A stretch of 64,000 nucleotides of DNA, from contig JAQTNV010000001.1 in the NCBI GenBank assembly GCA_028713675.1, positions 73,879 to 137,878 on the forward strand, given 5' to 3'. The DNA comes from a bacterium. Lineage in GTDB: Bacteria > Desulfobacterota > JAPLJL01. Shown in pieces: positions 1 through 64,000 of this stretch; within the stretch, counting starts at the first letter, position 1; each line of letters starts with the position of its first letter. A model generated the notes under the pieces. That model was not told where the DNA came from. It saw only the letters and a program-made list of their open reading frames with translations, and did no database searches. The translations under genes and the position numbers were made by a program.

Positions 1-88
1 ATTTTAATTATTAACCTTGAACCGTGAACGTTGAACCTCTTAACCTAAGACCTATAACCTATAACCTATAACCTATAACCCATAACCC
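1..88. repeat. REP-like dispersed element (taaccttgaaccgtgaacgttgaacct..ttaacctaagacc) followed by an ATAACCT heptamer array
   Basis: The same ~55-bp core recurs at 1664-1735 (+) and as its reverse complement at 3414-3466. ATAACCT occurs x4, then CATAACC variants. Confidence 0.7.
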
Positions 89-1390
89 ATGACCCATATG
101 AACTGGACCAACTCTTCCCGATTGTTTAAAGCCGCCGGGCGGTATATACCCGGCGGGGTGAACAGCCCCGTCCGGGCCTTCCGCAATGTGGGGGGAAACC
201 CGCTTTTCATCACCCGGGGAAAAGGCTCGAAAATCTTCGACGCCGACGGCAACAGGTATGTCGATTACGTCTCTTCCTGGGGCCCGCTGATCCTGGGGCA
301 CGCCCACCCTTCCATCATCCGGGCGATCATGAAAGCGGCCGCCAAGGGCACGAGCTTCGGCGCCCCGACCGAAGAGGAAACCGAGCTCGCCCGCCTGATC
401 GTCCAGGCGATGCCTTCCATCGAGATGGTCCGCCTGGTCAGCTCGGGCACCGAGGCCGCCATGAGCGCCATCCGGGTGGCCCGGGGCTATACCAACCGGG
501 ACCAGATCATCAAGTTCGCCGGCTGTTACCACGGCCATTCCGACGGCCTCCTGGTGAAAGCCGGGTCCGGGGCGACCACGTTCGGGACCCCGGATTCAGC
601 CGGCGTCCCCGCGGATTACGCCCGCAATACCATTGTCCTCCCCTATAACGACAGCGAGGCGCTGTCCCTCTTCCTGGGGAAAAACGGCTCCAAGATCGCC
701 GCGATCATTGTCGAGCCGGTGGCCGCCAACATCGGCCTGGTCCCGCCGGAACCCGACTTCCTTAAGACCCTCCGCCGGCTTTCGGACCGGGACGGGATCA
801 TCCTGATTTTTGACGAGGTGATCACCGGGTTCCGCCTCGGCTACGGCGGCGCCCAGGAATATTACGGGATCAAGCCCGACCTGACCTGCCTGGGTAAAAT
901 CATCGGCGGCGGACTGCCCGTGGGCGCCTACGGAGGGAAGCGGAAAATCATGGAAATGGCGGCTCCGCTCGGCCCGGTCTACCAGGCCGGTACCCTTTCC
1001 GGGAACCCGGTGGCGGTGGCCGCCGGGATCGCCATGCTCAAGGAGCTCAAAAAACCCGGGACTTATCAAAAGCTCGCCAAAAAAGGCGCGAAACTGGCCT
1101 CGGCCCTGGCCCAAGCGGCTACGGAATCCGGAATTATCTCCCGGGTCAACAGCTTGGGCTCGATGTTCTCGATCTTTTTCGGGATCCGGGAAGCCTCTAA
1201 CTACGATCAGGTCCTGCAATCGGACCGCGAGCTTTATCGACGTTTCTTCTGGAACATGCTCGAGAGAGGAATTTACCTGGCCCCCTCCCCCTTCGAGACC
1301 GGCTTTGTATCCCTCGCCCATTCGGAAGCGGACCTGGATTACACCATCGGGAAAATAAAAGAAACGTTCAAAATAATAAATAGGAGATAG
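89..1390 (+). CDS. hemL: glutamate-1-semialdehyde 2,1-aminomutase (class III aminotransferase)
   Basis: 433-aa ORF. The N-terminus RLFxxAxxxIPGGVNSPVRAF and PLP-aminotransferase motifs are typical of HemL. Confidence 0.93.
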   Translation: MTHMNWTNSSRLFKAAGRYIPGGVNSPVRAFRNVGGNPLFITRGKGSKIFDADGNRYVDYVSSWGPLILGHAHPSIIRAIMKAAAKGTSFGAPTEEETELARLIVQAMPSIEMVRLVSSGTEAAMSAIRVARGYTNRDQIIKFAGCYHGHSDGLLVKAGSGATTFGTPDSAGVPADYARNTIVLPYNDSEALSLFLGKNGSKIAAIIVEPVAANIGLVPPEPDFLKTLRRLSDRDGIILIFDEVITGFRLGYGGAQEYYGIKPDLTCLGKIIGGGLPVGAYGGKRKIMEMAAPLGPVYQAGTLSGNPVAVAAGIAMLKELKKPGTYQKLAKKGAKLASALAQAATESGIISRVNSLGSMFSIFFGIREASNYDQVLQSDRELYRRFFWNMLERGIYLAPSPFETGFVSLAHSEADLDYTIGKIKETFKIINRR

Positions 1391-1756
1391 GAGATAGGAG
1401 ATTGAAGATAGGTCAAGCAAGACAAGAGCTTAGAGGTTTTATCTCTAGCCTCTCGCCTCTTGGCTCTAGACTATTTTTACGGCGGTCGGCGCAAGGAGCA
1501 TAGGGCAGAGAGCATAGGGCAGAGAGCATAGGGCATAGGGCAGAGGGCAGAGAGCAAAGGCGTCCATAGTGTCCATAGTGTCCATTGAGTCCATAGGGTC
1601 ATAGGTCGTAGGTCAAAGCTCAAAGGCAAAATCGAGATTCTTCGCCTACGGCTCAGAATGACAATATTTTAATTACTAACCTTGAACCGTGAACGTTGAA
1701 CCTATTAACCTAAGACCCATGACCTATAACCGAACAGAATAAATGGAGAAGGATAA
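1391..1756. repeat. intergenic short-period tandem word arrays (GAGATAGG, AGAGCATAGGGCAG, GTGTCCATAG, GGTCATAGGTCGTAGG) plus REP-like element copy at 1664-1735
   Basis: Direct reading of the sequence. Stop codons are dense in every frame. Confidence 0.75.
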
Positions 1757-1888
1757 ATGATGAACTGGGGATTTTTTATCGTCATCGGAGTTATTTTCCT
1801 TCTCTGCACGGTCTTCACCATTATCTCTTTCGTGTTTTACCTCAAGATCAAGAAAGAAGTCGATAAAACGAAAGAAGAAGACGATTAA
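1757..1888 (+). CDS. small hydrophobic membrane peptide (43 aa: MMNWGFFIVIGVIFLLCTVFTIISFVFYLKIKKEVDKTKEEDD)
   Basis: GGAGAAGG RBS lies 6 nt upstream of the ATG. One clear TM helix with a charged tail. Below the ORF-track length cutoff. Confidence 0.35.
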   Translation: MMNWGFFIVIGVIFLLCTVFTIISFVFYLKIKKEVDKTKEEDD

Positions 1889-1987
1889 GGACAGGCAGCA
1901 ATGAGCAATGAGCAACGAGCAACGAGTAAAGCTCAAAGCGGTAGCCGCAGGCTTAAGCCTGCGCTGAAGATAAAAGATTTGGAATAT

Positions 1988-2050
1988 CCTATCTCCTATC
2001 TCCAATCTCCTATCTCCAATCTCCTATCTCCAATCTCCTATCTCCAATCT
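1988..2050. repeat. tandem 14-mer (TCTCCTATCTCCAA) x ~4.5
   Basis: A perfect direct tandem is visible. The track ORF 1901..2137 runs through it and is probably spurious. Confidence 0.8.
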
Positions 2051-2154
2051 TCGATGAACCAGACGAACGAGACAGACCAAATAGACATTTTTCAGGTGAT
2101 GGGTTTTGGGTTCAGACCCATGACCTATAACCCATGACCTATAACCCATAAATT

Positions 2155-3366
2155 ATGAGTGATCTCGGCTACCGTCTGATCAGCTGCGTCGGACTCCTGG
2201 TGATGATGGGAGTCGCCTTCCTGCTTTCGGAAAACCGGAAAAAAATCAGTCTGCGGATCGTTTTCTGGGGATTATCCCTTCAGCTTATTCTGGTCTTCAT
2301 TATCCTCAAAACCCGCCCGGGGGAGCTCTTTTTCGACCTGGCCAAAAGGGTTTTCGATAAACTGATCCTCTTCAGCAATACCGGGGCGTCTTTCCTTTTC
2401 GGGGGACTGGTTACCGACTATAAAATCGGGGCGATCGTCGCTTTCCAGGCCCTCCCGATTATCATCTTCATCTCCGCGCTGGCCGGCATTCTTTATCACC
2501 TGGGCATCACCCAAAAGGTGGTGGCGGGGATGGCCTGGGTCATGCAGAAATCCATGCGCTGTTCCGGTGCCGAGGCGCTGATCGCCGTGCTCCAGATTTT
2601 CATGGGGATCGAATCCAACACCGTGATTCCCGCCTATATCAAGAAAATGACCCGTTCCGAGATCTTCGTGGTCATGACCACCTTCCTGGCCAGCATCGCC
2701 AGCTCCGTGATGGGGGTTTACGTTTCCTTCGGGGCCTCGGCGGGGCACCTGCTGACCGCCTCGATCATGAGCGCCCCCGCCGCGATTCTGATCTCCAAGA
2801 TGATGATCCCGGAAACCGGCGAGCCGCTCACCCGGGGCGGGGTCAAGTTCAATCCCGAGCGGACCTCGGTCAACGTGATCGACGCCGCCGCCACCGGGGC
2901 GGGGCAAGGCGTGCAGCTGGTGCTGAGCATCGCCGCCATGCTGATCGCCTTCATCGGCCTGATCGCGCTGGTGAATTTCCTTCTCCAGTTCGCGATCCAT
3001 GTCTCCCTCCAGGACATCTTCGGTTATCTCTTCGCCCCCTTCGCCCTGGTCATGGGGGTCCCGGCGGGGGAAGTCCTGACCGTGGGGAAACTTCTCGGCA
3101 CCAAGACCGTTCTGAACGAATTCCTGGCCTATCAGCAGATGCAGGGATTGGTCGCGCAGGGCCTGCTCTCGCCCCGGGCGCAGGTGATTTCGGTTTACGC
3201 CCTCTGCGGATTCGCCAACTTCGGCAGTATCGCCATCCTGATCGGGGGTCTGGGAGAGATCATTCCCGATCGGCGGGGCGAAGTGGCTTCCCTCGGCATC
3301 CGGGCCCTGGTCGCCGGAACACTCTCAACTTTTATGACGGCCTGCTTCGCGGGAATGCTGGTTTAG
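2155..3366 (+). CDS. concentrative nucleoside transporter, NupC/CNT family
   Basis: 403-aa polytopic membrane protein with the CNT-family architecture and conserved glycine-rich segments. Confidence 0.8.
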   Translation: MSDLGYRLISCVGLLVMMGVAFLLSENRKKISLRIVFWGLSLQLILVFIILKTRPGELFFDLAKRVFDKLILFSNTGASFLFGGLVTDYKIGAIVAFQALPIIIFISALAGILYHLGITQKVVAGMAWVMQKSMRCSGAEALIAVLQIFMGIESNTVIPAYIKKMTRSEIFVVMTTFLASIASSVMGVYVSFGASAGHLLTASIMSAPAAILISKMMIPETGEPLTRGGVKFNPERTSVNVIDAAATGAGQGVQLVLSIAAMLIAFIGLIALVNFLLQFAIHVSLQDIFGYLFAPFALVMGVPAGEVLTVGKLLGTKTVLNEFLAYQQMQGLVAQGLLSPRAQVISVYALCGFANFGSIAILIGGLGEIIPDRRGEVASLGIRALVAGTLSTFMTACFAGMLV

Positions 3367-3590
3367 AACAAGGTCATAGGTGATAGGTGATAGGTCATAG
3401 GTGATGGGTCATAGGTCTTAGGTTAAGAGGTGCAACGTTCACGGTTCAGCGTTAATTAGTATTTTTCGACCCAATAGACACAAAGAACACAACGACACGA
3501 TAAACACGATGGGTTTTGGGTGCTTGGCTGCTTGGAAGCGTAGCGTGCTTAGTACTTTGCCGCTCTCGCCTCTTAACTGCGGGCTGAATT
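3367..3590. repeat. GGTCATAGGTGATAGG array + reverse-complement copy of REP-like element (3414-3466)
   Basis: Direct reading. The element is the reverse complement of 1664-1735. Confidence 0.7.
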
Positions 3591-3591
3591 T

Positions 3592-3936
3592 TTACTCGTC
3601 TTCCCGGGTCCGTTTATCCTCGGGAGGATGAAACCAGTCGTAGTGGGTCATATTCGGATCGATCGGCTTGAACATGCAGGGAATTCGGTGCTTCTTATGA
3701 AAGGCGATGATCGAGTATCCTTCCCCTTTTAATTTATTGTAGAGGTTCTTGTTGGTAACCCAGACATAGGTGCCGCGTTCCACCCCGAATTCAAGCTGCT
3801 CGTCTTTACGAACAAAAATACCCCGTGAGGGGTCTTTTATTCCCGGGATGCTGGTAATAGTGTGCTTTTCCCAAAACTCGTCTGTATCGGGCTGAAACCG
3901 TTCGATCTGCTCTTCTAAGTTTAATTTCCTGCCCAA
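3592..3936 (-). CDS. hypothetical protein (114 aa)
   Basis: Clean ORF bounded on both sides by repeat arrays. I do not recognise a family. Confidence 0.45.
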   Translation of the reverse strand: MGRKLNLEEQIERFQPDTDEFWEKHTITSIPGIKDPSRGIFVRKDEQLEFGVERGTYVWVTNKNLYNKLKGEGYSIIAFHKKHRIPCMFKPIDPNMTHYDWFHPPEDKRTREDE

Positions 3937-3939
3937 TTC

Positions 3940-4494
3940 CCCCCAACCTCTCTAAATATAATTATCCTATAAAATATTCTTCAATTCAAATTATTTCGGG
4001 TAGAAAGCAAATAACAAATTGGAGATGGGAGATAGGACAGAGGGCAAAAAGAAAAGGCGTCCATTGTGTCCATAGTGTCCCTCAGATAAACCCTTCGGGA
4101 TAAATCCGTAGTGTCCGTAGTGTCCATGAAGAGCAGAGAGCAGAGGGCAGAGAACTGGTAGCAAGTAGCCGGTAGCCGGTAACCGGTAACCGGAAAAAGA
4201 AGGTGGCTAGGTGGTTGGGTGGTTAGAAAAACCAGTAGGCAGTATGCAGTAAACAGTAGGCAGAATCAGGTCATAGGTCATAGGTGATGGGTTTTGGGTT
4301 AAACCAAAGAAACTAGAGAAACTAGAGAAACCAGACAAACCAGACAGACGAGACAGACTAGATAGACCAGATGAACCAAAGAAACCAGATAGACAGTAAG
4401 AAGCAAGCAGCTCAAATTAAATGTTTGCCCGGTCTACCGTCTACTGTCCCTGGCCGGCTTCGCCCGTCTCGGGCAGGCTACCGTCTACCCTTAG
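3940..4494. repeat. long intergenic array of short tandem words (CAGTAGGCAGTA, GGTCATAGG, AAACTAGAGAAACCAGACAG, CTACCGTCTAC)
   Basis: Direct reading. The segment cagctcaaattaaatgtttgcccgg..ctaccgtctac recurs at 18815-18855 and as its reverse complement at 15040-15070. Confidence 0.75.
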
Positions 4495-5523
4495 CTACCG
4501 TTCCGGCTCGATGATCACCTTGATGGAATTCTTGGCCTCGGCGACCAGCTGGAATCCCTGGGCGGTTTCGGCCAGGCCCAGGCGGTGGGTGATCAGGTCG
4601 CGCACCGGCACCCGGCGGGTCCAGATCAGCTCCCGGGCCGCGAAATGATCGGCGGGGGCGCCGGCGTAGGAGGTGGTGATGGTTATATCATTGCGGAAGA
4701 AAAGTTCGGTAACCGAGAACGAAACCGACACCTCGGGCCGGGTGGGGGCATAGAGGAGAATCGTCCCTCCCCGTTCCGCCGAGGCGAAAGCCTGGGGGAA
4801 GGCGGAGGAGACCCCGGTGCAGACCATCACCTGGTCGGCCAGGCGGCCCTCGTTAAGTTCGCGCAGGCGGCGCGGCACATCCTCGGAGGCGGGGATGGCC
4901 TCGTCGGCCCCGGAGCGGACGGCCATCTCCAGCCGGTAATCCGCGACATCCACGGCCAGGATCCGCCCCGCGCCCAGGGCCCGGGCCAGGCGGATGTGGA
5001 GCAGGCCGGCGATTCCGCTGCCGATGACCAGAACCGTCTGCCCCGGTTTTACTCCCGCGATCTTCTGGGCCCGTACCGCGCAGGCCAGGGGCTCGATGAA
5101 GGTAGCTTCCTCCCACGACATCTCGACCGGGAGCGGATAGACCCCGCGGCTGACGTTGATCGCCGGCAGGCGGATGAATTCCGCGAATCCGCCCGGATCG
5201 TAATTGGTCTGGCGCAGGGTATTGCAGACGGTGTGGTGGCCGTTCCGGCAGTAATAACAGGTGTTGCAGGGGACATGATGAGAGGCCGCGATCCGGTCTC
5301 CGACCCGGTATTGCCCCACACCCTGCCCGACTTCAACAATTTCCCCGGCCGCTTCGTGGCCCAGGACCAGGGGGGCCTTGCCCGCCCGGTACCACTCCAT
5401 CACGTCACCGCCGCAGACGCCGCAGGCCTTGACCCTCATTAAAAGCTCGCCGGGGCCGATCCGGGGCTTGGGCATCTCCTGGACGCGGATATCGGAATTG
5501 CTGTAATACATCGCTACGCGCAT
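4495..5523 (-). CDS. Zn-dependent alcohol dehydrogenase (MDR family; threonine/sorbitol dehydrogenase-like)
   Basis: Contains the GHEAAGEIVEVG catalytic-Zn motif, a structural-Zn Cys cluster (CNTCYYC) and a GxGxxG Rossmann motif. Confidence 0.88.
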   Translation of the reverse strand: MRVAMYYSNSDIRVQEMPKPRIGPGELLMRVKACGVCGGDVMEWYRAGKAPLVLGHEAAGEIVEVGQGVGQYRVGDRIAASHHVPCNTCYYCRNGHHTVCNTLRQTNYDPGGFAEFIRLPAINVSRGVYPLPVEMSWEEATFIEPLACAVRAQKIAGVKPGQTVLVIGSGIAGLLHIRLARALGAGRILAVDVADYRLEMAVRSGADEAIPASEDVPRRLRELNEGRLADQVMVCTGVSSAFPQAFASAERGGTILLYAPTRPEVSVSFSVTELFFRNDITITTSYAGAPADHFAARELIWTRRVPVRDLITHRLGLAETAQGFQLVAEAKNSIKVIIEPER

Positions 5524-5597
5524 GGTTAATCCTCTTTAGCCTGCGAGAAAAGTTGAACAGGCGGGACAGGCGAGAAAAATATTAACAATCAGAAGCT

Positions 5598-6438
5598 TCA
5601 ACCTTTCCCGCCTTTCTTGCCTTTCTTGCTTTTCTTGCTTTTCGCGCCTTTCCCGGTTTTTCCGCCATCGTAAATTTTCTGGGCTTCCGCGGGGGAGGCG
5701 TTTTCATGGATGATCGCGCGGATCGCCTTGATCATCGCCACCGGCTGATCGTTCTGCCAGATGTTCCGGCCCAGGTTTACCCCGATGGCCCCCTTCTTCA
5801 TCCCGTCATGGACGAATTTGAACACCTCGAGCTCGGTGTCCACCTGGGGCCCGCCGGCCATCACCACCGGCACCGGGCAGCCCCGCGTCACCTTGTCAAA
5901 ATCCTCGCACCAGTAGGTTTTCACCACCCGGGCGCCCAGTTCAGCCGCGATCCGCGAGCAGAGGGCCAGGTAGCGGGCCTGCCGCTTTTCGAGCTCCTTG
6001 CCCACCGCGGTCACCGCCATCACCGGAATGCCGTATTTTTCCCCCTCGTCGACCAGCTTGGCCAGGTTGAGGAGCGATTCCTTCTCATACTCGGTGCCGA
6101 TGAAAACGGAGATCCCCACGGCCGCCGCGTTCAGGCGGATGGCCTCCTCCATCGTGGTGGTCAAGCCCTCATTGGCCAGGTCCTTGCCCACCACGCTGGT
6201 GCCGCCCGAGACCCGGAGGATGATCGGCCTGGTGTTCTCCGGGTCCACCGAAGAGCGCAAAACCCCGCGGGTGACGAAAACCGCGTCGGCATAGGGAAGC
6301 AGGGGCGCGAGGGTCCGGCCCGGCTCCTCCAGCTTGTGCGTGGGCCCCTGGAAGTATCCGTGATCGATCGGCAGAAACAGGCAGTGCCCGTCCGCCTTGA
6401 TCAGCTGCGCCATCCGGTTCGCCATTCCCCAGTCCATA
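5598..6438 (-). CDS. class I fructose-bisphosphate aldolase, DhnA/FbaB-type (or ADH synthase AroA' family), with Lys/Gly-rich C-terminal tail
   Basis: LPIDHGYFQGP start and TIM-barrel aldolase motifs. I moved the start to the ATG at 6438, which has a GGAAGGGGG RBS. The track start at 6542 has none. Confidence 0.8.
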
Positions 6439-6514
6439 ACCCTGACCCCCTTCCTTAAGGAAGCATTAATATCCTGATGATTTATACCGATTAAATTACT
6501 CCGAAATCCGGATA

Positions 6515-6553
6515 AAAAAAAGCCCCGATCCCATCGGGGCATCGGGTTTTTTT
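6515..6553. terminator. bidirectional rho-independent terminator (A-run, GC hairpin gccccgat-ccc-atcggggc, T-run)
   Basis: Hairpin flanked by A8 and T7 runs. It lies just downstream of the minus-strand archaemetzincin gene. Confidence 0.6.
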
Positions 6554-6593
6554 AAATAAAAAGTCATTTTTCCAAGAATCGGCCCTTTTAAAA

Positions 6594-7127
6594 TTATTCC
6601 CGGCCGGTATTAATCCGCTGCGAACAGCCTGAACACAGCTTTTTACCTTTTTTATCCGTATCCGCGATAGATTTGGAAAAAAACATCACGCATTCCGGGT
6701 TCTCGCAGTGCTGAAGTCCGAACAGGTGCCCGAGCTCGTGGACCGCCTCCTTCGCCACCCGGTCGGAAAACAGCTTCCGGTCCGGCGGCTTCCGGTAAAA
6801 TTCCTGTCTCAGCCGCTGTAAGGAAATAACCGCCACCCTCCCGGAAATGCCATCCGCCTTGCCGAAAACATAATGAAGCTCGTTGGTAACAAGATCTACA
6901 TCCGCGATCCCCAGGACTTTCAGGCAATCCTCATCCGGAACCCTCTGCCCGATCCGGTTCAGGACGGGGACAACCAGGTACCGGTTTCGTTTCTGGTCGT
7001 AGGCCATTTCCGGCAACGGAACCTCGACCCGGGCGGTAACTTCATAGCCATAAGTTTCCTTGATCTCCTGCCGGAGCTCCGGAAAAACGGCGGAAGCGTC
7101 ATTCCCGACGGAAACCAGGCAGATCAT
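6594..7127 (-). CDS. archaemetzincin (AmzA) family zinc metalloprotease
   Basis: HELGHLFGLQHC...C...C...CSGC zinc-binding signature. Start set at MICLVSVG, which matches the family N-terminus. The longer track ORF (to 7415) is probably an over-extension. Confidence 0.72.
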   Translation of the reverse strand: MICLVSVGNDASAVFPELRQEIKETYGYEVTARVEVPLPEMAYDQKRNRYLVVPVLNRIGQRVPDEDCLKVLGIADVDLVTNELHYVFGKADGISGRVAVISLQRLRQEFYRKPPDRKLFSDRVAKEAVHELGHLFGLQHCENPECVMFFSKSIADTDKKGKKLCSGCSQRINTGRE

Positions 7128-7541
7128 CGGCTTCGGCTGTTCTTTCGGCTCCGTCTCGGCGCCGTTGTTGTTCATGATCACGACCATTCCGAAACAAACC
7201 ATCGGCGACAGGATCGTTTCCAGATATTTCCCGGCTCTTATCAATCTGTTAATCACTGGCATTAAGGTGTTTTTATAACTCGTTAATTTATTGGCATATT
7301 TTATTGATTTATCACCAATTCTCCAACCCTGCCTTTTCCTATTTACAATATAACGGCGTGGAGGAAATTCGAGAGGTTTTCCCGCGTTCCATTTTTCCCA
7401 AAATAGGCTTGACAAACCACTCTATTTGTTATGAAATTATCCATATATCACTTATAGGTAAATTTTAGATTCCAGGGCGATACTGGTGCGCGCATTTTCT
7501 CCATTCGCGGGTATTTTCTTTTCTAAAGGGAGAAAAACGAT

Positions 7542-8069
7542 ATGGAAACTTCGAAAGAAAATGTCAGAAGATCAACAACTCAAGGAATTACCGCCGTATC
7601 GCCGGCCAAAATCACCGTCGGGTCGCCAGCCCCCGATTTCTCCCTGGTGGATTATCAGGATCAACCCTTCAGCCTCTCCAGCTTCCAGGGGAAAAAGGCC
7701 GTCCTTCTCGTCTTTCTGCGGGGATTCGCCTGCAAGCAATCCCAATGGCACCTGGAAGGCCTCAAAGAAGATTACGCGAAATTCAAAGAATTCAAGGCGG
7801 AGGTGGCCGCGATCGGCCAGCACTCCAAGGTCGAATTTTATAACATGTGGAAGGTCATGGGCTTTCCTTTCGTGGGCCTTCCGGACGAGAAAGAAAAAGT
7901 GGCAAAGCTCTATAAGCAAAAGGTAGTCTTCGAGGAAAGAGGCCGGCTCCCCGCGCTTTTCCTGGTGGACAAGTACGGGTCGGTCGCCTTTGCCCATTAC
8001 TGCTCGAATATGTATGACATCCCCCCCAACGAAAAGCTGCTGCAGACACTGGCCAGGATAAAAAGCTGA
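7542..8069 (+). CDS. thioredoxin-fold redoxin (AhpC/TSA-like), paralog 1
   Basis: APDFSL..VLLVFLRGFACKQSQW redoxin-like core. A paralog sits at 30400..30966. Confidence 0.7.
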   Translation: METSKENVRRSTTQGITAVSPAKITVGSPAPDFSLVDYQDQPFSLSSFQGKKAVLLVFLRGFACKQSQWHLEGLKEDYAKFKEFKAEVAAIGQHSKVEFYNMWKVMGFPFVGLPDEKEKVAKLYKQKVVFEERGRLPALFLVDKYGSVAFAHYCSNMYDIPPNEKLLQTLARIKS

Positions 8070-8170
8070 TCAATTCCGGATTATTTTTTTCCCTCCCATA
8101 TCGTTTATAATATTCCCGCAAATATTCTTTTACTATCCAAACCCCCGAAACCGGGACAAGGAGAAATTCC

Positions 8171-9112
8171 GTGAGAAAAATCATCAACATAATCACCATC
8201 ACTGTGGTATTCATTCTGGCCGGCCTGGCTTTTGTATATTTCGCCTCCCCCGGCACCCTTTATAACGCGGGGATCAGCTGGGCCCGGAAATCCGCCGGGC
8301 TTACCCAGAAATCAATCAAGGTAGACGACCATACCATCCAGTACCTTGAGGGCGGGAAAGGCGACAACATCCTGCTGGTCCACGGGTTCACCGGGGAGAA
8401 GGACAACTGGACCCTGTTCGCCAGGTATCTGACCCCCTCTTACCATGTCGTCGCGCTCGACCTGCCCGGCTTCGGGGAAAGCTCCCGGATCGGATCCGAT
8501 TCCTATGCCATCCAGGACCAGGCCAACCGCCTGGACCGCTTCGCGGATCTCGTAGGACTGAAGACCTTTCATATCGCCGGCAACTCGATGGGCGGGGCCA
8601 TCGCCGCCAAGTATACGGTGGACCACCCGGAAAAGGTCCTGACCCTCGGACTGTTCGACAATGCCGGGATCTGGGAATGCCCGGAGAAAAGCGATCTTAA
8701 TAAAGTGCTCGAGCAGGGCGGGAAAAACCCTTTGCTTTCAGAGACGCCCAAGGATTTTAAGGAGTCGCTCAAGTACGTTTTCGTCGATCCTCCCCCCGCC
8801 CCCGGCCGGATCCTCGGTTACCTGGCGGAAAAGCAGCTGGCGGTGAAGGCTTTCAACGAGAAGGTCTGGAATGACATCAAGGGAAAAGACAAGATCTACC
8901 AGCTCGAGCCCGACCTGCCGAAGATCAAGAACCGGACCCTGATCCTCTGGGGCGATACGGACCGCCTGATCAGCGTTTCCTGCGTCGGGATTTTACAGAA
9001 AGGCCTGGTTAATTCCCAGACCGTGATCATGAAAAAATGCGGGCACGTCCCGATGATGGAAAGGCCGAAGGAAACGGCGGAGCATTATTTAAAATTTATC
9101 GCTGCAAAATAA
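8171..9112 (+). CDS. alpha/beta hydrolase with N-terminal TM anchor
   Basis: HGF oxyanion motif, GNSMGG nucleophile elbow, GHVPM. GTG start. Confidence 0.85.
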   Translation: MRKIINIITITVVFILAGLAFVYFASPGTLYNAGISWARKSAGLTQKSIKVDDHTIQYLEGGKGDNILLVHGFTGEKDNWTLFARYLTPSYHVVALDLPGFGESSRIGSDSYAIQDQANRLDRFADLVGLKTFHIAGNSMGGAIAAKYTVDHPEKVLTLGLFDNAGIWECPEKSDLNKVLEQGGKNPLLSETPKDFKESLKYVFVDPPPAPGRILGYLAEKQLAVKAFNEKVWNDIKGKDKIYQLEPDLPKIKNRTLILWGDTDRLISVSCVGILQKGLVNSQTVIMKKCGHVPMMERPKETAEHYLKFIAAK

Positions 9113-9633
9113 TTGCCTGAGCAACCGCGAACCGCCGTTACATACTGTCATTCTGAGCACATTCGCTTCGCTCAGTATAAACCTCTGGCGACTTGTCCCG
9201 AGAATGATCGAGGGAAGAATCTCGCCTACCAGGCAGCACTCGTCATTGCGAGCGCCAGCGAAGCAATCTCTCTTTTTGTTGGCCTTTTTTTCTTTTTGGG
9301 GGGTTGGTTTCGCTCCCCAATCAGGTGATGGGTTTTGGGTGTTAGGTGTTGGGCTAAAGTCGAAAAGAAAATATCTTCCCACTTTGTTAAAAGGGGGATC
9401 GAGGGGGATTTTCAATGCCCATCACCCATGACCCATGACCTATCACCCATGACCTATCACCTATCACCTGATTTCAGTTGACCCTATGGACACTATGGAC
9501 TCAATGGACACTATGGACGCCTTTACCCCTTACCCCTCACGCCTTACGCCTCACGTCTTGTTTCTTTTGTCTCTTGCCTCTCGCCTCTTGCCTAAGACCT
9601 ATGACCTATGACCCATCACCTATGACCTTGTTT
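9113..9633. repeat. intergenic repeat block incl. element gtcattctgagc..gaagaatctc (9147-9234) and CCCATGACCTATCACC / GGACACTATGGAC arrays
   Basis: 9147-9234 is the reverse complement of 11618-11695. The small track ORFs here are spurious. Confidence 0.75.
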
Positions 9634-10809
9634 TTACCATTTTAGAAACACTTCCTCCGCGAAGCCCAGGATTTTATCCACCTCGACCCGGCGGCCGTCG
9701 TCGAGCACCACCGAACCGCTGTAATAACCGTAAAGCTTGTGCAGGCGGGCCGACTTGACCAGGGCGTTGGCGCCCACATGCTGGTCGTATATCGGCTCAA
9801 GCGTCATTTCGAAACGGCCGTCGTTGCCCCGGAAATGCCAGGGCTTCATATATTCTTTGGTGTCGTAATCCCAGGTCACCCGGTCGAGCTTGTGGCCGGC
9901 ATTGTCGTAAACCACCAGGTTTTCCGAGGCGGCGCTCATGTCGCCGAATCCGTTCCCGATATTGAAGCCGACGGAAGCGCCATTCACCTTTCCCGAGGCC
10001 GCCCCCCAGCGCCACATTAATTTCCGGGGCCAGGCCCCCCTCCCCCAATCCATTACCGCCCAGGCTTCCCCGGCCGGGAAAGAAATCTTCCGGTCCCCGG
10101 CCTCGACCTCCCCGGACGCCGGCATGTTCACAATCTTATGCTCGTAGAAAAACTCCCGGGGGTCTTCCGGGAAAGGCGTGGCCAGGGCCAGGAAATCCAT
10201 CTTGGGGTCCTGGAGCATCTCGATTCGGCCCCGCATCCGGTCGGTGAACAGGGTTTTGGGGATATCGAAAACAGCGATCCTTTTATCCGCGGTCCGCTCG
10301 TATCTCATCACCTCTTTGCCCCGGTATACGCAGGAAACCCCGCCGGTGCTCGACCGGGTCATTGAGAGTTTCAGGTCCCCCAGCAGGCTGACGACCCCGC
10401 CGGCCCTGGTTTCCCCGCTGGCGAAATCGATGGAATCCACGGTGCAGAAGCGCGCGTAGCCGATATCGGCGATGGTCAGATTCAGCACATAAGCCGAAGA
10501 CAAAACGGTGAAGAACTCCCATTCCCGCTTCTGTCCGGTGCCAAGTTTTATGTTCTCGGGGTTGTAGTTGAGGAGGGGGTGCGGAGACCAGCCGCGCTGG
10601 ATGAGAATCCCCTCATCGTTAAGAAGATCCGAAGGGGTGGTAATCAGGTGCTGTTCGGAGGGGGGCGTGACCGGCTGGGGTGTGGGAGGAAGCTGACCGC
10701 AGGAAATAAGGGAGAAGATGCAAGTGGCGATGAGCAGGGACAAGATGCAAGTGGTTAGATCCAAGTGAACCAAACGACCACCGATCAAATGAATAATTTT
10801 CATTCTCAT
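9634..10809 (-). CDS. lipoprotein, DUF2804-like
   Basis: Signal peptide with an LISCG lipobox. The C-terminal region resembles the DUF2804 family. This family call is from memory. Confidence 0.55.
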   Translation of the reverse strand: MRMKIIHLIGGRLVHLDLTTCILSLLIATCIFSLISCGQLPPTPQPVTPPSEQHLITTPSDLLNDEGILIQRGWSPHPLLNYNPENIKLGTGQKREWEFFTVLSSAYVLNLTIADIGYARFCTVDSIDFASGETRAGGVVSLLGDLKLSMTRSSTGGVSCVYRGKEVMRYERTADKRIAVFDIPKTLFTDRMRGRIEMLQDPKMDFLALATPFPEDPREFFYEHKIVNMPASGEVEAGDRKISFPAGEAWAVMDWGRGAWPRKLMWRWGAASGKVNGASVGFNIGNGFGDMSAASENLVVYDNAGHKLDRVTWDYDTKEYMKPWHFRGNDGRFEMTLEPIYDQHVGANALVKSARLHKLYGYYSGSVVLDDGRRVEVDKILGFAEEVFLKW

Positions 10810-11070
10810 ATCGGATAGCTTATCGGATTCGATTAAAACCGGGTAGAGAGATCTCATTCCCGCCCCGCATCAGAGTGCGGGATAAATTCCAACGGGAATC
10901 CATCTGAAAAATACTGGATTCCCTGGCCGACACGAGAGTTTAGCTCGGGCAGGCCGGCTTTCGCCGGAATGACAAAATTAAAGAACTTTTGATACACTTC
11001 TTTAGTTGATTATTAACTCGAAACTTTAAACTCGAAACTCGAAACCGTTTTTTTTGAAAGGAGCCTGGAA

Positions 11071-11544
11071 ATGTCCCGAGTCGTCATCATCATGGGTTCG
11101 AAAAGCGATCTGAAATGGTCCGAGGAAATCGCCGAGGCCTTGAAAAAGCTGGGCGTGGAATCCATCCTCCGGATCGCCTCCGCCCACAAGGTCCCGCTGA
11201 AATGCTTTGAAATCATAAAAAAATATGAAGACGAGAACGTGGTGTTCATCACCGTGGCCGGGAGGAGCAACGCCCTGAGCGGCTTCACCGACGCCCAGAC
11301 CCACTGCCCGGTGATCGCCTGCCCTCCTTACAGTGAAAAATTCGGGGGCGCCGATATCTGGTCCACCCTGAGAACGCCTTCGGCGGTGGCCCCGATGGTG
11401 GTGCTGGAGCCCGAAAACGCCGCCCTGGCCGCGGCCAAGATCCTGGGCCTGCAGGACAGGATCGTCCGGGAAAAGATCAAGCAATATCAGGCGAAGTCCC
11501 GGGAAACGATAGAGAAAGACGATAAGGAGATACAAAAAAGGTGA
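11071..11544 (+). CDS. purE: N5-carboxyaminoimidazole ribonucleotide mutase
   Basis: VVIIMGSKSD, ASAHK, VAGRSNALSG. A canonical PurE. Confidence 0.92.
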   Translation: MSRVVIIMGSKSDLKWSEEIAEALKKLGVESILRIASAHKVPLKCFEIIKKYEDENVVFITVAGRSNALSGFTDAQTHCPVIACPPYSEKFGGADIWSTLRTPSAVAPMVVLEPENAALAAAKILGLQDRIVREKIKQYQAKSRETIEKDDKEIQKR

Positions 11545-11880
11545 AAGGGTAAAGGGCATAGGGCATAGGGCATAGGGCATGGTGCATGGCGCAGGGAGCA
11601 AAAGGAAAAGACCAAAACGAGATTCTTCCCTCGATCATTCTCGGGACAAGTCGCCAGAGGTTTATACTGAGCGAAGCGAATGTGCTCAGAATGACACCTT
11701 TACAGACCGCCGACGGCCGCCTGCAGAAAAGGCGGGTTATGGGTGATGGGTGATAGGTCATAGGGTTTAAAACCCAACACCCACAACCCAACATTGTCAT
11801 TCTGAGCTAAGCGAAGAATCTCTCTTTTTCTTTCCCGGTATGCTGTCTACTGTCTACCTTTTGCCAAAAATGGACTGATC
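11545..11880. repeat. CATAGGGC array + inverted copy (11618-11695) of the 9147-9234 element + gtcattctgagctaagcgaagaatctc motif
   Basis: Direct reading. Confidence 0.75.
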
Positions 11881-13569
11881 TTGGAAAAGAATTATAAATT
11901 CTGGCCGGAGGGGGTGGAAAAGCATATTGATTACCCCGAGATCCCGGCCTTCGAAATCCTCCGCTCCTCCGCCCGCAAGTGGCCCGAAAGAAACGCCCTC
12001 ATCTTCCAGGGAAAGGAAATCACCTACCGTGAGCTCGATTCCCTCTCGGACCGCTTCGCCGCCGCCCTGGCGAAGCTGGGGGTCGCCAAAGGCCACCGGG
12101 TGGGGATCCATCTGCCCAACTCTCCCCAATTCGCCATCGCCTATTTCGGCATCCTCAAGGCCGGGGCGGTCTTTGTCCCGATCAGCACCATGCTGGCGGA
12201 TAAGGAGCTTTCCTTCCTGCTCCGGGACGCGGGGGTGGAGACTTACATCGGGCTTGACACCACCTGCAACGAAAAACATTACGCCCTTTCCGGCACCCCC
12301 GTGCAAAGGGTCATTCCGGTCAACCTTTCCGGTGAAGCCCCGGCCGCAAAATCCTCCCCGCCGGAAACCCGGGATTTCGCCGCCCTGCTGAAAGACTCCG
12401 ATCCCAATCCGCCCCGAATCGATTTCAATCCCCGGGAGGACCTGGCCCACATCGCCTACACCGGCGGGACCACCGGCACCCCCAAGGGAGCCATGATCAC
12501 CCATTACAACGTCGTGGTGAACACCTGCCAGTATTTCTGCTGGTTTGCCGGCGGGGTCCTGACCTGGCGGAACGGCATCATCGACATTGAAAGGCGGGAA
12601 GGCGACCGCGAGGAAAACCACTGCCTCCTCCCCGGCCGGGAAACAGTCCTGGTGGTTTCCCCCTGGTTTCACGCCATGGGCGTGATCGGCTACGTGAACC
12701 GCCTGCTCGTCCTGGGGGCCACGATCGTCGTGTTCCCCCGCTTCGACCCGGGGGAATTTCTCCGCGCCATTCCCCGGTACCGGCCCACCTTTTTCGGAGG
12801 CGCCCCCGCGCTTTTCATTCCCCTGATCGAGCACCCTCTTTACCGGGAAACGGACATGTCGGGGATCAAAGCGGTGGGGTCAGGGGCCGCGATCCTTTCT
12901 CCGAGCCTGATCTCCGCCCTGGAGGAAAAATTTCCCCGGCGCATTCTCGAAGGATACGGAATGACGGAAGCCACCATGGGCGCGGTCAACAGCCCCCCGA
13001 CCCCGAAAATCTGGAGGCCGGGCTCAGTCGGCCTGCCCATTCCCGACACCGAGATCAAAATCGTCGATCCGGAAAAAGGCGAAACCGAACTCCCGATCGG
13101 GGAGGCCGGCGAGATCTGCATCCGCGGGCCCCAGGTGATGAAAGGATACTTGAACCGTCCCGAGGAAACCGCCCAGGTCCTGCGCTCGGGCTGGCTTTAC
13201 TCCGGCGACATCGGGAGAATGGACGAGGACGGGTTCCTTTACATCGTGGACCGGAAGAAGGACATGCTCATCTACAAGGGATATAACGTCTACCCCCGCG
13301 ACCTGGAGGAGACGCTCAATTCCCATCCGGCCGTGGCGCAATCAGCGGTGGTCGGGAAGAAGGACCCGCGTTCCGGGGAACTGCCCGCGGCTTTTGTCCG
13401 GCTGGCTCCGGGAAAAACCGCCACCGAGCAGGAACTGCTCGAATACGCCAACCAGCGGCTCGCCGCCTATAAAAAAATCCGGATTCTGAAAATTGTCGAT
13501 TCCCTGCCGGTCAGCGCCGCCGGCAAGATCCTGAAAAGAGAACTGAAGAAAATAGTGGAAAGCTGGTAG
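11881..13569 (+). CDS. AMP-dependent acyl-CoA synthetase (long-chain fatty-acid--CoA ligase family)
   Basis: AMP-binding motifs YTGGTTGTPKGA and GYGMTE. TTG start as in the ORF track. Confidence 0.9.
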   Translation: MEKNYKFWPEGVEKHIDYPEIPAFEILRSSARKWPERNALIFQGKEITYRELDSLSDRFAAALAKLGVAKGHRVGIHLPNSPQFAIAYFGILKAGAVFVPISTMLADKELSFLLRDAGVETYIGLDTTCNEKHYALSGTPVQRVIPVNLSGEAPAAKSSPPETRDFAALLKDSDPNPPRIDFNPREDLAHIAYTGGTTGTPKGAMITHYNVVVNTCQYFCWFAGGVLTWRNGIIDIERREGDREENHCLLPGRETVLVVSPWFHAMGVIGYVNRLLVLGATIVVFPRFDPGEFLRAIPRYRPTFFGGAPALFIPLIEHPLYRETDMSGIKAVGSGAAILSPSLISALEEKFPRRILEGYGMTEATMGAVNSPPTPKIWRPGSVGLPIPDTEIKIVDPEKGETELPIGEAGEICIRGPQVMKGYLNRPEETAQVLRSGWLYSGDIGRMDEDGFLYIVDRKKDMLIYKGYNVYPRDLEETLNSHPAVAQSAVVGKKDPRSGELPAAFVRLAPGKTATEQELLEYANQRLAAYKKIRILKIVDSLPVSAAGKILKRELKKIVESW

Positions 13570-13690
13570 AGCGACCGGTCCGACCTGTCCGACCTGTCAG
13601 ACCAGTCGGACACTTCGGACCAGTCCGATTACGCTTTGTTTTTTGCTCTTTGCCCTTCGCCCTATGCCCTATGCTATATGCGCTCCGCGC

Positions 13691-14839
13691 TTACATCAGC
13701 CCCATCATCCGGGCGATGATCTGCTTCATGATCTCGGTCGACCCGGCGGTGATGGTCTGCACCCGCATGTCGCAGTAATAGTGCGCGATCGGATATTCCA
13801 TCATGTAGCCGTAGCCCCCGTGGAGCTGGACGCCGTAATAAGCCACCCGGTTGACGAGCTCGGTGTTATACCACTTGGCCATGGAGACTTCCTTGGTAAT
13901 GTCCTTCCCGTCCAGGTGGTCGTCCACGATCTTGTAGGTGAAGGTCTTGGCCATCTCGATCTCGGTGGCGAATTCAACCAGGCGGAAGGCGTTGGCCTGG
14001 AATTTGCTGATCGGGCGCCCGAAAGCCTCCCGGGTCTTGGCGTAATCGATCGTGAGGTTGAGAATCGTCTCGGCCATGAGAATGGAGCCCAGGCACGCCA
14101 CCAGCCTTTCCTGCTGGAGATTTTCCATCAGGATATAGAAGCCCTTCCCTTCCTCCCCCAGGAGATTGCTCACCGGCACCCGGCAGTCCTCGAAACTCAA
14201 TTCGGCGGTGTCGGCGGCGGTAACGCCCATCTTTTCCAGCCTCCGGCCCTTGGTGAAACCGGGGGTGCCGTCCTCCACCAGGATCAGGCTGATCCCGGTG
14301 TGGGGTGGCTTGGCCTTGGGATCGGTCTTGACCGCCACGATCACCAGGTTGCACTTGATCCCGTTAGAGATAAAGGTCTTCTGGCCGTTGATCACGTACT
14401 CGTCGCCTTTCCGGACCGCGGTGGTGCGGATGGCGGCCAGGTCCGACCCCGCGCCCGGCTCGGTCATGGCGATCGCCACAATGCAGTCGCCCTTGCAGGC
14501 GGCCGGCAGGTATTTCAGCTTCTGCGCTTCGGTCCCCTTCCGGGCCAGGTAGGGCATGGCGATGTCGTTATGAACGCTCATCCCGAGGCCCAGGTCCCGC
14601 GAGGTTTTCGAGTATTCCTCGTGAAGGACCACCGAGTAACTGAAGTCCAGCCCGGAACCGCCGTATTTCGGATCCACCCAGTAGCCGATGAAGCCCTGGT
14701 CTCCCAGCTTCTTCCAGATTTCCCGGGGGATGTCATGTTTTTCCTTCCACTCGTACATGTGCGGGGTCACCTCGTTGGCGAGAAACTTCCGGAGCGAGGC
14801 GCGGAAAAGCTCATGCTCTTCGGTGAATTTCAGCGGCAT
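13691..14839 (-). CDS. acyl-CoA dehydrogenase
   Basis: 382 aa with ACAD N-, middle and C-domain motifs (IAMTEPGAGSD, YGGYGY). Confidence 0.9.
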   Translation of the reverse strand: MPLKFTEEHELFRASLRKFLANEVTPHMYEWKEKHDIPREIWKKLGDQGFIGYWVDPKYGGSGLDFSYSVVLHEEYSKTSRDLGLGMSVHNDIAMPYLARKGTEAQKLKYLPAACKGDCIVAIAMTEPGAGSDLAAIRTTAVRKGDEYVINGQKTFISNGIKCNLVIVAVKTDPKAKPPHTGISLILVEDGTPGFTKGRRLEKMGVTAADTAELSFEDCRVPVSNLLGEEGKGFYILMENLQQERLVACLGSILMAETILNLTIDYAKTREAFGRPISKFQANAFRLVEFATEIEMAKTFTYKIVDDHLDGKDITKEVSMAKWYNTELVNRVAYYGVQLHGGYGYMMEYPIAHYYCDMRVQTITAGSTEIMKQIIARMMGLM

Positions 14840-15528
14840 CTTTTTATCCTCCTGGTTTTGTCTGTCTCGTCTATCTGGTCTATCTAGTCTATCTAGTCTA
14901 TCTAGTCTATCTGGTTTGTTTGGTTTGTCTGGTTTTCATTCGTCAATCGTCAATTCCTGTTGACCTTTCACCTGATTTAATGGGATTTATTATTTAATTT
15001 AACCCGCTGGAATTGTCAAATTGGAAAAGGGTAGACGGCATACGGTAGACGGCAGACCGGGCAAACATTTAAGGTGATGGGTGAATTAGCAAAGTGCATA
15101 GGGCATAGAGCATAGAGCATAGGGCATAGCGTTAAGAATGTTTTGCTGGTTCATATGGTTTCTCTGGTTCATCTGGTCTATCTCGTCTATCTAGTCTGTC
15201 TCGTTCATCTCAATCGCATAGGGCATGGAGCATAGGGCAGAGGGCAGAGAACAAAGAACATAAAGTTAAAAACGTTCGTCTGGTTCATCTGGTTTCCGAG
15301 CTCTGCGAGCCCGACGAAGCCCCGAAGTCCGCTGAAGCGAAGCGGAAGCTAACCGGGCGAAGTCTGGGATGGTTTCTCTAACCACCTAATCACCCAGCCA
15401 CCTATCCACCTAACCACCTAACCACCTAGCCACCTAACCACCTAACCACCTAGCCACCTAACCACCACGCAACCTTAAGGTTGCGGCTACCGCTCAACGT
15501 CTGCAGGGGTGGACAGGGAGAAATAGAA
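14840..15528. repeat. repeat block; its 15040-15480 part is the left arm of a long imperfect inverted repeat (CTAGATAGAC, CATAGGGC, CCACCTAA arrays, gcaaccttaaggttgc palindrome)
   Basis: Its reverse complement is found at 18540-18860. Confidence 0.8.
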
Positions 15529-16017
15529 ATGGTAAAAAATAACGACAAATTAAACTCGACTAACACGAGAAAGCCGATGAATCTCAAAAATCCATTGTCC
15601 GCTTCGGAATTACTGGAGAGATTCCGGAAAAAGCTGGAAAAGGATGTCGCCAAAATCGGCGTGCATCCCGACCAGCCCCAATTCTGGAAAAGATATTCCC
15701 TGGGAAAAATCGAGGGACTGGACACCTCCCATGAAATCTATCTCCGGGTGGCCACCCTGCAGGAATGGGGCCTTCCCTCGGAACTGATCTGCGTGAAAGG
15801 ATGGGTTTACACCCCCACCGCCAAGATTTACGAGAAATTCAAAAAACTCGGCTATGAATTGATCAGCCTTCATCCCAAAGCCAAGACACCCCTCCTGTTC
15901 AAAACCACCCCGGGGGAGGTGCATCTCTCCGTCCTGGGACTGGAAAGGCGCATGCGAGAAGATCATTTTACCCCTCCCGGCCAGGACGAGTGGTTCCTCC
16001 CCCCCGATAAGTCATAA
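15529..16017 (+). CDS. hypothetical protein (162 aa)
   Basis: ATG with a GGAG RBS. The track start at 15481 lies inside the repeat. No recognisable family. Confidence 0.5.
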   Translation: MVKNNDKLNSTNTRKPMNLKNPLSASELLERFRKKLEKDVAKIGVHPDQPQFWKRYSLGKIEGLDTSHEIYLRVATLQEWGLPSELICVKGWVYTPTAKIYEKFKKLGYELISLHPKAKTPLLFKTTPGEVHLSVLGLERRMREDHFTPPGQDEWFLPPDKS

Positions 16018-16193
16018 CGCGATCAGCCCCAGGAACGTTTGCAGGGTTAGCATCGTTAGTAGCGTTAGTAGCGTTAATAGCGCTAATAGCGTTAGTAGCG
16101 TTAATATCAAAACAGCGTTAGTTTCCGGTCGATTTAAACGGTCCCAACGGTACTAACGGTCCTAACGGTCTTAACGTTATTCAGCGAGGATAA
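16018..16193. repeat. TAGCGTTAG / CTAACGGTC arrays, mutually reverse-complementary (long hairpin potential) in the 5' region of the fusion gene
   Basis: Direct reading. Confidence 0.6.
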
Positions 16194-18524
16194 ATGGACA
16201 AGACAGAAATCATCGATTTTCTGAAAAATCAGGTGCCGCTTTTCCAGGGCTTCCCGGAAGCCCGCCTGCGGGAGCTGGTCGAGGGCTCACGCCTGACCCA
16301 CTATGCGGCCAACGAGGCGGCCATCCGGTTCGGCGAGGAGGGACGGTTCCTGGGCGTCATCCTCGAAGGGGAATCCGAGGTTTCCGTCACCGATGACAGC
16401 GGGGAAAAGCACCGGATCGGCCTCCTGAAAAAGGGGGACATCTTCGGCGAAATGTCGCTCATGACCGGGGACAAAACCATGGCCGACGTCATCGGGATCA
16501 CCTCCGGCCGGGCCCTGCTGATCCCCTCGAGCCTCTTCTCGACCATCCTGATCACGCACCCCCCGGCGGTTAAATACCTTTCGAAAACCATTTCCGAGCG
16601 CATCAAGCAGTCCGCCCGGGAAAACGCCGGCCGGGACCTGGCCGCCTCGGCATTCCGCGCCAGCGACGATCCCTACGGCTTCAAGCTCAAGAGCGAGGAG
16701 CCGCTGAAGGCCCTGGTGATAAACTGCGGATCCTCCTCCCTGAAATACAACCTTTTCGATACCGGAAACGAGAAGGCGAATGCCCGCGGGATGATCGAAA
16801 AAATCGGGGAAGAAGGCACCCGCCACACCTACCGCTCGGCCCGGGGGGAAATCTCACAAACCCTCCCGAATGGCGGTCACGCGGAGGCCTTCGCGGCCAT
16901 GATGTCGGCCCTGCGGGACCCGGACCGCGGGGTGATCGGCTCCCCGGATGAAATCGCCGCGGTGGGTCACCGGGTCGCGCACGGCGGGGATATCTTCCCG
17001 AACTCAACCATTATCACCGATAAGGTAATCAAGGAAATCCAAAACCTTTCCCGGCTGGCCCCCCTCCACAACCCGGTCAACCTGGTCGGAATCAGGGAGG
17101 CCCAGCGTCTTTTTCCCCGGGCCGCCCAGGTCGCGGTTTTCGACACCTCTTTTCACCAGACCCTGCCCGCCTACGCCTATCTCTACGGTCTGCCTTACGA
17201 GTATTACAAAAAGAACCGGATCCGCCGCTACGGTTTCCACGGGATGTCCCACGCCTACGTCGCCCTGAAGGCCGCGGAGCATCTCAAGCGGCGCTTCAAC
17301 GAGCTCGAGATCGTCACCTGCCACCTCGGGAACGGGGCCTCGATCTGCGCCGTCGACCACGGCCGCTCCATCGACACCTCCATGGGGCTGACCCCCACCG
17401 AGGGGCTGATCATGGGAACCCGCTCCGGCAACCTCGACCCCTCCGTGGTCACCCACCTGATCCGGACCGAGGGACTGGACCCGGACGCCATGGACCGCAT
17501 CCTGAACCGGGAAAGCGGACTGAAGGGAATCTCCGGCATCTCCAACGACATGCGGGACATCGAGAAAAACGCCCAGGAGGGCAACCAGCGCGCCCTCCTG
17601 GCCTTCAAGACCTTCTGCTACCAGGTCCGGAAATACATCGGGGCCTACGTGGCGGCGATGGGGGGGCTCGACGCCCTGGTCTTCACCGGCGGCATCGGCC
17701 AGGGCAGCGCGGGGGTGCGGAGCCTGGCCTGCCAGGGCCTGGGCTACATGGGCATCCAGATCGAGGAAAAGAAGAACCAGGAAGCCCGGGGCGCGGAGAC
17801 TGTCATCGACATCTCCGTCCCGGAAGCGCCGGTCCGGGTCCTGGTCATTCCCACCGACGAGGAGCGGATGATCGCCCGGGAAACCATCCGCACCCTGGGC
17901 CAGCGCCACGTGACCAGGATCATCAGCACCCAGAAAGACACTCCCATCCCCCTGGAGATCTCCGCCCACCACGTCCATCTCTGCCAGGCGCATGTCGAAG
18001 CCCTGTTCGGACCCGGGCACCAGCTCACCGCGGACAAGGATCTTTCCGAGCCCGGCCAGTTTTCCTGCAAGGAAACGGTCAACCTGGTCGGGCCCAAGGG
18101 CCGGGTGGAGCGGGTCCGTGTCCTCGGACCGACCCGGAAGGAAACCCAGATCGAAATTTCTATGACGGAGCAATTCAAACTCGGGATCCATCCCCCCATC
18201 CGGGAGTCCGGGGACATCGAGAACAGCCCGGGCATAACCCTGGAAGGCGCGGCCGGCACCCTGACCTTAAGCAAGGGGGTGATCTGCGCCATGCGCCATA
18301 CGCACATGTCGCCGGAGCACGCCCTGCTTTTCGGCCTCCGCGACCGCGACCGGGTCATGGTCAGGGTCAAGGGGGAGCGGGAACTGATTTTCGGGGACGT
18401 GCTGATCCGGGTCACCCCGGGGTTCAACCTGACCATGCATATCGATACCGACGAGGGAAACGCCGCCAACGTCAAGACCGGGGACCTGGGCTACATTGAG
18501 GCGATTCAGAATAGAGAACAGTAG
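16194..18524 (+). CDS. tri-domain fusion: cNMP-binding regulatory domain + acetate/propionate kinase (AckA) + PduL-type phosphate acyltransferase
   Basis: Residues 1-140 are a Crp-like cNMP-binding fold (GDIFGEMSL). The middle has ASKHA kinase motifs (LVINCGSSSLKY, HRVAHGG, HLGNGASICAV). The C-terminal ~200 aa carries two PduL repeats (ISAHHVHLCQAHVEALFG and ICAMRHTHMSPEHALLFG). Confidence 0.82.
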   Translation: MDKTEIIDFLKNQVPLFQGFPEARLRELVEGSRLTHYAANEAAIRFGEEGRFLGVILEGESEVSVTDDSGEKHRIGLLKKGDIFGEMSLMTGDKTMADVIGITSGRALLIPSSLFSTILITHPPAVKYLSKTISERIKQSARENAGRDLAASAFRASDDPYGFKLKSEEPLKALVINCGSSSLKYNLFDTGNEKANARGMIEKIGEEGTRHTYRSARGEISQTLPNGGHAEAFAAMMSALRDPDRGVIGSPDEIAAVGHRVAHGGDIFPNSTIITDKVIKEIQNLSRLAPLHNPVNLVGIREAQRLFPRAAQVAVFDTSFHQTLPAYAYLYGLPYEYYKKNRIRRYGFHGMSHAYVALKAAEHLKRRFNELEIVTCHLGNGASICAVDHGRSIDTSMGLTPTEGLIMGTRSGNLDPSVVTHLIRTEGLDPDAMDRILNRESGLKGISGISNDMRDIEKNAQEGNQRALLAFKTFCYQVRKYIGAYVAAMGGLDALVFTGGIGQGSAGVRSLACQGLGYMGIQIEEKKNQEARGAETVIDISVPEAPVRVLVIPTDEERMIARETIRTLGQRHVTRIISTQKDTPIPLEISAHHVHLCQAHVEALFGPGHQLTADKDLSEPGQFSCKETVNLVGPKGRVERVRVLGPTRKETQIEISMTEQFKLGIHPPIRESGDIENSPGITLEGAAGTLTLSKGVICAMRHTHMSPEHALLFGLRDRDRVMVRVKGERELIFGDVLIRVTPGFNLTMHIDTDEGNAANVKTGDLGYIEAIQNREQ

Positions 18525-18937
18525 GCAGCAAAGGGCATAGGGCATAGAGCAAAGCGGTAGCCGCAACCTTAAGGTTGCGTGGTGGTTGGGTGGTTGGGTG
18601 GTTAGGTAGTTGGGTGGTTAGAGAAACCATCCCAGACTTCGCCCGGTTAGCTTCCGGTTAGCTTCCGCTTCGCTTCAGCGGACTTCGGGGCTTCGTCGGG
18701 CTCGCAGAGCTCGGAAACCAGATGAACTAGATGAACTAGATAGACGAGATAGACGAGATAGACCAGATAGACCAGGTAAATCAGAGAAACCAGATAGACG
18801 ATTAACGATAAGCAGCTCAAATTAAATGTTTGCCCGGCCTACCGTCTACCCTAAAATTTTCTTGACTTGAAATGAATTACGGTGTTATAAAATAGCACCG
18901 ATCATTTTTATATGGCGGCCGAAAGCAAACTTTAAAA
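18525..18937. repeat. right arm of long inverted repeat (reverse complement of 15040-15480)
   Basis: Sequence comparison. Arrays differ in copy number and a ggttagcttcc unit is duplicated. Confidence 0.8.
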
Positions 18938-19435
18938 ATGCATTCCCATCTCCCGATCGTAATAATTTCCATTGTTTTCGCGGCCCTGGTTTCAACCGGC
19001 ATCGCCAGCGTATTTTTTCATCGTTTCAAGCGGGAGATATCAAAGGCCAGCCCCAAGCCGAACCATAACAATTCCAACCACCTGGACGACAAAATCTGCG
19101 AATTAAGGCTCTCCAGTTATCCTCGGGCGTTTGAAATCACCGACCCGCTGGGAAGCCAGTACCTTTTCAAAAATAAAATTTCCACCGGCTCGATCAAACA
19201 GATCCGGGAAAACCTGATCGAGTGGAACAAAGCGCTGGCCGGCTTCGTCCTTTCGGAAAAATCATTGAAAGCCTTTTACAAGCTGCGCGAGGCGCTGGAT
19301 CTGAATTCCGGCCACAATCATTTCTTGAGCCAGGAACGGCTGGAGAGAATCTGGAAGGCCAAAAGCCATTTCCGGGCCTGCCTGCGGGAGGATGTCAACC
19401 TCGCTTCGGAAGAGGACGAACAGGCCGTTTTCTAA
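18938..19435 (+). CDS. hypothetical membrane-anchored protein (165 aa)
   Basis: N-terminal TM helix. No family recognised. Confidence 0.45.
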   Translation: MHSHLPIVIISIVFAALVSTGIASVFFHRFKREISKASPKPNHNNSNHLDDKICELRLSSYPRAFEITDPLGSQYLFKNKISTGSIKQIRENLIEWNKALAGFVLSEKSLKAFYKLREALDLNSGHNHFLSQERLERIWKAKSHFRACLREDVNLASEEDEQAVF

Positions 19436-19654
19436 TATGTCGTCTCAGCCACGGCTTTATCGTGGCTAAAATCTTCGGTTTTGATTATGTAGGGGCGGCC
19501 TTCAACGGCCGCCCGAATAAGGGAGCCCGCGAAGGGGCTTTTTAAGCCGTCATTCCCGTCCCGCCAGAGGCGGAAGGAATCCAGGATAGAATTCCTTAAT
19601 TTATCTGAAAATATCTGGATTCCGCATCAAGTGCGGAATGACAGAAACAAGAAA

Positions 19655-19681
19655 GCCCCGCGACCGAGCGGGGCTTTTTTA
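19655..19681 (+). terminator. rho-independent terminator (gccccgc-gaccga-gcggggc + T6)
   Basis: GC hairpin followed by a T-run. The surrounding 19545-19650 region contains ggaatcc/ggattcc hairpin repeats also seen at 10895-10985 and 27655-27715. Confidence 0.55.
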
Positions 19682-19786
19682 TCGGGTTTACTGTCTTCCC
19701 GCAGTATCTTTTTTGATCGCGCGGGCGATTAGCATATAATTTCTGATGCGGATCAGGATAAGCGGAAGCCGCCAAGGAGCGACCAG

Positions 19787-20614
19787 ATGAAAGATTTCAA
19801 GAACAAGGTAGTGGTGATCACGGGCGCGGGATCGGGCATCGGCCGGGCCACGGCCCTGGCCTTCGCGCGGGAGGGGGCGAAACTGCACCTCACCGATATC
19901 AACGCGGAGAGGATCGAGGCGGTGGGCCGGGAGATCCGGAAGCTGGGCGCGGAGGTGAAAACCTATGTGATTGATTCCGCCGACCGGGCCGCGATGGAAA
20001 AATTCGCAGCCGACGTTTACGCCGCCGCGGGACGGGTGGACATCCTCCACAATAACGCCGGCATGGGGGTGGCCGCACCCTTCGAGAGCATCCCGCTCGA
20101 CCTCTGGGAAAAAATCATCGGCGTCAATCTCTGGGGATACATTTACGGGATCCATTTCTTTCTCCCGCGCATGATCGCCCAGGGCGGGGGTGGACACATC
20201 GTCAATACCGCTTCCGCCGCCGGCTTGATTGCCGCGCCCCTCCTCGGGGCATACAACACCACCAAGTTCGCCCTGGTCGGCCTGTCCGAGACCATGAACA
20301 TGGAACTCCCGAAATACGGGATCTACACCTCCGCCATCTGCCCGGGCATCATCAACACCAACATCACGAAAGACACGATCTTCGCCGGCATGACGGAAAA
20401 ACTGGCCCGCCGGAGAAACCAGATCATCGACTTCTACGCGAACAGGGGCGCCTCCCCCGACCGGGTGGCCCGGGATGTCCTGAAAGCGGTGCGCAGGCGG
20501 CGTCCGCTCCAGCTTTCCCCCTTCTGGCAGCTCTGGGCGGGTTACCTCCTGAAAAAAATCTCGGTCCGCGCCCACATCGCCCTCACCCGGTGGTTTTCTT
20601 CAAAAATACTATAA
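19787..20614 (+). CDS. short-chain dehydrogenase/reductase (SDR)
   Basis: TGAGSGIGRA Rossmann motif, NNAG, and a YxxxK catalytic dyad region. Confidence 0.9.
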   Translation: MKDFKNKVVVITGAGSGIGRATALAFAREGAKLHLTDINAERIEAVGREIRKLGAEVKTYVIDSADRAAMEKFAADVYAAAGRVDILHNNAGMGVAAPFESIPLDLWEKIIGVNLWGYIYGIHFFLPRMIAQGGGGHIVNTASAAGLIAAPLLGAYNTTKFALVGLSETMNMELPKYGIYTSAICPGIINTNITKDTIFAGMTEKLARRRNQIIDFYANRGASPDRVARDVLKAVRRRRPLQLSPFWQLWAGYLLKKISVRAHIALTRWFSSKIL

Positions 20615-20758
20615 TGATTGACACCAATTACTCAGGTAATTAATTTTGAAAATAAACTTTCTTTAAGATTGATAATCAAAAATAATAAGAGAATCCGGCC
20701 GGTCCCAGGCTCTCGAACCGGTGGACGTTTTGTCTTTAACGAAAAAAGGAATCGTTAA

Positions 20759-23700
20759 ATGTCAGACCGTAATCCTCATTTTCTCACCCCGGAGCCAGTC
20801 TCCGAACCCCCCGGACCGGCCCGTAGTACTCTGGGCATTCCCCTGATCATCTTCCTGATTTGCTGCGCCCTCGGCATCACGGCCGCCGGATTGTGGTTCT
20901 ACCACAACCAAAAAATACACCTGGAGCAATCAGCCGAAGACAACCTGGCGGCCGTCGCCGACCTGAAAGTCAACCAGATCGCCGCCTGGCGGCAAGAGCG
21001 GCTGGGCGACGCCAATGTGATTTCTCCCAATCCCATCATCCGCTATCGAATCAAGCCGTTTCTGGAAAAGGCCTCCCGGCAGGACCGGGGCGAGGACATC
21101 CGGTCCTGGATGGATTCGTTTCGGACCGGATACAAGTATCAGAATGTAATTTTATTCGACCGCCGGGGAAAGGTCCGGCTGTCGGTCGGCCCGGCCGAAC
21201 CGGACATCGATACCCAGGATCGGATCGAGATCACCGCCGCGGTCCATTCGGGAAAGCCGTTCTTGTCGGATTTTCACCGCTCGCAGAAGACGGGGCATGT
21301 AGAGCTGGATCTCTATGTTCCCCTCCTCTGGAGATCCAAAGTCTCCGCCGCTCCGACTAACGTCGGCTTAATGCTCCTGGAGATTAATCCCGAAGAATTC
21401 CTATATCCCTTGATCCAGTCCTGGCCCACCCCCAGTCCGACGGCGGAAACCCTCCTGGTGCGCCGCGAAGGGGAAGAAGTTCTCTATCTGAACGAGTTGC
21501 GCAGCCAAAAAGACTCCGCCTTGAATCTGCGCTCTCCCCTCACCAATCGGGACCGGCCTGCGGTCATGGCGGTGCTCGGGAAGGAAGGGATAATTCAGGG
21601 AATAGATTACCGCGGTGTCCCGGTCCTGGCCGCACTCCGGAAGATTCCCGAGTCACCATGGTTTATCGTCTCCAAGCAGGACCAGGAAGAGGTCGTCGCC
21701 CCGTTCCGTTTCCGGGCCCTGGCGATCCTTTCCCTTACCGGAGTGGTAATCCTGGCCCTGGGACTCGCGGCCCTGTTCTGGTGGAAACGGAGGGAGGCCG
21801 GGTTATTCCGCCGGCAATACAAGCTGGAGGCCGAGCGCGCTCAGGCGGAGGCGGCGCGGCGCGCGGAGGAAGAACGTTATCGCCGCACCCTCAACAACAT
21901 GCTGGAGGGCTGCGAGATCATCGGGTTCGATTGGCGCTATCTCTATGTCAACGACTCAGCCGCCCGGCAGGTCCGCCAGGCCCCGGAGGATCTGCTCGGC
22001 TTTACCATGATGGAGAAATATCCCGGGTTTGAAAACACGGAAATGTTCACCGTCTTCAAGCGCTGTCTGGAAGAGCACTCCTCCAACTTTACGGAGGTCA
22101 AATCCGTCTTTCCCGACGGATCCGTCGGCTGGCTGGAACTGAGCATCCAGCCGGTGCCCGAGGGGATCTTCATTATTTCTCTCGACATCACCGCGCGGAA
22201 ACTCGCGGAGGAGGAGTTGAAAAGGTACCGGGACCAACTCGAGGAACTGGTCCGGGCCCGCACGGCGGAAATCACGAAAATCAACCGGGAGCTGGAGTTG
22301 GAAATCGTCGAGCGGAAAAAGGCCGAGAAAGAACTCTCGCTTTCCAACGAAATTCTGGAAATCATCTTCGCCAACACCCACCTGGAAATCGCCTACCTGG
22401 ATGCGGATTTCAATTTCATCCGGGTGAACCCCGCCTACGCCCGGTCCAGCGGGAAACCCCCGGGGTATTTTCTGGGCCGGAATCATTTCGATTTTTATCC
22501 CCATTCCGAAAACAAAAAGCTATTCCGCCAGGTAGTCGAAACCGGACTGCCCCTGACCGTTTCCGCCCAGCCCTTCGAGTTTCCCGACCAGCCCGAACGC
22601 GGGCTGACTTACTGGGACTGGACCCTCAACCCGATCAAGAACACCGCGGGAAAAGTCGAGGCGGTCATCCTCTACCTCATGGAGGTAACCAATTTCAAGC
22701 GGGCCGAAGAACAAAACCGCAAATTGATCACCCGGGCCGCCGCCCTCTCCGAAATCTACCGGATGGTGGCCGAGGCCGGGCTGGACTCCGACGCGGTCCT
22801 GGGTATGGTAGCCCGTCTCTCCTGCGCCCTGATCGGGGACGCCTGCGTGCTCACCCTGATATCCGATGACGGCAAATGGCTGCATCCGGCGGCCGTTCAT
22901 CACCGGAATCTGGAAAGGATCGAATTCCTGCGCCAGGTTGTCGCCAGCGGTCTCGTCCGGATCGGGGAGGGAACGGCCGGACGGGTCGCCCAGACCGGTC
23001 AGGCTCTCCTGCTCCCGGTGGTGCCGCCGGAAGAGTTCCGCGCCTCCCTGAAACCGGAATATCTGCCCTACCAGGACCGGCTGGGCGTTTTCAGCCTTCT
23101 GATCGTACCGCTCCGGGCCCAGGGCAAAGTCATCGGCACCCTGGGCCTGTCCAAGGACCTGCCCGGGCACCCCTTCACCGAAGATGACCGGGCCCTGCTT
23201 CAGGATCTGGCTGACCGCTCGGCTCTGGCCATCGACAACGCCCGCCTGTACAAATCCGCGCAACAGGAACTGGTCGAACGGAAGCAGGCGGAGGAGGCGG
23301 TCAGGCGGGCGGTCGTCTATAACCGCAGTCTGATCGAGGCCAGTCTGGATCCCCTCGTAACCATCGGGCCGGACGGCCGGATTACCGACGTAAACCGCGC
23401 CACGGAAACCTTCACCGGTCGCTCCCGGGAAGAACTGATCGGCACGGACTTCGCCGATTATTTCACCGAGCCGGAGCAAGCACGGGCCGGCTATCAGCAA
23501 GTGTTCCGGGAGGGTTTCGTCCATGACTATCCGCTTGATCTCAAGCACCGGAACGGGCGCGTCACCTCGGTGCTCTACAATGCGTCCGTCTATCGGGACG
23601 AGTCGGGCCGGATCATCGGCGTATTCGCCGCCGCGCGCGACATCTCCGAACGCAAGCGGGCGGAAGAGGCGGTGAGGCGGGCGGTCGTCTATAACCGCAG

Positions 23701-26140
23701 TCTGATCGAGGCCAGCCTGGATCCCCTGGTGACCATCGGGTCGGACGGCCGGATTACCGACGTAAACCGCGCCACGGAAACCGTCACCGGTTGCGCCCGG
23801 GAAGAACTGATCGGCACGGACTTCGCCGATTACTTCACCGAGCCGGAGCAAGCGCGGGCCGGCTATCAGCGGGTGTTTCGGGACGGCTCCGTCCATGACT
23901 ATCCGCTGGACCTCAAGCACCGGAACGGGCGCGTCACCTCGGTGCTCTACAATGCGTCCGTCTATCGGGACGAGTCGGGCCGGGTCAGCGGCGTGTTTGC
24001 CGCCGCGCGGGACATCACCGAACGGAAAGCCGCTCAACTGCGGCTGGAACAGGTGAACCGGGCGCTCCGGATGCTCAGCGACTGCAACCAGGCGCTCGTC
24101 CGGGCCACCTCCGAGGAGGATCTGCTCCGGGAGGTCTGCCGAATCCTGGTCGAAACCGGCGGTTATAAAATGGCCTGGGTCGGATTCGCCCTGTCGGACC
24201 AGGAAAAAACCATCAAACCCGTGGCCACCGCCGGGATGGAGGACGGATACCTGGAAAAAGCCAAAATCACCTGGGCCGATTCCGAGCGCGGCGGCGGCCC
24301 GACCGGCGCCTGCTTCCGCACCGGCCGGACCTGCGTGACTCAGGATATTATCGCCAACCCCGAGATGGCGCCCTGGCGCGCCGACGCCCTCGCTCGGGGA
24401 TATCGGTCCTCCGCGGCCCTGCCCCTCCTGGCCGACGGCCGGGCGATCGCGGTATTAAACATTTACGCGTCGGATCCGGACGCTTTTCACGACGAGGAAA
24501 TCCTCCGGCTGGAGGAAATGGCCGGCGACCTGGCTTTCGGCTTGGAAGCGCTCCGCACCCGCGACAAGCATTACCGCGTCCAGACCGCGTTATCCGAGAG
24601 CGAAGCCCGTTATCGCACCATTATCGAGTCCATGGCGGAAGGCGTGATTCTGTATGATGCGCAAGGCCGCATTTTCACCTGCAACAAAAGCGCCGAGGAA
24701 ATTCTCGGCCTTTCCCTGGGAGAGATCGCAGGCCGGACTTCCTTCGATCCGATCTGGCGGATGATTCGTGAAGACGGCTCGCCCTTTCCGGCCGCGACGC
24801 GCCCGGGCAATGTTACCTTAAAAACGGGCCAACCCTGCGTAAATGTAATCATGGGGGTGTATAGATCGGACGGAAACCTGAGATGGGTGTCCGCGAATTC
24901 GGAGCCGGTCTTTCGAACCGGCGAGAGCAAGCCTTATCTGGTGGTAGCCACTTTCCACGATATCACCGAGCAGAGGAGCCTGGAGACCCAGCTCCGGCAG
25001 GTCGAAAAATTGGAAGCGGTCGGCCGGCTGGCCGGCGGGATCGCCCACGACTTCAACACCATCCTCGGGACCGTCATGGGCTACGCCGACATGACCCTGG
25101 CCGACATCCCGGAAGGAAGCCGTCCTTATCGGAACCTGCAGGAAATCCTGGAGGCGAGCCAGCAGGGCAAACAGATCGTGAAGCAATTAAACGCCGTGGG
25201 CCGGCCCGCCGGGGAAGAGATGAAAACCCTGGCCCTGGGCCCGCTGATCCAGGAATCCCTCGACCTGATCAAGGTTCTGCTCCCCGCCCAGGTCGAGGTT
25301 CACTGCCGCCTCGAAGCCCGGTCCGACCAGGTCCGGGTCAACCCCACCCAGATGAACCAAGTCCTGATGAACCTCTGCACCAACGCCTCCGAGGCCATGG
25401 GTAAAACCGGCGGTCGCTTGGGCATCAATCTTTCCGCCGTCGAGCTGGATGCCGAGGCCGGGAGTCATTACCCCGATTTCCAGCCGGGACCATTCCTGAA
25501 ACTCCGGATCAGCGATACCGGCCCGGGGATGGACCCGGCCACCCTGGAGCGGATTTTCGATCCCTATTTCACCACGAAAAGGTCCGGCGCGGGGACCGGC
25601 TTGGGCCTGGCGATCGTCCAGAGGATTATTCGGGAACACCGGGGCTTCATCGAAGTAAAAAGCCGGCCCGGCCAGGGGACCGTCTTCGAAATCCTCCTCC
25701 CCAAGCTCCCGCCCGGTCCCGCGCCGGATTCGCCCGCCGCCGGCCCGGTCATCGGCGGGACGGAGCGCATTCTCCTGGTGGATGACGAGGAACGGTTCAC
25801 CCGGCTCACCCGGCAGATGCTGGAAAGCCTCGGTTACACGGTGGTGGCCGAAAACGACGGGTTGAAGGCCCTGGAGTTTTTCTTGTCCCAGCCGGAAAGC
25901 TTCGACCTGGTCATCACCGACCAGATCATGCCCCGGATCAAGGGAACGGAGCTCGCCCGGGAAATGAAAAGCGTTCGTCCCGACCTCCCCGTCATTCTTT
26001 ATACCGGGTACGGAGAAAAGACCATCTCCGAAGACGCCCGGGAGGCCGGGATTAATGAGCTGATTTTCAAACCGATCGTTACCCGCGACTTGGCCCTGGC
26101 TGTCCGAAAGATCCTGGACCGGGAGCGGCAAACCCCCTGA
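20759..26140 (+). CDS. multi-sensor hybrid histidine kinase (TM sensor + multiple PAS/GAF + HisKA/HATPase + C-terminal receiver)
   Basis: 1793 aa. Two N-terminal TM segments, repeated PAS cores, GAF domains, H-box GGIAHDFNTILGTVMGY, G-boxes, and a C-terminal REC (LLVDDE...DLVITD...K). Confidence 0.9.
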   Translation: MSDRNPHFLTPEPVSEPPGPARSTLGIPLIIFLICCALGITAAGLWFYHNQKIHLEQSAEDNLAAVADLKVNQIAAWRQERLGDANVISPNPIIRYRIKPFLEKASRQDRGEDIRSWMDSFRTGYKYQNVILFDRRGKVRLSVGPAEPDIDTQDRIEITAAVHSGKPFLSDFHRSQKTGHVELDLYVPLLWRSKVSAAPTNVGLMLLEINPEEFLYPLIQSWPTPSPTAETLLVRREGEEVLYLNELRSQKDSALNLRSPLTNRDRPAVMAVLGKEGIIQGIDYRGVPVLAALRKIPESPWFIVSKQDQEEVVAPFRFRALAILSLTGVVILALGLAALFWWKRREAGLFRRQYKLEAERAQAEAARRAEEERYRRTLNNMLEGCEIIGFDWRYLYVNDSAARQVRQAPEDLLGFTMMEKYPGFENTEMFTVFKRCLEEHSSNFTEVKSVFPDGSVGWLELSIQPVPEGIFIISLDITARKLAEEELKRYRDQLEELVRARTAEITKINRELELEIVERKKAEKELSLSNEILEIIFANTHLEIAYLDADFNFIRVNPAYARSSGKPPGYFLGRNHFDFYPHSENKKLFRQVVETGLPLTVSAQPFEFPDQPERGLTYWDWTLNPIKNTAGKVEAVILYLMEVTNFKRAEEQNRKLITRAAALSEIYRMVAEAGLDSDAVLGMVARLSCALIGDACVLTLISDDGKWLHPAAVHHRNLERIEFLRQVVASGLVRIGEGTAGRVAQTGQALLLPVVPPEEFRASLKPEYLPYQDRLGVFSLLIVPLRAQGKVIGTLGLSKDLPGHPFTEDDRALLQDLADRSALAIDNARLYKSAQQELVERKQAEEAVRRAVVYNRSLIEASLDPLVTIGPDGRITDVNRATETFTGRSREELIGTDFADYFTEPEQARAGYQQVFREGFVHDYPLDLKHRNGRVTSVLYNASVYRDESGRIIGVFAAARDISERKRAEEAVRRAVVYNRSLIEASLDPLVTIGSDGRITDVNRATETVTGCAREELIGTDFADYFTEPEQARAGYQRVFRDGSVHDYPLDLKHRNGRVTSVLYNASVYRDESGRVSGVFAAARDITERKAAQLRLEQVNRALRMLSDCNQALVRATSEEDLLREVCRILVETGGYKMAWVGFALSDQEKTIKPVATAGMEDGYLEKAKITWADSERGGGPTGACFRTGRTCVTQDIIANPEMAPWRADALARGYRSSAALPLLADGRAIAVLNIYASDPDAFHDEEILRLEEMAGDLAFGLEALRTRDKHYRVQTALSESEARYRTIIESMAEGVILYDAQGRIFTCNKSAEEILGLSLGEIAGRTSFDPIWRMIREDGSPFPAATRPGNVTLKTGQPCVNVIMGVYRSDGNLRWVSANSEPVFRTGESKPYLVVATFHDITEQRSLETQLRQVEKLEAVGRLAGGIAHDFNTILGTVMGYADMTLADIPEGSRPYRNLQEILEASQQGKQIVKQLNAVGRPAGEEMKTLALGPLIQESLDLIKVLLPAQVEVHCRLEARSDQVRVNPTQMNQVLMNLCTNASEAMGKTGGRLGINLSAVELDAEAGSHYPDFQPGPFLKLRISDTGPGMDPATLERIFDPYFTTKRSGAGTGLGLAIVQRIIREHRGFIEVKSRPGQGTVFEILLPKLPPGPAPDSPAAGPVIGGTERILLVDDEERFTRLTRQMLESLGYTVVAENDGLKALEFFLSQPESFDLVITDQIMPRIKGTELAREMKSVRPDLPVILYTGYGEKTISEDAREAGINELIFKPIVTRDLALAVRKILDRERQTP

Positions 26141-26149
26141 GGAGAGGCG

Positions 26150-27559
26150 ATGGCCCGGATTCTGATCATTGACGATGACGCGAGATTTTCCCGGATGCTC
26201 GCCCAGATGGTCGAGCGGATGGATCACCAGGCAGTCATGGCTTCGTGCCTCGCCGAGGGCCGGGAAAAAGCCGCCGGGGAAACCTTCGACGTGGTCTTAC
26301 TCGACGTCCGACTCCCGGACGGCAGCGGGCTGGAAGCGATCCGCCCCCTCCGGGAATCCCCTTCCGCGCCGGAAGTGATCATCATCACCGGCGCCGGCGA
26401 CCGGGATGGGGCCCAGATGGCCGTCCATAACGGGGCCTGGGATTACATCCAGAAAACCTCCACGATCAAGGAAATGACCCTTCCCTTCGTCCGGGCGCTC
26501 CAGTATCGGGAAGAAAAAAAAGCTGCCCGGACCGCGACGGTCCTGAAACGGGAGGCCATCCGGGGCAACGGTCCCGCGATGAATAAATGCCTGGGCCTCC
26601 TGGCCCAGGCCGCCGGGAGCACCGTCAACGTCCTCCTCACCGGCGAAACCGGATCGGGAAAAGATCTTTTCGCCCAGGCCATCCACGCCAACAGCTCCCG
26701 CGCCCGCCAGGGTTTCATCGTCGTCGATTGTACCGCCCTGCCGGAAACCCTGGTGGAAAGCATCCTCTTCGGGCATGAACGGGGGGCCTTCACCGGGGCG
26801 GACCGGGCCCGGTCGGGCCTGGTCGCCCAGGCTGACGGCGGCACCCTTTTTCTCGACGAGATCGGGGAGCTTCCCCTCAAGATTCAGAAAACCTTTCTCC
26901 GGGTGCTGCAGGAACTCCGTTTCCGCCCCCTGGGAGGCAAGGAAGAGATTAAAAGCGACTTCCGACTTATTTCCGCCACCAATAAAAACCTGGACCAGCT
27001 GGTCCAGGCCGGGCAATTCCGGGAGGACCTTCTGTTCCGGCTCCGGGCTTTTCCGATCGAGGTTCCTCCACTACGCGAACACCCCGAGGACATCAAGGAG
27101 ATCGCGGTCGCCTACATGAACCAGCTCTGTGAGCGCCACGGGATCGGAACCAAGGGTTTCTCCCCTGAATTTTTCCCCACCCTCGAGAAATACCCCTGGC
27201 CGGGCAATGTGCGGGAACTTTTACATACCCTGGACTGGATCTTCACCGTAGCGCATTTCGAGCCCACCATTTTCCCCCAGCACTTGCCCGAGCAGGTCCG
27301 CGTTTCGGCCGCCCAGGCCCCGTTCCCTTCGGTGAAATCCGCTTCTCCCGCCTCCGCAGGAGAACGAAAGGCTTCGGGCCCGGGCCTGCCCCCCTTGCAG
27401 GACATTCGGGAAGCCGCCTTGTCCGAGGTGGAGAAAAGTTACCTCCAGGATCTCCTCTCTTTCACCAAAGGCAATATCAAGGAAGCCTGCCGGGTCTCGG
27501 GGCTCTCCCAATCCCGCTTGTATACCCTGTTGAAAAAATACGAGATCCCCGGCCGGTGA
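26150..27559 (+). CDS. sigma-54-dependent response regulator (NtrC family: REC + AAA+ sigma54-activator + Fis HTH)
   Basis: REC (ILIIDDD..DVRLPDG), Walker A GETGSGKD, GAFTGA motif, and a C-terminal HTH. Confidence 0.9.
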   Translation: MARILIIDDDARFSRMLAQMVERMDHQAVMASCLAEGREKAAGETFDVVLLDVRLPDGSGLEAIRPLRESPSAPEVIIITGAGDRDGAQMAVHNGAWDYIQKTSTIKEMTLPFVRALQYREEKKAARTATVLKREAIRGNGPAMNKCLGLLAQAAGSTVNVLLTGETGSGKDLFAQAIHANSSRARQGFIVVDCTALPETLVESILFGHERGAFTGADRARSGLVAQADGGTLFLDEIGELPLKIQKTFLRVLQELRFRPLGGKEEIKSDFRLISATNKNLDQLVQAGQFREDLLFRLRAFPIEVPPLREHPEDIKEIAVAYMNQLCERHGIGTKGFSPEFFPTLEKYPWPGNVRELLHTLDWIFTVAHFEPTIFPQHLPEQVRVSAAQAPFPSVKSASPASAGERKASGPGLPPLQDIREAALSEVEKSYLQDLLSFTKGNIKEACRVSGLSQSRLYTLLKKYEIPGR

Positions 27560-27998
27560 ACGTCCAGGATTGTTTTCCCATCCCGAACAAACCTCCCCAT
27601 GTCAGAAGCCGCGGGGGATCTCTGTGAAGTTTCCGAGATGTCCGTCGTCCCTGCAAAAGCAGGGATCCAGAGAATTCCGGAAAAAAACTGGATTCCCGCT
27701 TCCCTCCGGGCAATAGGGCCTACCCTTCCTCCGGGCTGGAGACCCTCCGGGCCGGAAGCCGGCCTGTAAGCCCTACGGGCCGGAAGCGGGGCTGGAAGCG
27801 TGGGCCGGAGGCCGCGAGAAGGACAAAAAGTAAGATAACCTCGCAACAAGACTGCTGAGAAAATACAAGTCAAATTACTGCCGAATAGGAATTTTCCTGT
27901 TTCCCGGCACGAATTCCCTCCCAATCGTTCCTATTTGATTTTTCGAAAATCTGGCCCAACCCGTTGGGATTCCGAGAATATATTCAAAACGATCACAT

Positions 27999-28014
27999 CT
28001 GGCACGCTTTTTGG
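27999..28014 (+). promoter_or_regulatory. weak candidate sigma-54 promoter (TGGCAC-N5-TTGG) upstream of DUF1844 gene
   Basis: The -24 TGGCAC is perfect. The -12 reads TTGG rather than TTGC. Confidence 0.3.
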
Positions 28015-28082
28015 ATTTATTCAAATCCAGAAAGAAAAACACCGTGATCGAAACCGGAAGACGCGAACATGGGGGAGGAGAA

Positions 28083-28412
28083 ATGAACACGGAAACCAAT
28101 AGCGGCACCAATTTTTCGGACTTAATTTTTTCCCTTTCCGCCACCGCGGCTACCTGTCTCGACTCGTTGCCGGACCGGGAAGGCCGGGATCCGGAGACGT
28201 TGTTCAACCAAGCCGAGGAGATCATCAAAATGCTCATCTGTCTTAAGGAGAAAACCCAGGGCAATCTGGCCGTCGAGGAAGAAGCGCTGCTGCAGGATCT
28301 CGTTTTCGGTCTACAGATCTGGTATGGAGAGAAGAAAAAAGAAATGGCGGAAGGACCGGTGCTCGCCGGCGGAGAATTTGAGCCGGGAAACCTTCCGAAA
28401 CTAGATCAATAG
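28083..28412 (+). CDS. DUF1844 family protein
   Basis: GGGGGAGGAG RBS. FSDLIFSLSATAA...KMLICLKEKTQGNL...LVFGLQIWY matches my memory of DUF1844. Confidence 0.6.
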   Translation: MNTETNSGTNFSDLIFSLSATAATCLDSLPDREGRDPETLFNQAEEIIKMLICLKEKTQGNLAVEEEALLQDLVFGLQIWYGEKKKEMAEGPVLAGGEFEPGNLPKLDQ

Positions 28413-28504
28413 TAATTACCGCGGAGACGCGGATGATCCTTCCCGAAAGTTCCGCGCCCGCATGTGTTAACGATCCGTTTTTTCTCTAACCAGGAGGACC
28501 CATC

Positions 28505-28897
28505 ATGAAGGCATCCGAATTGATTCAATCGGCGGATTGGAAAAAGGAAAAACATGTCCCGGTAATCGAAGCTCCGGAGAAGGTCAAGAAAGGGGAGGTG
28601 GTAAAAGTTACGGTAAGCGTCGGAAAGGAGATCGCCCACCCCAACACCACCGAGCACCATATTGCCTGGATCGATGTGTTTTTTCACCCGGAGGGTGAGA
28701 AGTTTCCCTATCACCTGGGAAGATTCGAGTTCCTGTCCCACGGATCCTCGGCTCCCGGCCCGAATACGAGCACCATCTACACCAAGCCGGAAGCCGGTCT
28801 GGCCTTTACCACCGAGAAAGCCGGAACCTTCCTCGCGGTTTCTTATTGCAACATCCACGGCCTCTGGGAAAATTCCGCCCGCTTGGAGCTTAAATAA
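28505..28897 (+). CDS. superoxide reductase (neelaredoxin/desulfoferrodoxin Fe-centre II domain)
   Basis: EKHVPVIE motif with His/Cys ligand positions. AGGAGG RBS. Confidence 0.82.
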   Translation: MKASELIQSADWKKEKHVPVIEAPEKVKKGEVVKVTVSVGKEIAHPNTTEHHIAWIDVFFHPEGEKFPYHLGRFEFLSHGSSAPGPNTSTIYTKPEAGLAFTTEKAGTFLAVSYCNIHGLWENSARLELK

Positions 28898-28935
28898 AGC
28901 CCCTAGAGTTGGCGCAATCGAAAAGGAGAAGGAAA

Positions 28936-29070
28936 ATGCTTTCCATCATTCCCGCCAAACTCGAGCAGCGGAAAAAGTCCGAGATCAATTAGCGGATCCT
29001 GCGGACTGCCATTATCACCGAGAAGGAATTGAAAGAAGGCAAAGCTGAAGCCGACGCATTAACCAAATAA
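28936..29070 (+). other. small ORF with strong RBS interrupted by in-frame TAG (18 aa, or 44 aa if read through)
   Basis: AAAAGGAGAAGG RBS. MLSIIPAKLEQRKKSEIN-TAG-RILRTAIITEKELKEGKAEADALTK-TAA are all in one frame. Confidence 0.3.
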
Positions 29071-29174
29071 AGGCTAAACCGCCGGGAATCGAATAAGAAA
29101 CGACCCATAAGGGCGGAGCCGGACATGGAAGATAAGATATTTACCTTCTGAATCAGAGGAAAGGAAACAAATCC

Positions 29175-29798
29175 ATGAAAATTAACGTCATTTTTCACAG
29201 CCTGTACGGCCATATTTACCGCCTGGCCGAAGCCGTGGCCGAAGGAGCCGGAGAGGTAAAAGGGGCACAGGTGGGCATCTTCCAGGTTCCGGAAACCCTC
29301 TCTGACGAGATTCTTAAGAAAATGAACGCGCTGGAGGCGATGAAAACCTTCGCCCAGGTCCCGATCGCAACACTCGACCAGCTTGCCGATGTGGACGCGG
29401 TTATCTTCGGAACGCCGACTCGTTACGGAATGATGACCGCCCAGATGCGGGCCTTTCTCGACCAAACCGGCGGCCTCTGGGTCAAGGGCGCCCTGATCGG
29501 TAAAATCGGGAGCGTATTCACCTCCTCCGGCACCCAGCACGGCGGACAGGAATCGACCATCCTCAGTTTCCATACCACCCTGCTCCACCACGGCATGATC
29601 ATCGTCGGCGTGCCCTACTCCGAGAAACGACAAATGATCGTGAACGAAATCACGGGGGGAAGCCCCTATGGGTCCTCTACGATCGCCGGGCCGGACGGGA
29701 GCCGCCAGCCGAGCGAAAACGAACTCGCGATCGCCCGCTTCCAGGGACAGCATGTGGCGGAGATCACCCAGCGTCTGACCCGAGCCATTCCTATTTAA
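29175..29798 (+). CDS. wrbA: NAD(P)H:quinone oxidoreductase, WrbA flavodoxin-like
   Basis: [14 protein letters not shown]... WrbA signature. 207 aa. Confidence 0.88.
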
Positions 29799-29964
29799 TA
29801 GGAAATTTTCCTGCCTTACAGAGGAATTCCAGAAAATCTCCCGGCACTGTTCTTTGATGGTAAAACCACCTAACAGATTGAAGTCATTGAAATTTTTTCA
29901 AACACCTCCGGGAGATATTTTCTTGGCACGCCGGTTGCTTTTATTAGAAAAGGAGGCAAACGGT

Positions 29965-30357
29965 ATGTTCGGATCAGAAAAAATAGACGGCAGAAAAATG
30001 GTTCTCCTGTATTCCTCCAATGATGATTTCCGGGAAGAACTCTATCCCTTTCTGAAGATTCTGGTCCCGGAGAGCGATCTGGTCGTCGGTAAAACCCAGG
30101 AGGAACTGCTCCGGATTCTGGGTTTGTCTCGGACAAATTTTATCGCAGTTCTCTTCGTTTCCAGCCAGAAAGAACTCAGTCAGCTGGTTTCCCTGCAGGA
30201 CCATCTGCGGGGCGCCAAGATCATCCTGGTGCTGCCCGACCGGGAAAAGCAGACCATCGCCGAGGGACACCAGCTTCAGCCCCGTTTCCTGACCTTCGCC
30301 AACGGAGATTTAGGGGAAGTAAAAGCCGTCCTGGGGAAAATGCTCTCGACCGCGTGA
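29965..30357 (+). CDS. hypothetical protein, degenerate receiver(CheY)-like fold
   Basis: AAGGAGG RBS at the internal ATG. Alternating beta/alpha pattern, but canonical REC acidic residues are missing. Confidence 0.45.
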   Translation: MFGSEKIDGRKMVLLYSSNDDFREELYPFLKILVPESDLVVGKTQEELLRILGLSRTNFIAVLFVSSQKELSQLVSLQDHLRGAKIILVLPDREKQTIAEGHQLQPRFLTFANGDLGEVKAVLGKMLSTA

Positions 30358-30399
30358 GCCGCCAGCCCCGGGATGATTATTAAAAGACAGGAGGCCAAC

Positions 30400-30966
30400 A
30401 TGGAAGAAATCAGAGTCGGAATGAAAGCCCCGGATTTTTCCCTGGAGGACTTTCGAGGCAACCGGTTCGTCCTCTCCGGTTATCAGGGGCGAAGCAAGGT
30501 AATGCTGGTTCTGCTGCGGGGATTCGCCTGCCGGAATTCCCAGTGGTACCTGGATGGTCTCCGGAACGATTACCCGAAATTCCGGAATCTGAATACCATC
30601 GTGGCCGCTGTCGGCCAGCACTCCAAGCGCGAATTCGCCAACATCTGGAAAACCTTCGCGCTTCCGATAATCGGCCTGCCGGACGACCGGGGAAAAGTGG
30701 CCCAACTTTATGGGCAGAAGGTTTTATTTGAAAAACTGGGGAGATTGCCCGCGCTCTTCATTATCGATCCCATCGGCTTCATCAGTTACGCGCATTATTG
30801 CGGGGACATCTTCGATTACCCCCACCAGGAAAAATTATTCTCGATCCTGGCGGATAAATATCTGCCGGCTCCGGTTTCACCCGATTTAGCTCCCTCGCGG
30901 AACGAATCTCCCGAATATTCCCTGCACCGGGAAAATTTCGGGAGGGCATCCGCGTCCAGGGCTTGA
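30400..30966 (+). CDS. thioredoxin-fold redoxin (AhpC/TSA-like), paralog 2
   Basis: ACAGGAGG RBS. About 55% identical to the 7542..8069 product (RGFACRNSQW, AAVGQHSK, LPALF). Confidence 0.72.
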   Translation: MEEIRVGMKAPDFSLEDFRGNRFVLSGYQGRSKVMLVLLRGFACRNSQWYLDGLRNDYPKFRNLNTIVAAVGQHSKREFANIWKTFALPIIGLPDDRGKVAQLYGQKVLFEKLGRLPALFIIDPIGFISYAHYCGDIFDYPHQEKLFSILADKYLPAPVSPDLAPSRNESPEYSLHRENFGRASASRA

Positions 30967-31015
30967 ATCGATTTTTACAAAAGGGGCCTTTCCCCGGGAT
31001 AAGGAGACCGGCTAA

Positions 31016-31774
31016 ATGAGGGAAATAAATAAACGGGGCGGGAATATTCGACTGTCGGATAAACCGGTTCAGAATCAGAAGTATAAAATGTTCATGAACA
31101 CGAACGGAAGAATCGTGATTCGGCCCGTCTGGGATGACACCATGCTTTTCTCCGGAGGGCTGGCCGCCGTCGAGATGAACGGTAAATGGGGATATATCGA
31201 CCGGAGCCGCCGGGTCGTCATTAAACCCCGGTTCGAGGAAGCCTACAACTTCTTTGAGGATCTGGCCCGGGTCCGGCAGGAAGGAAAATGGGGTTTTATC
31301 AACCGAAGGGGAATCCTGACGATCGCCCCCTTTTATGACGGCGCTTTGAGTTTTACCGAGGGGTTCGCAGGCGTAAAGCTGGACGGCAAATACGGGTATA
31401 TCAACCATGCCGGGATGATGGTGATCGAGCCCAGGTTCGAGGAGGCGTGGAGTTTTTCCGAAGGATTGGCAGGGGTTCGAATCGACGGGCGATGCGGTTA
31501 TATCGACCGCGACGGTTTCCTCGTTATCCGGCCCCGGTTCGAAATGGTCTCCCGGTTTTCCGAGGGACTGGCCCGGGTGAAACTGGGGAACAGATGGGGT
31601 TTTATCAATGAACAGGGCGCGGAGGTGATCGGCCCCAGGTTCGAATGGGCACTGGATTTTTTCAAGGGGAATGCTTACGTGTGGACCAGTTGCGGTATTC
31701 ACACCGTCAGCAAAACCGGATCGCTGTCCCCGGTCATCACGCGGGCGAAGACAGAGGTCCATAAATCCGCCTGA
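31016..31774 (+). CDS. WG-repeat (KWGYID/KWGFIN) beta-repeat protein
   Basis: Six or more ~38-aa repeats centred on GKWGYI(D/N). Confidence 0.8.
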   Translation: MREINKRGGNIRLSDKPVQNQKYKMFMNTNGRIVIRPVWDDTMLFSGGLAAVEMNGKWGYIDRSRRVVIKPRFEEAYNFFEDLARVRQEGKWGFINRRGILTIAPFYDGALSFTEGFAGVKLDGKYGYINHAGMMVIEPRFEEAWSFSEGLAGVRIDGRCGYIDRDGFLVIRPRFEMVSRFSEGLARVKLGNRWGFINEQGAEVIGPRFEWALDFFKGNAYVWTSCGIHTVSKTGSLSPVITRAKTEVHKSA

Positions 31775-31809
31775 AATAGAGGGTCGGGAATTGTCATCCG
31801 ACAAGGGTT

Positions 31810-32358
31810 TTAAATAAACAAAATCTTGCCCTTTTCTTCCGTTTCCATCCGGTCGATTTGCTGCTCAAGGCTGTCCTGTTTTTTAACCATTTTCTGTTCG
31901 TACATCGACTGGTCTGCCCTCTCCATTAACTTTTCAATCGAATTCACCAACCCGTGTTCGTAGCTGGCCGTTCCGATACTGGCTGAGAGTTTGCAGTCCC
32001 GGAGAGTATTGAGATTGTAGCCGGCGATACCCTCCTCCAGCCTCTGCATAATAATATCGGCGTTGCTGCCCCCGTTAACTGCTAAAATCACGAACTCATC
32101 CCCTCCGATCCTGCCGATGATGTCCGATTCCCGAAAAATATTCTGTAAAACTCTGGCCATTTCCACCAAGACCTGGTCGCCGGTACTATGGCCAAAAATA
32201 TCATTAAAAATTTTCATCCCATCCATATCGGCGTAGATCAGATGAATCTCTTTTTTCATCCGCACGGCGATTTTCATCTGCTGTTGAGCCAGGGCCAGAA
32301 ATCCCCGACGGTTATAAAGGCCGGTTAATTCATCATTTGATCGAAATACTTCTGCCAT
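31810..32358 (-). CDS. standalone GGDEF-domain protein (diguanylate cyclase catalytic domain only)
   Basis: DELTGLYNRRGF start and an intact GGDEF motif. No sensor domain. Confidence 0.85.
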   Translation of the reverse strand: MAEVFRSNDELTGLYNRRGFLALAQQQMKIAVRMKKEIHLIYADMDGMKIFNDIFGHSTGDQVLVEMARVLQNIFRESDIIGRIGGDEFVILAVNGGSNADIIMQRLEEGIAGYNLNTLRDCKLSASIGTASYEHGLVNSIEKLMERADQSMYEQKMVKKQDSLEQQIDRMETEEKGKILFI

Positions 32359-32498
32359 TTGAAAAATGTTTTCACATGTACCACATCAAAGAGTCCCCGC
32401 TGGCCTGGATTAAAGCTTCAGTCATCTTGCTGTGTTCCCGCCGGTTTTCTTCGATAAATAAAACCCGGGTTCGAATATCATTCACTTTATTAACAATC

Positions 32499-32747
32499 CT
32501 AATTTATATCTCTATTAAACAAATTCGCCCCACCGCTGGTAAAATCGCGATTATCCAGACCCCATTGGTTTTCGCTGACTTTCCATCTGATCAACCCTTC
32601 GGCCGCCAAAGCAGCGATCGCAATTGCAATCCGGTGCAGGTTATGCTCTCCGATAATTTCTGAGATCTCGGCCCCGGAGGATTGCCATTCTCCCCCTTCC
32701 AATTCCAACAACCAGATGATTCTTTCTTTAATTTCTCTTTCGGTCAT
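32499..32747 (-). CDS. hypothetical small protein (82 aa)
   Basis: ORF immediately downstream of 32760..33056 on the same strand. Confidence 0.4.
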   Translation of the reverse strand: MTEREIKERIIWLLELEGGEWQSSGAEISEIIGEHNLHRIAIAIAALAAEGLIRWKVSENQWGLDNRDFTSGGANLFNRDIN

Positions 32748-32759
32748 ATTCGCCTCCTC

Positions 32760-33056
32760 TCAATTCCCTAACCGCCGAAACGCCTCGTGACATTCGCCCG
32801 GCCGCCTACCCACAACTTTAACCCGGCAATCCTTCAACCTGCCCGTTAATTTTATCCGCCCGGTTTCCAGCAGGTCGGAAAATACCTCAGCCACCAACCA
32901 ATCTGATCCCGGGAAGTCCTCATTCACTGCTTCGTCGATCGCCTGAATTATTTCAAACAGACTGGTTTTAATTATGGTAGATGAGGGAATCTTACTCGGC
33001 TCGTTTAACCCCGCCCATCCCGCCTTGGCCGACATGTTTGCTACGTTGGTTTCCAT
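32760..33056 (-). CDS. hypothetical small protein (98 aa)
   Basis: ORF. It pairs with 32499..32747 as a two-gene unit. Confidence 0.4.
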   Translation of the reverse strand: METNVANMSAKAGWAGLNEPSKIPSSTIIKTSLFEIIQAIDEAVNEDFPGSDWLVAEVFSDLLETGRIKLTGRLKDCRVKVVGRRPGECHEAFRRLGN

Positions 33057-33391
33057 GTTACCGCTCCTTTTCTAAATTCGCCCTGGTTCTTAACCGTTCA
33101 CCCTGTTTTAAATCCTTTGTTTTTTTCATGTGAGGGTAAGAAGCAAAAAGAATGCCAGGCAAACTTCTTTTCGAACGAAAGTTCCATCTTGTTGTTTTTT
33201 AATTACTTTTTGCCCAAAACCGGATCAAGCGGAGTATGGGAAAAGGAAAAGACAATTACTGCCGGGCAGGAATAGTTTACTGCGCCGCAAAGAAATCCAG
33301 GGAAAATCCGGGGGACATTTTATTCGTCCATCTCATTTAACCAGTTGAAATAATTGAAATATTTAAAAAATACCGCTGCCGGCCGCACCGG

Positions 33392-33407
33392 TGGCACATT
33401 GGTTGCT
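33392..33407 (+). promoter_or_regulatory. candidate sigma-54 promoter TGGCAC-attgg-TTGCT
   Basis: Near-perfect -24/-12 consensus (TGGCAC N5 TTGCW) about 50 bp upstream of the 33456 start. Confidence 0.6.
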
Positions 33408-33455
33408 TTCTTAAATAAATGTGATTCGTAAGGGCAATAAAATGGGGGATTCGGT

Positions 33456-34910
33456 ATGGATCAATTAAATTCTGAATACGATGTCGTGGTGATCGGGGGC
33501 GGGCTCGCGGGCCTGACCGGCGCAAATCAGCTGGCGAAGTGGGGAAGAAAGGTTCTGCTCCTCGAGCGCCAGCCCAGCCTCGGCGGCCTGGCGGCCTGGT
33601 TCCGGCGCCGCGGAGGGCATATTTTTGATGTTTCGCTCCATGGCTTTCCCTTCGGAATGAAAAAATTCTGCCGCAAATACTGGAACCAAAACATCGCCGA
33701 TTCAATCATTCAACTCCCCCGGGTCCGGATTGACAATCCCCAGTTCGATGTGACCAGCACCTTTGAACTCAGCGACTTCAGCCGACTCCTGGTCGAGCGT
33801 TTTAAAGCCGGCCGGGAAAAAGTCGATCGGTTTTTCCGCTACTTGAAAGGCATTGATTTTTATCTGAAAGGTCTGGATTTAATTTCCAATGCCCTCCAGA
33901 CCACCGGGCAGCTCCTGGAGGAATATTTCCCCGGCCGGCCCGATATCCACCGTCTGCTGATGGAACCCATGACTTATGCCAACGGCTCCAGCCCCGATGA
34001 ACCGGCGGTTACCTACGGAGTCGTCTTCGGAAATTTCTTGAACCAGGGAATTTTTACTTTCCAGGGAGGCACCGATCAACTCCTCCAGGAAATGCAAAAG
34101 GAATTGGTAAAAAACGGTGTCCATTTACGGAATAATGTCCAGGTCGAGAAAATCCTGCTGCAAAAGGGAAAAGTAAACGGAATCGAGATCGGGGGCCAGA
34201 CCATCCGCTGCCGGGCGGTCCTCTCCAATGCCAATCTCCTCAAGACCATCACAGATCTTACCGGACCGGAATACTTCTCCACCGGCTACCTCGACCAGGT
34301 CAGGTCGATGCGGCTCTCCAACTCCAGCTGCCAGGTGTACCTGGGAATCCGGGAGAAGGAAGAGATCCCGGACGTCGGGGACGTGATTTTTACCTCCACC
34401 TACCCCCATTACGACCCGGAAGCGCTCCGGTGCTCCCGGGATTTAACCAGCGAGTCTTTCTCCTTCTACTCCCCCAAGATCCGCCCGGGACACGACCGGT
34501 ACGAGATTGTCGCTTCCACTAACGCCAGGTGGGAGGACTGGGCCGATCTTCCCAAGGAAGAATACCGGTCCGAAAAACAAAAGCTCATCCAGAAAACAAT
34601 CGCCAACCTGGAAAAATACATTCCGGGGATCACGGAAAAGATCGATTACCAGGAAGCGGCTACTCCGCTGACATTCGCCCGCTACGCCGGCCACGAAAAA
34701 GGGGCCTCGTTCGGGACCAAATTCGAAGGCCTGAATGTCAGCCAAAACCTCCCCAAGCAGGTTGAGGGGCTGTTCCACGCCGGGTCCGTCGGCATCATTA
34801 TGTCCGGCTGGCTGGGAACGGTAACCTACGGCGAGATCGTGGCCCATAAGCTGGAGGGTTTTTTAAGTTCCCCCTCCCGGGGAAACCAAGTAAGCATTAA
34901 TGAAGTCTGA
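33456..34910 (+). CDS. FAD/NAD(P)-dependent oxidoreductase, phytoene desaturase (CrtI)-like family
   Basis: N-terminal DVVVIGGGLAGL dinucleotide-binding motif. 484 aa with the CrtI/amine-oxidase-like architecture. Confidence 0.82.
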   Translation: MDQLNSEYDVVVIGGGLAGLTGANQLAKWGRKVLLLERQPSLGGLAAWFRRRGGHIFDVSLHGFPFGMKKFCRKYWNQNIADSIIQLPRVRIDNPQFDVTSTFELSDFSRLLVERFKAGREKVDRFFRYLKGIDFYLKGLDLISNALQTTGQLLEEYFPGRPDIHRLLMEPMTYANGSSPDEPAVTYGVVFGNFLNQGIFTFQGGTDQLLQEMQKELVKNGVHLRNNVQVEKILLQKGKVNGIEIGGQTIRCRAVLSNANLLKTITDLTGPEYFSTGYLDQVRSMRLSNSSCQVYLGIREKEEIPDVGDVIFTSTYPHYDPEALRCSRDLTSESFSFYSPKIRPGHDRYEIVASTNARWEDWADLPKEEYRSEKQKLIQKTIANLEKYIPGITEKIDYQEAATPLTFARYAGHEKGASFGTKFEGLNVSQNLPKQVEGLFHAGSVGIIMSGWLGTVTYGEIVAHKLEGFLSSPSRGNQVSINEV

Positions 34911-35069
34911 TTTAACCGGCCAGATCGCGACGGTCACCGGCAGCGGTAAAGAAATTCGAAAAGTGAAAGGTGGAACGACCAAAAGTTTATCAATAAATAT
35001 TTCAGTCTATTAGATAGAGGGAAACGATCAGAAAACCCCAATATTCCGAAAAACGGAGAAAAGGAGAAA

Positions 35070-35501
35070 ATGACCATGGCAAGAGGATCAAAAGAGATAT
35101 TGGATCTCCTGAATCAGGCCATCGCCCGCGAACTCCAGGTGGCCATCCAGTACATGTGGCAGCACGTGCTTTGGAGCGGGGTCAAGGGAATCGCGGTTAA
35201 AGATGCCCTGAAGAGCATCGCCATCGAAGAGATGAAACACGCCGAATCCATCGCCGAGCGGCTCAATTACCTGGGTGACATCCCCACCACCAAGCCCTCG
35301 CCGATTTTTGTCGGGGAAAACCTGAAAGAGATGATTACCCAGGACCGGAAGGATGAAGAGAACGCGATCACGCTTTACAAGAAAATCATCGGCGTGGCCC
35401 GAAAAGAGGGAGACGAAACCACGAGCCTGCTTTTTCAAAAGATCCTCACGGACGAGGAAGATCACCACGACACTTTCGAAACCTTGCTGGAAGAAATTTA
35501 A
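35070..35501 (+). CDS. bfr: bacterioferritin / ferritin-like diiron protein
   Basis: ILDLLNQAIARELQVAIQY...EEMKHAE...EEDHHD ferroxidase-centre ligands. Confidence 0.82.
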   Translation: MTMARGSKEILDLLNQAIARELQVAIQYMWQHVLWSGVKGIAVKDALKSIAIEEMKHAESIAERLNYLGDIPTTKPSPIFVGENLKEMITQDRKDEENAITLYKKIIGVARKEGDETTSLLFQKILTDEEDHHDTFETLLEEI

Positions 35502-35575
35502 TTTTGTATTTAAGAAATATCTAAACGGTGATTATTTTTTCATAGGGTAGCCCTTCAGGGGGAACCCTTAACTGT

Positions 35576-35610
35576 CTGGCCCGAGGCTCCCTAGGCGAGC
35601 CTCGGGCCAG
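35576..35610 (+). other. 13-bp perfect stem hairpin (ctggcccgaggct..agcctcgggccag) without T-run
   Basis: Direct reading. Lies between bfr and the ABC operon. Confidence 0.4.
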
Positions 35611-35746
35611 CCGGGCAGACAACCGGCTCCTCCCCGGACGGCCGGGAAAAGTATTTTTGTCCAACGAAACCCAGCTTCCTGTAAATTTTCGGATCATCTC
35701 GCGTTTTTCTCCGGTTTTTCTTAAGCTAAGGTAAACGCTAATTATC

Positions 35747-36727
35747 ATGTCCATGGACGAGTATCAATTAAACTGCAATTCTCAGCCCTCAGCGGATGTG
35801 ACACCCGTGATCCGGTGCCGCGACCTGGTCGTGGCCTACGGAAGCCTGGTGGCGGTGAACGGGCTCTCCCTGAAAATCCGCCGGGGCGAGTGCTTCGGCC
35901 TGCTCGGTCCCAACGGGGCGGGCAAGACCACCGCCGTGGAGGTGTTCGAGGGACTGCTCCGCCCCCGGTCCGGGTCGGTGGAGATCCTGGGGGAAACCTG
36001 GGGGCGGAGCGAAGCCGGCGACCGCCGCCTCCGCCAGCGCCTGGGCGTCGCCCTGCAGGAAACGCATTTCCCGGAAAATCTCACCGTGTTCGAGATCATC
36101 CGGCTTTTCCGGAGTTTCTACCGCGGCGGCCGGGAAATAAATGATCTGATCTCGCTCCTGGGACTGGAGGAGAAAAGAAACGCCCGGGTGGGAAAACTTT
36201 CCGGCGGCCAGCGCCAGCGCCTGGCCCTGTCCTGCGCCCTGGTGGGAAATCCCGAGATCATTTTTCTGGACGAGCCCACCACCGGCCTCGATCCGCAGGC
36301 CCGGTTGGTCATCTGGCAGGCGGTCGAGGCCCTGGTCCGGGACGGCCGCACGGTGGTCCTGACCACCCATTACATGGAAGAAGCCGCCCGCCTCTGCCGG
36401 CGGGTGGGCATCATCGATTCCGGCCGCCTGATCGCCCTGGATTCCCCGGCCGGACTGGTCCGGACGCTCGGGGCCGGGGAGATCGTGGAGCTCAAGATGG
36501 AAGGCGAGTTCCCGCTGGAATCCGTGCGCCGGGTCCCCGGCGTTCACCGGGCCGAGAAGCGGGACCGGCAATGGATCCTGATGGTAAACGATTCGGCCCA
36601 AACGCTCCCGGGGATCCTGAACACCCTCTCCGTTCAGGGAATGCGGGTGGATTCCGTTTCCACCCACCAGGCCACCCTGGAAGATGTCTTCGTGCAACTG
36701 ACCGGGAAAGGACTCGGCGATGAATAA
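35747..36727 (+). CDS. ABC transporter ATP-binding protein
   Basis: Walker A GPNGAGKTT, LSGGQRQR signature, Walker B IIFLDEPTTGLD. Confidence 0.9.
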   Translation: MSMDEYQLNCNSQPSADVTPVIRCRDLVVAYGSLVAVNGLSLKIRRGECFGLLGPNGAGKTTAVEVFEGLLRPRSGSVEILGETWGRSEAGDRRLRQRLGVALQETHFPENLTVFEIIRLFRSFYRGGREINDLISLLGLEEKRNARVGKLSGGQRQRLALSCALVGNPEIIFLDEPTTGLDPQARLVIWQAVEALVRDGRTVVLTTHYMEEAARLCRRVGIIDSGRLIALDSPAGLVRTLGAGEIVELKMEGEFPLESVRRVPGVHRAEKRDRQWILMVNDSAQTLPGILNTLSVQGMRVDSVSTHQATLEDVFVQLTGKGLGDE

Positions 36728-37802
36728 GGACAGCGCGCGGAGACCTCATCCCCTCGTTGAGCTGACCAAGGCCAGGTTCCTGGAATTTCTCCGCGATCAC
36801 TCCGCGATTTTCTGGGTTTTTGTCTTCCCGATCCTGCTCACCGTCGTCCTCGGAATCGCTTTCAAGAACCAGGGGCCGGAAAAAATCGAAGTGGGGTTCC
36901 TGGGCCCGGCCGCGGAAGAACTCGTCGGACGGATCGACGCGCAAAAACCGGCGGGAAAACAGGGCCAGCTGAAACTGACCCTGATGAATCCGAGGCAGGC
37001 CTCCGCGGCGCTCAAGTCCGGCAAGATCGATCTCATCGTAAGAACGGAACCCCAGGCGGGCGGGACGCCGATGATAACCTACCAGTACGATCCCGCCCGG
37101 CCGGGAGCCCAGATGGCGCGGCTGGCCGTGGACAATCTGGTGCAAAGGGCCTACGGACGAATCGACGCCGTTCACGTCAGCGAAGAACAGGCCGAGGAAA
37201 AAGGCGGCCGTTACATCGATTTCCTCATCCCGGGGCTGATCGGGCTGAACGTCATGGGCAGCTGCATGTGGGGCCTCGGGTATGCCATCGTCGACTCCCG
37301 CCGGCGCAAGCTCCTGAAGCGTTTCGCGGTCACCCCCATGAACCGGTCCCATTTCCTGCTCTCTTTCGCCCTTTCCCGGATTATTTTTCTCGTCATGGAA
37401 GTGGGATTCCTGGTGCTTTTCGCCTTCCTGGTCTTCAGCGTCCGGATCCAGGGCGATATTTTCACCCTGGCCCTGGTGGCGTTGGTTGGAACCGCCGCGT
37501 TTTCCGGCTTGGCCCTCCTCATCGCCTCCCGGACCGCCAGCACCGAAGCCGCCTCCGGCTGGATGAACCTGGTCCAGCTCCCCATGTGGCTCCTCTCGGG
37601 TTCATTCTTCGCTTATTCCCGCTTCCCCGAGTTTCTCCACCCCTGGATCCGCTTCCTGCCCCTGACCGCCCTGAATGACGCCGCCCGTGCGGTGATGAAC
37701 GACGGCTCCGGGATAAGCGCGATCACCTGGGAGCTGGCCGTCCTCGCGTTCTGGAGCCTGATCAGCTTCTCCATCGCCTTGAAGATATTCAAATGGCATT
37801 GA
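36720..37802 (+). CDS. ABC-2 type exporter permease
   Basis: Overlaps the ATPase gene by 8 nt. Six-TM ABC-2 topology. Confidence 0.85.
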   Translation: MNKDSARRPHPLVELTKARFLEFLRDHSAIFWVFVFPILLTVVLGIAFKNQGPEKIEVGFLGPAAEELVGRIDAQKPAGKQGQLKLTLMNPRQASAALKSGKIDLIVRTEPQAGGTPMITYQYDPARPGAQMARLAVDNLVQRAYGRIDAVHVSEEQAEEKGGRYIDFLIPGLIGLNVMGSCMWGLGYAIVDSRRRKLLKRFAVTPMNRSHFLLSFALSRIIFLVMEVGFLVLFAFLVFSVRIQGDIFTLALVALVGTAAFSGLALLIASRTASTEAASGWMNLVQLPMWLLSGSFFAYSRFPEFLHPWIRFLPLTALNDAARAVMNDGSGISAITWELAVLAFWSLISFSIALKIFKWH

Positions 37803-37922
37803 CGAGAAAACCAGGTCATAGGTGATAGGTGTTAGATTTTAGGTGTTGGGTTTTACCCATAACCCATAACCTATGACCCATGACCGAATATCAGTTGACC
37901 AATTAGATGAAAGGAGGCTGAA
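37803..37922. repeat. GGTCATAGGTGATAGG / CCATAACCCATAACC array
   Basis: Direct reading. Confidence 0.7.
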
Positions 37923-38576
37923 ATGACTGATGCCACCATGCAAGCGTTAAACGGGCTCCGGGACCTGCACATGCTCAAATGGTATGTCATCCCGCTCCTG
38001 GCGATCGTGTTTTACATCTACACCAAGGAGATCAAGCTCGCGCGGAAGACCGCGGATTGGAACGCGGTCCTCTGCGGCGCCACTATCCTGGGCGTGGATT
38101 TCTGGAACGAGACCTGGAACGGGTGGGTCATGCATCTCACCCAGCGTTCCGCCTTCTGGACCACGCCGGGCGACACGGCCCTGCGGACGACGGTGGGATG
38201 GAACATCGAGATCATTTTCATGTTCGCCATCCTGGGCATCATTTACTACCACACCCTCTCCGAGGGCATGCGGGGGAAAATCCTGGGCATCCCCGAGATG
38301 TGGTTCTGGGCCGTCGTTTACTCGTGCGTCTGCGTCTTCGTGGAATGCATGTTGAACCTCGGCGGTCACCTGGTCTGGGAATATCCTTTCTGGAACCTTT
38401 CATTAACAGGAATCCCGCTGATCTTCCTGGTCGGGTACTTCCAATTTTTCTGCGCCTGCATCTGGGTCATCACCCGCCCGAATCTGAAGGCCAAGGTCGG
38501 CCTGGTGGTCTTTTTCTACACGGTGCCGATCCTGATGAACGTCCTGGCCTTCGGTTTCCTCGGGTGGAATTATTAG
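37923..38576 (+). CDS. hypothetical polytopic membrane protein (217 aa)
   Basis: GGAGG RBS and about six hydrophobic segments. Confidence 0.6.
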   Translation: MTDATMQALNGLRDLHMLKWYVIPLLAIVFYIYTKEIKLARKTADWNAVLCGATILGVDFWNETWNGWVMHLTQRSAFWTTPGDTALRTTVGWNIEIIFMFAILGIIYYHTLSEGMRGKILGIPEMWFWAVVYSCVCVFVECMLNLGGHLVWEYPFWNLSLTGIPLIFLVGYFQFFCACIWVITRPNLKAKVGLVVFFYTVPILMNVLAFGFLGWNY

Positions 38577-38584
38577 GGCGCAAT

Positions 38585-38920
38585 GTGGCGACCAGTCAAA
38601 GCACCATCGACTTCCTGCTCGACCAGCTTCGCGCCCTGCCCGGGGTCCGGGCGCGCAAGATGTTCGGCGAATACGCGCTCTATTGCGGGGAAAAGGTCGT
38701 CGCGCTCGTGTGCGACAACCAGCTGTTCGTCAAAATTACCCCGGCCGGTAAAGCGCTGGTGGGTGAGCGCTACCGGGAAGGCGAGGCCTACCCGGGCGCG
38801 AAGCCGTCCATGCTGATCGACGCCGACGAGATCGAGGACTATGAGCGGCTCTGTGAACTCATCCGCGTCACCGCCGCCTCACTGCCCCCGCCCAAACCCA
38901 AGAAGCCGAAGAGGAAATAA
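38585..38920 (+). CDS. TfoX N-terminal domain protein
   Basis: GTG start. RKMFGEYALYCGEKVVALVCDNQLFVK matches the TfoX_N core. It is the C-terminal part of track ORF 37979..38920, whose upstream part is antisense noise. Confidence 0.65.
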   Translation: MATSQSTIDFLLDQLRALPGVRARKMFGEYALYCGEKVVALVCDNQLFVKITPAGKALVGERYREGEAYPGAKPSMLIDADEIEDYERLCELIRVTAASLPPPKPKKPKRK

Positions 38921-39114
38921 GCAGGGGCGGGGGTTACCTGTCCTGAGTAAAGCCGAAGGATCCCCGCCCGAATGCGGGAGGGCACTGGGCCCTCCCCGAC
39001 AGAACAAAGCCCGATCCTTCCGCTGTCAGGACAAGTGAATCGGGCGACTACAGATGCAGGGGTCGATGCCCTCATCGGCCTGAAGACCCGCCAGCCACAA
39101 TCTGAAACCTGATC

Positions 39115-41007
39115 TCAGCCCTCTTCCGGAAACTCCTGCTTCAGCACAGTGATGCCTTCCGAATCTTCCACAACCTGAAACCCCATTTTTTTAAAAACCC
39201 AGAGCATGTTGCCGTTTCTCATCAGGACCTCCGCCTGAAATCCGCGCAATCCCCGTTTCCGCGCCAGGCTCCGCAGGCAGGCCACCAGCTCGGTCCCGAT
39301 CCCCTGGTTCTGGAATTTATCCCTCACGGTCACCGATATTTCCGCGTAATCCGATCCCGGCTTCGTATTGTATTGACCCAGGCCGACGATCTGTTCGTTT
39401 TCCCCTGCTTCGATCACGGCCAGGATCAACATGTCCTGGTGATAATCAACCGAGAGAAATTCCTTCAGCCGGGTCAGGGGCATGTCCCTGCGGACCGAGG
39501 CGAAGCGCAGATAGAGGCTCTGATCGGAAAGCGAGTAGAAGAAGTCCCGGACCAGCGATTCGTCGCTGATCTTCACCGGCCGGAGAAAAACCTTGAACCC
39601 GGTCTTGGTAGTCCGCAACGCCTCCAATTCCCTCGGGTATTCCTCCCCGATCTTTTCCGCCTCGAAGGAATGGTCCTCGCTCACCAGCTTCAGGACGATC
39701 GCCCGCCGGATCAGCTGCCGGCGGAACCGGGGATGGGCGATCGTGATCATCTCCAGGGCCCGCTCCCGGATGCTTTTGCCCTGGAGCGAGGCGGTCCCGT
39801 ACTCGGTGACCACGTAGTGGATGTCCGCGCGGTTCAGGGTGGCCCCCACCCCGCCCTTGAAGAGGGGCACGATCCGGGACACGTTTCCGCCTTTGCCGGT
39901 GGAAGGCATGACGATGATCGTCCGCCCGTTGACGGAAAGGGACGTCCCGCGGATGAAATCCACCTGTCCGTCGATCCCGCTGTAGCGCGGCCCGCGCACG
40001 GCTTCCGAAGTCGCCTGCCCGGTCAGGTCGATTTCGAGCACCGTGTTGATCGCCACCATCCGGTCCTGCCGGGCGATCATCACCGGGTTGTTGGTGTAAT
40101 CGATGGCCCGGAGCTCGACCGCCGGGTTCCGGTCGATGAACTCGTAGGTGTCTTTCCTCCCCATGCAATAAGCGGCCACGGTCTTGCCCTGATCGAAGGC
40201 TTTTTTCGAATTGTCCACCGCCCCGGCCCGGATGAGATCGACCAGGCCGTCGGTCAGAAGCTCGGTATGCACGCCCAGGTTGTGCTTGTTTTTCAGGTGG
40301 GAAAGAACCGCGTTCGGCAATCTGCCGTAGCCCACCTGGAGGGTGTCCCCGTCCCGAACCAGCTTGGCCACCTGCTCCCCGATCTTATTGAGGACATCAA
40401 CGCCGATCTCCTCGCCCCGGAGGATCTCGCCGTACTCGAGAATGGGCTCATCATGGGGGACGATAAAATCCACTTCATCCAGGGAAATAATGGCGTCCCC
40501 CCCGGAGAACGGCATCCGGGAATTCACCTGGGCGACCACGATGGCGGCCTTCTCCACCGCCGCGCGGACGATGTCCACGCTCACGCCCAGGCTCAGGCGC
40601 CCCTCTTCGTCAGGAGGCGAGGTCTGGATCAGGGCCACGTCCACCGGCACGTATCCCCGGCGGATAAAATCCGGCACCCGGTAGAGAAAGGTGGGAATGT
40701 AATCGGTCAGGCCGGCATTGACGAGAGCCTGGGTATTACCGCCGACAAAGAAGGAGTCTATTTTGAAGTTGGGCCCGAGGCCCTCGAGGTCGGGGACGGA
40801 TTTGGCCGGGAAGACCTGAAAGACGGAGGCGTCAAAAAAAGCCTTGGGGTGGGCCTGGGCATAGGCGACGATCGCGTGGACCAGGTGGCGGGGCTCCCCG
40901 CAGCCGGTCCCGATAAAGATCTTCCGCCCCGACCGGATCCGCCGGAAGACCTCGTCCGGGGTGGCGCATTTCTTGGCGTAGAGCTTTTGCATTTCCTGGG
41001 AAAACAC
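39115..41007 (-). CDS. acetyl-CoA hydrolase/transferase family protein fused to C-terminal GNAT acetyltransferase
   Basis: N-terminal ~440 aa are the Ach1/Cat1-type CoA-transferase fold. C-terminal ~170 aa have the GNAT motif (QNQGIGTELV). Confidence 0.82.
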   Translation of the reverse strand: MFSQEMQKLYAKKCATPDEVFRRIRSGRKIFIGTGCGEPRHLVHAIVAYAQAHPKAFFDASVFQVFPAKSVPDLEGLGPNFKIDSFFVGGNTQALVNAGLTDYIPTFLYRVPDFIRRGYVPVDVALIQTSPPDEEGRLSLGVSVDIVRAAVEKAAIVVAQVNSRMPFSGGDAIISLDEVDFIVPHDEPILEYGEILRGEEIGVDVLNKIGEQVAKLVRDGDTLQVGYGRLPNAVLSHLKNKHNLGVHTELLTDGLVDLIRAGAVDNSKKAFDQGKTVAAYCMGRKDTYEFIDRNPAVELRAIDYTNNPVMIARQDRMVAINTVLEIDLTGQATSEAVRGPRYSGIDGQVDFIRGTSLSVNGRTIIVMPSTGKGGNVSRIVPLFKGGVGATLNRADIHYVVTEYGTASLQGKSIRERALEMITIAHPRFRRQLIRRAIVLKLVSEDHSFEAEKIGEEYPRELEALRTTKTGFKVFLRPVKISDESLVRDFFYSLSDQSLYLRFASVRRDMPLTRLKEFLSVDYHQDMLILAVIEAGENEQIVGLGQYNTKPGSDYAEISVTVRDKFQNQGIGTELVACLRSLARKRGLRGFQAEVLMRNGNMLWVFKKMGFQVVEDSEGITVLKQEFPEEG

Positions 41008-41267
41008 GGATTTTCCCTCCGGGATCTGATTTTCATCCCAGACTCACGGCCTCGGCTGATTTTTCCGGCTTCATTAATATTTTAGTCCTTTAACCTGATT
41101 AAGGAAAATATCCGCTTTCTCAAACCTCTCCCTCGGCTTGTCCCCTATAACTTCTCGTTTACTTTGAATTGAGATAGAATGATTTTCATAAAGAAAAACA
41201 GAGTTTTCCCATTTCATTCATCCCCTTTTGATTCCGATGGGAGCCGGGGGAGAAGGAGAGAATAATC

Positions 41268-42086
41268 ATGAAAAAAACCGTTATCTTGTTGAGTATTATG
41301 TGCCTGTCCCTTCTGAATGTTGGGGTTGCCTTAGCCCAGGAGAAAGACGCGGAAGGCTGTAAGGATCATCCCCTGATTTCGAGGATGAATAATTATTATA
41401 TTTCCTCCTGTGAAAAAAACTTCAATTCGGTCGATTTTTATGTCAAAGAAGGCACCAAGGCCCTGGAAGGAGAGAGGACCTATTTAAAATATACCCTCCA
41501 AGAAGGGTCCCCGCAGCCCAGCTTCCTGCAGGTCCGCCGCAATTACGGCAACGCGGTAAAAAATATTGGAGGGACGGTCATTTTCGATGAGGATCGACGG
41601 AGCACATTCAAGGTGACCAAAGGAGGAAAGGAAACCTGGATCGCCCTGGAGGTCTTTAACGAAGGGCGGAATTATGATCTGGTCATCCTCGAAATGGAAC
41701 CCATGACCCAGGAAGTGACCGCGGACGCCATGTACGGCGCGTTGAGTAAGGACGGGTTCATCGCCCTCTACATTAATTTCGACACCGGCAAATCCGAGAT
41801 CAAACCCGAGTCTCAAGGGATCGTGGAACAGATCGCGGCGCTGCTCAAGGCCCACCCGGAGCTCAAGGTGAGCATCGAAGGCCACACCGACAACGTAGGG
41901 ACCCCGGAGAGCAACAAGACCCTCTCCGCGCTGAGGGCCAAGTCGGTAATGAACGCGGTCGTTCAAAAAGGCATCGCCGCGGCCAGACTGACGGCGGTCG
42001 GCTGGGGCCAGGAGAAACCGATCGCGGATAATCGCTCGGAAGAAGGCAAGGCCAAGAACCGCCGCGTCGAGATCGTCAAAAAGTAA
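41268..42086 (+). CDS. OmpA-family protein (C-terminal OmpA/MotB peptidoglycan-binding domain)
   Basis: Signal peptide. C-terminal SIEGHTDNVGTPESNKTLSALRA...RRVEI. Confidence 0.85.
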   Translation: MKKTVILLSIMCLSLLNVGVALAQEKDAEGCKDHPLISRMNNYYISSCEKNFNSVDFYVKEGTKALEGERTYLKYTLQEGSPQPSFLQVRRNYGNAVKNIGGTVIFDEDRRSTFKVTKGGKETWIALEVFNEGRNYDLVILEMEPMTQEVTADAMYGALSKDGFIALYINFDTGKSEIKPESQGIVEQIAALLKAHPELKVSIEGHTDNVGTPESNKTLSALRAKSVMNAVVQKGIAAARLTAVGWGQEKPIADNRSEEGKAKNRRVEIVKK

Positions 42087-42116
42087 GAAACAAAAAGGAT
42101 AAATTTTAAAAGATTG

Positions 42117-42151
42117 AAGGCAGGACCATTTCCGGTCCTGCCTTTTTTTTA
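42117..42151 (+). terminator. rho-independent terminator (ggcaggacc-atttcc-ggtcctgcc + T8)
   Basis: Perfect 9-bp stem followed by a T-run downstream of the ompA-like gene. Confidence 0.8.
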
Positions 42152-42204
42152 AAGATAGAAAACCAACAATCTGAATAATTAAAACTTTAAATATTATTTG
42201 ATTA

Positions 42205-42765
42205 TTATTCCTCTTTTACTTTCACATTCAGACTGCCCAAGGTTTCCGCCTCATCCCCCTTCCCGCGAACGACTTTTATCTCCCAATCGCCGGCGGATCT
42301 GGGGGTAAACATTTTCCAGGTCCGATACCTGATTGAACCCGAAACGCTTAATTCCTTCGCACTCTTGGTCTCTCCCCCCTGGTTAAATTGGACCACAATG
42401 TCATTGATTTCATCGTTTTCGGGAGTCAAGTATGACATCCAGAAATAATAAGATTTTTCTTTTACGAGATTGGAGGGAGACACCTCATCAACGCATTCAT
42501 TCTTGTTGTCCCCTTCCGGTTCAATGTCTTTACAAACCTTGATCTCGACCAGGACGGTTCCCTTGCCTCTTCCCTGGTAATAGAAATCAAGAAAACGCTT
42601 CGCCTCATCGGGAGTAGGCTTGCCCGTTGCCGGCGGCGCGACTTTTTCCCGGGCCGGGGATGCGGCCTTTTCCTCGGCGGGGGGAGCAACTTTTTCCTGG
42701 GCCAGCGCCGCGAAGGGCAGGAGAAAAACACATGCCGTCAGCGCCAAACACCGCTTCATTTTCAT
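42205..42765 (-). CDS. secreted hypothetical protein with EKVAPPA repeats
   Basis: Signal peptide. Start set at the ATG with an AAAGGGGAA RBS. Confidence 0.55.
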   Translation of the reverse strand: MKMKRCLALTACVFLLPFAALAQEKVAPPAEEKAASPAREKVAPPATGKPTPDEAKRFLDFYYQGRGKGTVLVEIKVCKDIEPEGDNKNECVDEVSPSNLVKEKSYYFWMSYLTPENDEINDIVVQFNQGGETKSAKELSVSGSIRYRTWKMFTPRSAGDWEIKVVRGKGDEAETLGSLNVKVKEE

Positions 42766-43021
42766 GACCGGTTCCCCTTTCATTTATATCGCCGGGAGCA
42801 ATTAAAGTTTTCCCTTTAATAAACAGAAGATCGGGAAGCGCCCATGCGCCCCGCAAGCATGAGTTCGATCCGCCATTATTATATTCGTTGATTCTATATG
42901 TTTTCCGCCAAATTAGGAACAATCGGGAGTGGGGCCGGGTTCCGTCAGTTCCGTTGCTTGGCCCCCCGCTGGAAAAACCGTATTGAACCGGCGATAACGC
43001 CGGCCAACTGAGGATTTCGGG

Positions 43022-44353
43022 TTAAAAATCCGAGTTGTAAGATAGCGTCAGCCCCAGGTTCCAGACAGTCCCGCTTGCAGAAACCGAAGCGGCCCTTCCG
43101 GTCTTTTCCATCGTCCGCTCGGGCATCACCCGGTACTGACCATGCATGCTCACCGAGACCAGATCGGAAATCCTGAGGCCCGCCCCCATTGAAAAGGCGT
43201 GGGTATCCAAGTCAATAACCGTAGTATCGCCCGCTTGGTCCGGCACCGCGCTGGGCCGGAAGAAGTAACCGCCCCTGATTTTAAGAAAGGAGAGAAGATC
43301 GTATTCCAGCCCAACCCGGGGAACCCAGATATCCTTGAACTTCTTGAATTCAACGGAGCCGCCGCCCAGTAATTCCGATTCCAAATAGGGTGGGGTGAAA
43401 TCGGACCAGGCGGAGCGGGTGGCGGCCAAACCCACGACCAGTTTTCGGGTCGGATTGAAACTGAGCCCCAATCCCCACTGCCCGATATGGAACAAATCAT
43501 AGCCGTTACCATCGCCGGATATGGGCCCTAAATTCAGATCCATACCAAATTGCATCGACATGGTCCGGCTGTAATTGACCCCGAGCTTTACGCTTTTCAA
43601 GATTTCGTTATCCGAATTTTCCATGGGTTTGATCAGAATCCCGGCCACCGGCGCCATATCCAAGGGCATTTCCAGATTGAACCTCGCCCCCTGGGACCCC
43701 TCAATATTCATGCCTCCCTGCCCGTCGAAGAACCCATTGACCCCGGCCCCCACCGAAATCCCGGGGATATTCCAACCGAAAAACTTTTTCGCCATCCCGG
43801 AAAGGTTGAAACCGCCGGCGTAAATCATGTTCAATTTGTTCGGGTAGTTGGTATATTCTAAAAACACCGGGTCGGCCTTATCGACGAATAAAAAGCGAAT
43901 GCAATATTCCACCCCAACGCTAAACATAAGTCCCAAACTGAACAGGCTTTCTCCCGAGGGGGTTTGCACAACCGGTAAGACGGCGCTAAATCCCACGTGA
44001 TGGATCTCATCCACATCCGTATACGATTTCTCCAGCTGATCGACATTTGCTTTCCGCAACCCTTCCAGGGCGCTCCAGTCCCCCGACAGATCCAAATGCA
44101 GGTTGATGTTATTTTGAATCGCGAAGAATTCGATGTTTATTTTTTTGATTTCGGTGAGAGCGCCGACGTTGTAATAGAGCGCGGTCGAGTCGTTGGCGGC
44201 CGCGGTGCAGGCCCCCCCCATCCCGACACACCGGGATCCCACGCCGTAAATATCAAAGAACCCCTCCGGCCAGGCATTCCCGGGAACCCCTCCGGCCAGG
44301 AGTAAAAGTCCGAGGAAGAGCAGCACTGTTCCCCGGAATTTTTTCGCTCTCAA
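43022..44353 (-). CDS. outer-membrane transport protein, OMPP1/FadL/TodX family (paralog 1)
   Basis: DIYGVGSRCVGMGGACTAAANDSTALYYN N-terminal hatch motif and a C-terminal aromatic residue. TTG start proposed with a GGAGAGGAAG RBS, because the track start overlaps the upstream gene. Confidence 0.75.
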   Translation of the reverse strand: MRAKKFRGTVLLFLGLLLLAGGVPGNAWPEGFFDIYGVGSRCVGMGGACTAAANDSTALYYNVGALTEIKKINIEFFAIQNNINLHLDLSGDWSALEGLRKANVDQLEKSYTDVDEIHHVGFSAVLPVVQTPSGESLFSLGLMFSVGVEYCIRFLFVDKADPVFLEYTNYPNKLNMIYAGGFNLSGMAKKFFGWNIPGISVGAGVNGFFDGQGGMNIEGSQGARFNLEMPLDMAPVAGILIKPMENSDNEILKSVKLGVNYSRTMSMQFGMDLNLGPISGDGNGYDLFHIGQWGLGLSFNPTRKLVVGLAATRSAWSDFTPPYLESELLGGGSVEFKKFKDIWVPRVGLEYDLLSFLKIRGGYFFRPSAVPDQAGDTTVIDLDTHAFSMGAGLRISDLVSVSMHGQYRVMPERTMEKTGRAASVSASGTVWNLGLTLSYNSDF

Positions 44354-44385
44354 AAAAATCTTCCTCTCCTCTCTATTTCCTTGAT

Positions 44386-45765
44386 TTAATGCTCCCCTAT
44401 CCCCACCAACAGCTCCAGGCCGGTGTACCAAACATTGCCGCTTCCGGTGATCGTTCCGGTCAGGCCGGATTCGCTGTCAAATTTTTCCAGAGTCCGCTTC
44501 GGCATGATGCGATTTTGCGCGAAGGCGGAAATAGTAAGTCTCTCCAGCACCCGATACCCCACTCCCAGGGAAACCACATGGGTATCACAATCGATAAAGT
44601 TCGTATCGCCGGGCTGATCCGGTGCAGCATGGGGCCGGAAAAAATACCCTCCCCTCAGCTTCAAGGATGAATTCAGGAGCCGGTATTCCGCCCCGATTCG
44701 ATTCACCCAGATATCCCGAAAGGGGGTAAATTGAAAATCCTGAGCCATCAAATCCTTTATTTCACCCTCCCCTGTCCAGAAAGGCGGCCGATACTCGGAC
44801 CAAAAGACCCGATCCAGCTCGTAACCAACGCTCAAACTCCGGACCGGGTCAAAACCCGCGCTTAACCTTACGAGCCCGATCGAAAAGCTGTCCGGAGCGG
44901 TGATCGTCCCCGATATTCCCATCATGTTCATCTTTTTAAAATCAAATACCAGGTTCATCCCCCCGTTATAGGAAATCCCCAGCTTCAAGCTTTTCAGGCG
45001 GCCATCATCGAATCGATCGAAGGGCTTGACCAGGATCCCGGCGATGGGGGCAATATCCCAGGGCAACTTAATCGACATGTAGGTGGGCATCATCTCCAGC
45101 GCGCCGGTCCCCAGGAAGAAAACGTTGGCCCCTATCCCCACCGAAATCCCGGGGATTTTGACCTCAAACAACCGGTGGAGAATACCGGAAACATTAAATC
45201 CGGACCCCAAGAGGATACTGAACTTATTGGGATAGTTCGTATACTCGACAAAGATCGGGTCGTTGGGATCCTGGAAGAAAAACCGGGCGAACCAGGGCCG
45301 TAAGGGCGCGTTAAAAAGAAACCCCATACTGAACAGGGGCTTCTTGGCCGCATCCTTCCATAAGGCCGCCACCGTTCCTAAATTGATATAAGAAAGTTCC
45401 TGGAGGTCGTTCTGAAACCGCGCCTCGATCTCGTCCACGCTCCGGAAACCTAATTTGTCCAGATTCCCGGCCCAGTAATTCCCCCCGAGGGACACCTTGA
45501 GGTTATAGAAGCTTTGCGATACCCCCATATCGGCGCGGAACAGGCCGCTTTCCGGGAGGGCGGCGGGATTATAGTAGACGGCACTGGAGTCATTGGCCAG
45601 GGCGGCGTAAGCTCCTCCCATGGCCACGGCCCGGGAGCCGAGACCGTAAACGTCATAATAACTGGCGCGGACGACGGCAGGCAGGACAAGAACAACAATT
45701 AAAGCTAAAAGGAAGATTGTTTTTCTATAAAACTCCAAAAACCTTCCCCCATTTTTCAACCCCAA
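44386..45765 (-). CDS. outer-membrane transport protein, OMPP1/FadL/TodX family (paralog 2)
   Basis: YDVYGLGSRAVAMGGAYAALANDSSAVYYNPAAL. Tandem with paralog 1. Confidence 0.8.
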   Translation of the reverse strand: MGLKNGGRFLEFYRKTIFLLALIVVLVLPAVVRASYYDVYGLGSRAVAMGGAYAALANDSSAVYYNPAALPESGLFRADMGVSQSFYNLKVSLGGNYWAGNLDKLGFRSVDEIEARFQNDLQELSYINLGTVAALWKDAAKKPLFSMGFLFNAPLRPWFARFFFQDPNDPIFVEYTNYPNKFSILLGSGFNVSGILHRLFEVKIPGISVGIGANVFFLGTGALEMMPTYMSIKLPWDIAPIAGILVKPFDRFDDGRLKSLKLGISYNGGMNLVFDFKKMNMMGISGTITAPDSFSIGLVRLSAGFDPVRSLSVGYELDRVFWSEYRPPFWTGEGEIKDLMAQDFQFTPFRDIWVNRIGAEYRLLNSSLKLRGGYFFRPHAAPDQPGDTNFIDCDTHVVSLGVGYRVLERLTISAFAQNRIMPKRTLEKFDSESGLTGTITGSGNVWYTGLELLVGIGEH

Positions 45766-45869
45766 TACTGTTTTTAACTAAAAGATCATATCAATTCACC
45801 GGAGTCAATAAAAAATTTTCCCCCGGCCCGGTTGAAAAAAACGGAAACGATGGTATTATTCCCGATTGG

Positions 45870-45907
45870 GGACAGGTAGCTCAGTTGGTAGAGCATCGGA
45901 CTGAAAA
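45870..45907 (+). pseudogene. truncated tRNA-Phe(GAA): 5' half only (acceptor 5' strand, D-arm, anticodon stem 5' strand and loop)
   Basis: GGACAGG-TA-GCTCAGTTGGTAGAGC-A-TCGGA-CTGAAAA closely matches the 5' half of bacterial tRNA-Phe. The complementary anticodon-stem strand, T-arm and 3' acceptor are absent downstream. Confidence 0.6.
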
Positions 45908-46350
45908 GGCAATCTGAGCAAAAATCTCATGTCCTTGATATCCCTCAAAAAGCTGGTTTAACCCATTGAAATCATTAATTAATTATTTAATATTATTCCT
46001 TATTATTTTTTATTCGATCTCATCATTTTTTACTATCTCTGCGTCTCCTTTGCGTCTCCCGGTCATGAAAATTTAATGGGAATTTAAATCGATGGAGACA
46101 CTCCCCTCCCCCAGACTTTTATTTAAATAAAGGAAGAACTGGCCCAGCAAGTGGCTCAAGCTCCACTCGACGAGAAATCGAGCAGGAAAATTAGGTATAG
46201 ATTTGGAAATTTAACTTGAAGATTTGTTAGGATGAGGACCGAGTTTTTCAATCCGACTATGCCTCGGGCTTTTACCACCATTCGGGGAGGCCGGGTTTTT
46301 CTTCAGCTGAACCTGGAGGACGAAAGGCGGAGCCGGTAGGCAGGGCGATT

Positions 46351-46686
46351 TCAGAGGATATCGCGGACGAATATTTTCAACTTATGAATCTTTTTCCTTT
46401 CTTTCCCCTTGGCGATTGAAATTACGAGGTCTAGAACCTCCCTACCCTCGGGCGATAGGTTTTCCTTGGAAAAGCATAAGCTGAAAAAATCAGCGGGGGA
46501 GAGTCCCAAGCCCGAAGCAATTTTAATTATGCTCCGGAGCTTCAGGTCCGATTGCGCCCGCTCGATTTCTCCGAGAAATTTCGGATGAATCCCGGCTCGA
46601 TCAGCCAACTCCTCCTGACTTAACCCTCTCGCCTTTCTCAACTCCCGAAGACTGCGTCCGAATTCAGCTGTCTCGCTCTTGCCCAT
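46351..46686 (-). CDS. XRE-family HTH transcriptional regulator
   Basis: LRKARGLSQEELADRAGI HTH_3 motif. Start at the ATG with an AAAGGAG RBS. Confidence 0.8.
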   Translation of the reverse strand: MGKSETAEFGRSLRELRKARGLSQEELADRAGIHPKFLGEIERAQSDLKLRSIIKIASGLGLSPADFFSLCFSKENLSPEGREVLDLVISIAKGKERKKIHKLKIFVRDIL

Positions 46687-46882
46687 AGCGTCTCCTTTTA
46701 AGTCCCAAATTACGCCAGGTCGGGCGAGGATAACCACAATCCAGAGACTACATATCTACTTGAATTAGTAGTCTTACGGTGGTATATAAGACGTATAACA
46801 ACGTCAGAGATTCCCCTGAAGATTTTCCGCAAATGCGGAAAGGGTGAACTTTCCGTGGAGATGAGGCACAGGAGGAGAAAAC

Positions 46883-48094
46883 ATGAAAAGCAAAGCGAAA
46901 TGGTATTTAGGGTTGGCTCTTGGTTTTCTGGCCGGGGTGGTGTTCGTGATCTCCTGCGGGGAGGAGGCGCGGTCCATTGCCCAGGCGGTGATCAAGGCGG
47001 TGGACGTGTCCTTTGACAATTCGGGAACGGACATTGCGGCGACCGACATTCAAGGGCTGGGGACGGAGCTTACGGACCGGATCGCCTCCCTTGAGGGTAT
47101 GGTGACGGAACTGAATAGCTCGGTTCGTGAGTGTTTAGAAAAAGAACCAGCCAGCTATCAGATGCCGGAAAATGAGTGTTTGGAAAAGCAAACAGATATT
47201 TCTAAGGCCCCAGCGAATTGGATAGTCCTCGACAAGCAGACTCGCATCAACGGAAAAGTGATGCTGAATCTACCGTGCACATTATTCCTAAGGTATTTAA
47301 AGATAAATATCACTTATGCCAACGATATGGGCCGGGCTCACATCTATGAGATTCAAGTTTTCGGCCCCGACAATCCATATACAAATCTCGCCTATCGTTT
47401 GGTGGGCACGACGGTAACTGCTATTTCCGGCTCAGCAGCGTATTCAGCAATAGACGGTAATTTTTCGGGGGGATGGATCAGCGATCGAGACAATCCCGGA
47501 TGGGTCAGCGAGGAAGATCCCCATTGGATCATTGTGGACCTTGGACGGAATTACCGAATCGACCGGATCGTAATTGACGCTGGGAATTACTACCAGGACT
47601 ACTTTCTTTTAGGTATGGCCGGGATTCAGATGTCGGAGAATGAGTGTTTGGAGGAGGAGACCCCGGCTGATTGGGTAACCCTCGACGAACAGACACAAGT
47701 AAATGAGACCGTAGCACTAAATCTGACTTGCGCGATGCACCTGCGGTATTTGAAGATCAGCGCAACATATTCAGACGATGCGGGCCAAGTCAATGTTCAT
47801 GAGATTCAAGTGTTTGGCCCGGACACACCGAACACCAATCTCGCCCTGAACAAGACGGTGACTGCCATTTCCTCCCAGGGGGGGAATTCTGGGAACCAAG
47901 GTCCAGGAAGTGCGGTGGATTGGGATTTTTCGAGCAGATGGGCCAGCGAGAGGAATGATCCCGGACCTGCCAGTGTGGAGGTTCCACATTGGATTATGGT
48001 TGATCTCGGACAGAACTTTAGAATTGACAGAATCGTTATCGACCTTGCGGATCACCGCCTGGACTACACCCTGTTGGGAAAGCGGGGTGAGTGA
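46883..48094 (+). CDS. lipoprotein with two discoidin (F5/8 type C)-like domains
   Basis: VISCG lipobox. An internal tandem duplication (IYEIQVFGPDNPYTNLA... / VHEIQVFGPDTPNTNLA...) ends in a discoidin-like beta-sandwich signature (HWI(I/M)VDLG..RIDRIVID). Confidence 0.65.
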   Translation: MKSKAKWYLGLALGFLAGVVFVISCGEEARSIAQAVIKAVDVSFDNSGTDIAATDIQGLGTELTDRIASLEGMVTELNSSVRECLEKEPASYQMPENECLEKQTDISKAPANWIVLDKQTRINGKVMLNLPCTLFLRYLKINITYANDMGRAHIYEIQVFGPDNPYTNLAYRLVGTTVTAISGSAAYSAIDGNFSGGWISDRDNPGWVSEEDPHWIIVDLGRNYRIDRIVIDAGNYYQDYFLLGMAGIQMSENECLEEETPADWVTLDEQTQVNETVALNLTCAMHLRYLKISATYSDDAGQVNVHEIQVFGPDTPNTNLALNKTVTAISSQGGNSGNQGPGSAVDWDFSSRWASERNDPGPASVEVPHWIMVDLGQNFRIDRIVIDLADHRLDYTLLGKRGE

Positions 48095-48188
48095 AACCAT
48101 TTTCCACGAATGTGGAGCGGTAATAGGCCGTCGGTAATTATTAGAAGGGTAGGATCAAAAAGCGATCGGTTAATTTTGGGGGTTACCT

Positions 48189-49196
48189 ATGGATAAAGAT
48201 TATAGACGACTTTTAGAAGATATCGGTATTGCAAAGACCGTTAAGGATGTAAGTGATTTAAAAAAGCAATCGGAAGGATTAGAACGAGGCATAGAAGAGC
48301 TTAACTATAATCAGAGAATTTTAATAGATGAAAATAGGCGGGAGCGAGAGAAAGCAGAAGAACTGGAAATAGAAGAACTTCGTGCAAAAAAAGGTAGTAA
48401 GTTTTTCCATCTTGGAGAAGATTGTTTTGAAAAGAAGAAATGGTCGGAGGCCCTAAACCATTATGAAGTTGCCGCGAGATCCTATCCGCGAGATTGGATT
48501 TTTACCGAGACGAAGGTATTTAGTCAGAAAATGGCACTTTTTCGGATGGCGCAGTGTCTTCTGAATGCAAATAAAATCGATGAGAGCATTCAGATATTAG
48601 AGTCGTTATATGAAAACATCCAAGATTTTGCGGCGGATAAGGATTATTTAAATCTCCAAATTCCAGAAATAAAATCAGAAATGATGATGGCATTTGAAAG
48701 AAAATTAGGTAAGTTATCAAAACAACCTTCTGAAGATTCAGCAATTTTAAATGAAATAAATTTCCTGAAGTATCTTTTATTCCAAATTGATCCGGAAAAA
48801 CATCGCAGCTATGAACCAATTTATTCCAATGTAAAACAAGAAATGGAGAAGGAAAAAGAAGAAAAGAAAAAAGGAGAAGAACAAAGACAGCTTAAAGAAC
48901 AAATCAAAAACCTAAGTGAAAAAAAAGAAGAATTGTTGGCTTACTCAAAATCTGAGTCAGTCGGAGGAATATTGCTCGGTTCTTTTTTTGGGATGGCTGC
49001 CGGGGCTTTCGTAACCTATAGTATGAGAGAAAAGTGGGGAGCATTTTTAAATATCGCTTCTTTTTTTACCATAGTAACCTTGGGAATATTTTTGGGGTGG
49101 CTCGGAGGAAAAAGCAGTCGAGAATACAAGAGAGAAAATTCTAAGATTGATGAGCAAATAAAAGAAATCCAAACCAAACTTTTAAAATATTCATAA
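48189..49196 (+). CDS. coiled-coil protein with C-terminal double TM anchor
   Basis: Long heptad-rich segments and a TPR-like stretch. C-terminal hydrophobic helices GILLGSFFGMAAGAFVTY and FFTIVTLGIFLGWLGG. Confidence 0.65.
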   Translation: MDKDYRRLLEDIGIAKTVKDVSDLKKQSEGLERGIEELNYNQRILIDENRREREKAEELEIEELRAKKGSKFFHLGEDCFEKKKWSEALNHYEVAARSYPRDWIFTETKVFSQKMALFRMAQCLLNANKIDESIQILESLYENIQDFAADKDYLNLQIPEIKSEMMMAFERKLGKLSKQPSEDSAILNEINFLKYLLFQIDPEKHRSYEPIYSNVKQEMEKEKEEKKKGEEQRQLKEQIKNLSEKKEELLAYSKSESVGGILLGSFFGMAAGAFVTYSMREKWGAFLNIASFFTIVTLGIFLGWLGGKSSREYKRENSKIDEQIKEIQTKLLKYS

Positions 49197-50603
49197 ATGG
49201 ATTTCCGCTCCTTACCTCTTTTCAAAGAATACATAAAATTTATCCTTGACCTTCATTCTCTTTTCGAGAAGAGGAGGAAATCAAGAAGTTCAGACGGTCC
49301 TTCGGTCAGTGCCGAGATCGAGGAAAAGATTCAGGCCAAGAAAGCCGAGATCGACAAACTGAATTCAGAAGCCGAACAGTCCGGCTTATTTTTTCCCCTG
49401 GAAAGGCTTTGCAAGGAATACAATCTCAACGATTTGGAGCGGGATATAATCCTTCTCCTTTTCGCACGTAGTTTTTTGGAAGGTGTTACTTATTCCAGCA
49501 CCTCTGGGAAGCAGATTCTCTATTTTCTGATCCCCGATCCGATTGATGTGATGCTTCAGCGTCAGGTGATTATGCCCGAGGGAAAGTTGATGAAGGAAGG
49601 GCTGGTCCATGTATATCGGTTCGCACGTGAAGGTGATCCGTTCCTCGACGGTGGATTTTGCTTGGGTGAACCGGTCTTGTCGTATTTACTCGGAGAGACC
49701 GAAGACCGTGGAGACTGGAAGAATAAAAGAGGGGAAGGGGAACAGGTAGGGTTTTTCCATCGCCATCGAAGACGGGATAGCGGTCCGCTTCTTGAGATTC
49801 GAGAGCCGGGGATAACCTTCACCCAGGTTATCCTCCCGGAAGGCCATCGGGATCGAATTTCCGAGGCGCTAAATCAGCTTGTCCATCAGAACCTTATTTT
49901 TATCGACTGGGGGTTTAAGGAAACTCTCCCGTATGGGAAAGGGGTGACCATACTTTTCTCCGGTCCTCCTGGAACCGGCAAAACAATGACCGCAGCGGCC
50001 TGTGCCGATTTCCTGAGCTTGAAGCTCGGAGTCGTAAGACCTGAGGGAGTGGTGGACCTCTTTGTCGGCGAAACGGAAAAGAATGTCTCGCGGGTATTCC
50101 AGGAAGCCAAAAAGGAAAATTGCCTTTTGTTCTTTGATGAGTGCGATTCCCTTTTTCAGTCCCGATATTCCGGCAGGACGGCAGTTGACCGGATGGAAAG
50201 CCGGTCGGTCAACATCCTCCTGCGGGAGATCGAGCGGAGCTTTGAGGGGGCGGTTATCCTGGCCACAAACCGGGTTTTTGACCTGGACGAAGCCCTGGAA
50301 CGACGAATCTCCCTTAGACTCCAGTTCCCGGTGCCCGATGCAGGGGCCAGAGAGCGGATTTGGCGGGGTTTCTTTCCTGCCCAAGCCCCATTGGACTCCC
50401 AAGTGGATTTTTGGGCTTTAGCGCATGAATATGAGCTTTCTGGGGGGGAAATAAAGAATGCTGTCCTCCGGGCAATCCGGAGGATCGGTTCCCAGTCAGA
50501 GCCAAGGTGCCAGCTAATAACCCAGAATCTTCTTGAGGAAGTTGCCAGGGAGGAACTGGAGTCCCGCTGGAGCCGGGAAGATCGCAAGAGGATTGGGTTT
50601 TAG
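49197..50603 (+). CDS. AAA+ ATPase (classic AAA clade) with unique ~230-aa N-terminal domain
   Basis: Start codon abuts the upstream stop. Walker A GPPGTGKT, Walker B LLFFDECD, sensor-1 ATNR. Confidence 0.85.
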   Translation: MDFRSLPLFKEYIKFILDLHSLFEKRRKSRSSDGPSVSAEIEEKIQAKKAEIDKLNSEAEQSGLFFPLERLCKEYNLNDLERDIILLLFARSFLEGVTYSSTSGKQILYFLIPDPIDVMLQRQVIMPEGKLMKEGLVHVYRFAREGDPFLDGGFCLGEPVLSYLLGETEDRGDWKNKRGEGEQVGFFHRHRRRDSGPLLEIREPGITFTQVILPEGHRDRISEALNQLVHQNLIFIDWGFKETLPYGKGVTILFSGPPGTGKTMTAAACADFLSLKLGVVRPEGVVDLFVGETEKNVSRVFQEAKKENCLLFFDECDSLFQSRYSGRTAVDRMESRSVNILLREIERSFEGAVILATNRVFDLDEALERRISLRLQFPVPDAGARERIWRGFFPAQAPLDSQVDFWALAHEYELSGGEIKNAVLRAIRRIGSQSEPRCQLITQNLLEEVAREELESRWSREDRKRIGF

Positions 50604-50784
50604 CTCCCTGCCGGGTAACCACTGCCCACCTTTTCCACATTCGTGGAAAATAGTCTTTGTATGTTTTACTTGACCATCGGTAGGTATTTTCAGATAATAA
50701 CTCAAGGTCTGAAATTAAAGAGTCTCGAATTAGAAATAATTATAAATTTGATTTAAATTCCATAACGGAAAGGAAGGAGTTCGT

Positions 50785-51900
50785 ATGCGACTGGCAACAT
50801 TTAACGTAGAGAACATGTTCGAGAGAGCCAAAGCTCTGAATCTAGGCTCGTGGACAGAAGGCAAAACCGTTCTTGAGGATTTCAACAGGCTCAACACGTT
50901 GATTCAGGAATCTGTGTATACGGAAGAAATCAAGGCCGAGCTTCTAGATATAATGAAACGTCATAAGGGTTTGATAAAGGACGGCAATAGCGAGTTTCTA
51001 CGTCTTCGCGACGTTCGCGGAAAGTTTCTTTATCGCCCGAAGAACGGGCCAGTTGAAATCGGTGCTGGGGGCAGAAACGACTGGATTGGTTGGTTCGATC
51101 TGGAACGTGAGCCGGTCAAGGAGACAGCCACTGAAAATACTGCCCGGATCATTGGGATGTTGAACGCTGATATATTATGCGTTGTCGAGGCGGAAGATCG
51201 AATCGGTTTAAAGCGCTTCAATGATGCTGTAATCCAAAAAGTTGGTGCAAATTCATTTGGCTCCGTAATGCTGATTGATGGAAACGACGACCGAGGCATC
51301 GATGTCGGAATCATGGTTCGTAGTGAATTCGAGATAGCTCTTATGAAAAGCCACGTTGACGATAAGGACACCAAAGGAACTATTTTTAGCCGTGATTGCG
51401 CTGAATATGAAGTGAAGACCGCACAAGGAAATAAGCTCCTTCTTCTTATCAATCATTTCAAATCAAAAGGTTACGGGCGTTCTGATGAATCGGCTGCGAA
51501 GCGGCTACGGCAGGCAACTAGAGTCCGCCAAATTTATGATGAGCGTATTGCCGAAGGATATAAATACATTGCAATTGCCGGTGATCTAAACGAGATGCCT
51601 GATGAATCACCTATGGACCCGCTCTTGCGCAAAGGTTCCGATTTGACAGACATCATGACGCACCCAAAGTTTATTGGAGATGGACGACCTGGAACGCATG
51701 GCAATGGGACCAAGTCAGCAAAACTCGATTATATTCTTATGTCTCCAAAACTCTCCGAAAAGGTGACGAATGGAGGTTTAGAACGAAGGGGTGTCTGGGG
51801 TGGCAAAAATGGTACGCTCTTTCCGCATATCCCAACCATAGAGATGGAGATGGATGCAGCGTCCGATCATGCAGCGCTGTGGGCTGAAATCGATGTTTAA
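50785..51900 (+). CDS. endonuclease/exonuclease/phosphatase (EEP) family protein
   Basis: MRLATFNVEN start, ADILCVVEAED, C-terminal SDHAALWAEIDV. Confidence 0.82.
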   Translation: MRLATFNVENMFERAKALNLGSWTEGKTVLEDFNRLNTLIQESVYTEEIKAELLDIMKRHKGLIKDGNSEFLRLRDVRGKFLYRPKNGPVEIGAGGRNDWIGWFDLEREPVKETATENTARIIGMLNADILCVVEAEDRIGLKRFNDAVIQKVGANSFGSVMLIDGNDDRGIDVGIMVRSEFEIALMKSHVDDKDTKGTIFSRDCAEYEVKTAQGNKLLLLINHFKSKGYGRSDESAAKRLRQATRVRQIYDERIAEGYKYIAIAGDLNEMPDESPMDPLLRKGSDLTDIMTHPKFIGDGRPGTHGNGTKSAKLDYILMSPKLSEKVTNGGLERRGVWGGKNGTLFPHIPTIEMEMDAASDHAALWAEIDV

Positions 51901-52018
51901 AGCAATGTCATTATTGAACACTATGGAAAGGACTTTTCCCTGCCTGCTGGTCTTTACCTGTTCTCATCATGGCGGCGTTTGTGGGAGTCAAGATTAATTT
52001 TTTAAGGAGGAATATTTT

Positions 52019-52207
52019 ATGAATTTCAAATCAATTATTAAAGTTTTATTCGTTCTTATTTTTTTAACGATTTTCTTTTTTAACTGTGGTTTAGAAGAAG
52101 ATGATAATAAGGCTCCCTGTTGTGATGGAACTACAAGTCCAAGTTGTTATTGTGATGGAGACTTACAAGGGTGTTGTTCTCATCATGGTGGTGTTTGTGG
52201 ATGCTAA
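52019..52207 (+). CDS. small Cys-rich secreted (lipo)peptide, 62 aa
   Basis: AGGAGG RBS. Signal peptide ends in FFNCG. The mature part CCDGTTSPSCYCDGDLQGCCSHHGGVCGC has 9 Cys. A decayed copy of the C-terminus lies at 51924..51998. Confidence 0.5.
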   Translation: MNFKSIIKVLFVLIFLTIFFFNCGLEEDDNKAPCCDGTTSPSCYCDGDLQGCCSHHGGVCGC

Positions 52208-52232
52208 TCTACAAATATATTAAGGAAGAAAA

Positions 52233-52895
52233 ATGAGGAAGAAATCTTTAATCATTGGCCTTTGCGGTTTTTTCGCAGGAATAGCTTTTGTAATCCAGTG
52301 TGGGAACGATGCAAAATCTATAGCAGGCAAGATTGCCACTGCCCTGGATATTTCCTTTGATAATTCTGGGACTAACCTTGCATCCCAAAATGTTCAGGAC
52401 GCTATCTCAGAGATATCCTCGAATATTGATAAATTAAGTGTAAAAAAATCGCTTTATATTAAAGATGGAGATGGAAATTTACTTGGTATTTTTATTCAAA
52501 GACTTTATGGCGGTAGTTATGAATATTTTTCTATTGAAAATAATTCTTTAATGGAAATTAATAGTTTTGATGGCTCTTTATGTTCAGATTTAAGGTCTAT
52601 TCCAGCAATATATTTTATGGAAAATGATTGTGTAGGAAATGCATATTCAAATATAAGTGACATGTGGTCTGGAAAAGATAAAATATTTTGTGGTCCTAAT
52701 AATTCTTTTTACAAAATAAGTAGTGTTTTACTCAAAAACACAAAAGTCATAAGTATGAAAACGGTTGACTCCATTACCAAACAAATTACTTGTAGTAATA
52801 ACCCTTACAATTTCAATATAGATATAGCAAAACTTGAACAAATAACCTTGCCAAAGATACAATATACTCTTCCCATAACGATTGAAGCTAGATAG
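52233..52895 (+). CDS. lipoprotein, N-terminal module paralogous to 46883 product
   Basis: VIQCG lipobox. N-terminal ~60 aa are similar to the discoidin lipoprotein N-terminus (SIAxxIxxAxDxSFDNSGT). Confidence 0.6.
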   Translation: MRKKSLIIGLCGFFAGIAFVIQCGNDAKSIAGKIATALDISFDNSGTNLASQNVQDAISEISSNIDKLSVKKSLYIKDGDGNLLGIFIQRLYGGSYEYFSIENNSLMEINSFDGSLCSDLRSIPAIYFMENDCVGNAYSNISDMWSGKDKIFCGPNNSFYKISSVLLKNTKVISMKTVDSITKQITCSNNPYNFNIDIAKLEQITLPKIQYTLPITIEAR

Positions 52896-52898
52896 ATA

Positions 52899-53624
52899 TT
52901 GAATCCGAAACGGTATATCTTTTTCTTTTTATTCCTACTCTTACTATTATCTCCTTCAGTCTTCTCCTTTCCCCTCTCCCCAGTCTTCCGTGTCGTTGAC
53001 GGTGATACTATTGTCGTAAATTACCAAGGCCAGAAAGAAAAAGTCCGCCTAATCGGTGTAGATACCCCCGAAACCGTCGATCCTCGGCGTCCAGTCCAAT
53101 ATTTCGGGAAAGAGGCATCGAACTTCACTAAAAGGATGCTCACCGGCAAGCAGGTTCGTCTGGAATTCGACCAGAATAAACGGGATAAATACGGTCGGCT
53201 TCTGGCCTATATTCATCTCTCCTTGGCCCAGGCGAAGGATGCACCTGACTGCATGGTAAAATCTGGTCCTGCTGAGTTCGATTTCGATGCTTCCCTGATT
53301 TCCTGCGGTTATGGCCACGCTTATACCCGTTTTCCCTTCGCCAGGATGGATAAATACCGGGACTTGGAACGGCAGGCCCGGTTTTCTAATAGGGGACTAT
53401 GGGCCGGAGGGAATAGCTATGAGAAATTATTCGACAAAGCTGGGGAAAAGGGGATATCTGCCAAGCAGGAAGGGTATTTCGTCGCCAGTAGGAATTCAGA
53501 TAAGTTCCATAGACCCGACTGCAAATGGGCGATGAAGATCAGCGATAGGAACCTGATAAAGTTCAAGACAAGAGAAGAGGCGATAAAGGCAGGGCTTAAG
53601 CCGTGTGGGGTCTGTAGGCCATGA
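52899..53624 (+). CDS. secreted thermonuclease (SNase-like) with C-terminal Ada-type zinc-binding domain
   Basis: VVDGDTI...VRLIGVDTPE SNase motifs. C-terminal FHRPDC...FKTREEAIKAGLKPCGVCRP resembles the Ada metal-binding domain. Confidence 0.8.
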   Translation: MNPKRYIFFFLFLLLLLSPSVFSFPLSPVFRVVDGDTIVVNYQGQKEKVRLIGVDTPETVDPRRPVQYFGKEASNFTKRMLTGKQVRLEFDQNKRDKYGRLLAYIHLSLAQAKDAPDCMVKSGPAEFDFDASLISCGYGHAYTRFPFARMDKYRDLERQARFSNRGLWAGGNSYEKLFDKAGEKGISAKQEGYFVASRNSDKFHRPDCKWAMKISDRNLIKFKTREEAIKAGLKPCGVCRP

Positions 53625-54505
53625 AAAAAATTAGAAATAAAATAAAATTAAACATGCCTAAAGATCTGGAAATTCTCATTTCCGAAAAATCTACATTGAA
53701 TAGACAATTTTTTCGACTCGCTGATGAAGCTGGTGATCCTCAGCAATTAGTATCTGAACTATTTGATATTCTGCCAAATAAAATAAAAGAAGCACCAGCT
53801 TTTTTATTAATAACTGGGAAATGGCATTATGATTATGGTATTCCGTATATAAATCTACCCGAAAATACGAATGTGATTGGGACCCCACAATGGCCAGAGG
53901 TAAAAATCCTTTATCAATCCTTAAAAATAGCTCATACGTATTTAACGCATCAGCAATTTGATGTGTTTGTTCAAAGGTTGATAGATCCGGCAAAACACAA
54001 TGATGTATTGTTTGAAATGAGGCCACTGTTATATATCACAAAATCTTTTTGCCCAATATACGAAGTTTCCGGGTATGGTTCGGGTAATAAAACTATTGAT
54101 TGGTTAATAAAGCCAGCTTCTCCGCCATTCTTTTTAACTGAAGTAAAAAATCGTGAGAAAAGCATGATCAAATTTCTTCATGATGTCACTCCTAAACTTA
54201 ATCGTGGAGAAGATTTCATTATTCCCCCCAAACCTGATCCTGGTGATCTTTTCAAGAGCACATTAGAAAAATTCAAATCAAGAATAGACAGCTCATGGTT
54301 ACAAGGCGTATGGGTCCAAACACAAATTATTGAAGATAGATCATCCGTCATTCAATATTTTAACAAAATTGATCATACTATATTGCAGTTTTTAATTATT
54401 TCTAAATGGGGAAAAGATGCTTTTGTTTTAACACGGACAGAGCAACAGAAACGTCAATTGATAGATTTTTTTGAAATTAATGAGTCAACTTTATTGGATT
54501 ACTGA
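53621..54505 (+). CDS. hypothetical protein (294 aa), translationally coupled to the nuclease gene
   Basis: ATGA overlap with the upstream stop. AT-rich. No family recognised. Confidence 0.55.
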   Translation: MKKIRNKIKLNMPKDLEILISEKSTLNRQFFRLADEAGDPQQLVSELFDILPNKIKEAPAFLLITGKWHYDYGIPYINLPENTNVIGTPQWPEVKILYQSLKIAHTYLTHQQFDVFVQRLIDPAKHNDVLFEMRPLLYITKSFCPIYEVSGYGSGNKTIDWLIKPASPPFFLTEVKNREKSMIKFLHDVTPKLNRGEDFIIPPKPDPGDLFKSTLEKFKSRIDSSWLQGVWVQTQIIEDRSSVIQYFNKIDHTILQFLIISKWGKDAFVLTRTEQQKRQLIDFFEINESTLLDY

Positions 54506-54539
54506 AATTGAAGAATCCCATAATTCCAAAACTAATTAA

Positions 54540-56885
54540 TCAATTGATCTGACGAACGCACCGAAACCCGAGGTTGTCGCCCCGATACGCCCAGCGGGTG
54601 CTGCCTCGACCCGAAGCGCGCAGAGAGCCGGTGCCGTAGTTCCAACTGCCACCACGAATGACACGGGACGACCCCGATGAAGGCCCTTGTGGGTTCCGGG
54701 ACGGGCTTTTACCGTAATATCCCGAATCATACCAATCACTCACCCACTCCCAAACATTTCCTGCCATATCCATCACCCCATAAGGACTCGCCCCTTTAGG
54801 TTTAGAGCCAACCGGCCAAGTGGAATCCTTCCCGCACCCATTACCGCCATAACCTATCACCATATAATCGCAATTTGCCGTCTCATTTCCCCAGGGATAT
54901 TTACGGCCATCCGTTCCCCGCGCGGCCTTCTCCCACTCTGCCTCCGTCGGCAATCGCTTCCCCGCCCATTCGCAATAATTATTGGCGTCGTGCCAATCCA
55001 CACAATTCACCGGGTGATTCCCCCGATCTGAATACCCCCAGTTGCAATACTGGTTGTCGCTTTTGGATTTCGGTGCATCGCACTTCAAGGTATTCACGCA
55101 TTTCTGGTATTCCGCCACCGTCACTTCGTATTTATCAATGTAATATGCATCCAGGGTTACCTGATGATAGGGTTTCCCATCGTCACCGCATTGATTATCA
55201 ACCGAGGAATTGCATCCCATCATGAATTCACCGGTAGGAATATACGCCATATCAGGATATTTTTTCTTAGCCACTTCCTCCGCAACCTTCTCTTCCTTTT
55301 TCCTTACTACCTCCTCCGATTCTTCCAGTTTGATCGTCACCGAGGCCATTTTTTGGTCTTCAATTAGTGCGGTTTTATTTCCCTCTTTGTCTTTGGTTTT
55401 CACTATTATCTCATGGTTTCCCACCGGGATACCGGTAAGCGTAAGCGGGGCGCTTCCTTTTTTTATCCCATCAATAAAAACCTTCGCCCCTGGTTCTGGC
55501 GGGTCGGTAAAAATGCTCAGGGAACCCACCATTTGAACCAATTTCCCTTGCTCTCGCGTGATCGCTACCTGCTTTCCACTGGCAATAGAAAGCTTGAACG
55601 ACTTGGTATGGTAACCATCCATCCTCAAAGAAAGCTCATATTGCCCCGGCGAGAGTTCAATCGATACCGGCGTCTTTGTTTGGAGATCTACAATATGAGC
55701 TACTTCTCCATTTTCATTAACAATTTTTACAGGCACCATCGGGAAGACTTGTGTCTTGCCCTGATCGGTATTGTTGACGAATACCTCCGCTCCGGCAGGA
55801 TCGGACTCTAATGAAACCGTCCCGAAATTGGGAGACAGCGGATAGTTCTTTATAGTCTTCTTTTCGTCTTCCACCAAAACCACCTGATTCTTGATCGGAT
55901 CATAAAGATCGAGAGAAACCGAGACCAGGCACTCTCCCGATCTCATCCGCTCGTTCCGGTATGGGGTAGTCCCCACCTGCGTGCCCCCGATCTCCACCTT
56001 TGCCCCTGGCGGTTCCGAGACAATCTCTAGGGTTCCGAAATTGGGCTTGAGCTTTAGGCCTTCATATTTGGTTACCCCCGGCTTCAAATTCACGGGAAAA
56101 ACCAAGGGATGAAAATCCGATTTTTGCAGGGTGACCTGGACAACCTTGCCCGGCTCCAGGTCGGTCTTCTGGAAGGCTGGTTCGGTGTTCCCCGTCTTGA
56201 GATTCCCGAGGTAAACATCCGCACCCGAAGGACTGGTCGTAATATAAAGACCGGCGGGACCCGATGCTGCGGTAACTACCTGGGTAGGATTAACCTCGGT
56301 GATTCCCCCTTCTGCCGGGCCTGAAGGAACTAACCCCGGAGAAACGAACCCTGGACCCACCCCAGATTCCTTACCTTCCTTCCGACCTGATAATTTCCTC
56401 CCCAAAATATGGGCTGCTTTCTGCAAATCACCGGCCTGGCACAAGCAGCTCTCGATCTTGGTTTGGTCCACGAAATAAAGAACTGTATTGGGTTTTCGCT
56501 TATAAAGCTTCGCCGAGAATGCACATTTTTCTCCCGCCTTACTGACCTCTGCTTTTACAAATAAATCCGCATCCAGCTCAGCGGCAAGATCAGCCAAGCA
56601 CTCTGGTCCATCGCAAGATTTCTGGCTTTTTTCCTGGATTTGTTTGAAATAATAATAAAGCGTATCCCGGTCAACCAGATTGTAATTACCAGCATCGGCA
56701 AATTCAGCAGTAAGCGCATCGGTCAGAACCCCTTCCTGGATCGGCTTGGGGGTAAGACCTTTCAAATCCACCTCGAAGATAACCAATACCTCTTTTTTCT
56801 GGGCGAGGAGAGCTGGAGCCAGGAGTGCAAGTAGAGCACAGGTTAGGATCAGTTTTTGCATGGTTAGGTTAGCCCGCATTTTCAC
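54540..56885 (-). CDS. secreted PEGA-repeat protein with C-terminal formylglycine-generating-enzyme (FGE/SUMF1-like) domain
   Basis: Signal peptide, several PEGA-like repeats, and C-terminal FGE motifs (YHQVTLDAYYIDKYEVT, RLPTEAEWEKAARG, RGGSW). The start codon is uncertain (GTG at 56885 or ATG at 56879/56861). Confidence 0.8.
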   Translation of the reverse strand: MKMRANLTMQKLILTCALLALLAPALLAQKKEVLVIFEVDLKGLTPKPIQEGVLTDALTAEFADAGNYNLVDRDTLYYYFKQIQEKSQKSCDGPECLADLAAELDADLFVKAEVSKAGEKCAFSAKLYKRKPNTVLYFVDQTKIESCLCQAGDLQKAAHILGRKLSGRKEGKESGVGPGFVSPGLVPSGPAEGGITEVNPTQVVTAASGPAGLYITTSPSGADVYLGNLKTGNTEPAFQKTDLEPGKVVQVTLQKSDFHPLVFPVNLKPGVTKYEGLKLKPNFGTLEIVSEPPGAKVEIGGTQVGTTPYRNERMRSGECLVSVSLDLYDPIKNQVVLVEDEKKTIKNYPLSPNFGTVSLESDPAGAEVFVNNTDQGKTQVFPMVPVKIVNENGEVAHIVDLQTKTPVSIELSPGQYELSLRMDGYHTKSFKLSIASGKQVAITREQGKLVQMVGSLSIFTDPPEPGAKVFIDGIKKGSAPLTLTGIPVGNHEIIVKTKDKEGNKTALIEDQKMASVTIKLEESEEVVRKKEEKVAEEVAKKKYPDMAYIPTGEFMMGCNSSVDNQCGDDGKPYHQVTLDAYYIDKYEVTVAEYQKCVNTLKCDAPKSKSDNQYCNWGYSDRGNHPVNCVDWHDANNYCEWAGKRLPTEAEWEKAARGTDGRKYPWGNETANCDYMVIGYGGNGCGKDSTWPVGSKPKGASPYGVMDMAGNVWEWVSDWYDSGYYGKSPSRNPQGPSSGSSRVIRGGSWNYGTGSLRASGRGSTRWAYRGDNLGFRCVRQIN

Positions 56886-57111
56886 TGGTCTTTTTTATTG
56901 ACTTGATCCACCCAGCATAGAACATACTCCAGTTATGGTCGGGATCGTCCTTCGAGGCGGACATCCTGACCGACTGGGACCTCTCGTTGTAATCGGTAAG
57001 GTAGCCCAGGGCGTCGAGGTCGCCGTGCTTTAGGATATAGACCCGCTGGCCTCGGTATTCCCGAAGTTTCGCTTTTATTACATCTGGGACCTTGTCGGGT
57101 ATCTGGATCAT
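56869..57111 (-). CDS. hypothetical small protein (80 aa)
   Basis: Overlaps both flanking minus-strand genes (4 nt upstream, 17 nt downstream). Confidence 0.4.
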   Translation of the reverse strand: MIQIPDKVPDVIKAKLREYRGQRVYILKHGDLDALGYLTDYNERSQSVRMSASKDDPDHNWSMFYAGWIKSIKKTSENAG

Positions 57112-57326
57112 TTTGCTTTTTTTCTTTTTACCTCATTCAGCAATTCATTCGCCCTTTTATCCAGTTCCTTGGCATCGATCAGGCCCTTTTCCATCATCTG
57201 CTCAAGAGCCGCTTTAAACGGGATCAGGGCAAGGACCACTTGATTATGGTTCTTGGTTAATTCCTCAACGGATTCTTCGAGTTTTTTAATACGGGTTAGA
57301 GTGTCTTTGAAATCTTTTTCAGTCAT
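57108..57326 (-). CDS. hypothetical small coiled-coil protein (72 aa)
   Basis: ORF with a 4-nt overlap to the 80-aa ORF. Confidence 0.4.
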   Translation of the reverse strand: MTEKDFKDTLTRIKKLEESVEELTKNHNQVVLALIPFKAALEQMMEKGLIDAKELDKRANELLNEVKRKKAK

Positions 57327-57421
57327 CTAATCTTTCTAAGCAGAGTCCTGCCATGTGAGCATAGGTAGCTACCTGACCGATGGTTTCAATAAGTTAAACA
57401 AACCTTCTATTTAATTACTTT

Positions 57422-58153
57422 TTACCTTGAAGGGGGGATGGTAAACATACGTCTGGCTTCAATGTTTTCCTTAAATACTTTATTAATGTGTTTCTCTAAT
57501 TCTTCTTCATATTTTTTTGCTCGTTCTTCTTCGACTTGCGGTGAAGGCTTTTCTGGTTTTGAAGGATTACCGACATCGTCATTATAAACATAGTAGACTT
57601 CAATTCTCTTATTTTTTTTGTCAATTATTTCAGTGGGCGTAAAAGTGTATTCTTTTCTAATTTCTTCAAAATTTATTATTGAATCATGAAAGCTCTTGGA
57701 GACCAGAAGATGATTTTCATCCCCTGTATCCATTATCCTTTGTGTGTTGTTGATAGCGTTTCCTGCAATATTTTCTTTGCCATTAATATCAGAATAAATA
57801 CATCCAGGTCCATTATGTAAGCCCACACGAATTCTAATGCATGATCTCTTTACAATTATCAATAAAAGCACGGCAAAATTGAAAGCTGTATGTTCATTAT
57901 TAAAACACAAGACTACACCATCGCCAGTAGGAAATTCTGTAACAATATCCTTATGTTTTCTCTTAATATAAGATAGGGTAGAAGTTAATCTTGTTATAAC
58001 ATACCATGCCTTTTCATTAGGAAGAAAACTATAACTGACAATATCAATAAAAAGATAGGAATAGGAGGCCTTTTTATATCTTCCTTCCTTGTATACGTCG
58101 ATTAATTGGGATTCCTTTTCTTTTTCTTCTTCTATTTCCGCTAAATATTTCAT
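57422..58153 (-). CDS. standalone class III nucleotidyl cyclase domain protein
   Basis: LFIDIVSYS (metal Asp 1), PTGDGVVLCF (Asp 2), IRVGLHNGPG, GNAINNTQRIMDTGD. These match adenylate/guanylate (or pyrimidine) cyclase catalytic motifs. 243 aa with no sensor domain. Confidence 0.7.
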   Translation of the reverse strand: MKYLAEIEEEKEKESQLIDVYKEGRYKKASYSYLFIDIVSYSFLPNEKAWYVITRLTSTLSYIKRKHKDIVTEFPTGDGVVLCFNNEHTAFNFAVLLLIIVKRSCIRIRVGLHNGPGCIYSDINGKENIAGNAINNTQRIMDTGDENHLLVSKSFHDSIINFEEIRKEYTFTPTEIIDKKNKRIEVYYVYNDDVGNPSKPEKPSPQVEEERAKKYEEELEKHINKVFKENIEARRMFTIPPSR

Positions 58154-58197
58154 GTTTTCTCCAAAATGTTGCTTAAAAGAACAGACCTTCGACTCTA

Positions 58198-58548
58198 TTA
58201 CTTCTCGGAAATAATTCTGGCTATCCTCAGAACCTTCTCTAATTGGTCGAGATCAAGGTTCTTCAGCACCTTTTCGATCTTGGCTATCTGGGTTTCCTTG
58301 GCTTCCTCTTCCTTCGACCCTGTCTTTGGAGGAATCAAATCTAATAGTTCGAGGAGATCAACTTTCAGGGCATCGGCTATTCTGTTCAGGACATCGATGC
58401 TCGGGTTCTTTTCCGCCCGCTCGATCTCGCCGACATATTTATAGGAAAGATCCGACAGGTCTCCCAGTTGCTGCTGGGTCAGGTTCCTCTCCCGTCGGGT
58501 GGATCTTAACTTTTCTCCGAGTCCTTTGATTAAAATCTGCTTGTCCAT
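58198..58548 (-). CDS. XRE-family HTH regulator
   Basis: RRERNLTQQQLGDLSDLS...IERAEKNPS HTH_3. Confidence 0.8.
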   Translation of the reverse strand: MDKQILIKGLGEKLRSTRRERNLTQQQLGDLSDLSYKYVGEIERAEKNPSIDVLNRIADALKVDLLELLDLIPPKTGSKEEEAKETQIAKIEKVLKNLDLDQLEKVLRIARIISEK

Positions 58549-58626
58549 TTGATTTTTATATAACCAATTATATGATAGGAAAAACCTAGGTCAAGAAAAA
58601 TAAGCTGTGCATAGGATTTAAGAAAT

Positions 58627-58977
58627 ATGAACAAGGACATATATCTCAAATTCGGACGACGGCTCAAATCATTGCGGAAAGAAACTGGTTTGAGTCAGAG
58701 AGAACTTGCCCAGCGAGCTAACCTATCCACTAACTATCTTGCTTTACTGGAAACAGGCAATCGTTCTCCGTCATTCAAGACCATTACGGTATTGGCTAAA
58801 GTTCTGCAAGTGCCGATCAGCGTGCTAATGGATTTAGAAGTTCAGGAAAAAGTGGAAAAGAAAAAAGGTAGGAAAACCTTGGATTATCGAGAGCGAATGA
58901 TGCGCTTTCTTTTTGCCAAGAGCGACGCCAAGGTAAAACTTGCCTATGAGGTTCTCCGCAAAATTTTACAAGAGTAA
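58627..58977 (+). CDS. XRE-family HTH regulator (divergent from 58198..58548)
   Basis: RKETGLSQRELAQRANLSTNYLALLETGNRSPS HTH_3. Confidence 0.8.
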   Translation: MNKDIYLKFGRRLKSLRKETGLSQRELAQRANLSTNYLALLETGNRSPSFKTITVLAKVLQVPISVLMDLEVQEKVEKKKGRKTLDYRERMMRFLFAKSDAKVKLAYEVLRKILQE

Positions 58978-59201
58978 CCGAGGAATACCCGACCGGCTGG
59001 TCGGAAGTCACATTATGTGACTTTTACTCCACAAATGTGGAAAGTGATCTTCATCATATTTTATTGGGCCTCGAAATTGGAAAGGATCAGATAGAAAAGC
59101 CGGTCTATGCGCTTGGGTTATAGCCCAATCTCCTCTTTATTAGACAAGATTTATAGCTGGTGATATTCTGCATTCATACGGTGAAAAATAGGGAGCAAGA
59201 A

Positions 59202-60965
59202 ATGAACCTCATTTCCAGAAAATGGTGGCTGGTTATTGTTCCAATTTGCATATTTGGTTCAGGTTGGGCTTGTGGAGGAGGTAATGGAAATTCTTCAGAA
59301 TCATCGCTGACTGCCCCTTCAAATCTCCAGGCAATGGTGATTTCTTCAATCCAGATCAACCTTACCTGGACCGATAATTCCGATAACGAGGATGGGTTCA
59401 AGATTGAGCGGAGGACCGGCACGGGGGGCATTTATGACGTGGTCTCAACCCCTTCCGCCAACATAACAAGCTGGGATGACAGCGGCTTAATTCAAGGCAC
59501 CACTTATTACTATAGAATTCGCGCATATATCTCTGATAAGGATTCAGAATATTCCGACGAGGTTAGTGCAACTACTAGCAATACTTCTGCGATAATTCCC
59601 GTTATCCCAGCCGCCCCCTCTGGTCTGACCGCAACGGTGATTTCTTCAACTCAAATCAATCTTACCTGGAAGGATAATTCCACCAACGAGAATGGCTTTG
59701 TGATCGAGAGGAAAACAGGGCTATCGGGAACATATGCTCAGGCTGCGACGGTCGGAGTCAATGTTACCTCTTACTCAGATACGGGTCTTTCGGCAGGGAC
59801 CACTTATTACTATCGGGTTTATTCCTACAATTCGACCGGGAACTCAAGTTATTCTATCGAGGTGAGCGCGACTCCAATGTCTATCCGCGATTCCTGGATA
59901 CCCACCAGCACCGGGACAAATGTGCCTTCAGGAAGGCATAGCCATACTGCTGTTTGGACAGGGACCGAGATGATTGTCTGGGGTGGTAGTGAATTTAACT
60001 CTGGCTCCATCAACACTGGAGGTAGATATAATCCCTCCACCGATTCTTGGACAACCACCAGCACCGGAGTAAACGTGCCTTCAGGAAGGTCTATCCATAC
60101 CGCAGTCTGGACAGGGTCTGAAATGATCATCTGGGGTGGGAGTGGTAGTATTGCTTCTGGTTCTCTTTATCTTAATACCGGGGGTAAATATAATCCGTCC
60201 ACCGATGCCTGGACCGCCACCAGCACCGGGACAAATGTGCCTGAAGGAAGGTATTACCATGTTGCCGTTTGGACAGGGACTGAAATGGTCGTCTGGGGTG
60301 GTTATGGCGGTGCTTACTTTTTCACCACCGGGGGTAGGTATAATCCGTCCACCGATTCCTGGACTGCCACCAGCACCGGGACAAATGTGCCTTTAGTAAG
60401 GGATTTATATACTACCGTTTGGACAGGGACGGAAATGATCATCTGGGGCGGGACATCAGGTGACTCTACTGGTGGTAAGTATGATCCCTCCACTGATTCC
60501 TGGACAGACACCAGCACCGGCGCGAATGTGCCTGCAGGAAGGAATCGCCATACCGCAGTCTGGACAGGAACCGAAATGATCATCTGGGGTGGGTGGGGTA
60601 TTATTGGATTTAACACCTACGGGGCGCTCAACACCGGGGGTAGATATAATCCGTCAACCGATTCCTGGACCGCCACCAGCACCGGGAACTATGTGCCTAC
60701 AGGAAGAGTTTGGGATGATTATCCCCCTGCCGTTTGGACAGGGACTGAAATGATCATCTGGGGTGGTCATGACGGTTCTAAAATTTTCAACACCGGGGGT
60801 AAATATAATCCGTCCACCAATTCCTGGACAGACACCAGCACCGGGCCAAATGTGCCTTCAGCAAGATATTCATATTCTACAGTTTGGACAGGGACGGAAA
60901 TGATCATCTGGGGTGGTTATGGCGGTCCTGATATTTTTAACACCGGGGGGAAATATACACCTTGA
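59202..60965 (+). CDS. lipoprotein with two fibronectin-III domains and ~11 Kelch-like beta-propeller repeats
   Basis: Start at the ATG with a GGGAGCAAG RBS. Lipobox WACGG. FN3 pair (PSNLQAMVISSIQINLTWTDNSDNEDGFKIERR... x2), then an HTAVWTGTEMIIWGG repeat about every 45 aa. Confidence 0.78.
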   Translation: MNLISRKWWLVIVPICIFGSGWACGGGNGNSSESSLTAPSNLQAMVISSIQINLTWTDNSDNEDGFKIERRTGTGGIYDVVSTPSANITSWDDSGLIQGTTYYYRIRAYISDKDSEYSDEVSATTSNTSAIIPVIPAAPSGLTATVISSTQINLTWKDNSTNENGFVIERKTGLSGTYAQAATVGVNVTSYSDTGLSAGTTYYYRVYSYNSTGNSSYSIEVSATPMSIRDSWIPTSTGTNVPSGRHSHTAVWTGTEMIVWGGSEFNSGSINTGGRYNPSTDSWTTTSTGVNVPSGRSIHTAVWTGSEMIIWGGSGSIASGSLYLNTGGKYNPSTDAWTATSTGTNVPEGRYYHVAVWTGTEMVVWGGYGGAYFFTTGGRYNPSTDSWTATSTGTNVPLVRDLYTTVWTGTEMIIWGGTSGDSTGGKYDPSTDSWTDTSTGANVPAGRNRHTAVWTGTEMIIWGGWGIIGFNTYGALNTGGRYNPSTDSWTATSTGNYVPTGRVWDDYPPAVWTGTEMIIWGGHDGSKIFNTGGKYNPSTNSWTDTSTGPNVPSARYSYSTVWTGTEMIIWGGYGGPDIFNTGGKYTP

Positions 60966-61015
60966 CGGGTTTCTGCAAATACGTTGAATCAACCTCCGGG
61001 AAAATCAGAGCTAAT

Positions 61016-61570
61016 ATGGAAGAAATTAATAATATTGCGATTGAGATTAGAAAATATGTCAATGAATTTCATTTATATGATAAACATTTTTTAGATAGGA
61101 ATGATGATTGGAAATCTATTTGTGTTGGAATGGATTTATTAGAGGATTCTTGTTTAGCGCTTATATATTACGAAGAAAATGCCGTTGGAGGTAGTGATGG
61201 CGAAAAATACCTTAAATTATATGGATTCCTTCAAGCAGTTTTTTTACAGCAGGATTCAATAAAATTTATTTATGAAAATTTATTAGGACATAGTCTGAAG
61301 CCAGATCCTAATTCGGCCTGGGAAGAAATCAGAAATCTTAGGAATCTCACTACTGGTCATCCAATTAAACAAGGGTGGGACAATAAGATAAAAAGATGTT
61401 TTGTCCATAGAATAACGCTAAAAAAAGATAGCTTCAGCGTTACTGTATTTGATAATCAAAAATCCGCCCCGGAGAATAAAGATATTAATCTAAAAAATTT
61501 ATTTGATAGATATAAATCAGAAGCAATTACTTGTCTCAAGAAAATATTAGAGACCCGCCGCAACGCTTAA
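61016..61570 (+). CDS. hypothetical protein (~184 aa; track ORF 60962..61570)
   Basis: AT-rich ORF. Start uncertain. No family recognised. Confidence 0.45.
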   Translation: MEEINNIAIEIRKYVNEFHLYDKHFLDRNDDWKSICVGMDLLEDSCLALIYYEENAVGGSDGEKYLKLYGFLQAVFLQQDSIKFIYENLLGHSLKPDPNSAWEEIRNLRNLTTGHPIKQGWDNKIKRCFVHRITLKKDSFSVTVFDNQKSAPENKDINLKNLFDRYKSEAITCLKKILETRRNA

Positions 61571-61658
61571 TTTATAAGTAGGTTTGTTCCACAAACGTGG
61601 AAACAATCTGCCGCAATTCCCCAATCCATCTTTAGACTAACCTGCTGATAATTCATCC

Positions 61659-64000
61659 ATGAAACGAAATAAATCTCCCATCAAATTAGAGCTTGTCCGG
61701 CAATGGCATCCTACAAAGAATGGAAAACTAACGCCGAGAGATGTCACCGCTGGCTCACATAAAAAAGTATGGTGGTTATGTAAAAAAAACAATACACATG
61801 AATGGCAGGCAACGATCAAGGGCCGAAGTATTAGTCAAGGTTGTCCGTATTGTTCAGGTAGATTGGTAAGTAAAGATAACTGCCTTGCGACGGTTAATCC
61901 TGCTTTGGCCCGACAATGGCATCCAAAGAAAAATGGAAAACTAACGCCAAGAGATTTCACCGCCAAATCAACAGAAATTATTTGGTGGTTATGCCCAAAA
62001 AATAATGCACATGAATGGAAAGCAACTATTAACAGCCGAAATAGGGGAGACGGCTGTCCATATTGTTCAGGCAGACGGGTAAGTAAAGATAACTGCCTTG
62101 CAAAGGTTAATCCTGCTTTAGCCCGGCAATGGCATCCTACAAAGAATGGAAATCTGACGCCAAGCATGGTCACCGCTCACTCGAATGAAAAAGTTTGGTG
62201 GCAATGTCCAAAAAACAATACACACGAATGGAAAACAACTATTTCCGAGCGCAGTAGGGGATACGGTTGCCCATACTGTGTTGGTAGATTTGTGAGCAAA
62301 GATAACTGCCTTCAGACGGTTAATCCGGCTTTGGCCCGACAATGGCATCCAAAGAAAAATGGAAAACTAACGCCAAGAGATTTCACCGCCAAATCAGGTA
62401 AAACAGTCTGGTGGTTATGTCCCAAAAACAATACACATGAATGGAAAGCAACTATTAACAGTCGCAGTAGGGGCGACGGTTGTCCATATTGTTCAGGGAA
62501 ACGGGTATGTAAAGAAAACTGCCTTGCGACGGTTAATCCTGCTTTGGCCCGACAATGGCATCCAAAGAAAAATGGAAAACTAACGCCAAGAGATTTCACC
62601 GCCAACTCAAATAAAAAGTTTTGGTGGCAATGCCCAAAATCAAAAAACCACGTTTGGCGGACATCAATCCTTAGTCGAAACTGGGATCGTAGAGGCTGTC
62701 CGTATTGTGCAAATCAATATGTAGATAAAGAAAACTGCCTTGCGACGGTTAATCCTGCTCTGGCCCGGCAATGGCATCCTACAAAAAATGGAAAATTGAC
62801 GCCAAGAGATATCGTCGCTGGCTCTACCAAAAAAGCATGGTGGTTATGCTCAAGAGGACATGAATGGCAAGCAATGATCCTTAGTCGGAATAAGGGCGTT
62901 GGATGTCCCCAATGTCATTCAAATTCATCTCATTTAGAACTTTGTGTCCTAACTCAAATGCAATATCTCTTTGGTGATAATAATGTTAAGCATCGGAAAA
63001 AAATTATAAATGAAGAGTGCGATGTTTTTATTGAACGATTTAAAATTGCTATCGAAATAGATGGCGTTTATTGGCATAGGGAAAAAATTAGGAAGGAAAA
63101 GAAAAAGAATAAAATATTTCAAGAAACCGGAGTTATTTTAATAAGAATAAGAGAAGAAGGTCTTCCAAAATTATCGTCAACCGATATATTTTTCAAATCC
63201 ACAGATAGGCCCTTTGATATAACATGTAGGGTAATTAAAAAAATTCTCAAGACCGAAAAACTTCATACCAAAGCAGAAAAAAAACTTAAAAATTATTTAA
63301 AAAGAAAAGACATTGCTAATAAAGAAAGGTATTTATATCTTTTATCCATTTTACCTTCGCCAATACCTGGCACCAGCTTGCAGGACCTGAATAAAAAGAT
63401 AACCGCAGAATGGCACCCTACAAAAAATGGATCGCTTACCCCAAGGAATTTTTTGCCTTCTTCTCATCAAAAAATCTGGTGGCAATGTCCAAATAACCAT
63501 CACCATGAATGGGAAGCAACTATTGATAGTCGCAATAGGGGGGGGCATGGGTGCCCATATTGCTCAGGCAACCGTGTAAGTAAAGATAATTGTCTTGCGA
63601 CGGTTTTCCCAGCTTTAGCTCGGCAATGGCATCCTACGAAAAACGGAAAACTGACGCCCCAAGATTTCGTTGTTGGCTCACATAAAAAAGTATGGTGGTT
63701 ATGCCCAAAAAACAATGAACATGAATGGGAAACAACTATTGGCGGTCGCAGTAGGGAAACCGGTTGCCCATATTGTTCAGGGAAATGGGTAAGTAAAGAT
63801 AACTGCCTTGCGACGGTTAATCCTACTTTGGCTCGGGAATGGCATCTGACGAAGAATGGAAAGCTAACGCCAAGAGATTTCACTGCCAACTCAAATAAAA
63901 AGTTTTGGTGGCAATGCCCAAAATTTAAAAAACATGTATGGAAGGCATCAATCCTTAACCGAAATTGGAATGGTAGTGGCTGTCCATATTGTTCGGGCAA
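61659..64000 (+). CDS. large zinc-ribbon-repeat protein with embedded DUF559/Vsr-like PD-(D/E)xK endonuclease domain (3' partial, runs off window)
   Basis: Manual translation of the frame from the ATG at 61659 gives an uninterrupted ORF to position 64000. It contains nine or more ~45-aa repeats (WHPTKNGKLTP.D...S.K..WW.C....HEW.A.I..R.RG.GCPYC). Between repeats 6 and 7 lies ECDVFIERFKIAIEIDGVYWH, a DUF559-like nuclease core. Not in the ORF track because there is no stop in the window. Confidence 0.8.
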   Translation, partial: MKRNKSPIKLELVRQWHPTKNGKLTPRDVTAGSHKKVWWLCKKNNTHEWQATIKGRSISQGCPYCSGRLVSKDNCLATVNPALARQWHPKKNGKLTPRDFTAKSTEIIWWLCPKNNAHEWKATINSRNRGDGCPYCSGRRVSKDNCLAKVNPALARQWHPTKNGNLTPSMVTAHSNEKVWWQCPKNNTHEWKTTISERSRGYGCPYCVGRFVSKDNCLQTVNPALARQWHPKKNGKLTPRDFTAKSGKTVWWLCPKNNTHEWKATINSRSRGDGCPYCSGKRVCKENCLATVNPALARQWHPKKNGKLTPRDFTANSNKKFWWQCPKSKNHVWRTSILSRNWDRRGCPYCANQYVDKENCLATVNPALARQWHPTKNGKLTPRDIVAGSTKKAWWLCSRGHEWQAMILSRNKGVGCPQCHSNSSHLELCVLTQMQYLFGDNNVKHRKKIINEECDVFIERFKIAIEIDGVYWHREKIRKEKKKNKIFQETGVILIRIREEGLPKLSSTDIFFKSTDRPFDITCRVIKKILKTEKLHTKAEKKLKNYLKRKDIANKERYLYLLSILPSPIPGTSLQDLNKKITAEWHPTKNGSLTPRNFLPSSHQKIWWQCPNNHHHEWEATIDSRNRGGHGCPYCSGNRVSKDNCLATVFPALARQWHPTKNGKLTPQDFVVGSHKKVWWLCPKNNEHEWETTIGGRSRETGCPYCSGKWVSKDNCLATVNPTLAREWHLTKNGKLTPRDFTANSNKKFWWQCPKFKKHVWKASILNRNWNGSGCPYCSG

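Follow-up and report, generated by a model that had tools for sequence, protein, structure and literature searches.

Dense tandem arrays of 7-, 8- and 9-nt words in intergenic spacers of an unclassified deep-branching bacterium

The window analysed here is a 64-kb stretch of a metagenome-assembled genome (MAG) from an unclassified, deep-branching bacterium with a distant affinity to Thermodesulfobacteriota. In its first 19 kb, the spacers between ordinary housekeeping genes carry head-to-tail arrays of short words, which were detected with Tandem Repeats Finder (TRF). Tandem repeats with a period of 7, 8 or 9 take up 40.5% of the intergenic and 1.6% of the coding bases over positions 1–19,000, in line with a restriction to intergenic DNA. 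In 50 dinucleotide-preserving shuffles of the same spacers, mean coverage was 0.3% (maximum 1.6%). Density and variety lie far beyond ordinary bacterial intergenic DNA, as a first-pass annotation had judged. Over these positions we count 52 arrays and 38 distinct words, with periods of 7 (n = 32), 9 (n = 15) and 8 (n = 6) and super-periods of 14, 18 and 21; the sequence ATAGGNNATAGGNNATAGG occurs 6 times against 0.00 expected. All 12 spacers which that annotation had listed contain arrays by TRF, 31–84% of each being covered, and both orientations occur as described. Its arrays are thus real, but several of its units were mis-phased, the true periods being 7, 9 and 8: its GAGATAGG is the heptamer ATAGGAG, its GTGTCCATAG the nonamer GTCCATAGT and its GTCCGACCTGTC is CGACCTGTC. 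It also overstated the extent when it assigned arrays to nearly every intergenic space of the high-GC part. Arrays are present in 11 of 15 spacers within 1–19 kb, the short spacers 5524–5597, 6543–6593, 7416–7541 and 8070–8170 being free of them, and in 1 of 12 within 19–41 kb, the lone case lying at ~37.8 kb. They cease sharply at ~19 kb although high GC continues to 41 kb on a single contig.

Arrays of G-rich words are called G-forms below, and those of C-rich words C-forms. The C-form array at 1–97 (AACCTTG at 13–38, TAACCTA/ACCCATR at 41–98) reaches the hemL ATG at 98 without a Shine-Dalgarno sequence, and positions 1–66 are one copy of a dispersed module. The hemL stop codon TAG is provided by the ATAGGAG array of a G-form chain at 1380–1626 (ATAGGAG x4.7, GAGCATAGGGCAGA x4.6, GTCCATAGT x4.9, CATAGGT x4.9), among which sits a C/T-rich CTCTAGC array (1443–1469). 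A second copy of the 1–66 module (94%), with ACCYATR words and in C-form, is found at 1666–1740 upstream of a 43-aa ORF (1757–1889). The segment 1897–2149 holds AGCAACG x4.3 (1897–1926), TCCAATCTCCTATC x4.6 (1987–2050; C-form, inverted relative to 1380–1435) and a G-then-C hairpin of GGTGATGGGTTTTGGGT and GACCCATGACCTATAACC (2095–2149; folding z −3.85), which ends 6 nt 5′ of the nupC ATG. At 3371–3461, a G-form AGGTCAT/AGGTGAT array (x7.6, 21-nt super-period) begins 5 nt past the nupC stop and is followed by an inverted module copy that is 86% complementary to 5–94.

Further downstream, a mosaic at 4020–4494 combines about nine G-form arrays (GGAGATR, GTCCATAGT, TCCGTAGTG, AGAGCAG, GGTAGCC, AGGTGGTT, CAGTAGG, AGGTCAT and AAACCAGAC x9.9) with C-form GGTCTACCGTCTAC words adjoining the ADH stop; its part 4309–4444 shares 82% identity with 18714–18849. 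At 9321–9628 the G-arm (9321–9354), loop and C-arm (9418–9470) of a 175-nt dispersed element (folding z −4.5) precede a C-form chain of GACACTATG, TTACCCC, TTGCCTC and CCTATGA that runs to the DUF2804 stop. The region 11546–11857 starts with AGGGCAT x4 directly 3′ of the purE stop (a G3N4 pattern) and continues with a G-then-C hairpin, GGGTGAT/ACCCAAC (11734–11793; z −3.4), and CTGTCTA (11843–11857). At 13572–13674, CGACCTGTC x6.3 lies past the acyl-CoA synthetase stop together with TTTGCCC/CCCTATG, which are C-form on the plus strand and hence G-form when read along the convergent gene for acyl-CoA dehydrogenase (ACAD). A divergent spacer (14860–15466) contains GTCTATCTG x8.2, TCAATCG, AGACGGC, AGCATAG x6, CTGGTTCAT/TCTGGTCTA, GCAGAGG, GTTCATCTG and CTAACCAC x11.1. 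Between orf178 and ack-pta (16046–16176), G-form GTTAGTAGC x6.4 is followed by C-form AACGGTCCT x4.4, and 18528–18801 carries GCATAGG, GGTGGTTG x4.9, CCGGTTAGCTT x3.1 and AACTAGATG/AGATAGACC x6.9, with 18553–18736 being an inverted copy of 15274–15494 (83 nt at 98%). The isolated case at 37813–37885 is a G-then-C heptamer hairpin (AGGTGAT x3.3/ACCCATA x4.4; MFE −31.8 kcal/mol, z −4.4) between the genes for an ABC-2 permease and a TfoX-domain protein. Coding sequence offers one clear exception to the exclusion of arrays, an in-frame period-9 array on the minus strand (5602–5666) that forms the Lys/Gly-rich C-terminal tail of DeoC (ending …GKTGKGAKSKKSKKGKKGGKG).

As the source is a MAG contig and the arrays cluster in one part of the window, an assembly artefact has to be considered. 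This explanation is effectively refuted, since arrays are found at the same spacers in independent JGI, ENA and Logan assemblies of relatives, and since the arrays adjoin intact housekeeping genes and even provide a stop codon. The source genome was read over 64 kb, and the lineage-wide extent was judged from the relatives' contigs. Relatives at 86–90% protein identity also have arrays in these spacers, differing in copy number or in the words used, and carry arrays at further loci, including ribosomal-protein operon spacers. In one relative (L003), the spacer upstream of hemL holds the words of window positions 1–88 in different copy numbers. In another (L001), the AGATAGAC and TCAATCG arrays upstream of ACAD (within 14860–15466) are shared at the orthologous site with fewer copies, whereas none of 14 window patterns looked for in this relative was present; L001 has its own arrays. 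The idea of a genome-wide vocabulary therefore holds as far as recurrence at other loci of relatives is concerned, but the arrays are patchy in the window and their words change quickly between relatives. Copy number also varies between population variants: one 7-nt unit of a GCAGAGG array is the sole indel both between L245 and L246, over 21,020 aligned nt (33 mismatches), and between L121 and L246, over 14,452 nt.

We consider it probable, at roughly 70%, that the arrays are long simple sequence repeats (LSSRs) with units of 7, 8 and 9 nt, shaped by replication slippage and of a type that also takes in the short tandemly repeated repetitive sequences (STRRs) of heterocystous cyanobacteria, GGGAATC of Xanthomonas and TAACTGA of Beggiatoaceae. 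Slippage would both make and remodel the arrays; as it predicts, whole units are gained or lost among close relatives and within a population. Spacer positions persist while words and copy numbers turn over, and the arrays probably spread partly as small mosaic or hairpin modules. A slippage or template-switching origin, which the first-pass annotation had listed among its options, is made plausible by the one-unit polymorphism and the copy-number differences at orthologous spacers. The abrupt end of the arrays at ~19 kb, at similar GC, is not accounted for by slippage.

The arrays have a marked strand polarity. Within every array-bearing spacer of the window, G-rich TAG-bearing words lie 5′ and C-rich complements 3′ on either strand, so that G-forms adjoin stops on the coding strand and C-forms adjoin starts. 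In all 11 array-bearing spacers counted, the left half exceeded the right in GC skew and in the TAG-minus-CTA count, the weakly arrayed spacer 10858–11070 being tied and left out. In the 23 spacers without arrays that measure 100 nt or more, the left half was greater in 8, the right in 14 and 1 was tied. Neighbouring arrays of opposite skew were G-then-C in 70 cases and C-then-G in 13 at 116 loci from many phyla, which were picked by heptamer bait and are not a random genome sample. The layout is also seen in Sphaerospermopsis and Pyrinomonadaceae loci; exceptions are found upstream of ACAD, in the AGATAGAC array, and at the L36–S13 spacer of L246, which reads C then G. This polarity, the location of arrays 0–30 nt from ORF ends and their persistence at orthologous spacers speak against slippage alone and hint at a function or a structured origin. 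The polarity could stem from an origin in small hairpin elements, the arms of which later drifted by slippage, or alternatively from weak orientation-dependent selection on untranslated transcript ends.

Judged from the sequence, an orientation-dependent role on transcripts is possible. In its full form, this reading takes the arrays as functional, orientation-coded spacer elements acting on RNA: a transcript entering an ORF would be C-rich and G-poor, forming an unstructured leader or a Rho-loading pad, a transcript leaving it would be G-rich, and each spacer would act as a guard on both sides, curbing read-through and antisense transcription or adjusting the initiation of translation. The polarity, within the window and across phyla, and the orthologous persistence argue for it, as do the C-forms that reach the hemL and nupC ATG without a Shine-Dalgarno sequence and the G-forms that begin 0–30 nt past stops. 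The G and C halves are frequently non-complementary, suggesting that strand composition outweighs pairing. Deletion of heptamer repeats altered reporter expression in Nostoc (bioRxiv 10.1101/2022.06.06.494920), and a translational role was proposed for TAACTGA repeats (PMC4679880). Nevertheless, we regard this reading as unlikely: words and copy numbers turn over fast, most spacers past 19 kb are without arrays, the order has the exceptions named above, and canonical terminators and promoters are not enriched. Arrays also lie inside a ribosomal-protein operon, which is necessarily co-transcribed, and so are not strong terminators.

Further copies of blocks made of arrays and unique sequence exist elsewhere, in the form of mosaic or hairpin modules. 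The 175-nt hairpin-containing element occurs in three unrelated contexts at 92–93% identity, composite inverted repeats flank genes, and GGTSATR/YATSACC pairs give long hairpins in the window (z −3.4 to −4.5) and fold near-perfectly in Syntrophorhabdus and Pyrinomonadaceae (z −5.0 to −10.7). In a relative, a REP-associated tyrosine transposase (RAYT) is encoded between the same two genes, and gene order departs from that of the relative at array-rich spacers. These observations are what would be expected if the arrays were arms of small, mobile hairpins akin to REP/REPIN or MITE elements, the spacers insertion graveyards and the units internal to the arms. We consider this conceivable but doubtful. 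Whole-spacer folding is no stronger with arrays than in array-less spacers, a complementary partner within the spacer is missing for most G-form arrays, and the words number 38. Neither target-site duplications nor defined element ends were found, the window lacks the inverted repeat that flanks the transposase of the relative, and the unit-number polymorphism is slippage-like rather than insertion-like.

The vocabulary is centred on TAG (ATAGGNN, ATAGTGTCC, ATAGACCAG) and lineage-specific. In the arrays TAG is enriched 2.33-fold, and TAA (0.84-fold) and TGA (0.95-fold) are not. Contrary to the earlier claim that all arrays contain stop codons in every frame, a stop is present on at least one strand in 38 of 52 units and on both strands in 11; 14 units are stop-free (e.g., AGAGCAG, TTGCCTC, ACCCAAC), and period-9 arrays close one frame only. 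The suggestion that selection favours the arrays for their many stop codons, as insulators of translation between operons, can draw on the TAG-holding period-7 and period-8 units, which close all three frames within three units, and on the hemL stop. All three frames also closed somewhat sooner at array-adjacent 3′ ends (median 83.5 vs. 149 nt, one-sided p = 0.017), in a heterogeneous test with a control confounded by downstream coding sequence. Stops are mostly on one strand, however, and in arrays of other phyla TAG is not enriched but, if anything, scarce (43 observed against 60.5 expected); the excess of TGA there (111 vs. 67 and 44 vs. 24.6) is in part due to the TGA within the bait word GGTGAT. 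Insulation is thus very unlikely, and the stop codons are probably a by-product of TAG-rich words rather than a selected feature. The ATAGG/TAG core common to words of different period, and the 21-nt super-periods equal to two helical turns, might instead mark landing pads with multiple sites for a sequence-specific DNA- or RNA-binding protein that recognises ATAGG-like words, such as a nucleoid protein, a regulator or an S1/Csp/CsrA-type RNA binder; the TAACTGA repeats have prompted a comparable proposal (PMC4679880). This appears improbable, as many of the 38 words are without the core, the vocabulary is replaced in a relative at 86% identity, and no candidate protein was identified.

Taken together, we conclude that the arrays, most probably slippage-shaped LSSRs, belong to a known, functionally unexplained repeat class that is unusually dense here, and are not a new system. 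The STRR heptamers of heterocystous cyanobacteria likewise comprise several heptamer families in tandem in non-coding DNA, and Sphaerospermopsis spacers show the multi-word G-then-C layout, whereas the host here is not a cyanobacterium. Classical STRR words are CCCCAAT, TTGGTCA and CAACAGT, none of which is tandem in the window. The first-pass annotation missed this precedent and that of the LSSRs (PMC4679880, PMC4692102). LSSRs have units of 5–11 nt (Mrazek et al., 2007, as cited in PMC4679880 and PMC4692102), and PMC4679880 reviews the class, the predominance of heptamers in it and the proposal of slippage. The window shares with them head-to-tail units of 7–9 nt far above chance length, the predominance of heptamers, a mostly intergenic location with multiples of three tolerated in genes, the scattered phylogeny and the slippage origin. 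It differs in that over 19 kb, repeats make up 40% of the intergenic bases, single spacers join as many as nine words, the vocabulary is TAG-centred and the host lineage is unclassified and previously unsurveyed.

The G-rich heptamers GGGAATC of Xanthomonas and GGGGAYT of Nostoc PCC 7120 are close in placement, and the polarity rule has, by the account in Rehm et al. (2015, PMC4692102), already been published for them. In that account they are intergenic, with the G-rich form on the coding strand 0–50 nt from the stop and on the non-coding strand upstream of starts, occur as convergent inverted pairs, and keep their location while length and sequence vary among relatives. Each is described there as essentially one word with quadruplex-capable G3–G4 runs, as opposed to 38 words here and a GGG/CCC run in 11 of 52 units. 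The TAACTGA repeats of marine Beggiatoaceae (MacGregor, 2015, PMC4679880) are also heptamers, directly upstream of starts and in one orientation, but one word dominates there in 2–6 copies; TAACTGA is never tandem in the window, where arrays also follow stops. REP/BIME/REPIN sequences with their RAYTs resemble the arrays in being intergenic and dispersed, with some hairpin-forming units and a RAYT gene in a relative; they are single palindromes of 20–40 nt rather than tandem heptamers, and no link between the RAYT flanks and the arrays was found. Finally, the heptanucleotide elements of Geobacter metallireducens, a Deltaproteobacteria-type genome (GGACCGG, MTYCTGA, TCTCCGTS[Y]; PMC2700814), comprise 3–5 tandem heptamers or nonamers, often paired on opposite strands. 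They have a fixed copy number (3–5) at a few dozen sites and are read as regulator binding sites (PMC2700814), whereas the arrays of the window have variable copy numbers and many words.

Tandem Repeats Finder returned 109 rows for the window, the majority of them short-period arrays in the spacers listed by the first-pass annotation. Coding and intergenic DNA were separated with a Pfam-supported gene map, on which lie hemL and the genes for a NupC-type transporter, zinc alcohol dehydrogenase (ADH), DeoC, an M54 peptidase, AhpC, an alpha/beta hydrolase, a DUF2804 protein, PurE, an acyl-CoA synthetase, acyl-CoA dehydrogenase (ACAD) and a cNMP-binding/acetate-kinase/PTAC fusion. Positions 1–19,000 include 4,456 intergenic bases, about 40.5% of which lie in arrays vs 1.6% of coding bases; this bears out the expectation that arrays are largely kept out of coding DNA. 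After 50 dinucleotide-preserving shuffles the spacers reached a mean coverage of 0.3% and a maximum of 1.6%. The intergenic arrays have periods of 7 (32 arrays), 9 (15) and 8 nt (6), with super-periods of 14, 18 and 21 nt. When strand and rotation are collapsed, 38 distinct words are seen among 52 arrays; the types include (ATAGGNN)n and (AGATAGACC)n, the heptamer core being ATAGGNN and the nonamer core ATAG, and a single spacer can be a mosaic of up to nine different arrays. The description of arrays in nearly every spacer of the high-GC part had to be narrowed, as four short spacers within the first 19 kb (5524–5597, 6543–6593, 7416–7541 and 8070–8170) are bare and the sole spacer with this array type past 19 kb is 37,803–37,978, the GC content staying at ~0.6 up to ~41 kb. 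The weak tandem matches in coding DNA have periods of 6, 9 or 12 nt. In DeoC, a period-9 array (5598–5666, minus strand) encodes the Lys/Gly-rich C-terminal tail GKTGKGAKSKKSKKGKKGGKG, and the protein has 314 aa in the window vs 277 aa in a relative; this tail is an array taken up into coding sequence.

Other features of the window are of different kinds. The spacers beyond 19 kb contain ordinary terminators and palindromes of the type GTCATTCC…GGAATGAC, which are a second, unrelated intergenic repeat class in this genome. The array-free spacer 19436–19687, for instance, has a very strong predicted structure (z-score of -8.9), a clean intrinsic terminator and the palindromes GTCATTCC…GGAATCC / GGATTCC…GGAATGAC. 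At 41000–64000 the GC content falls from ~0.6 to 0.32–0.53 and short arrays are absent; the repeats there are a 213-nt tandem (61697–63923) and 150/465-nt repeats inside the ORF 59160–60965, and the region may represent an island, or else a mis-join in the MAG contig. A 372-nt tandem duplication (23275–24024, 92% identical) within a 1,793-aa PAS/GAF histidine kinase is probably a recent PAS-domain duplication. The fusion gene at 16194–18524 encodes a 776-aa protein with a cyclic-nucleotide-binding domain, acetate kinase and a PTAC phosphotransacylase domain, a domain combination found widely among uncultured Acidobacteriota, Verrucomicrobiota, Spirochaetes and others.

The arrays had been said to contain stop codons in every frame. 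A stop codon is indeed present on at least one strand in 38 of the 52 units, but both strands carry one in only 11, and the period-9 arrays close one reading frame only. Relative to expectation, TAG occurs 2.33-fold in arrays, 0.43-fold in other intergenic DNA and 0.23-fold in coding DNA, and it is present in 29 of the 52 units vs 11±3 in shuffled units. TAA (0.84-fold) and TGA (0.95-fold) are not enriched in the window arrays. Arrays of other phyla show no TAG enrichment, which indicates a lineage vocabulary centred on TAG and not selection for stops. Since TAG alone is enriched, and only in this lineage, we rejected selection for stop codons and infer that the stops are incidental.

HemL of the window matches a protein from an NCBI metagenome-assembled genome. 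For RpoA of the nearest relative, identity is 90% with another protein from such a genome and only ~59% with those of Thermodesulfobacteriota, Syntrophales and Desulfobacca. Relatives at 86–90% protein identity were found in independent JGI, ENA and Logan assemblies, which rules out an assembly artefact. The search of related genomes proposed by the first-pass annotation revealed period-7 and period-9 arrays in the relatives too, and array positions persist while the words turn over. None of 14 window patterns was present in the relative's contig L001. The spacer upstream of hemL in a second contig, L003, has the AACCTTG/GAACGTT and ACCCATR words of window 1–88 in different copy numbers, and AGATAGAC and TCAATCG arrays upstream of the ACAD gene are common to the window and L001, with fewer copies in L001. 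A relative at 72% identity has 21 copies of AACCCAAGA upstream of an aminotransferase gene. Arrays were also found within the S13-S11-S4 ribosomal-protein operon of a relative, and these must be transcribed in polycistronic mRNA, so they are not strong terminators.

Variation in copy number, also raised earlier as a check, was seen directly between population variants. The contigs L245 and L246 represent one 21,020-nt region of the relative from two samples. Between them lie 33 substitutions and just one indel, a 7-nt unit in a GCAGAGG array located at the cstA 3′ end. The same one-unit indel, and no other, separates L121 from L246 across 14,452 nt. This polymorphism (L245 14508 / L121 6406) alters the predicted C-terminus of CstA, giving 603 vs 594 aa between samples. 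One-unit copy-number polymorphism is the signature of slippage, and slippage would both create and reshape the arrays. In L121, a contig of the relative, the AIR carboxylase, a PurE homolog (8740–9055), was called as 314 aa vs 157 aa in the window, and its extra N-terminal half consists of GGGCTG-type repeats of 6, 12, 24 and 30 nt.

The arrays are also dispersed as parts of mosaic modules, as duplicated blocks span arrays together with unique sequence. Block 1–66 has a second copy at 1666–1731 (94%) and an inverted copy at 3400–3461, and block 4309–4444 recurs at 18714–18849 (82%). A composite of ~220 nt at 15274–15494 is found inverted at 18553–18736, with 83 nt at 98%; its 8-mer arrays have 11 vs 5 copies, and the two copies of the composite enclose orf178 together with the ack-pta fusion. 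A perfect 79-nt inverted repeat (9146–9224 / 11618–11696), belonging to a GTCATTCTGAGC…GAAGAATCTC family also present in L001 and L003, brackets the DUF2804 gene and purE. The nearest relative has purE at another place, adjoining rplQ, and together these observations suggest a recent repeat-mediated relocation. A 175-nt non-coding element at 9274–9442 was reached using GGTGATGGGTTTTGGGT as a metagenome bait. Its parts are a T-rich/G6 leader, a heptamer G-arm, a conserved loop (…AAAGTCGAAAAGAAAATATCTTCCC…GGGGGATCGAGGGGGATTTTCAATG) and a C-arm, and three further metagenome contigs, of which two are near-identical, have copies at 92–93% identity (L203 9127–9294; L218 7176–7343, minus strand; L238 3987–4149). 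It thus occurs in the window and in two more contexts with unrelated flanks. The region 9100–9640 gave no Rfam match at E≤1, and candidate identities for the element are a small mobile element and an undescribed RNA. The bait itself proved not to be specific to the lineage, as its matches span many environments and GC contents, and only 61 of 120 adjoin arrays.

Compared with a 34.7-kb contig of a relative, all array-rich spacers coincide with differences in gene order. The nupC, M54 and DUF2804-purE-acyl-CoA synthetase genes are found only in the window and GH1-PIN, a REP-associated transposase and NTP_transf_5 only in the relative; the conserved adjacencies ADH-DeoC and AhpC-hydrolase are array-free. 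Small hairpin or mosaic modules probably act as seeds of the arrays. The REP-associated tyrosine transposase (RAYT) gene (L001 12213–13073; NF047646, 88.9 bits) has the hydrolase and ACAD genes as its neighbors, a position taken in the window by DUF2804-purE-acyl-CoA synthetase, and is flanked by the 16-nt inverted repeats GGGTCAGGTCTTGATA. These were not found in the window even when 3 mismatches were allowed, and a REP/REPIN-RAYT link was rejected because the RAYT flanks match nothing there. A CRISPR was likewise rejected, the units being contiguous and 7–9 nt long vs repeats of 24–48 nt with unique spacers of similar length, and telomere-like and iteron readings were dropped on anatomy alone.

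The arrays have a consistent polarity within spacers: G-rich words, often with TAG (G-forms), lie 5′ and C-rich words (C-forms) 3′. The left half exceeds the right half in both GC skew and TAG-minus-CTA count in 11 of 11 array-bearing spacers, a count outside which stands a twelfth, weakly arrayed spacer (10858–11070) that is tied. Of the 23 spacers that are ≥100 nt and free of arrays, the left half is higher in 8, the right half in 14, and one is tied. G-forms are found on the coding strand 0–30 nt from stop codons, and the stop codon of hemL is itself an array TAG. C-forms reach the ATG of hemL and of nupC, where there is no Shine-Dalgarno sequence. The G-then-C order reads alike on both strands and so equals a placement of G-forms at stops and C-forms at starts. 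With one switch per spacer, a gene-relative polarity (G-form 3′ and C-form 5′ of genes) is mathematically the same as a strand-symmetric dyad and cannot alone show an effect of transcription direction, and it was dropped as a separate rule.

The order extends beyond this lineage. Searching for (GGTSATR)n across 185,579 species genomes yielded at least 116 stretches, which among the matches listed fall in Cyanobacteria, Acidobacteriota, Desulfobacterota, Bacteroidota, Gemmatimonadota, Actinomycetota and others, and 42 further matches were in viral contigs. Among the matches listed, adjacent arrays of opposite skew are arranged G-then-C in 70 cases vs C-then-G in 13 (p ~1e-10), or at 49 vs 6 loci. 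Exceptions to the order occur.

Folding of the whole spacer into a hairpin was rejected as a model: the MFE z-scores, from mononucleotide shuffles, are not stronger for array-bearing (+1.2 to -6.3) than for array-less spacers (-1.0 to -8.9). Good folding is confined to local GGTSATR / YATSACC pairs. Halves made of complementary words form long hairpins (z -3.4 to -4.5 in the window, -5.0 to -10.7 in Syntrophorhabdus and Pyrinomonadaceae), but the halves are often non-complementary, e.g., GGTAATT/CCAGTCA in Sphaerospermopsis. Neither intrinsic terminators with a GC-rich stem and U-tract (32 sites vs 26.5±6.0 expected) nor sigma-70 promoters with -35/-10 hexamers (13 vs 10.2±3.2) were enriched. 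The 64 kb gave no match to Rfam 15 covariance models at gathering score and contain no tRNA genes.

One possible explanation is that heptamer and nonamer arrays serve as throwaway building material for two-sided guards of the spacer. A polymerase entering an ORF from the spacer would then make C-rich, G-poor RNA, acting as a Rho-loading or unstructured-leader pad, and one leaving an ORF would make G-rich RNA. The present lineage would rely on such guards to an extreme degree, with TAG-based words of its own that a lineage-specific binding protein might read. We consider it unlikely, at roughly one chance in seven, that the dyad is such a functional, phylum-spanning design made from slippage-generated arrays and not a historical accident. 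If the polarity does reflect function, it offers a concrete, testable handle on the role of long simple sequence repeats (LSSRs, with units of 5–11 nt), which have been known for decades and for which we know of no established function. If it does not, the locus is an ordinary though extreme instance of non-coding DNA that is prone to slippage. On the practical side, these arrays swell spurious small-ORF calls, flag rearrangement-prone spacers and are potential strain-typing markers.

Short tandemly repeated repetitive (STRR) sequences, first described around 1990, are hosted by heterocystous cyanobacteria and include CCCCAAT, TTGGTCA and CAACAGT (STRR1–3). The window differs in host, as RpoA of the nearest relative is ~59% identical to Thermodesulfobacteriota/Syntrophales, and the classical STRR words are not tandem in it. 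TAACTGA arrays of Beggiatoaceae lie just upstream of start codons without ribosome-binding sites (MacGregor, PMC4679880); TAACTGA occurs four times in the window, each time singly. Paired heptamer and nonamer elements are known from Geobacter metallireducens (PMC2700814), and a Nostoc preprint reports effects on expression upon deleting heptamer repeats (bioRxiv 10.1101/2022.06.06.494920). The window has no tandem copies of any of these published words.

The placement rule of the window is known from Xanthomonas and Nostoc. Rehm et al. (PMC4692102) reported that the G-rich repeats GGGAATC (Xanthomonas) and GGGGAYT (Nostoc) lie nearest the 5′-neighboring ORF irrespective of its orientation: after a stop they are on the coding strand, 0–50 bp away, and before a start they are on the non-coding strand. 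Convergent inverted pairs and conserved locations with varying lengths are also described. The window matches this strand rule exactly, in 11 of 11 array-bearing spacers and at distances of 0–30 nt, and so extends a G-rich-5′/C-rich-3′ rule previously tied to single words to dozens of unrelated ones; the same rule holds in heptamer arrays of many phyla (70:13 among the matches listed). The Xanthomonas and Nostoc repeats have runs of three or more G, with quadruplex potential, whereas GGG/CCC is found in only 11 of 52 window units and most words have GG or no G-run, so a quadruplex explanation is not transferable. LSSRs were systematically surveyed and defined by Mrazek et al. (2007), in the descriptions given in PMC4679880 and PMC4692102, as repeats with units of 5–11 nt, heptamers being commonest, that are scattered across taxa, mostly non-coding and proposed to originate by slippage. 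The window arrays share the head-to-tail units beyond chance (about 40.5% vs 0.3% in shuffled spacers), the predominance of heptamers (32/15/6 arrays for periods 7/9/8), the non-coding bias, with multiple-of-three periods tolerated in genes as in the DeoC tail, and the instability of unit number, seen as a one-unit indel between population variants and as copy differences at orthologous spacers. They are therefore a very dense, word-rich case of the known LSSR class, among its densest and most word-diverse examples, from an uncultured, deep-branching lineage and with one-unit polymorphism seen directly in natural populations.

What the first reader, a model, noticed from the sequence alone, without database searches (positions are those of the whole stretch)
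16194..18524. Single polypeptide fusing a cNMP-binding domain to acetate kinase and a PduL-type phosphotransacylase
Phosphotransacylase and acetate kinase together interconvert acyl-CoA and acid + ATP. They are normally two separate proteins (Pta or PduL, and AckA). Here both catalytic modules sit in one 776-aa chain behind a Crp-like cyclic-nucleotide-binding domain. That would put substrate-level phosphorylation under direct cNMP control. I do not know this domain order as a described architecture. An acetyl-CoA hydrolase/transferase-GNAT fusion at 39115..41007 in the same window suggests unusual acyl-CoA/acetate wiring.
Basis: partly seen in the sequence, partly recalled or inferred. Interest (0 to 1): 0.75.

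Follow-up and report, generated by a model that had tools for sequence, protein, structure and literature searches.

The report
Sensor-fused acetate kinase–PduL phosphotransacylase enzyme
One real, widely conserved gene joins the two enzymes that turn acyl-CoA into acid plus ATP behind a cyclic-nucleotide-type sensor domain, but that sensor lacks the arginine that normally grips cAMP/cGMP, so what it senses is unknown.

Summary
ORF 16194..18524 (+) encodes 776 aa with three Pfam domains above curated thresholds: cNMP_binding, Acetate_kinase and PTAC/PduL. It is not an assembly artefact. At least 115 database clusters of about 775 aa from several phyla share the architecture, and the window protein is identical to NCBI MDD5222422.1, named "acetate/propionate family kinase". 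All Ack catalytic residues and all PduL zinc ligands are conserved. There is no encapsulation peptide and no microcompartment or other conserved neighbour.

The Ack–PduL fusion was already noted in print in 2016. "Direct cNMP control" is doubtful, because the arginine that contacts the cyclic phosphate is Thr/Ser/Ala/Asn in 120 of 120 family members. Trypanosome PKA carries the same Arg→Thr change and binds nucleosides, not cAMP.

The sensor is nevertheless well conserved (57% mean pairwise identity). It is attached through an invariant DPYG…L motif, and all sensor-bearing kinases form one clade.

Best reading: a stand-alone, probably channelling, acyl-CoA ⇄ acid + ATP enzyme, allosterically gated by an unidentified ligand. 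Interest is moderate: a new variant of a known kind.

The parts
16194..18524 (+). Complete ORF, 776 aa plus stop: sensor - acetate/propionate kinase - PduL-type phosphotransacylase
   Evidence: ORF list; three Pfam domains; exact match to NCBI MDD5222422.1; start position shared with homologs in alignment A1.
16186..16190 (+). Shine-Dalgarno-like GAGGA, 3 nt upstream of the ATG
   Evidence: Read directly from the sequence; the consensus scan found no promoter match immediately upstream.
16194..16661 (+). N-terminal cyclic-nucleotide-binding-fold (CNB) sensor domain, residues 1-156: N-terminal helices, 8-strand beta-barrel and the alphaB/alphaC helices
   Evidence: PF00027 at 52.1 bits. Best PDB sequence matches are PKG CNB domains, E 2.8e-16. 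AF2 secondary structure, with pLDDT about 70-90 over residues 1-140. Nearest folds are PKG and trypanosome PKAR. Mean pairwise identity in the family is 57.5%.
16443..16490 (+). Non-canonical phosphate-binding-cassette equivalent, residues 84-99 (FGEMSLMTGDKTMADV). The Gly-Glu pair is kept; the canonical Arg-Ser/Thr pair is replaced by Thr95-Met96; Lys94 lies one position earlier
   Evidence: Gapless HMMER alignment to PKG CNB-B, FGEKALQGEDVRTANVIA. Divergent members read GEPTSADV against the canonical GxPRSATV. Column counts for the Arg position are T103/S12/A3/N1, and for K94 K71/R38/Q7/L2.
16665..16703 (+). Invariant junction motif DDPYGFKLKSEEP, residues 158-170. It is an N-terminal extension of this Ack subfamily, onto which the sensor is grafted
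   Evidence: D159 120/120, P160 120/120, Y161 119/120, G162 117/120, L165 120/120. The motif is also present at the N-terminus of a sensor-less AckA, L009: MDSNEMLNRVTTDDPYGFKLKSETP.... pLDDT is about 81 in the deep model.
16704..17891 (+). Acetate/propionate kinase (ASKHA) domain, residues 171-566, with a complete catalytic set. The acyl-pocket residue equivalent to Val93 is Ala262
   Evidence: PF00871 E 2.2e-146. PDB sequence matches 2iir and 1g99/1tuu, E 1e-121 to 1e-126. Model against 1g99/1tuy: TM 0.95, rmsd 1.9 A. Residue map, M. thermophila number = window residue: N7=N177, S10=S180, S12=S182, K14=K184, R91=R260, H123=H292, D148=D317, H180=H349, N211=N380, R241=R410, E384=E556; each is kept in at least 114 of 120 members. 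The V93 position is V113/A6/L1, and the window protein has Ala.
17892..17951 (+). Variable linker between the Ack and PduL domains, residues 567-586
   Evidence: Lowest conservation in the protein, 40% mean pairwise identity. Predicted helical at 556-579. A 49-nt deletion and frameshift in relative L003 begins at the end of this linker and removes IPLEISAHHVHLCQAHV from the start of PduL.
17952..18503 (+). PduL-type phosphotransacylase domain, residues 587-770, with both Zn sites intact and no encapsulation peptide
   Evidence: PF06130 E 2.5e-74. PDB 5cuo, E 7e-50. Model against 5cuo: TM 0.96, rmsd 1.0 A. Residue map, R. palustris number = window residue: H48=H593, H50=H595, E109=E654, H157=H702, H159=H704, H204=H749, R103=R648, S127=S672, S45=S590, R97=R642, N211=N756. 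The residue list comes from PMC4784909, and each is kept in at least 119 of 120 members.

Best explanation
The gene encodes a genuine, widely distributed three-domain enzyme.

Shown:
- It contains a complete acetate/propionate kinase module and a complete PduL-type dimetal phosphotransacylase module, so the chain has everything needed for acyl-CoA + Pi + ADP <-> acid + CoA + ATP.
- It is a cytosolic stand-alone unit that is not associated with a microcompartment, and its gene neighbourhood is not conserved.
- The N-terminal domain has the cyclic-nucleotide-binding fold and is under purifying selection.
- That domain is joined to the kinase through an invariant DPYG..L junction that belongs to the kinase subfamily.
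- All sensor-bearing kinases form a single clade in a rough tree.

Inferred:
- The acyl-phosphate intermediate is handed directly between the two active sites, which would give channelling and protect a labile, reactive intermediate. In these organisms the fusion would replace a separate Pta.
- The N-terminal domain acts as an allosteric ligand sensor. Ligand-induced movement of its C-terminal helices would be transmitted through the rigid junction to kinase domain I, modulating domain closure or the dimer, and so gating flux through substrate-level phosphorylation or acetate activation.
- Because the cyclic-phosphate-binding arginine is absent family-wide, the ligand is more likely a non-canonical one (a nucleoside, a non-cyclic nucleotide or another metabolite) than cAMP or cGMP bound in the classical way.
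- Ala262, at the position of Val93, suggests that this protein and its closest relatives also accept propionyl substrates.
For: - Domains and thresholds.
- Catalytic residues: all conserved in the window protein and in at least 114 of 120 relatives.
- Structural agreement of each domain with solved enzymes: Ack TM 0.95 and PduL TM 0.96.
- Confidence of the full-length model: pTM 0.80.
- Distribution: at least 115 clusters in Kiritimatiellae, Verrucomicrobiota, Acidobacteriota/Aminicenantes, Spirochaetales, Thermodesulfobacteriota and others.
- Gene context: different in six lineages, with no BMC shell genes.
- Prior literature: Erbilgin et al. 2016 noted the Ack-PduL fusion, the absence of an encapsulation peptide, and proposed channelling.
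- Sensor conservation: 57.5% mean pairwise identity, against 67% for Ack and 72.5% for PduL, with an invariant junction motif.
- The sensor travels with these enzymes: sensor-Ack without PduL (L005, L008, P0151) and sensor-PduL without Ack (P0146, from three independent assemblies). In the exhaustive search, every hit that covers both sensor and junction is an Ack/PduL protein.
- Single clade of sensor-bearing kinases.
- Non-canonical cassette.
- Precedent for Arg->Thr giving nucleoside rather than cAMP binding: PMC10959531. Trypanosome PKAR is among the nearest structural neighbours of the sensor.
Against: - No biochemical data exist for any member. Channelling, regulation and ligand identity are all inferences.
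- The cassette keeps the Gly-Glu pair (E86 in 119 of 120) that binds the ribose 2'-OH. It also has Lys or Arg one position before the missing Arg in 109 of 120 members, and it lacks the Glu that sterically excludes the phosphate in trypanosome PKAR (Ser88 here). A cyclic nucleotide bound in a shifted register is therefore not excluded.
- The best sequence matches of the sensor are bona fide cGMP-binding PKG domains.
- The tool returns no coordinates or PAE for the AF2 model, so the distance between the two active sites and the sensor-kinase interface could not be examined. Residues 141-160 have low confidence.
- The Ack-domain tree is a quick neighbour-joining tree without support values.
Confidence: 0.6

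Rival explanations
1. One reading: the N-terminal domain is a true cAMP/cGMP receptor, so substrate-level phosphorylation by the Ack-PduL module is switched directly by a cyclic-nucleotide second messenger.
For: PF00027 scores above its threshold. The top PDB sequence matches are cGMP-binding PKG domains, E 2.8e-16. The Gly-Glu pair of the cassette is conserved, and a Lys or Arg sits immediately before the lost Arg in 109 of 120 members. The phosphate-excluding Glu of trypanosome PKAR is absent. cAMP control of acetate metabolism has a precedent in the mycobacterial CNB-GNAT acetyltransferase Pat, whose NCBIfam model weakly matches the N-terminus (NF058543, 21.4 bits).
Against: The Arg that neutralises and hydrogen-bonds the cyclic phosphate is absent in 120 of 120 members. 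It is also absent in divergent branches, where the neighbouring Lys/Arg is itself replaced by Pro (GEPTSADV). In trypanosome PKAR, restoring this Arg is required for any cyclic-nucleotide response. No cyclase gene is linked to the gene in the window or in five other lineages.
Confidence: 0.25
2. The CNB-fold domain no longer binds any diffusible ligand. It serves as a structural or oligomerisation module, or is 'self-liganded' by part of its own chain, as in the cyclic-nucleotide-binding-homology domains of KCNH channels (recalled from memory).
For: The cassette Arg is lost family-wide. An invariant aromatic-containing motif (DPYGF.L) directly follows the C-terminal helices. Some divergent branches keep the sensor while the Ack motifs degenerate (P0126, P0139, P0200), which is consistent with a scaffold role.
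Against: The cassette itself is among the most conserved stretches (G85, E86, M90, T91, G92 and A97 each in at least 118 of 120), which argues for a maintained pocket. The DPYGFKLK motif also occurs in a kinase with no sensor at all (L009), so it is a kinase element and not an intrinsic ligand that evolved for the sensor.
Confidence: 0.13
3. The ORF is an artefactual fusion of adjacent genes caused by an assembly or sequencing error, or it is a microcompartment-associated PduL/Ack pair.
For: One close relative (L003, 90% identity) has a frame break at the Ack/PduL junction. PduL is best known from bacterial microcompartments.
Against: At least 115 independent clusters from NCBI, JGI, ENA and Logan have the same uninterrupted chain of about 775 aa. 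The L003 break is a 49-nt deletion that removes the catalytic His-x-His motif, so it is a lesion and not a clean gene boundary. L001 and the window are intact. There is no encapsulation peptide, since PduL follows the kinase directly, and no shell-protein genes occur in the window or in five other contexts.
Confidence: 0.02

Closest known systems
Ack-PduL fusion proteins noted by Erbilgin et al. 2016 (PLoS Biol 14:e1002399; PMC4784909)
   Same: PduL (PF06130) lies in the same chain as an acetate kinase and lacks an encapsulation peptide. The authors proposed that it replaces Pta and channels the intermediate. Sensor-less two-domain examples were found here: L004, L006, L007, L010-L015 and L069.
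   Different: The paper mentions the fusion in two sentences, without the N-terminal sensor and without experiments. In the rough Ack-domain tree the sensor-less fusions fall outside the clade of the sensor-bearing family, so they may be independent fusions.
Classical Pta-AckA pathway (separate phosphotransacetylase and acetate kinase), and the PduL + PduW pair of propanediol microcompartments
   Same: The same two reactions and the same kinase family. The window protein's kinase domain is 45-49% identical to solved AckA/PduW structures, with TM 0.90-0.95. The PduL domain has the same dimetal chemistry as R. palustris PduL.
   Different: Here both activities are in one polypeptide. The transacylase is the PduL type, which is not homologous to Pta. 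The protein is not encapsulated, and it carries a sensor domain.
Class II (enterobacterial) Pta with an N-terminal regulatory domain (recalled from memory; not tested here)
   Same: The concept is the same: the Pta-Ack node is placed under allosteric control by an N-terminal domain that binds metabolites.
   Different: The regulatory domain is unrelated (not a CNB fold), it is attached to a Pta-type and not a PduL-type transacylase, and no kinase is fused.
Mycobacterial cAMP-regulated protein acetyltransferase Pat (CNB-GNAT fusion)
   Same: A CNB-fold sensor fused directly to an enzyme of acetyl-CoA/acetate metabolism. Its NCBIfam model weakly matches residues 16-135.
   Different: From memory, Pat has a canonical cassette and binds cAMP. 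Its catalytic partner is a GNAT acetyltransferase acting on acetyl-CoA synthetase. The match is far below its cut-off (21.4 bits against 460).
Trypanosomatid PKA regulatory subunit (cAMP-independent, nucleoside-binding CNB domains; PMC10959531)
   Same: A CNB fold in which the cyclic-phosphate Arg is replaced by a polar residue (Thr318 in site A; Thr95 here), followed by a hydrophobic or beta-branched residue. It is among the nearest structural neighbours of the sensor (6h4g, 6hyi).
   Different: The kinetoplastid cassette also has a Glu (E311/E435) that binds the ribose hydroxyls and clashes with a phosphate; here that position is Ser88. Sequence identity is only about 25%, and the output domain is entirely different.

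Membership tests
Acetate/propionate kinase family (Pfam PF00871; NCBIfam TIGR00016) | Full-length match above the curated cut-off | tested here: met
   PF00871 scores 488 bits against 22, covering model positions 1-392 of 392. TIGR00016 scores 484.8 bits against 293.4.
Acetate/propionate kinase family (Pfam PF00871; NCBIfam TIGR00016) | Catalytic and ligand-binding residues (M. thermophila N7, R91, H123, D148, H180, N211, R241, E384) | tested here: met
   They map to N177, R260, H292, D317, H349, N380, R410 and E556, all present and conserved in at least 114 of 120 relatives.
Acetate/propionate kinase family (Pfam PF00871; NCBIfam TIGR00016) | Assignment to a substrate-specific equivalog (acetate versus propionate kinase) | tested here: inconclusive
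   All equivalog models score below their cut-offs: NF009063 460.7 against 659, NF009045 (propionate kinase) 429.6 against 580, NF005520 363.1 against 561. The pocket residue Val93 is Ala262 here, which from memory is the state in the propionate kinase TdcD; the PDB holds TdcD 'A88V' mutant entries.
PduL-type phosphotransacylase (Pfam PF06130; NCBIfam NF011652) | Full-length match above the curated cut-off | tested here: met
   PF06130 scores 249.3 bits against 25, covering model positions 2-176 of 176. NF011652 scores 254.9 bits against 209.
PduL-type phosphotransacylase (Pfam PF06130; NCBIfam NF011652) | Two Zn sites (His48, His50, Glu109; His157, His159, His204) and the phosphate-positioning Arg103 and Ser127 | tested here: met
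   They map to H593, H595, E654; H702, H704, H749; and R648, S672. Each is kept in at least 119 of 120 relatives.
Microcompartment (BMC)-associated PduL | N-terminal encapsulation peptide and a locus with shell-protein genes | tested here: not met
   The PduL domain follows the kinase directly through a 20-residue linker. No shell genes occur among the ORFs of at least 200 aa scanned across the first ~52 kb of the window, nor in five homolog contexts.
Cyclic-nucleotide-binding domain (Pfam PF00027) | Match above the curated cut-off, and the CNB fold | tested here: met
   52.1 bits against 27.5. PDB matches to PKG CNB domains, E 2.8e-16. The predicted beta-barrel with cassette helix and C-terminal helices has PKG and PKAR as its nearest folds.
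Functional cAMP/cGMP receptors within the CNB superfamily | Phosphate-binding cassette with the Gly-Glu pair and the invariant Arg that contacts the cyclic phosphate | tested here: not met
   The Gly-Glu pair is present (G85, E86). The Arg position is Thr95 in the window protein and T103/S12/A3/N1 in the family, with Arg in 0 of 120.
Functional cAMP/cGMP receptors within the CNB superfamily | Demonstrated binding of a cyclic nucleotide | not testable with these tools
   This needs ITC, DSF or a structure of residues 1-170 with candidate ligands.
Crp/FNR transcription factors | C-terminal helix-turn-helix DNA-binding domain after the CNB domain | tested here: not met
   There is no HTH domain; the CNB domain is followed by the kinase. 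The CRP equivalog model scores 29.5 bits against 266.

The most novel reading that the evidence does not exclude
The N-terminal domain defines a bacterial class of CNB-fold sensors that have given up cyclic nucleotides (Arg->Thr family-wide). They would instead read a non-cyclic ligand such as a purine nucleoside, an adenylate reporting energy charge, or a CoA- or acyl-phosphate-related metabolite. The ligand would gate a single-polypeptide, channelled acyl-CoA -> ATP machine that serves as the Pta-Ack pathway of many uncultivated anaerobic phyla. Trypanosome PKA was reported as the first cyclic-nucleotide-independent PKA (PMC10959531), so this would be an independent example of ligand switching in a CNB domain, and a direct metabolite switch on substrate-level phosphorylation.
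Probability: 0.35. Interest if true: 0.75.

Novelty: new variant of a known kind. Interest (0 to 1): 0.5.

Why it matters
The Pta-Ack node is the main route of substrate-level phosphorylation, and of acetate activation, in anaerobes.

If this family is the working Pta-Ack pathway in Acidobacteriota/Aminicenantes, Kiritimatiellae/Verrucomicrobiota, Spirochaetota, Thermodesulfobacteriota and related sediment lineages, two things follow. First, metabolic reconstructions that search for a classical pta gene will wrongly score the pathway as incomplete. Second, acetate and ATP flux in these organisms would be under a post-translational ligand switch that nobody has characterised.

The altered cassette makes the ligand question sharp and cheap to test: one soluble 170-residue domain, a small ligand panel, and one T95R mutant. 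The fused enzyme is also a compact candidate part for ATP-regenerating or acyl-CoA-consuming modules in synthetic biology.

If the sensor turns out to bind cAMP after all, the result is a tidy but unsurprising new cAMP effector.

Tried and rejected
- **Assembly-artefact hypothesis: rejected.** At least 115 independent full-length clusters exist, plus an exact NCBI record. The frame break in relative L003 is a 49-nt deletion that destroys the active site, not a gene boundary.
- **Microcompartment association: rejected.** There is no encapsulation peptide and no shell genes.
- **Conserved operon partner or linked cyclase: none found** in six contexts.
- **Literature: nothing beyond one passing remark.** Six searches for any description of a CNB domain with Ack and/or PduL returned only the remark on the Ack-PduL fusion.
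- **First AF2 run: unusable.** With the 18-sequence alignment it gave pLDDT 67.5 and pTM 0.52, too poor to use. It was repeated with 115 sequences.
- **AFDB50 fold search: not available.** It was meant to find named organisms with the same full-length fold.
- **Word-index homolog search with the N-terminal 170 aa: uninformative.** It returned only 15 fragments, so it gives no estimate of family size.
- **Junction motif DPYGF.L as an 'intrinsic ligand' of the sensor: made unlikely.** The motif is also present in a sensor-less kinase.
- **Inverted repeats around the gene as a gene-specific regulatory or mobile structure: not supported.** The arms share segments with other intergenic regions of the window and are absent from the syntenic locus in L003, so they are copies of a dispersed repeat family.
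- **One translation (L020) was taken in the wrong frame and discarded**.
Full report
**1. Observation**

The window contains an uninterrupted ORF at 16194..18524 on the + strand, encoding 776 aa. A GAGGA motif lies 3 nt upstream of the ATG.

| Library | Model | Residues | Score | Cut-off |
|---|---|---|---|---|
| Pfam | cNMP_binding PF00027 | 35-119 | 52.1 bits, E 6.4e-14 | 27.5 |
| Pfam | Acetate_kinase PF00871 | 172-562 | 488 bits, E 2.2e-146, whole model | 22 |
| Pfam | PTAC/PduL PF06130 | 587-761 | 249.3 bits, E 2.5e-74, whole model | 25 |
| NCBIfam | TIGR00016 ackA | 172-566 | 484.8 bits | 293.4 |
| NCBIfam | NF011652 phosphate propanoyltransferase | 585-767 | 254.9 bits | 209 |

**2. A real gene, not an artefact**

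A search of 5.8 billion clustered proteins returned 120 best clusters that are 62-90% identical and about 775 aa long. Of these, 119 carry all three Pfam domains, and the exception is a 702-aa protein missing its N-terminus. They come from NCBI, JGI, ENA and Logan assemblies. Those with taxon labels include Kiritimatiellae, Verrucomicrobiota, Acidobacteriota/Aminicenantes, Spirochaetales and Thermodesulfobacteriota.

The window protein is identical to NCBI MDD5222422.1, 'MAG: acetate/propionate family kinase [bacterium]', on a 267 kb contig. The closest genome-collection relatives are Lake Pavin sediment MAGs labelled 'Proteobacteria': L001 at 94% and L003 at 90%.

L003 shows a frame change at the Ack/PduL junction. 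DNA alignment shows a 49-nt deletion that removes IPLEISAHHVHLCQAHV, including two zinc ligands. That is a lesion or assembly error in one MAG, not a natural split. L001 and the window are intact.

**3. Catalytic competence**

HMMER alignments to M. thermophila acetate kinase (1g99/1tuu) and R. palustris PduL (5cuo) are near full length.
- Ack residues, M. thermophila number = window residue: N7=N177, S10=S180, S12=S182, K14=K184, R91=R260, H123=H292, D148=D317, H180=H349, N211=N380, R241=R410, E384=E556.
- PduL zinc ligands and phosphate or CoA contacts, as listed in the structure paper (PMC4784909): H48=H593, H50=H595, E109=E654, H157=H702, H159=H704, H204=H749, R103=R648, S127=S672, S45=S590, R97=R642, N211=N756.
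- In a MAFFT alignment of the window protein with 119 full-length relatives, each of these is conserved in at least 114 of 120 sequences, and most in at least 118 of 120.

An AlphaFold2 model built on 115 sequences has mean pLDDT 83.6 and pTM 0.80.
- Its Ack part superposes on 1g99/1tuy with TM 0.95 and rmsd 1.9 A.
- Its PduL part superposes on 5cuo with TM 0.96 and rmsd 1.0 A.
- No PDB chain covers more than one of the three domains, so the fusion has no solved structure.

One detail is specific to this lineage. The acyl-pocket residue equivalent to Val93 is Ala262 in the window protein and in 5 other members, and Val in 113. [quoted passage not shown] A larger pocket, and hence use of propionyl substrates, is therefore plausible. 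This is an inference; the NCBIfam equivalog models do not decide it.

**4. The sensor domain**

The N-terminal 156 residues have the CNB fold. The best PDB sequence matches are PKG CNB domains at E 2.8e-16. The predicted secondary structure is a beta-barrel with a short cassette helix and two C-terminal helices. The nearest structural neighbours are PKG and trypanosome PKA regulatory subunits.

The phosphate-binding cassette is not canonical.
- HMMER aligns it without gaps to PKG CNB-B: FGEKALQGEDVRTANVIA against FGEMSLMTGDKTMADVIG. This places Thr95-Met96 where the cyclic-phosphate-binding Arg-Thr pair should be.
- Divergent family members read GEPTSADV, which aligns unambiguously with the canonical bacterial GxPRSATV with Arg replaced by Thr.
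- Across 120 members the Arg position is T103/S12/A3/N1 and never Arg. The Gly-Glu pair is kept (E86 in 119 of 120), and M90, T91, G92 and A97 are nearly invariant. The residue before the lost Arg is K71/R38/Q7/L2.

The same Arg->Thr replacement occurs in site A (Thr318) of trypanosome PKAR. That protein binds inosine, guanosine and adenosine instead of cAMP, and restoring the Arg is required for any cyclic-nucleotide response (PMC10959531). The present family lacks the additional Glu that excludes the phosphate there; Ser88 occupies that position. A cyclic nucleotide bound in an altered register, perhaps using Lys94, is therefore not excluded.

'Direct cNMP control' is consequently an open possibility, which I put at about 0.25, and not something that follows from the domain name.

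**5. How the sensor is coupled**

- The sensor is conserved: 57.5% mean pairwise identity, against 67% for Ack, 72.5% for PduL and 40% for the Ack-PduL linker.
- The best-conserved non-catalytic stretch is the junction D159-P160-Y161-G162-x-x-L165, at 117-120 of 120 per position. It is predicted with pLDDT of about 81.
- The motif also starts a sensor-less AckA in a Fibrobacter succinogenes MAG (L009, MDSNEMLNRVTTDDPYGFKLKSETP...). It is therefore an N-terminal element of this kinase subfamily onto which the sensor was grafted.
- An exhaustive HMMER search of 1.84 billion representatives with residues 1-170 found that every hit covering both sensor and junction is the N-terminus of an Ack and/or PduL protein.

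Architectural variants exist:

| Architecture | Examples |
|---|---|
| Sensor-Ack without PduL | L005, L008 (Fibrobacterota), P0151; the next gene in L005 is lptD, not pduL |
| Sensor-PduL without Ack | P0146, three members from independent assemblies |
| Ack-PduL without sensor | L004, L006, L007, L010-L015, L069 |
| Three domains with degenerate kinase motifs | P0126, P0139, P0200 |

In a quick neighbour-joining tree of the kinase domain, all sensor-bearing kinases plus L009 form one clade. The sensor-less Ack-PduL fusions lie elsewhere, mixed with plain kinases. This suggests a single sensor-kinase union and possibly independent PduL fusions. The tree has no support values.

**6. Context**

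In the window the gene is flanked by 176-nt and 413-nt intergenic regions.
- Upstream lie an AMP-forming acyl-CoA synthetase, an acyl-CoA dehydrogenase and a 178-aa ORF with no Pfam match.
- Downstream lie a 165-aa ORF with no Pfam match, an SDR, a 1793-aa PAS/GAF sensor kinase and a sigma-54 response regulator.
- The order acyl-CoA dehydrogenase / 178-aa ORF / fusion gene is shared with L003.

In five more distant lineages the neighbours are all different: aldehyde:ferredoxin oxidoreductase, serine dehydratase, glycogen phosphorylase, a zinc alcohol dehydrogenase, and unrelated genes. No shell-protein genes, stand-alone pta or ackA, or nucleotide cyclases were found among the larger ORFs of the window. 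The gene therefore behaves as a self-contained module.

**7. Mechanism proposed**

Shown: a complete PduL transacylase and a complete acetate/propionate kinase in one chain, behind a conserved CNB-fold domain.

Inferred:
- The enzyme interconverts acyl-CoA + Pi + ADP and acid + CoA + ATP, and hands the acyl phosphate directly between its active sites. Erbilgin et al. suggested this for Ack-PduL fusions.
- The sensor binds a small ligand, and movement of its C-terminal helices is transmitted through the rigid DPYG junction to kinase domain I, altering domain closure or the dimer.
- The ligand is unknown. Given the missing Arg, I favour a non-canonical ligand over classical cAMP/cGMP binding.

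Rivals are classical cNMP control (0.25), a ligand-free structural or oligomerisation module (0.13), and an artefact or microcompartment association (0.02).

**8. Comparison with what is known**

The protein is a member of the acetate/propionate kinase family and of the PduL family; both pass thresholds and residue tests. It is not a BMC-type PduL and not a Crp/FNR regulator. It has the CNB fold but fails the defining cassette-Arg test for cyclic-nucleotide receptors.

The Ack-PduL fusion was noted in print in 2016. I found no paper that mentions the sensor. Functionally analogous but non-homologous arrangements are the enterobacterial class II Pta with its N-terminal regulatory domain (from memory) and the mycobacterial CNB-GNAT acetyltransferase Pat, which gives a weak NCBIfam match.

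**9.

The ORF at 39115..41007 is on the minus strand. It does combine the AcetylCoA_hydro N- and C-terminal domains with a GNAT domain. At least 120 clusters from bacteria and archaea share this architecture, and NCBI names it 'bifunctional acetyl-CoA hydrolase/transferase family protein/GNAT family N-acetyltransferase'. It is ordinary, it is 20 kb away, and it is not evidence of special wiring.

**10. Verdict**

The window protein is one member of a large family that is already deposited but uncharacterised. The catalytic fusion is known in outline. The sensor with its altered cassette is the undescribed and testable part. Novelty: a new variant of a known kind. Interest: 0.5.

Noticed in passing
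window 15041-15494 and 18553-18853: A long imperfect inverted repeat brackets the 3.06-kb segment that holds the 178-aa ORF and the three-domain gene. It includes an 83-nt stretch that is 98% complementary (15274-15356 against 18654-18736) and a 156-nt stretch at 86.5%. The arms share pieces with other intergenic regions (4201-4447, 1491-1559, 11538-11593, 13634-13677) and are absent from the syntenic locus in L003. They therefore look like two oppositely oriented copies of a dispersed repeat element, not a gene-specific structure.
   Followed up: partly
window 1-19000 and 37826-37885; L003 1317-1601, 6500-6535, 7705-7739: Almost every intergenic region in the first 19 kb carries arrays of 7-, 8- or 9-bp tandem repeats, for example TAACCTA x8 at 41-98, AAACCAGAC x10 at 4301-4389, CTAACCAC x11 at 15378-15466 and GTTAGTAGC x6 at 16046-16103. 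Some units (GTCCATAGT, AACTCGA) recur in the related MAG locus L003, so this is a trait of the lineage. From memory it resembles the short tandemly repeated heptamers of cyanobacteria.
   Followed up: partly
L003 3955-4070 (relative at 90% identity): A 49-nt deletion at the Ack/PduL junction removes IPLEISAHHVHLCQAHV, including the Zn1 ligands, and shifts the frame. In that MAG the gene is either a pseudogene or mis-assembled.
   Followed up: yes
window 39115-41007 (minus strand): The acetyl-CoA hydrolase/transferase (N- and C-terminal domains) + GNAT fusion is real. It is also widespread in bacteria and archaea (at least 120 clusters), and NCBI already names it a bifunctional protein.
   Followed up: yes
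P0146 (364 aa), P0151 (570 aa), L005 7695-9707, L008: The same sensor subtype occurs fused to PduL alone (P0146, from three independent assemblies) and to Ack alone (Fibrobacterota). The sensor therefore accompanies either half of the pathway.
   Followed up: partly
P0126, P0139, P0200, P0201 (divergent family members): Some three-domain relatives have degenerate kinase motifs, for example LLIFKSTESSLHF in place of LVINCGSSSLKY and GHIIQFGG in place of GHRVVHGG. P0200 has also lost a PduL zinc-ligand His. These may be pseudo-enzyme branches that keep the sensor.
   Followed up: partly
L009 287-400 (Fibrobacter succinogenes MAG): A sensor-less AckA begins with the DDPYGFKLKSETP motif that forms the sensor-kinase junction in the fusion family. 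In the tree it groups with the sensor-bearing kinases, which suggests secondary loss of the sensor.
   Followed up: partly
L069 and L075 (same MAG, JAGVLW01): One alphaproteobacterial MAG carries both a sensor-less Ack-PduL fusion and a plain AckA, so the fusion does not always replace the stand-alone kinase.
   Followed up: no
window 23275-24024: A 372-bp tandem duplication at 92% identity lies inside the 1793-aa PAS/GAF hybrid sensor kinase gene (20759-26140). It duplicates a PAS-containing segment of the protein.
   Followed up: no
window 46000-64000: GC content drops from 0.52-0.63 to 0.38-0.49 after about 46 kb. This part holds large tandem repeats: a period of about 150 bp inside ORF 59160-60965, and apparently non-coding repeats with a 213-bp period at 61697-62810 and 63465-63923. 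It may be an island or a compositionally distinct region.
   Followed up: no

Follow-up and report, generated by a model that had tools for sequence, protein, structure and literature searches.

The window, by which we mean the whole 64,000-nt stretch of DNA analysed here, most probably (we estimate about 80%) carries part of an integrative genomic island that has entered the anticodon loop of the chromosomal tRNA-Phe(GAA) gene and displaced a 5' fragment of it, as judged from comparison with related genomes and from analogy to known islands. An acquired island of more than 18 kb in tRNA-Phe had been proposed in an earlier, sequence-only reading of this DNA; the proposal is now supported by two relatives (L007 and L012) in which the gene is uninterrupted and by a third (L008) with the same break, followed by a similar arm, an insert and an intact tRNA-Phe gene. 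The visible length of the island falls within the 2-200 kb range used by Islander. The features of the locus are collected in Table 1.

Table 1. Features of the tRNA-Phe locus and of the predicted island (window coordinates).
Feature	Coordinates	Strand	Description and evidence
OmpA-family gene	41268..42086	+	Conserved left-flank anchor of the tRNA-Phe locus; Pfam OmpA, E = 3e-26
Variable block between OmpA gene and promoter	42205..45738	-	192-aa ORF and two FadL/TodX-type outer-membrane transporter genes
Native tRNA-Phe promoter	45832..45859	+	TTGAAA, 16 nt, TATTAT; TG ahead of the second hexamer
5' fragment of tRNA-Phe(GAA), probably displaced	45870..45907	+	Bases 1-38; ends at the last anticodon-loop base
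Island left arm, probably an attachment-site arm	45908..46077	+	Collinear and homologous with the L008 sequence after the same break
Visible part of the predicted inserted island	45908..64000	.	Minimum length 18.1 kb (truncated by the window end); GC 0.436
XRE-family HTH regulator, first island gene	46351..46686	-	Pfam HTH_3, E = 1e-14
Three-gene run	46883..50603	+	F5/8-type-C (discoidin) protein, TPR protein, winged-helix AAA+ ATPase resembling IetA (Pfam)
Nuclease group	50785..54505	+	EEP-family nuclease/phosphatase, 62-aa ORF, 220-aa unknown, SNase-like nuclease with Ada-type zinc domain, 294-aa unknown (Pfam)
Minus-strand group	54540..58153	-	PEGA-repeat/FGE-sulfatase (SUMF1-like) protein, two small ORFs, 243-aa protein with weak cyclase similarity
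Divergent XRE-family pair	58198..58977	58198-58548 (-), 58627-58977 (+)	Pfam HTH_3/HTH_31, E about 1e-13
Fn3 and Kelch beta-propeller protein, then 202-aa unknown	59160..61570	+	Pfam Kelch E = 1e-61, fn3
DUF4379 treble-clef zinc-finger repeat protein	61659..64000, runs off the window	+	At least 9 repeats; Pfam DUF4379 E = 2e-186, 9 stretches

The truncated gene and its left flank

The fragment GGACAGGTAGCTCAGTTGGTAGAGCATCGGACTGAAAA is identical at all 38 positions to the intact tRNA-Phe(GAA) genes of five related contigs. It comprises the 5' strand of the acceptor stem, the D arm, the 5' strand of the anticodon stem and the entire anticodon loop, and it stops directly after CTGAAAA; position 45907 is the exact end of the homology between the window and every one of the five intact copies, which bears out the original observation that the gene is cut off behind its anticodon loop. 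The fragment is intergenic and no full tRNA gene is called there, as Islander demands of a terminal fragment, and neither a tRNA 3' half nor a second 5' fragment was detected across the window. Since the genetic code makes tRNA-Phe(GAA) indispensable, an intact copy must exist elsewhere in the genome.

The sigma-70-type promoter upstream of the fragment is intact (10 of 12 consensus positions) and its sequence is identical to that found upstream of all intact tRNA-Phe genes in L007, L008, L009, L012 and L013. This strong promoter has been left directed into the island, where it aims at the 3' end of the first XRE gene; the stranded promoter of L008 aims into the first ORF of the insert. Further to the left, the product of the OmpA-family gene is 87-91% identical at the amino acid level to the ORFs upstream of intact tRNA-Phe in L012 and L007. 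The interval between the OmpA gene and the promoter is only 65 nt long in L007 and consists of 1.5 kb of unlike sequence in L012. In the window, both large ORFs of this interval match Pfam Toluene_X, and the FadL pair shows 79% DNA identity to L006, where the genomic context differs.

The shift to AT-richer DNA reported earlier was confirmed by both the GC and the tetranucleotide profile. GC content falls from 0.561 (positions 1-45869) to 0.436 (45908-64000; 1-kb bins, Mann-Whitney p = 1e-8), with the best single change point at 45.5 kb (500-bp bins), and the tetranucleotide correlation to the 1-41 kb reference decreases from 0.92-0.96 in most left blocks to 0.82, 0.73, 0.72 and 0.54, the composition reference being confined to 45.9 kb of the genome. 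The inserted DNA is distinct in composition from the flanking chromosome, one of the features by which genomic islands are recognized. Two points of the earlier description have to be amended: the left DNA is not ~60% GC but averages 56% (range 0.48-0.635, with 0.514 in the final 4.7 kb, 41101-45869, which include the variable block), and the short-period intergenic repeat arrays, said to run up to the junction, already end at 37.9 kb. The lack of such arrays in the island is therefore weaker evidence than first claimed.

Related genomes and the proposed insertion

L007 and L012, both related uncultured genomes, contain the OmpA-like gene, the same promoter and an intact tRNA-Phe, and no AT-rich insert; they provide the intact gene at an empty site that the sequence-only reading had suggested looking for. 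The island is thus missing at this position in relatives, another property expected of a genomic island. Beyond tRNA-Phe, L007 and L009 run into acetyl-CoA synthetase genes; the 267-kb source contig yielded no orthologs of the relatives' right-flank genes.

L008 offers a more complete picture, as a single contig contains, in one orientation, the promoter, a 5' fragment broken after the same base (A38), the homologous arm, a 5.5-kb insert, a second promoter and an intact tRNA-Phe gene (fragment at 6493-6530 and intact gene at 882-957, both on the minus strand). This corresponds to the Islander layout, i.e. an intact cognate tRNA gene with a co-oriented 5' fragment upstream. The arms of the window and L008 have in common the motifs RGCAATC..CAAAAA..CTGGTT(T)AAC..TTGCGTC, and their global alignment scores over the first 70-170 nt are 5-6 sd above those of 1000 dinucleotide shuffles; the arm of the window also holds a direct repeat, TGCGTCTCC, at 46036-46059. 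In L008 the duplicated stretch extends ~540 nt upstream and takes in a Phd antitoxin gene, and because this exceeds the usual attachment-site identity block it suggests tandem or decayed islands.

We propose that the junction at 45907/45908 arose by a recombination event in which the left arm of the island became attached to the host promoter plus bases 1-38 of the tRNA gene. By analogy to L008, the far end of the island would hold a promoter and 5' half of tRNA-Phe that came with the element, and the fusion of this 5' half to the host 3' half would restore a working tRNA-Phe beyond the window. Because the stranded piece is a 5' fragment with its native promoter, the far end should carry a complete tRNA-Phe rather than a lone 3' half. 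The insertion was presumably made by a tyrosine integrase with a crossover in the anticodon loop, and both this integrase and the restored gene are predicted to the right of position 64,000. As had been noted before, the visible part of the island holds no integrase: the 20 ORFs scanned yielded no integrase, resolvase or transposase domains. The complete 5.5-kb insert of L008 likewise lacks tyrosine and serine recombinases, and the only enzymes of this sort in it are IS3-type and IS200-like transposases.

As no conventional tyrosine integrase is visible in the window island or in the L008 insert, the family may also move without one. This idea belongs to a speculative scheme to which we attach very little credence, namely that the stranded promoter and 5' half are not inert and that the strong, constitutive promoter fires into the ~170-nt arm, giving a chimeric RNA led by the tRNA half; such an RNA would exist only while the island is integrated and could report or control the integration state.

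An alternative explanation, which we find rather unlikely, is an old immobilized relic. It assumes that the insertion took place in the common ancestor of the window and L008 lineages, that the integrase was lost, and that the DNA behind the junction was turned over in other ways, for instance by IS elements and illegitimate recombination, so that the 18 kb would represent a variable region at a dead attachment site and not a discrete mobile element. Between the window and L008 the arm is indeed conserved only loosely, at about the level expected from neutral divergence of the lineages, the two have no cargo in common (tblastn of the window island against the L008 insert found zero protein-level similarity), neither shows an integrase, GC within the 18 kb is a mosaic (0.376-0.49), and the relatives also differ greatly in the region to the left of the tRNA. 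However, a long-dead fragment should decay, and in both genomes the 38 nt are free of mismatches to functional copies, despite the 9-10% divergence of the promoter and Phd repeats of L008. Moreover, L007 and L012, which are near the window by OmpA identity, have an uninterrupted tRNA-Phe. We regard the island as presumably a single element and not a mosaic that subsequently decayed.

An assembly chimera is improbable, even though the source is a metagenome-assembled genome and the composition differs sharply across the junction. Such a contig would have misjoined two molecules via the shared 38 nt, one being the chromosome (FadL genes, promoter and intact tRNA) and the other, with promoter, 5' half and arm, a free element or part of a different genome. 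Sequence spanning the junction is present in the source contig alone, as the independent k=31 Logan assemblies break on either side of the 38-mer; in that of SRR22315509 the contigs break exactly 30 nt inward of each edge of the 38-mer. On the other hand, a repeat of 38 nt is far below the Illumina read length and the large k-mers of standard metagenome assemblers, which normally resolve it, and the same junction architecture is found inside one contig of the independent genome L008. Even if the contig were misjoined, some molecule would still have to carry the AT-rich DNA attached to a truncated tRNA-Phe. In the k=31 graph of the sample two different contexts adjoin the 38-mer on the left and two on the right, hence a second copy is present in that community; this copy could come from a co-occurring related species.

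The intact or intron-bearing tRNA-Phe that the sequence-only reading had allowed for was sought without success, as ARAGORN called no tRNA in the entire window, and at the tRNA-Phe locus Rfam returned nothing at the gathering score and no group I or group II intron family. An intron-containing or split gene was rejected on these grounds and for want of a 3' half in the window. The view of 45870-45935 as a functional but unusual tRNA or tRNA-like RNA (intron-containing or T-arm-less, its acceptor stem closed and its anticodon loop 12 nt long) is largely refuted, because the end-to-end match to the Rfam tRNA model (25 bits, gathering score 29) is a forced alignment without a T arm that ARAGORN rejects, and because the pairing of TCGGA/TCTGA and GGACAGG/CATGTCC (one mismatch), although its anticodon-stem-like part after the 5-nt RGCAA insert is partly kept in L008 (4/5 pairs), does not extend to a conserved acceptor 3' strand (GAATTATTT in L008 vs. 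CATGTCC in the window), while L008 retains a normal tRNA-Phe 5.5 kb away.

Cargo of the probable island

Most of the cargo assignments made from the sequence alone were upheld by Pfam, namely the three XRE regulators, the EEP and SNase nucleases, the AAA ATPase and the F5/8-type-C, Fn3/Kelch and DUF4379 proteins. Two further assignments are weak and sub-threshold: the 243-aa "nucleotide cyclase" matches Guanylate_cyc with an E-value of 8.6e-4, under the curated cutoff, and the Vsr/DUF559/MTES_1575-like nuclease segment inside the DUF4379 protein has E-values of 0.002-0.008, below thresholds. The product of the first XRE gene (111 aa) is also called in the Logan contigs L004 and L024. The nuclease group includes a PADLOC "SNc+LTD" match (E = 5e-32), and its 220-aa and 294-aa proteins have no match in Pfam, NCBIfam, PHROGs or PADLOC. 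The FGE-sulfatase domain of the minus-strand group was identified by Pfam with E = 5e-62. The Fn3/Kelch protein, whose gene carries internal 150-nt repeats, is probably secreted or a lipoprotein.

We found no similar DNA in plasmid and phage collections. A prophage was considered and rejected, as among the 8 island proteins scanned only the XRE regulator had PHROGs matches; no relatives were found in IMG/VR for the two island proteins tested, and megablast against phage genomes returned no match to the island.

The presence of an IetA-like ATPase, two nucleases, three XRE regulators and surface repeat proteins makes the cargo a reasonable place to seek defense or surface-variation functions. 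The junction provides a base-exact left boundary for acquired DNA in a bacterial lineage that has not been cultured and is known from metagenomes only. For annotation, this means that the tRNA-Phe fragment should be labeled a probable displaced attachment-site remnant instead of a pseudogene without known origin, and that the 18 kb should be entered as accessory DNA.

Comparison with known systems

The AAA+ ATPase (49197-50603) resembles a component of the Ietas (IetA-IetS) anti-phage system in that it matches IetA profiles (PADLOC IetA, E = 2.9e-34). Membership in Ietas was rejected on present evidence, as the NCBIfam IteA model gives 112 bits against a cutoff of 510 and there is no IetS match, i.e. 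no adjacent IetS-type protease, among the neighbors; next to the ATPase lies a TPR protein.

With the classical 3'-fragment tRNA islands and prophages (P4-like elements and lambdoid integrases acting at tRNA 3' ends) the predicted island shares the tRNA target and the replacement of the displaced part by the element. In contrast to them, it is the promoter-proximal half that would be displaced here, hence the element must supply a promoter and a 5' half.

The closest counterpart is the Islander 5'-fragment class (Hudson, Lau and Williams 2015, PMC4383910), in which a displaced 5' fragment lies upstream of an intact gene and the site is centered on the anticodon. This is a recognized but minority class (159 of 3919 Islander islands), of which we add a probable example, with the promoter-proximal half of the tRNA gene replaced. 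Our case differs in that the visible 18 kb lack an integrase, that the repeat in L008 extends ~540 nt upstream and includes an antitoxin gene, and that the host belongs to an uncultured lineage. It agrees with the class in the splitting of the tRNA gene at the anticodon loop with a fragment marking the island end, in the 5' fragment located upstream of and co-oriented with the gene expected to be restored (an arrangement seen directly in L008), in the anomalous composition and accessory cargo, and in the uninterrupted site of related genomes. It is a real but fairly ordinary genomic island, and the current understanding of such elements stands unchallenged.

Composition and repeat arrays

The sequence-only reading had placed a shift to AT-richer DNA at the point where the tRNA gene breaks off, and this was borne out by GC content, change point and tetranucleotide usage. 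The GC content is 0.561 in positions 1-45869 versus 0.436 in 45908-64000 (Mann-Whitney p = 1e-8 over 1-kb bins), and with 500-bp bins a single change point fits best at 45.5 kb. When tetranucleotide usage is correlated with that of 1-41 kb as the reference, most blocks on the left score 0.92-0.96, and the values in the right part fall to 0.82, 0.73, 0.72 and 0.54. The left part is not ~60% GC as had been estimated: its mean is 56%, with a range of 0.48 to 0.635, and the 4.7 kb next to the junction have 0.514. Within the island GC is mosaic (0.376-0.49).

The repeat arrays are absent from the island as claimed, but their loss does not begin at the junction: the 7-, 9- and 14-nt intergenic arrays are dense to 18.8 kb and the final ones lie at 37.8-37.9 kb, so that their absence starts 8 kb ahead of the junction. 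Nearly all intergenic gaps of the left part (41-18801, and again 37813-37885) hold short tandem arrays with a period of 7, 8, 9 or 14 nt, whose units (TAACCTA, GCAGAGG, CTAACCAC, GTCTATCTG) change from gap to gap. Similar arrays (GGTTTCT, AAATCCC) occur just downstream of tRNA-Phe in four contigs of related genomes (L007, L008, L009 and L012), and short-period arrays appear to be a lineage-wide genome signature. The host-like part also contains a tandem duplication within a large ORF (see table).

A truncated tRNA-Phe gene with its promoter

The fragment preceding the junction (45907/45908) covers the acceptor 5' strand, the D arm, the 5' strand of the anticodon stem and the full 7-nt anticodon loop; beyond A38 the sequence reads GGCAATCTGAGCAAAAATC... 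and is not that of a tRNA. ARAGORN predicted zero tRNAs over the whole window, and Rfam gave no match at gathering thresholds. With permissive settings over 45-48 kb, Rfam returned the tRNA model at 25 bits (gathering score 29), with a 12-nt "anticodon loop" and without a T arm, and detected no intron families. Neither the 3' half nor a second 5' fragment of the tRNA was found across the window. The claim of a gene truncated after the anticodon loop therefore holds: a T-arm-less or intron-bearing tRNA was rejected on the basis of ARAGORN, Rfam and comparison with the related contig L008.

Features of the window around the tRNA-Phe junction and in the island
Feature	Position	Strand	Remarks
1793-aa ORF	20759-26140		Host-like part
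Tandem duplication	23275-24024		372 nt, 92% identity, within the 1793-aa ORF
OmpA-family gene	41268-42086
Strong sigma-70-type promoter	45832-45859		TTGAAA, 16 nt, TATTAT; 10/12 consensus positions
Displaced 5' fragment of tRNA-Phe(GAA)	45870-45907	+	Bases 1-38; reads GGACAGGTAGCTCAGTTGGTAGAGCATCGGACTGAAAA
Second promoter-like site	45966-46004		TTGAAA, 16 nt, TAATAT
XRE regulators			n=3; one at 58198-58548
F5/8-type-C protein
TPR protein	48189-49196		Weak DUF2207_C similarity
AAA+ ATPase resembling IetA	49197-50603		N-terminal winged-helix domain; PADLOC E = 2.9e-34; NCBIfam score well under its cutoff
EEP nuclease/phosphatase
SNase-like nuclease	52899-53624		Ada-type zinc domain
PEGA/FGE-sulfatase protein
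Cyclase-like protein			Weak, sub-threshold similarity
Fn3/Kelch propeller protein
DUF4379 giant protein	61659-64000		Treble-clef zinc-finger repeats, at least 9; 213-nt DNA period, 76-83% identity; runs off the end
Several further proteins			No assigned family

Related loci with and without an insert

The 38-mer was sought in 185,579 species-representative genomes and in JGI metagenomes. It occurs in just two contigs of the former, each belonging to a Lac Pavin sediment genome with the label "Proteobacteria bacterium", and in five further contigs of the latter. In L007, L009, L012 and L013 a promoter identical to that of the window is followed by tRNA-Phe, which is intact in the first three according to ARAGORN, while the L013 contig ends 13 bases further on. 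Homology of every uninterrupted site to the window ends exactly at 45907. The OmpA-family gene has an orthologue upstream of the promoter in L012 and L007 (86-87% DNA and 87-91% protein identity), and the segment at 38.46-38.91 kb also has one in L012. By these alignments, L007 and L012 represent the locus of the window without the AT-rich insert. ADP-forming acetyl-CoA synthetase genes of host-like GC lie 3' of the intact tRNA-Phe in L007 and L009; no orthologues of the alpha/beta subunits of this enzyme were found on the source contig. L007 further encodes, 3.2 kb downstream of its intact tRNA-Phe (2980-4029), a 349-aa SNase-like protein with 41% identity over 140 aa to the SNase-like nuclease of the island.

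Relatives differ greatly in the stretch from the OmpA-like gene to the tRNA-Phe promoter (42148-45811), a hypervariable interval, so that the tRNA-Phe gene has recombination hot spots on both sides. In the window the interval spans 3.7 kb and encodes a FadL pair plus a 192-aa ORF; it measures 65 nt in L007 (7393-7458), and 1.5 kb in L012 (244-1783), where it holds a 486-aa Cys-rich (Fe-S-like) ORF. The FadL pair also occurs in L006, another related contig, in a different genomic context. The idea that this FadL block (42.2-45.7 kb) is itself an earlier, tandem island was rejected, given that no extra tRNA fragment lies upstream and that the block is common to L006.

L008, the most informative of these contigs, carries a complete insert. 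On the tRNA strand it shows, in this order, the promoter, a 38-nt fragment identical to that of the window and likewise broken after A38, AGCAATCCAGACAAAAA..., a 5.5-kb insert and then the promoter once more, now followed by an intact tRNA-Phe. Over ~170 nt past the break the two sequences form a homologous, collinear arm with the motif RGCAATC..CAAAAA..CTGGTTAAC. The global alignment of the arms scores 5-6 sd above 1000 dinucleotide shuffles, none of which equalled it; a stringent local alignment of the same arms, which picked up low-complexity AT runs, was not significant (its score was reached by 16 of 500 shuffles). The identity block runs to the 3' edge of the anticodon loop and no further, in keeping with a crossover in that loop. 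The L008 insert encodes a 296-aa protein without assigned function, an HSDR_N-like protein, IS3-type and IS200-like transposases and a ParE/Phd pair. The 296-aa first ORF was examined as a hidden integrase and discarded (no match in Pfam/NCBIfam, weak tail-fibre-like similarity in PHROGs).

Island cargo

The sequence-only reading had listed XRE regulators, nucleases, an AAA ATPase and a zinc-ribbon/DUF559 giant protein, all of which were recovered, together with a nucleotide cyclase; similarity is sub-threshold for the cyclase and for the DUF559 part of the giant protein. The weak Vsr/DUF559/MTES_1575-like nuclease similarity resides in a segment that interrupts the DUF4379 repeats at 62.9-63.35 kb. 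No partner protease IetS was found for the IetA-like ATPase. The stop codon of the upstream TPR gene abuts the ATPase start codon, and the two proteins could form a variant two-gene system. As had been noted, there is no integrase, nor any other recombinase domain, among the 20 ORFs scanned in the visible 18 kb. The cargo includes nothing that looks phage-like: two island proteins tested have no relatives in IMG/VR, megablast of the island against plasmid and phage collections gave no match, and IMG/VR entries with this anticodon-arm sequence are intact phage tRNA-Phe genes only. Three matches to the junction pattern were dismissed as chance, lying inside one coding sequence.

Proposed mode of integration and alternatives

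We infer for the window that a circular element, whose attachment site would comprise a promoter and a tRNA 5' half, underwent recombination at the anticodon loop of the chromosomal gene. At the left junction the host promoter and 5' half would be left stranded against the arm of the element, and at the right junction the promoter and 5' half of the element would be joined to the host 3' half, restoring the gene. The empty site would join the FadL-side promoter to ...CTGAAAATCCGAGG, and the circular form would join the island-end promoter to ...CTGAAAAGGCAATC. A cell cannot do without tRNA-Phe(GAA), so the genome must hold an intact copy at some place, and by analogy L008 indicates where the restored gene would be expected, outside the window. 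The insertion is supported as tRNA-targeted, and the island interpretation is refined to the 5'-fragment, promoter-replacing class; for this class the far end should carry a whole tRNA-Phe rather than the lone 3' half originally anticipated.

It is possible, though less likely, that the junction is an old attachment site whose cargo has since turned over. The complete L008 insert lacks a tyrosine or serine recombinase, and tblastn detects no protein-level similarity between it and the window island. The L008 direct repeat reaches far past the tRNA: the promoter and 5' half (99 nt) are 90% identical between copies, and a Phd/YefM antitoxin gene precedes each tRNA-Phe copy (1198-1456 and 6605-6863; 257 nt, 91% identical). 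This pattern suggests that islands of one family lie in tandem, or that the arrangement has decayed. Together with the mosaic GC of the window island, these features make turnover at an old site a serious variant; however, the 38-nt fragment has 0 mismatches to the functional copies in both genomes, while the nearby L008 repeat is 9-10% diverged. The two Phd/YefM copies are preceded by different toxin genes, ParE for one and HicA for the other, which suggests that the island family has toxin-antitoxin modules on its promoter-proximal side, or that islands lie in tandem.

Logan assemblies of SRR22315508/9, and likewise GCA_028711105.1, contain identical island proteins; no junction-spanning contig was found in independent assemblies. 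In the k=31 assembly of SRR22315509 the left-side contig (L005) takes in exactly 30 nt of the tRNA fragment and then stops, and the island-side contig (L004) starts exactly 30 nt ahead of the fragment's last base, so that in the de Bruijn graph of this sample the 38-mer alone is a repeat, flanked on each side by two contexts. A second copy thus exists in the community, presumably an intact tRNA-Phe. An assembly chimera through the 38-mer is improbable for so short a repeat, and would still need a truncated tRNA fused to AT-rich DNA on some molecule. The contigs of this sample also break within the island, at 58450-58471 (end of L004, start of L003) inside an XRE gene, which hints at strain-level island variants.

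With low probability, transcription from the stranded strong promoter might run on through the conserved arm and yield a chimeric RNA, led by a tRNA half, that would signal the integrated state. In the second promoter-like site, which lies within the island arm, the -10 region and next bases (TATTATTCCTTATT) resemble the tRNA promoter (TATTATTCCCGATT, 45854-45867); this site, whose spacing is not kept in L008, may be due to chance in AT-rich DNA.

Comparison with known tRNA-gene islands

The Islander paper (PMC4383910) names tyrosine integrases as the sole recombinases known to act on tRNA genes and classes crossovers as anticodon-centred or T-stem. Its islands with a 5' fragment, which has to be upstream of the intact gene, are few (n=159, versus n=3760 with a 3' fragment). 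The layout of the window is as expected for the 5'-fragment configuration, and it would represent a known kind of tRNA-gene island in a little-known lineage.
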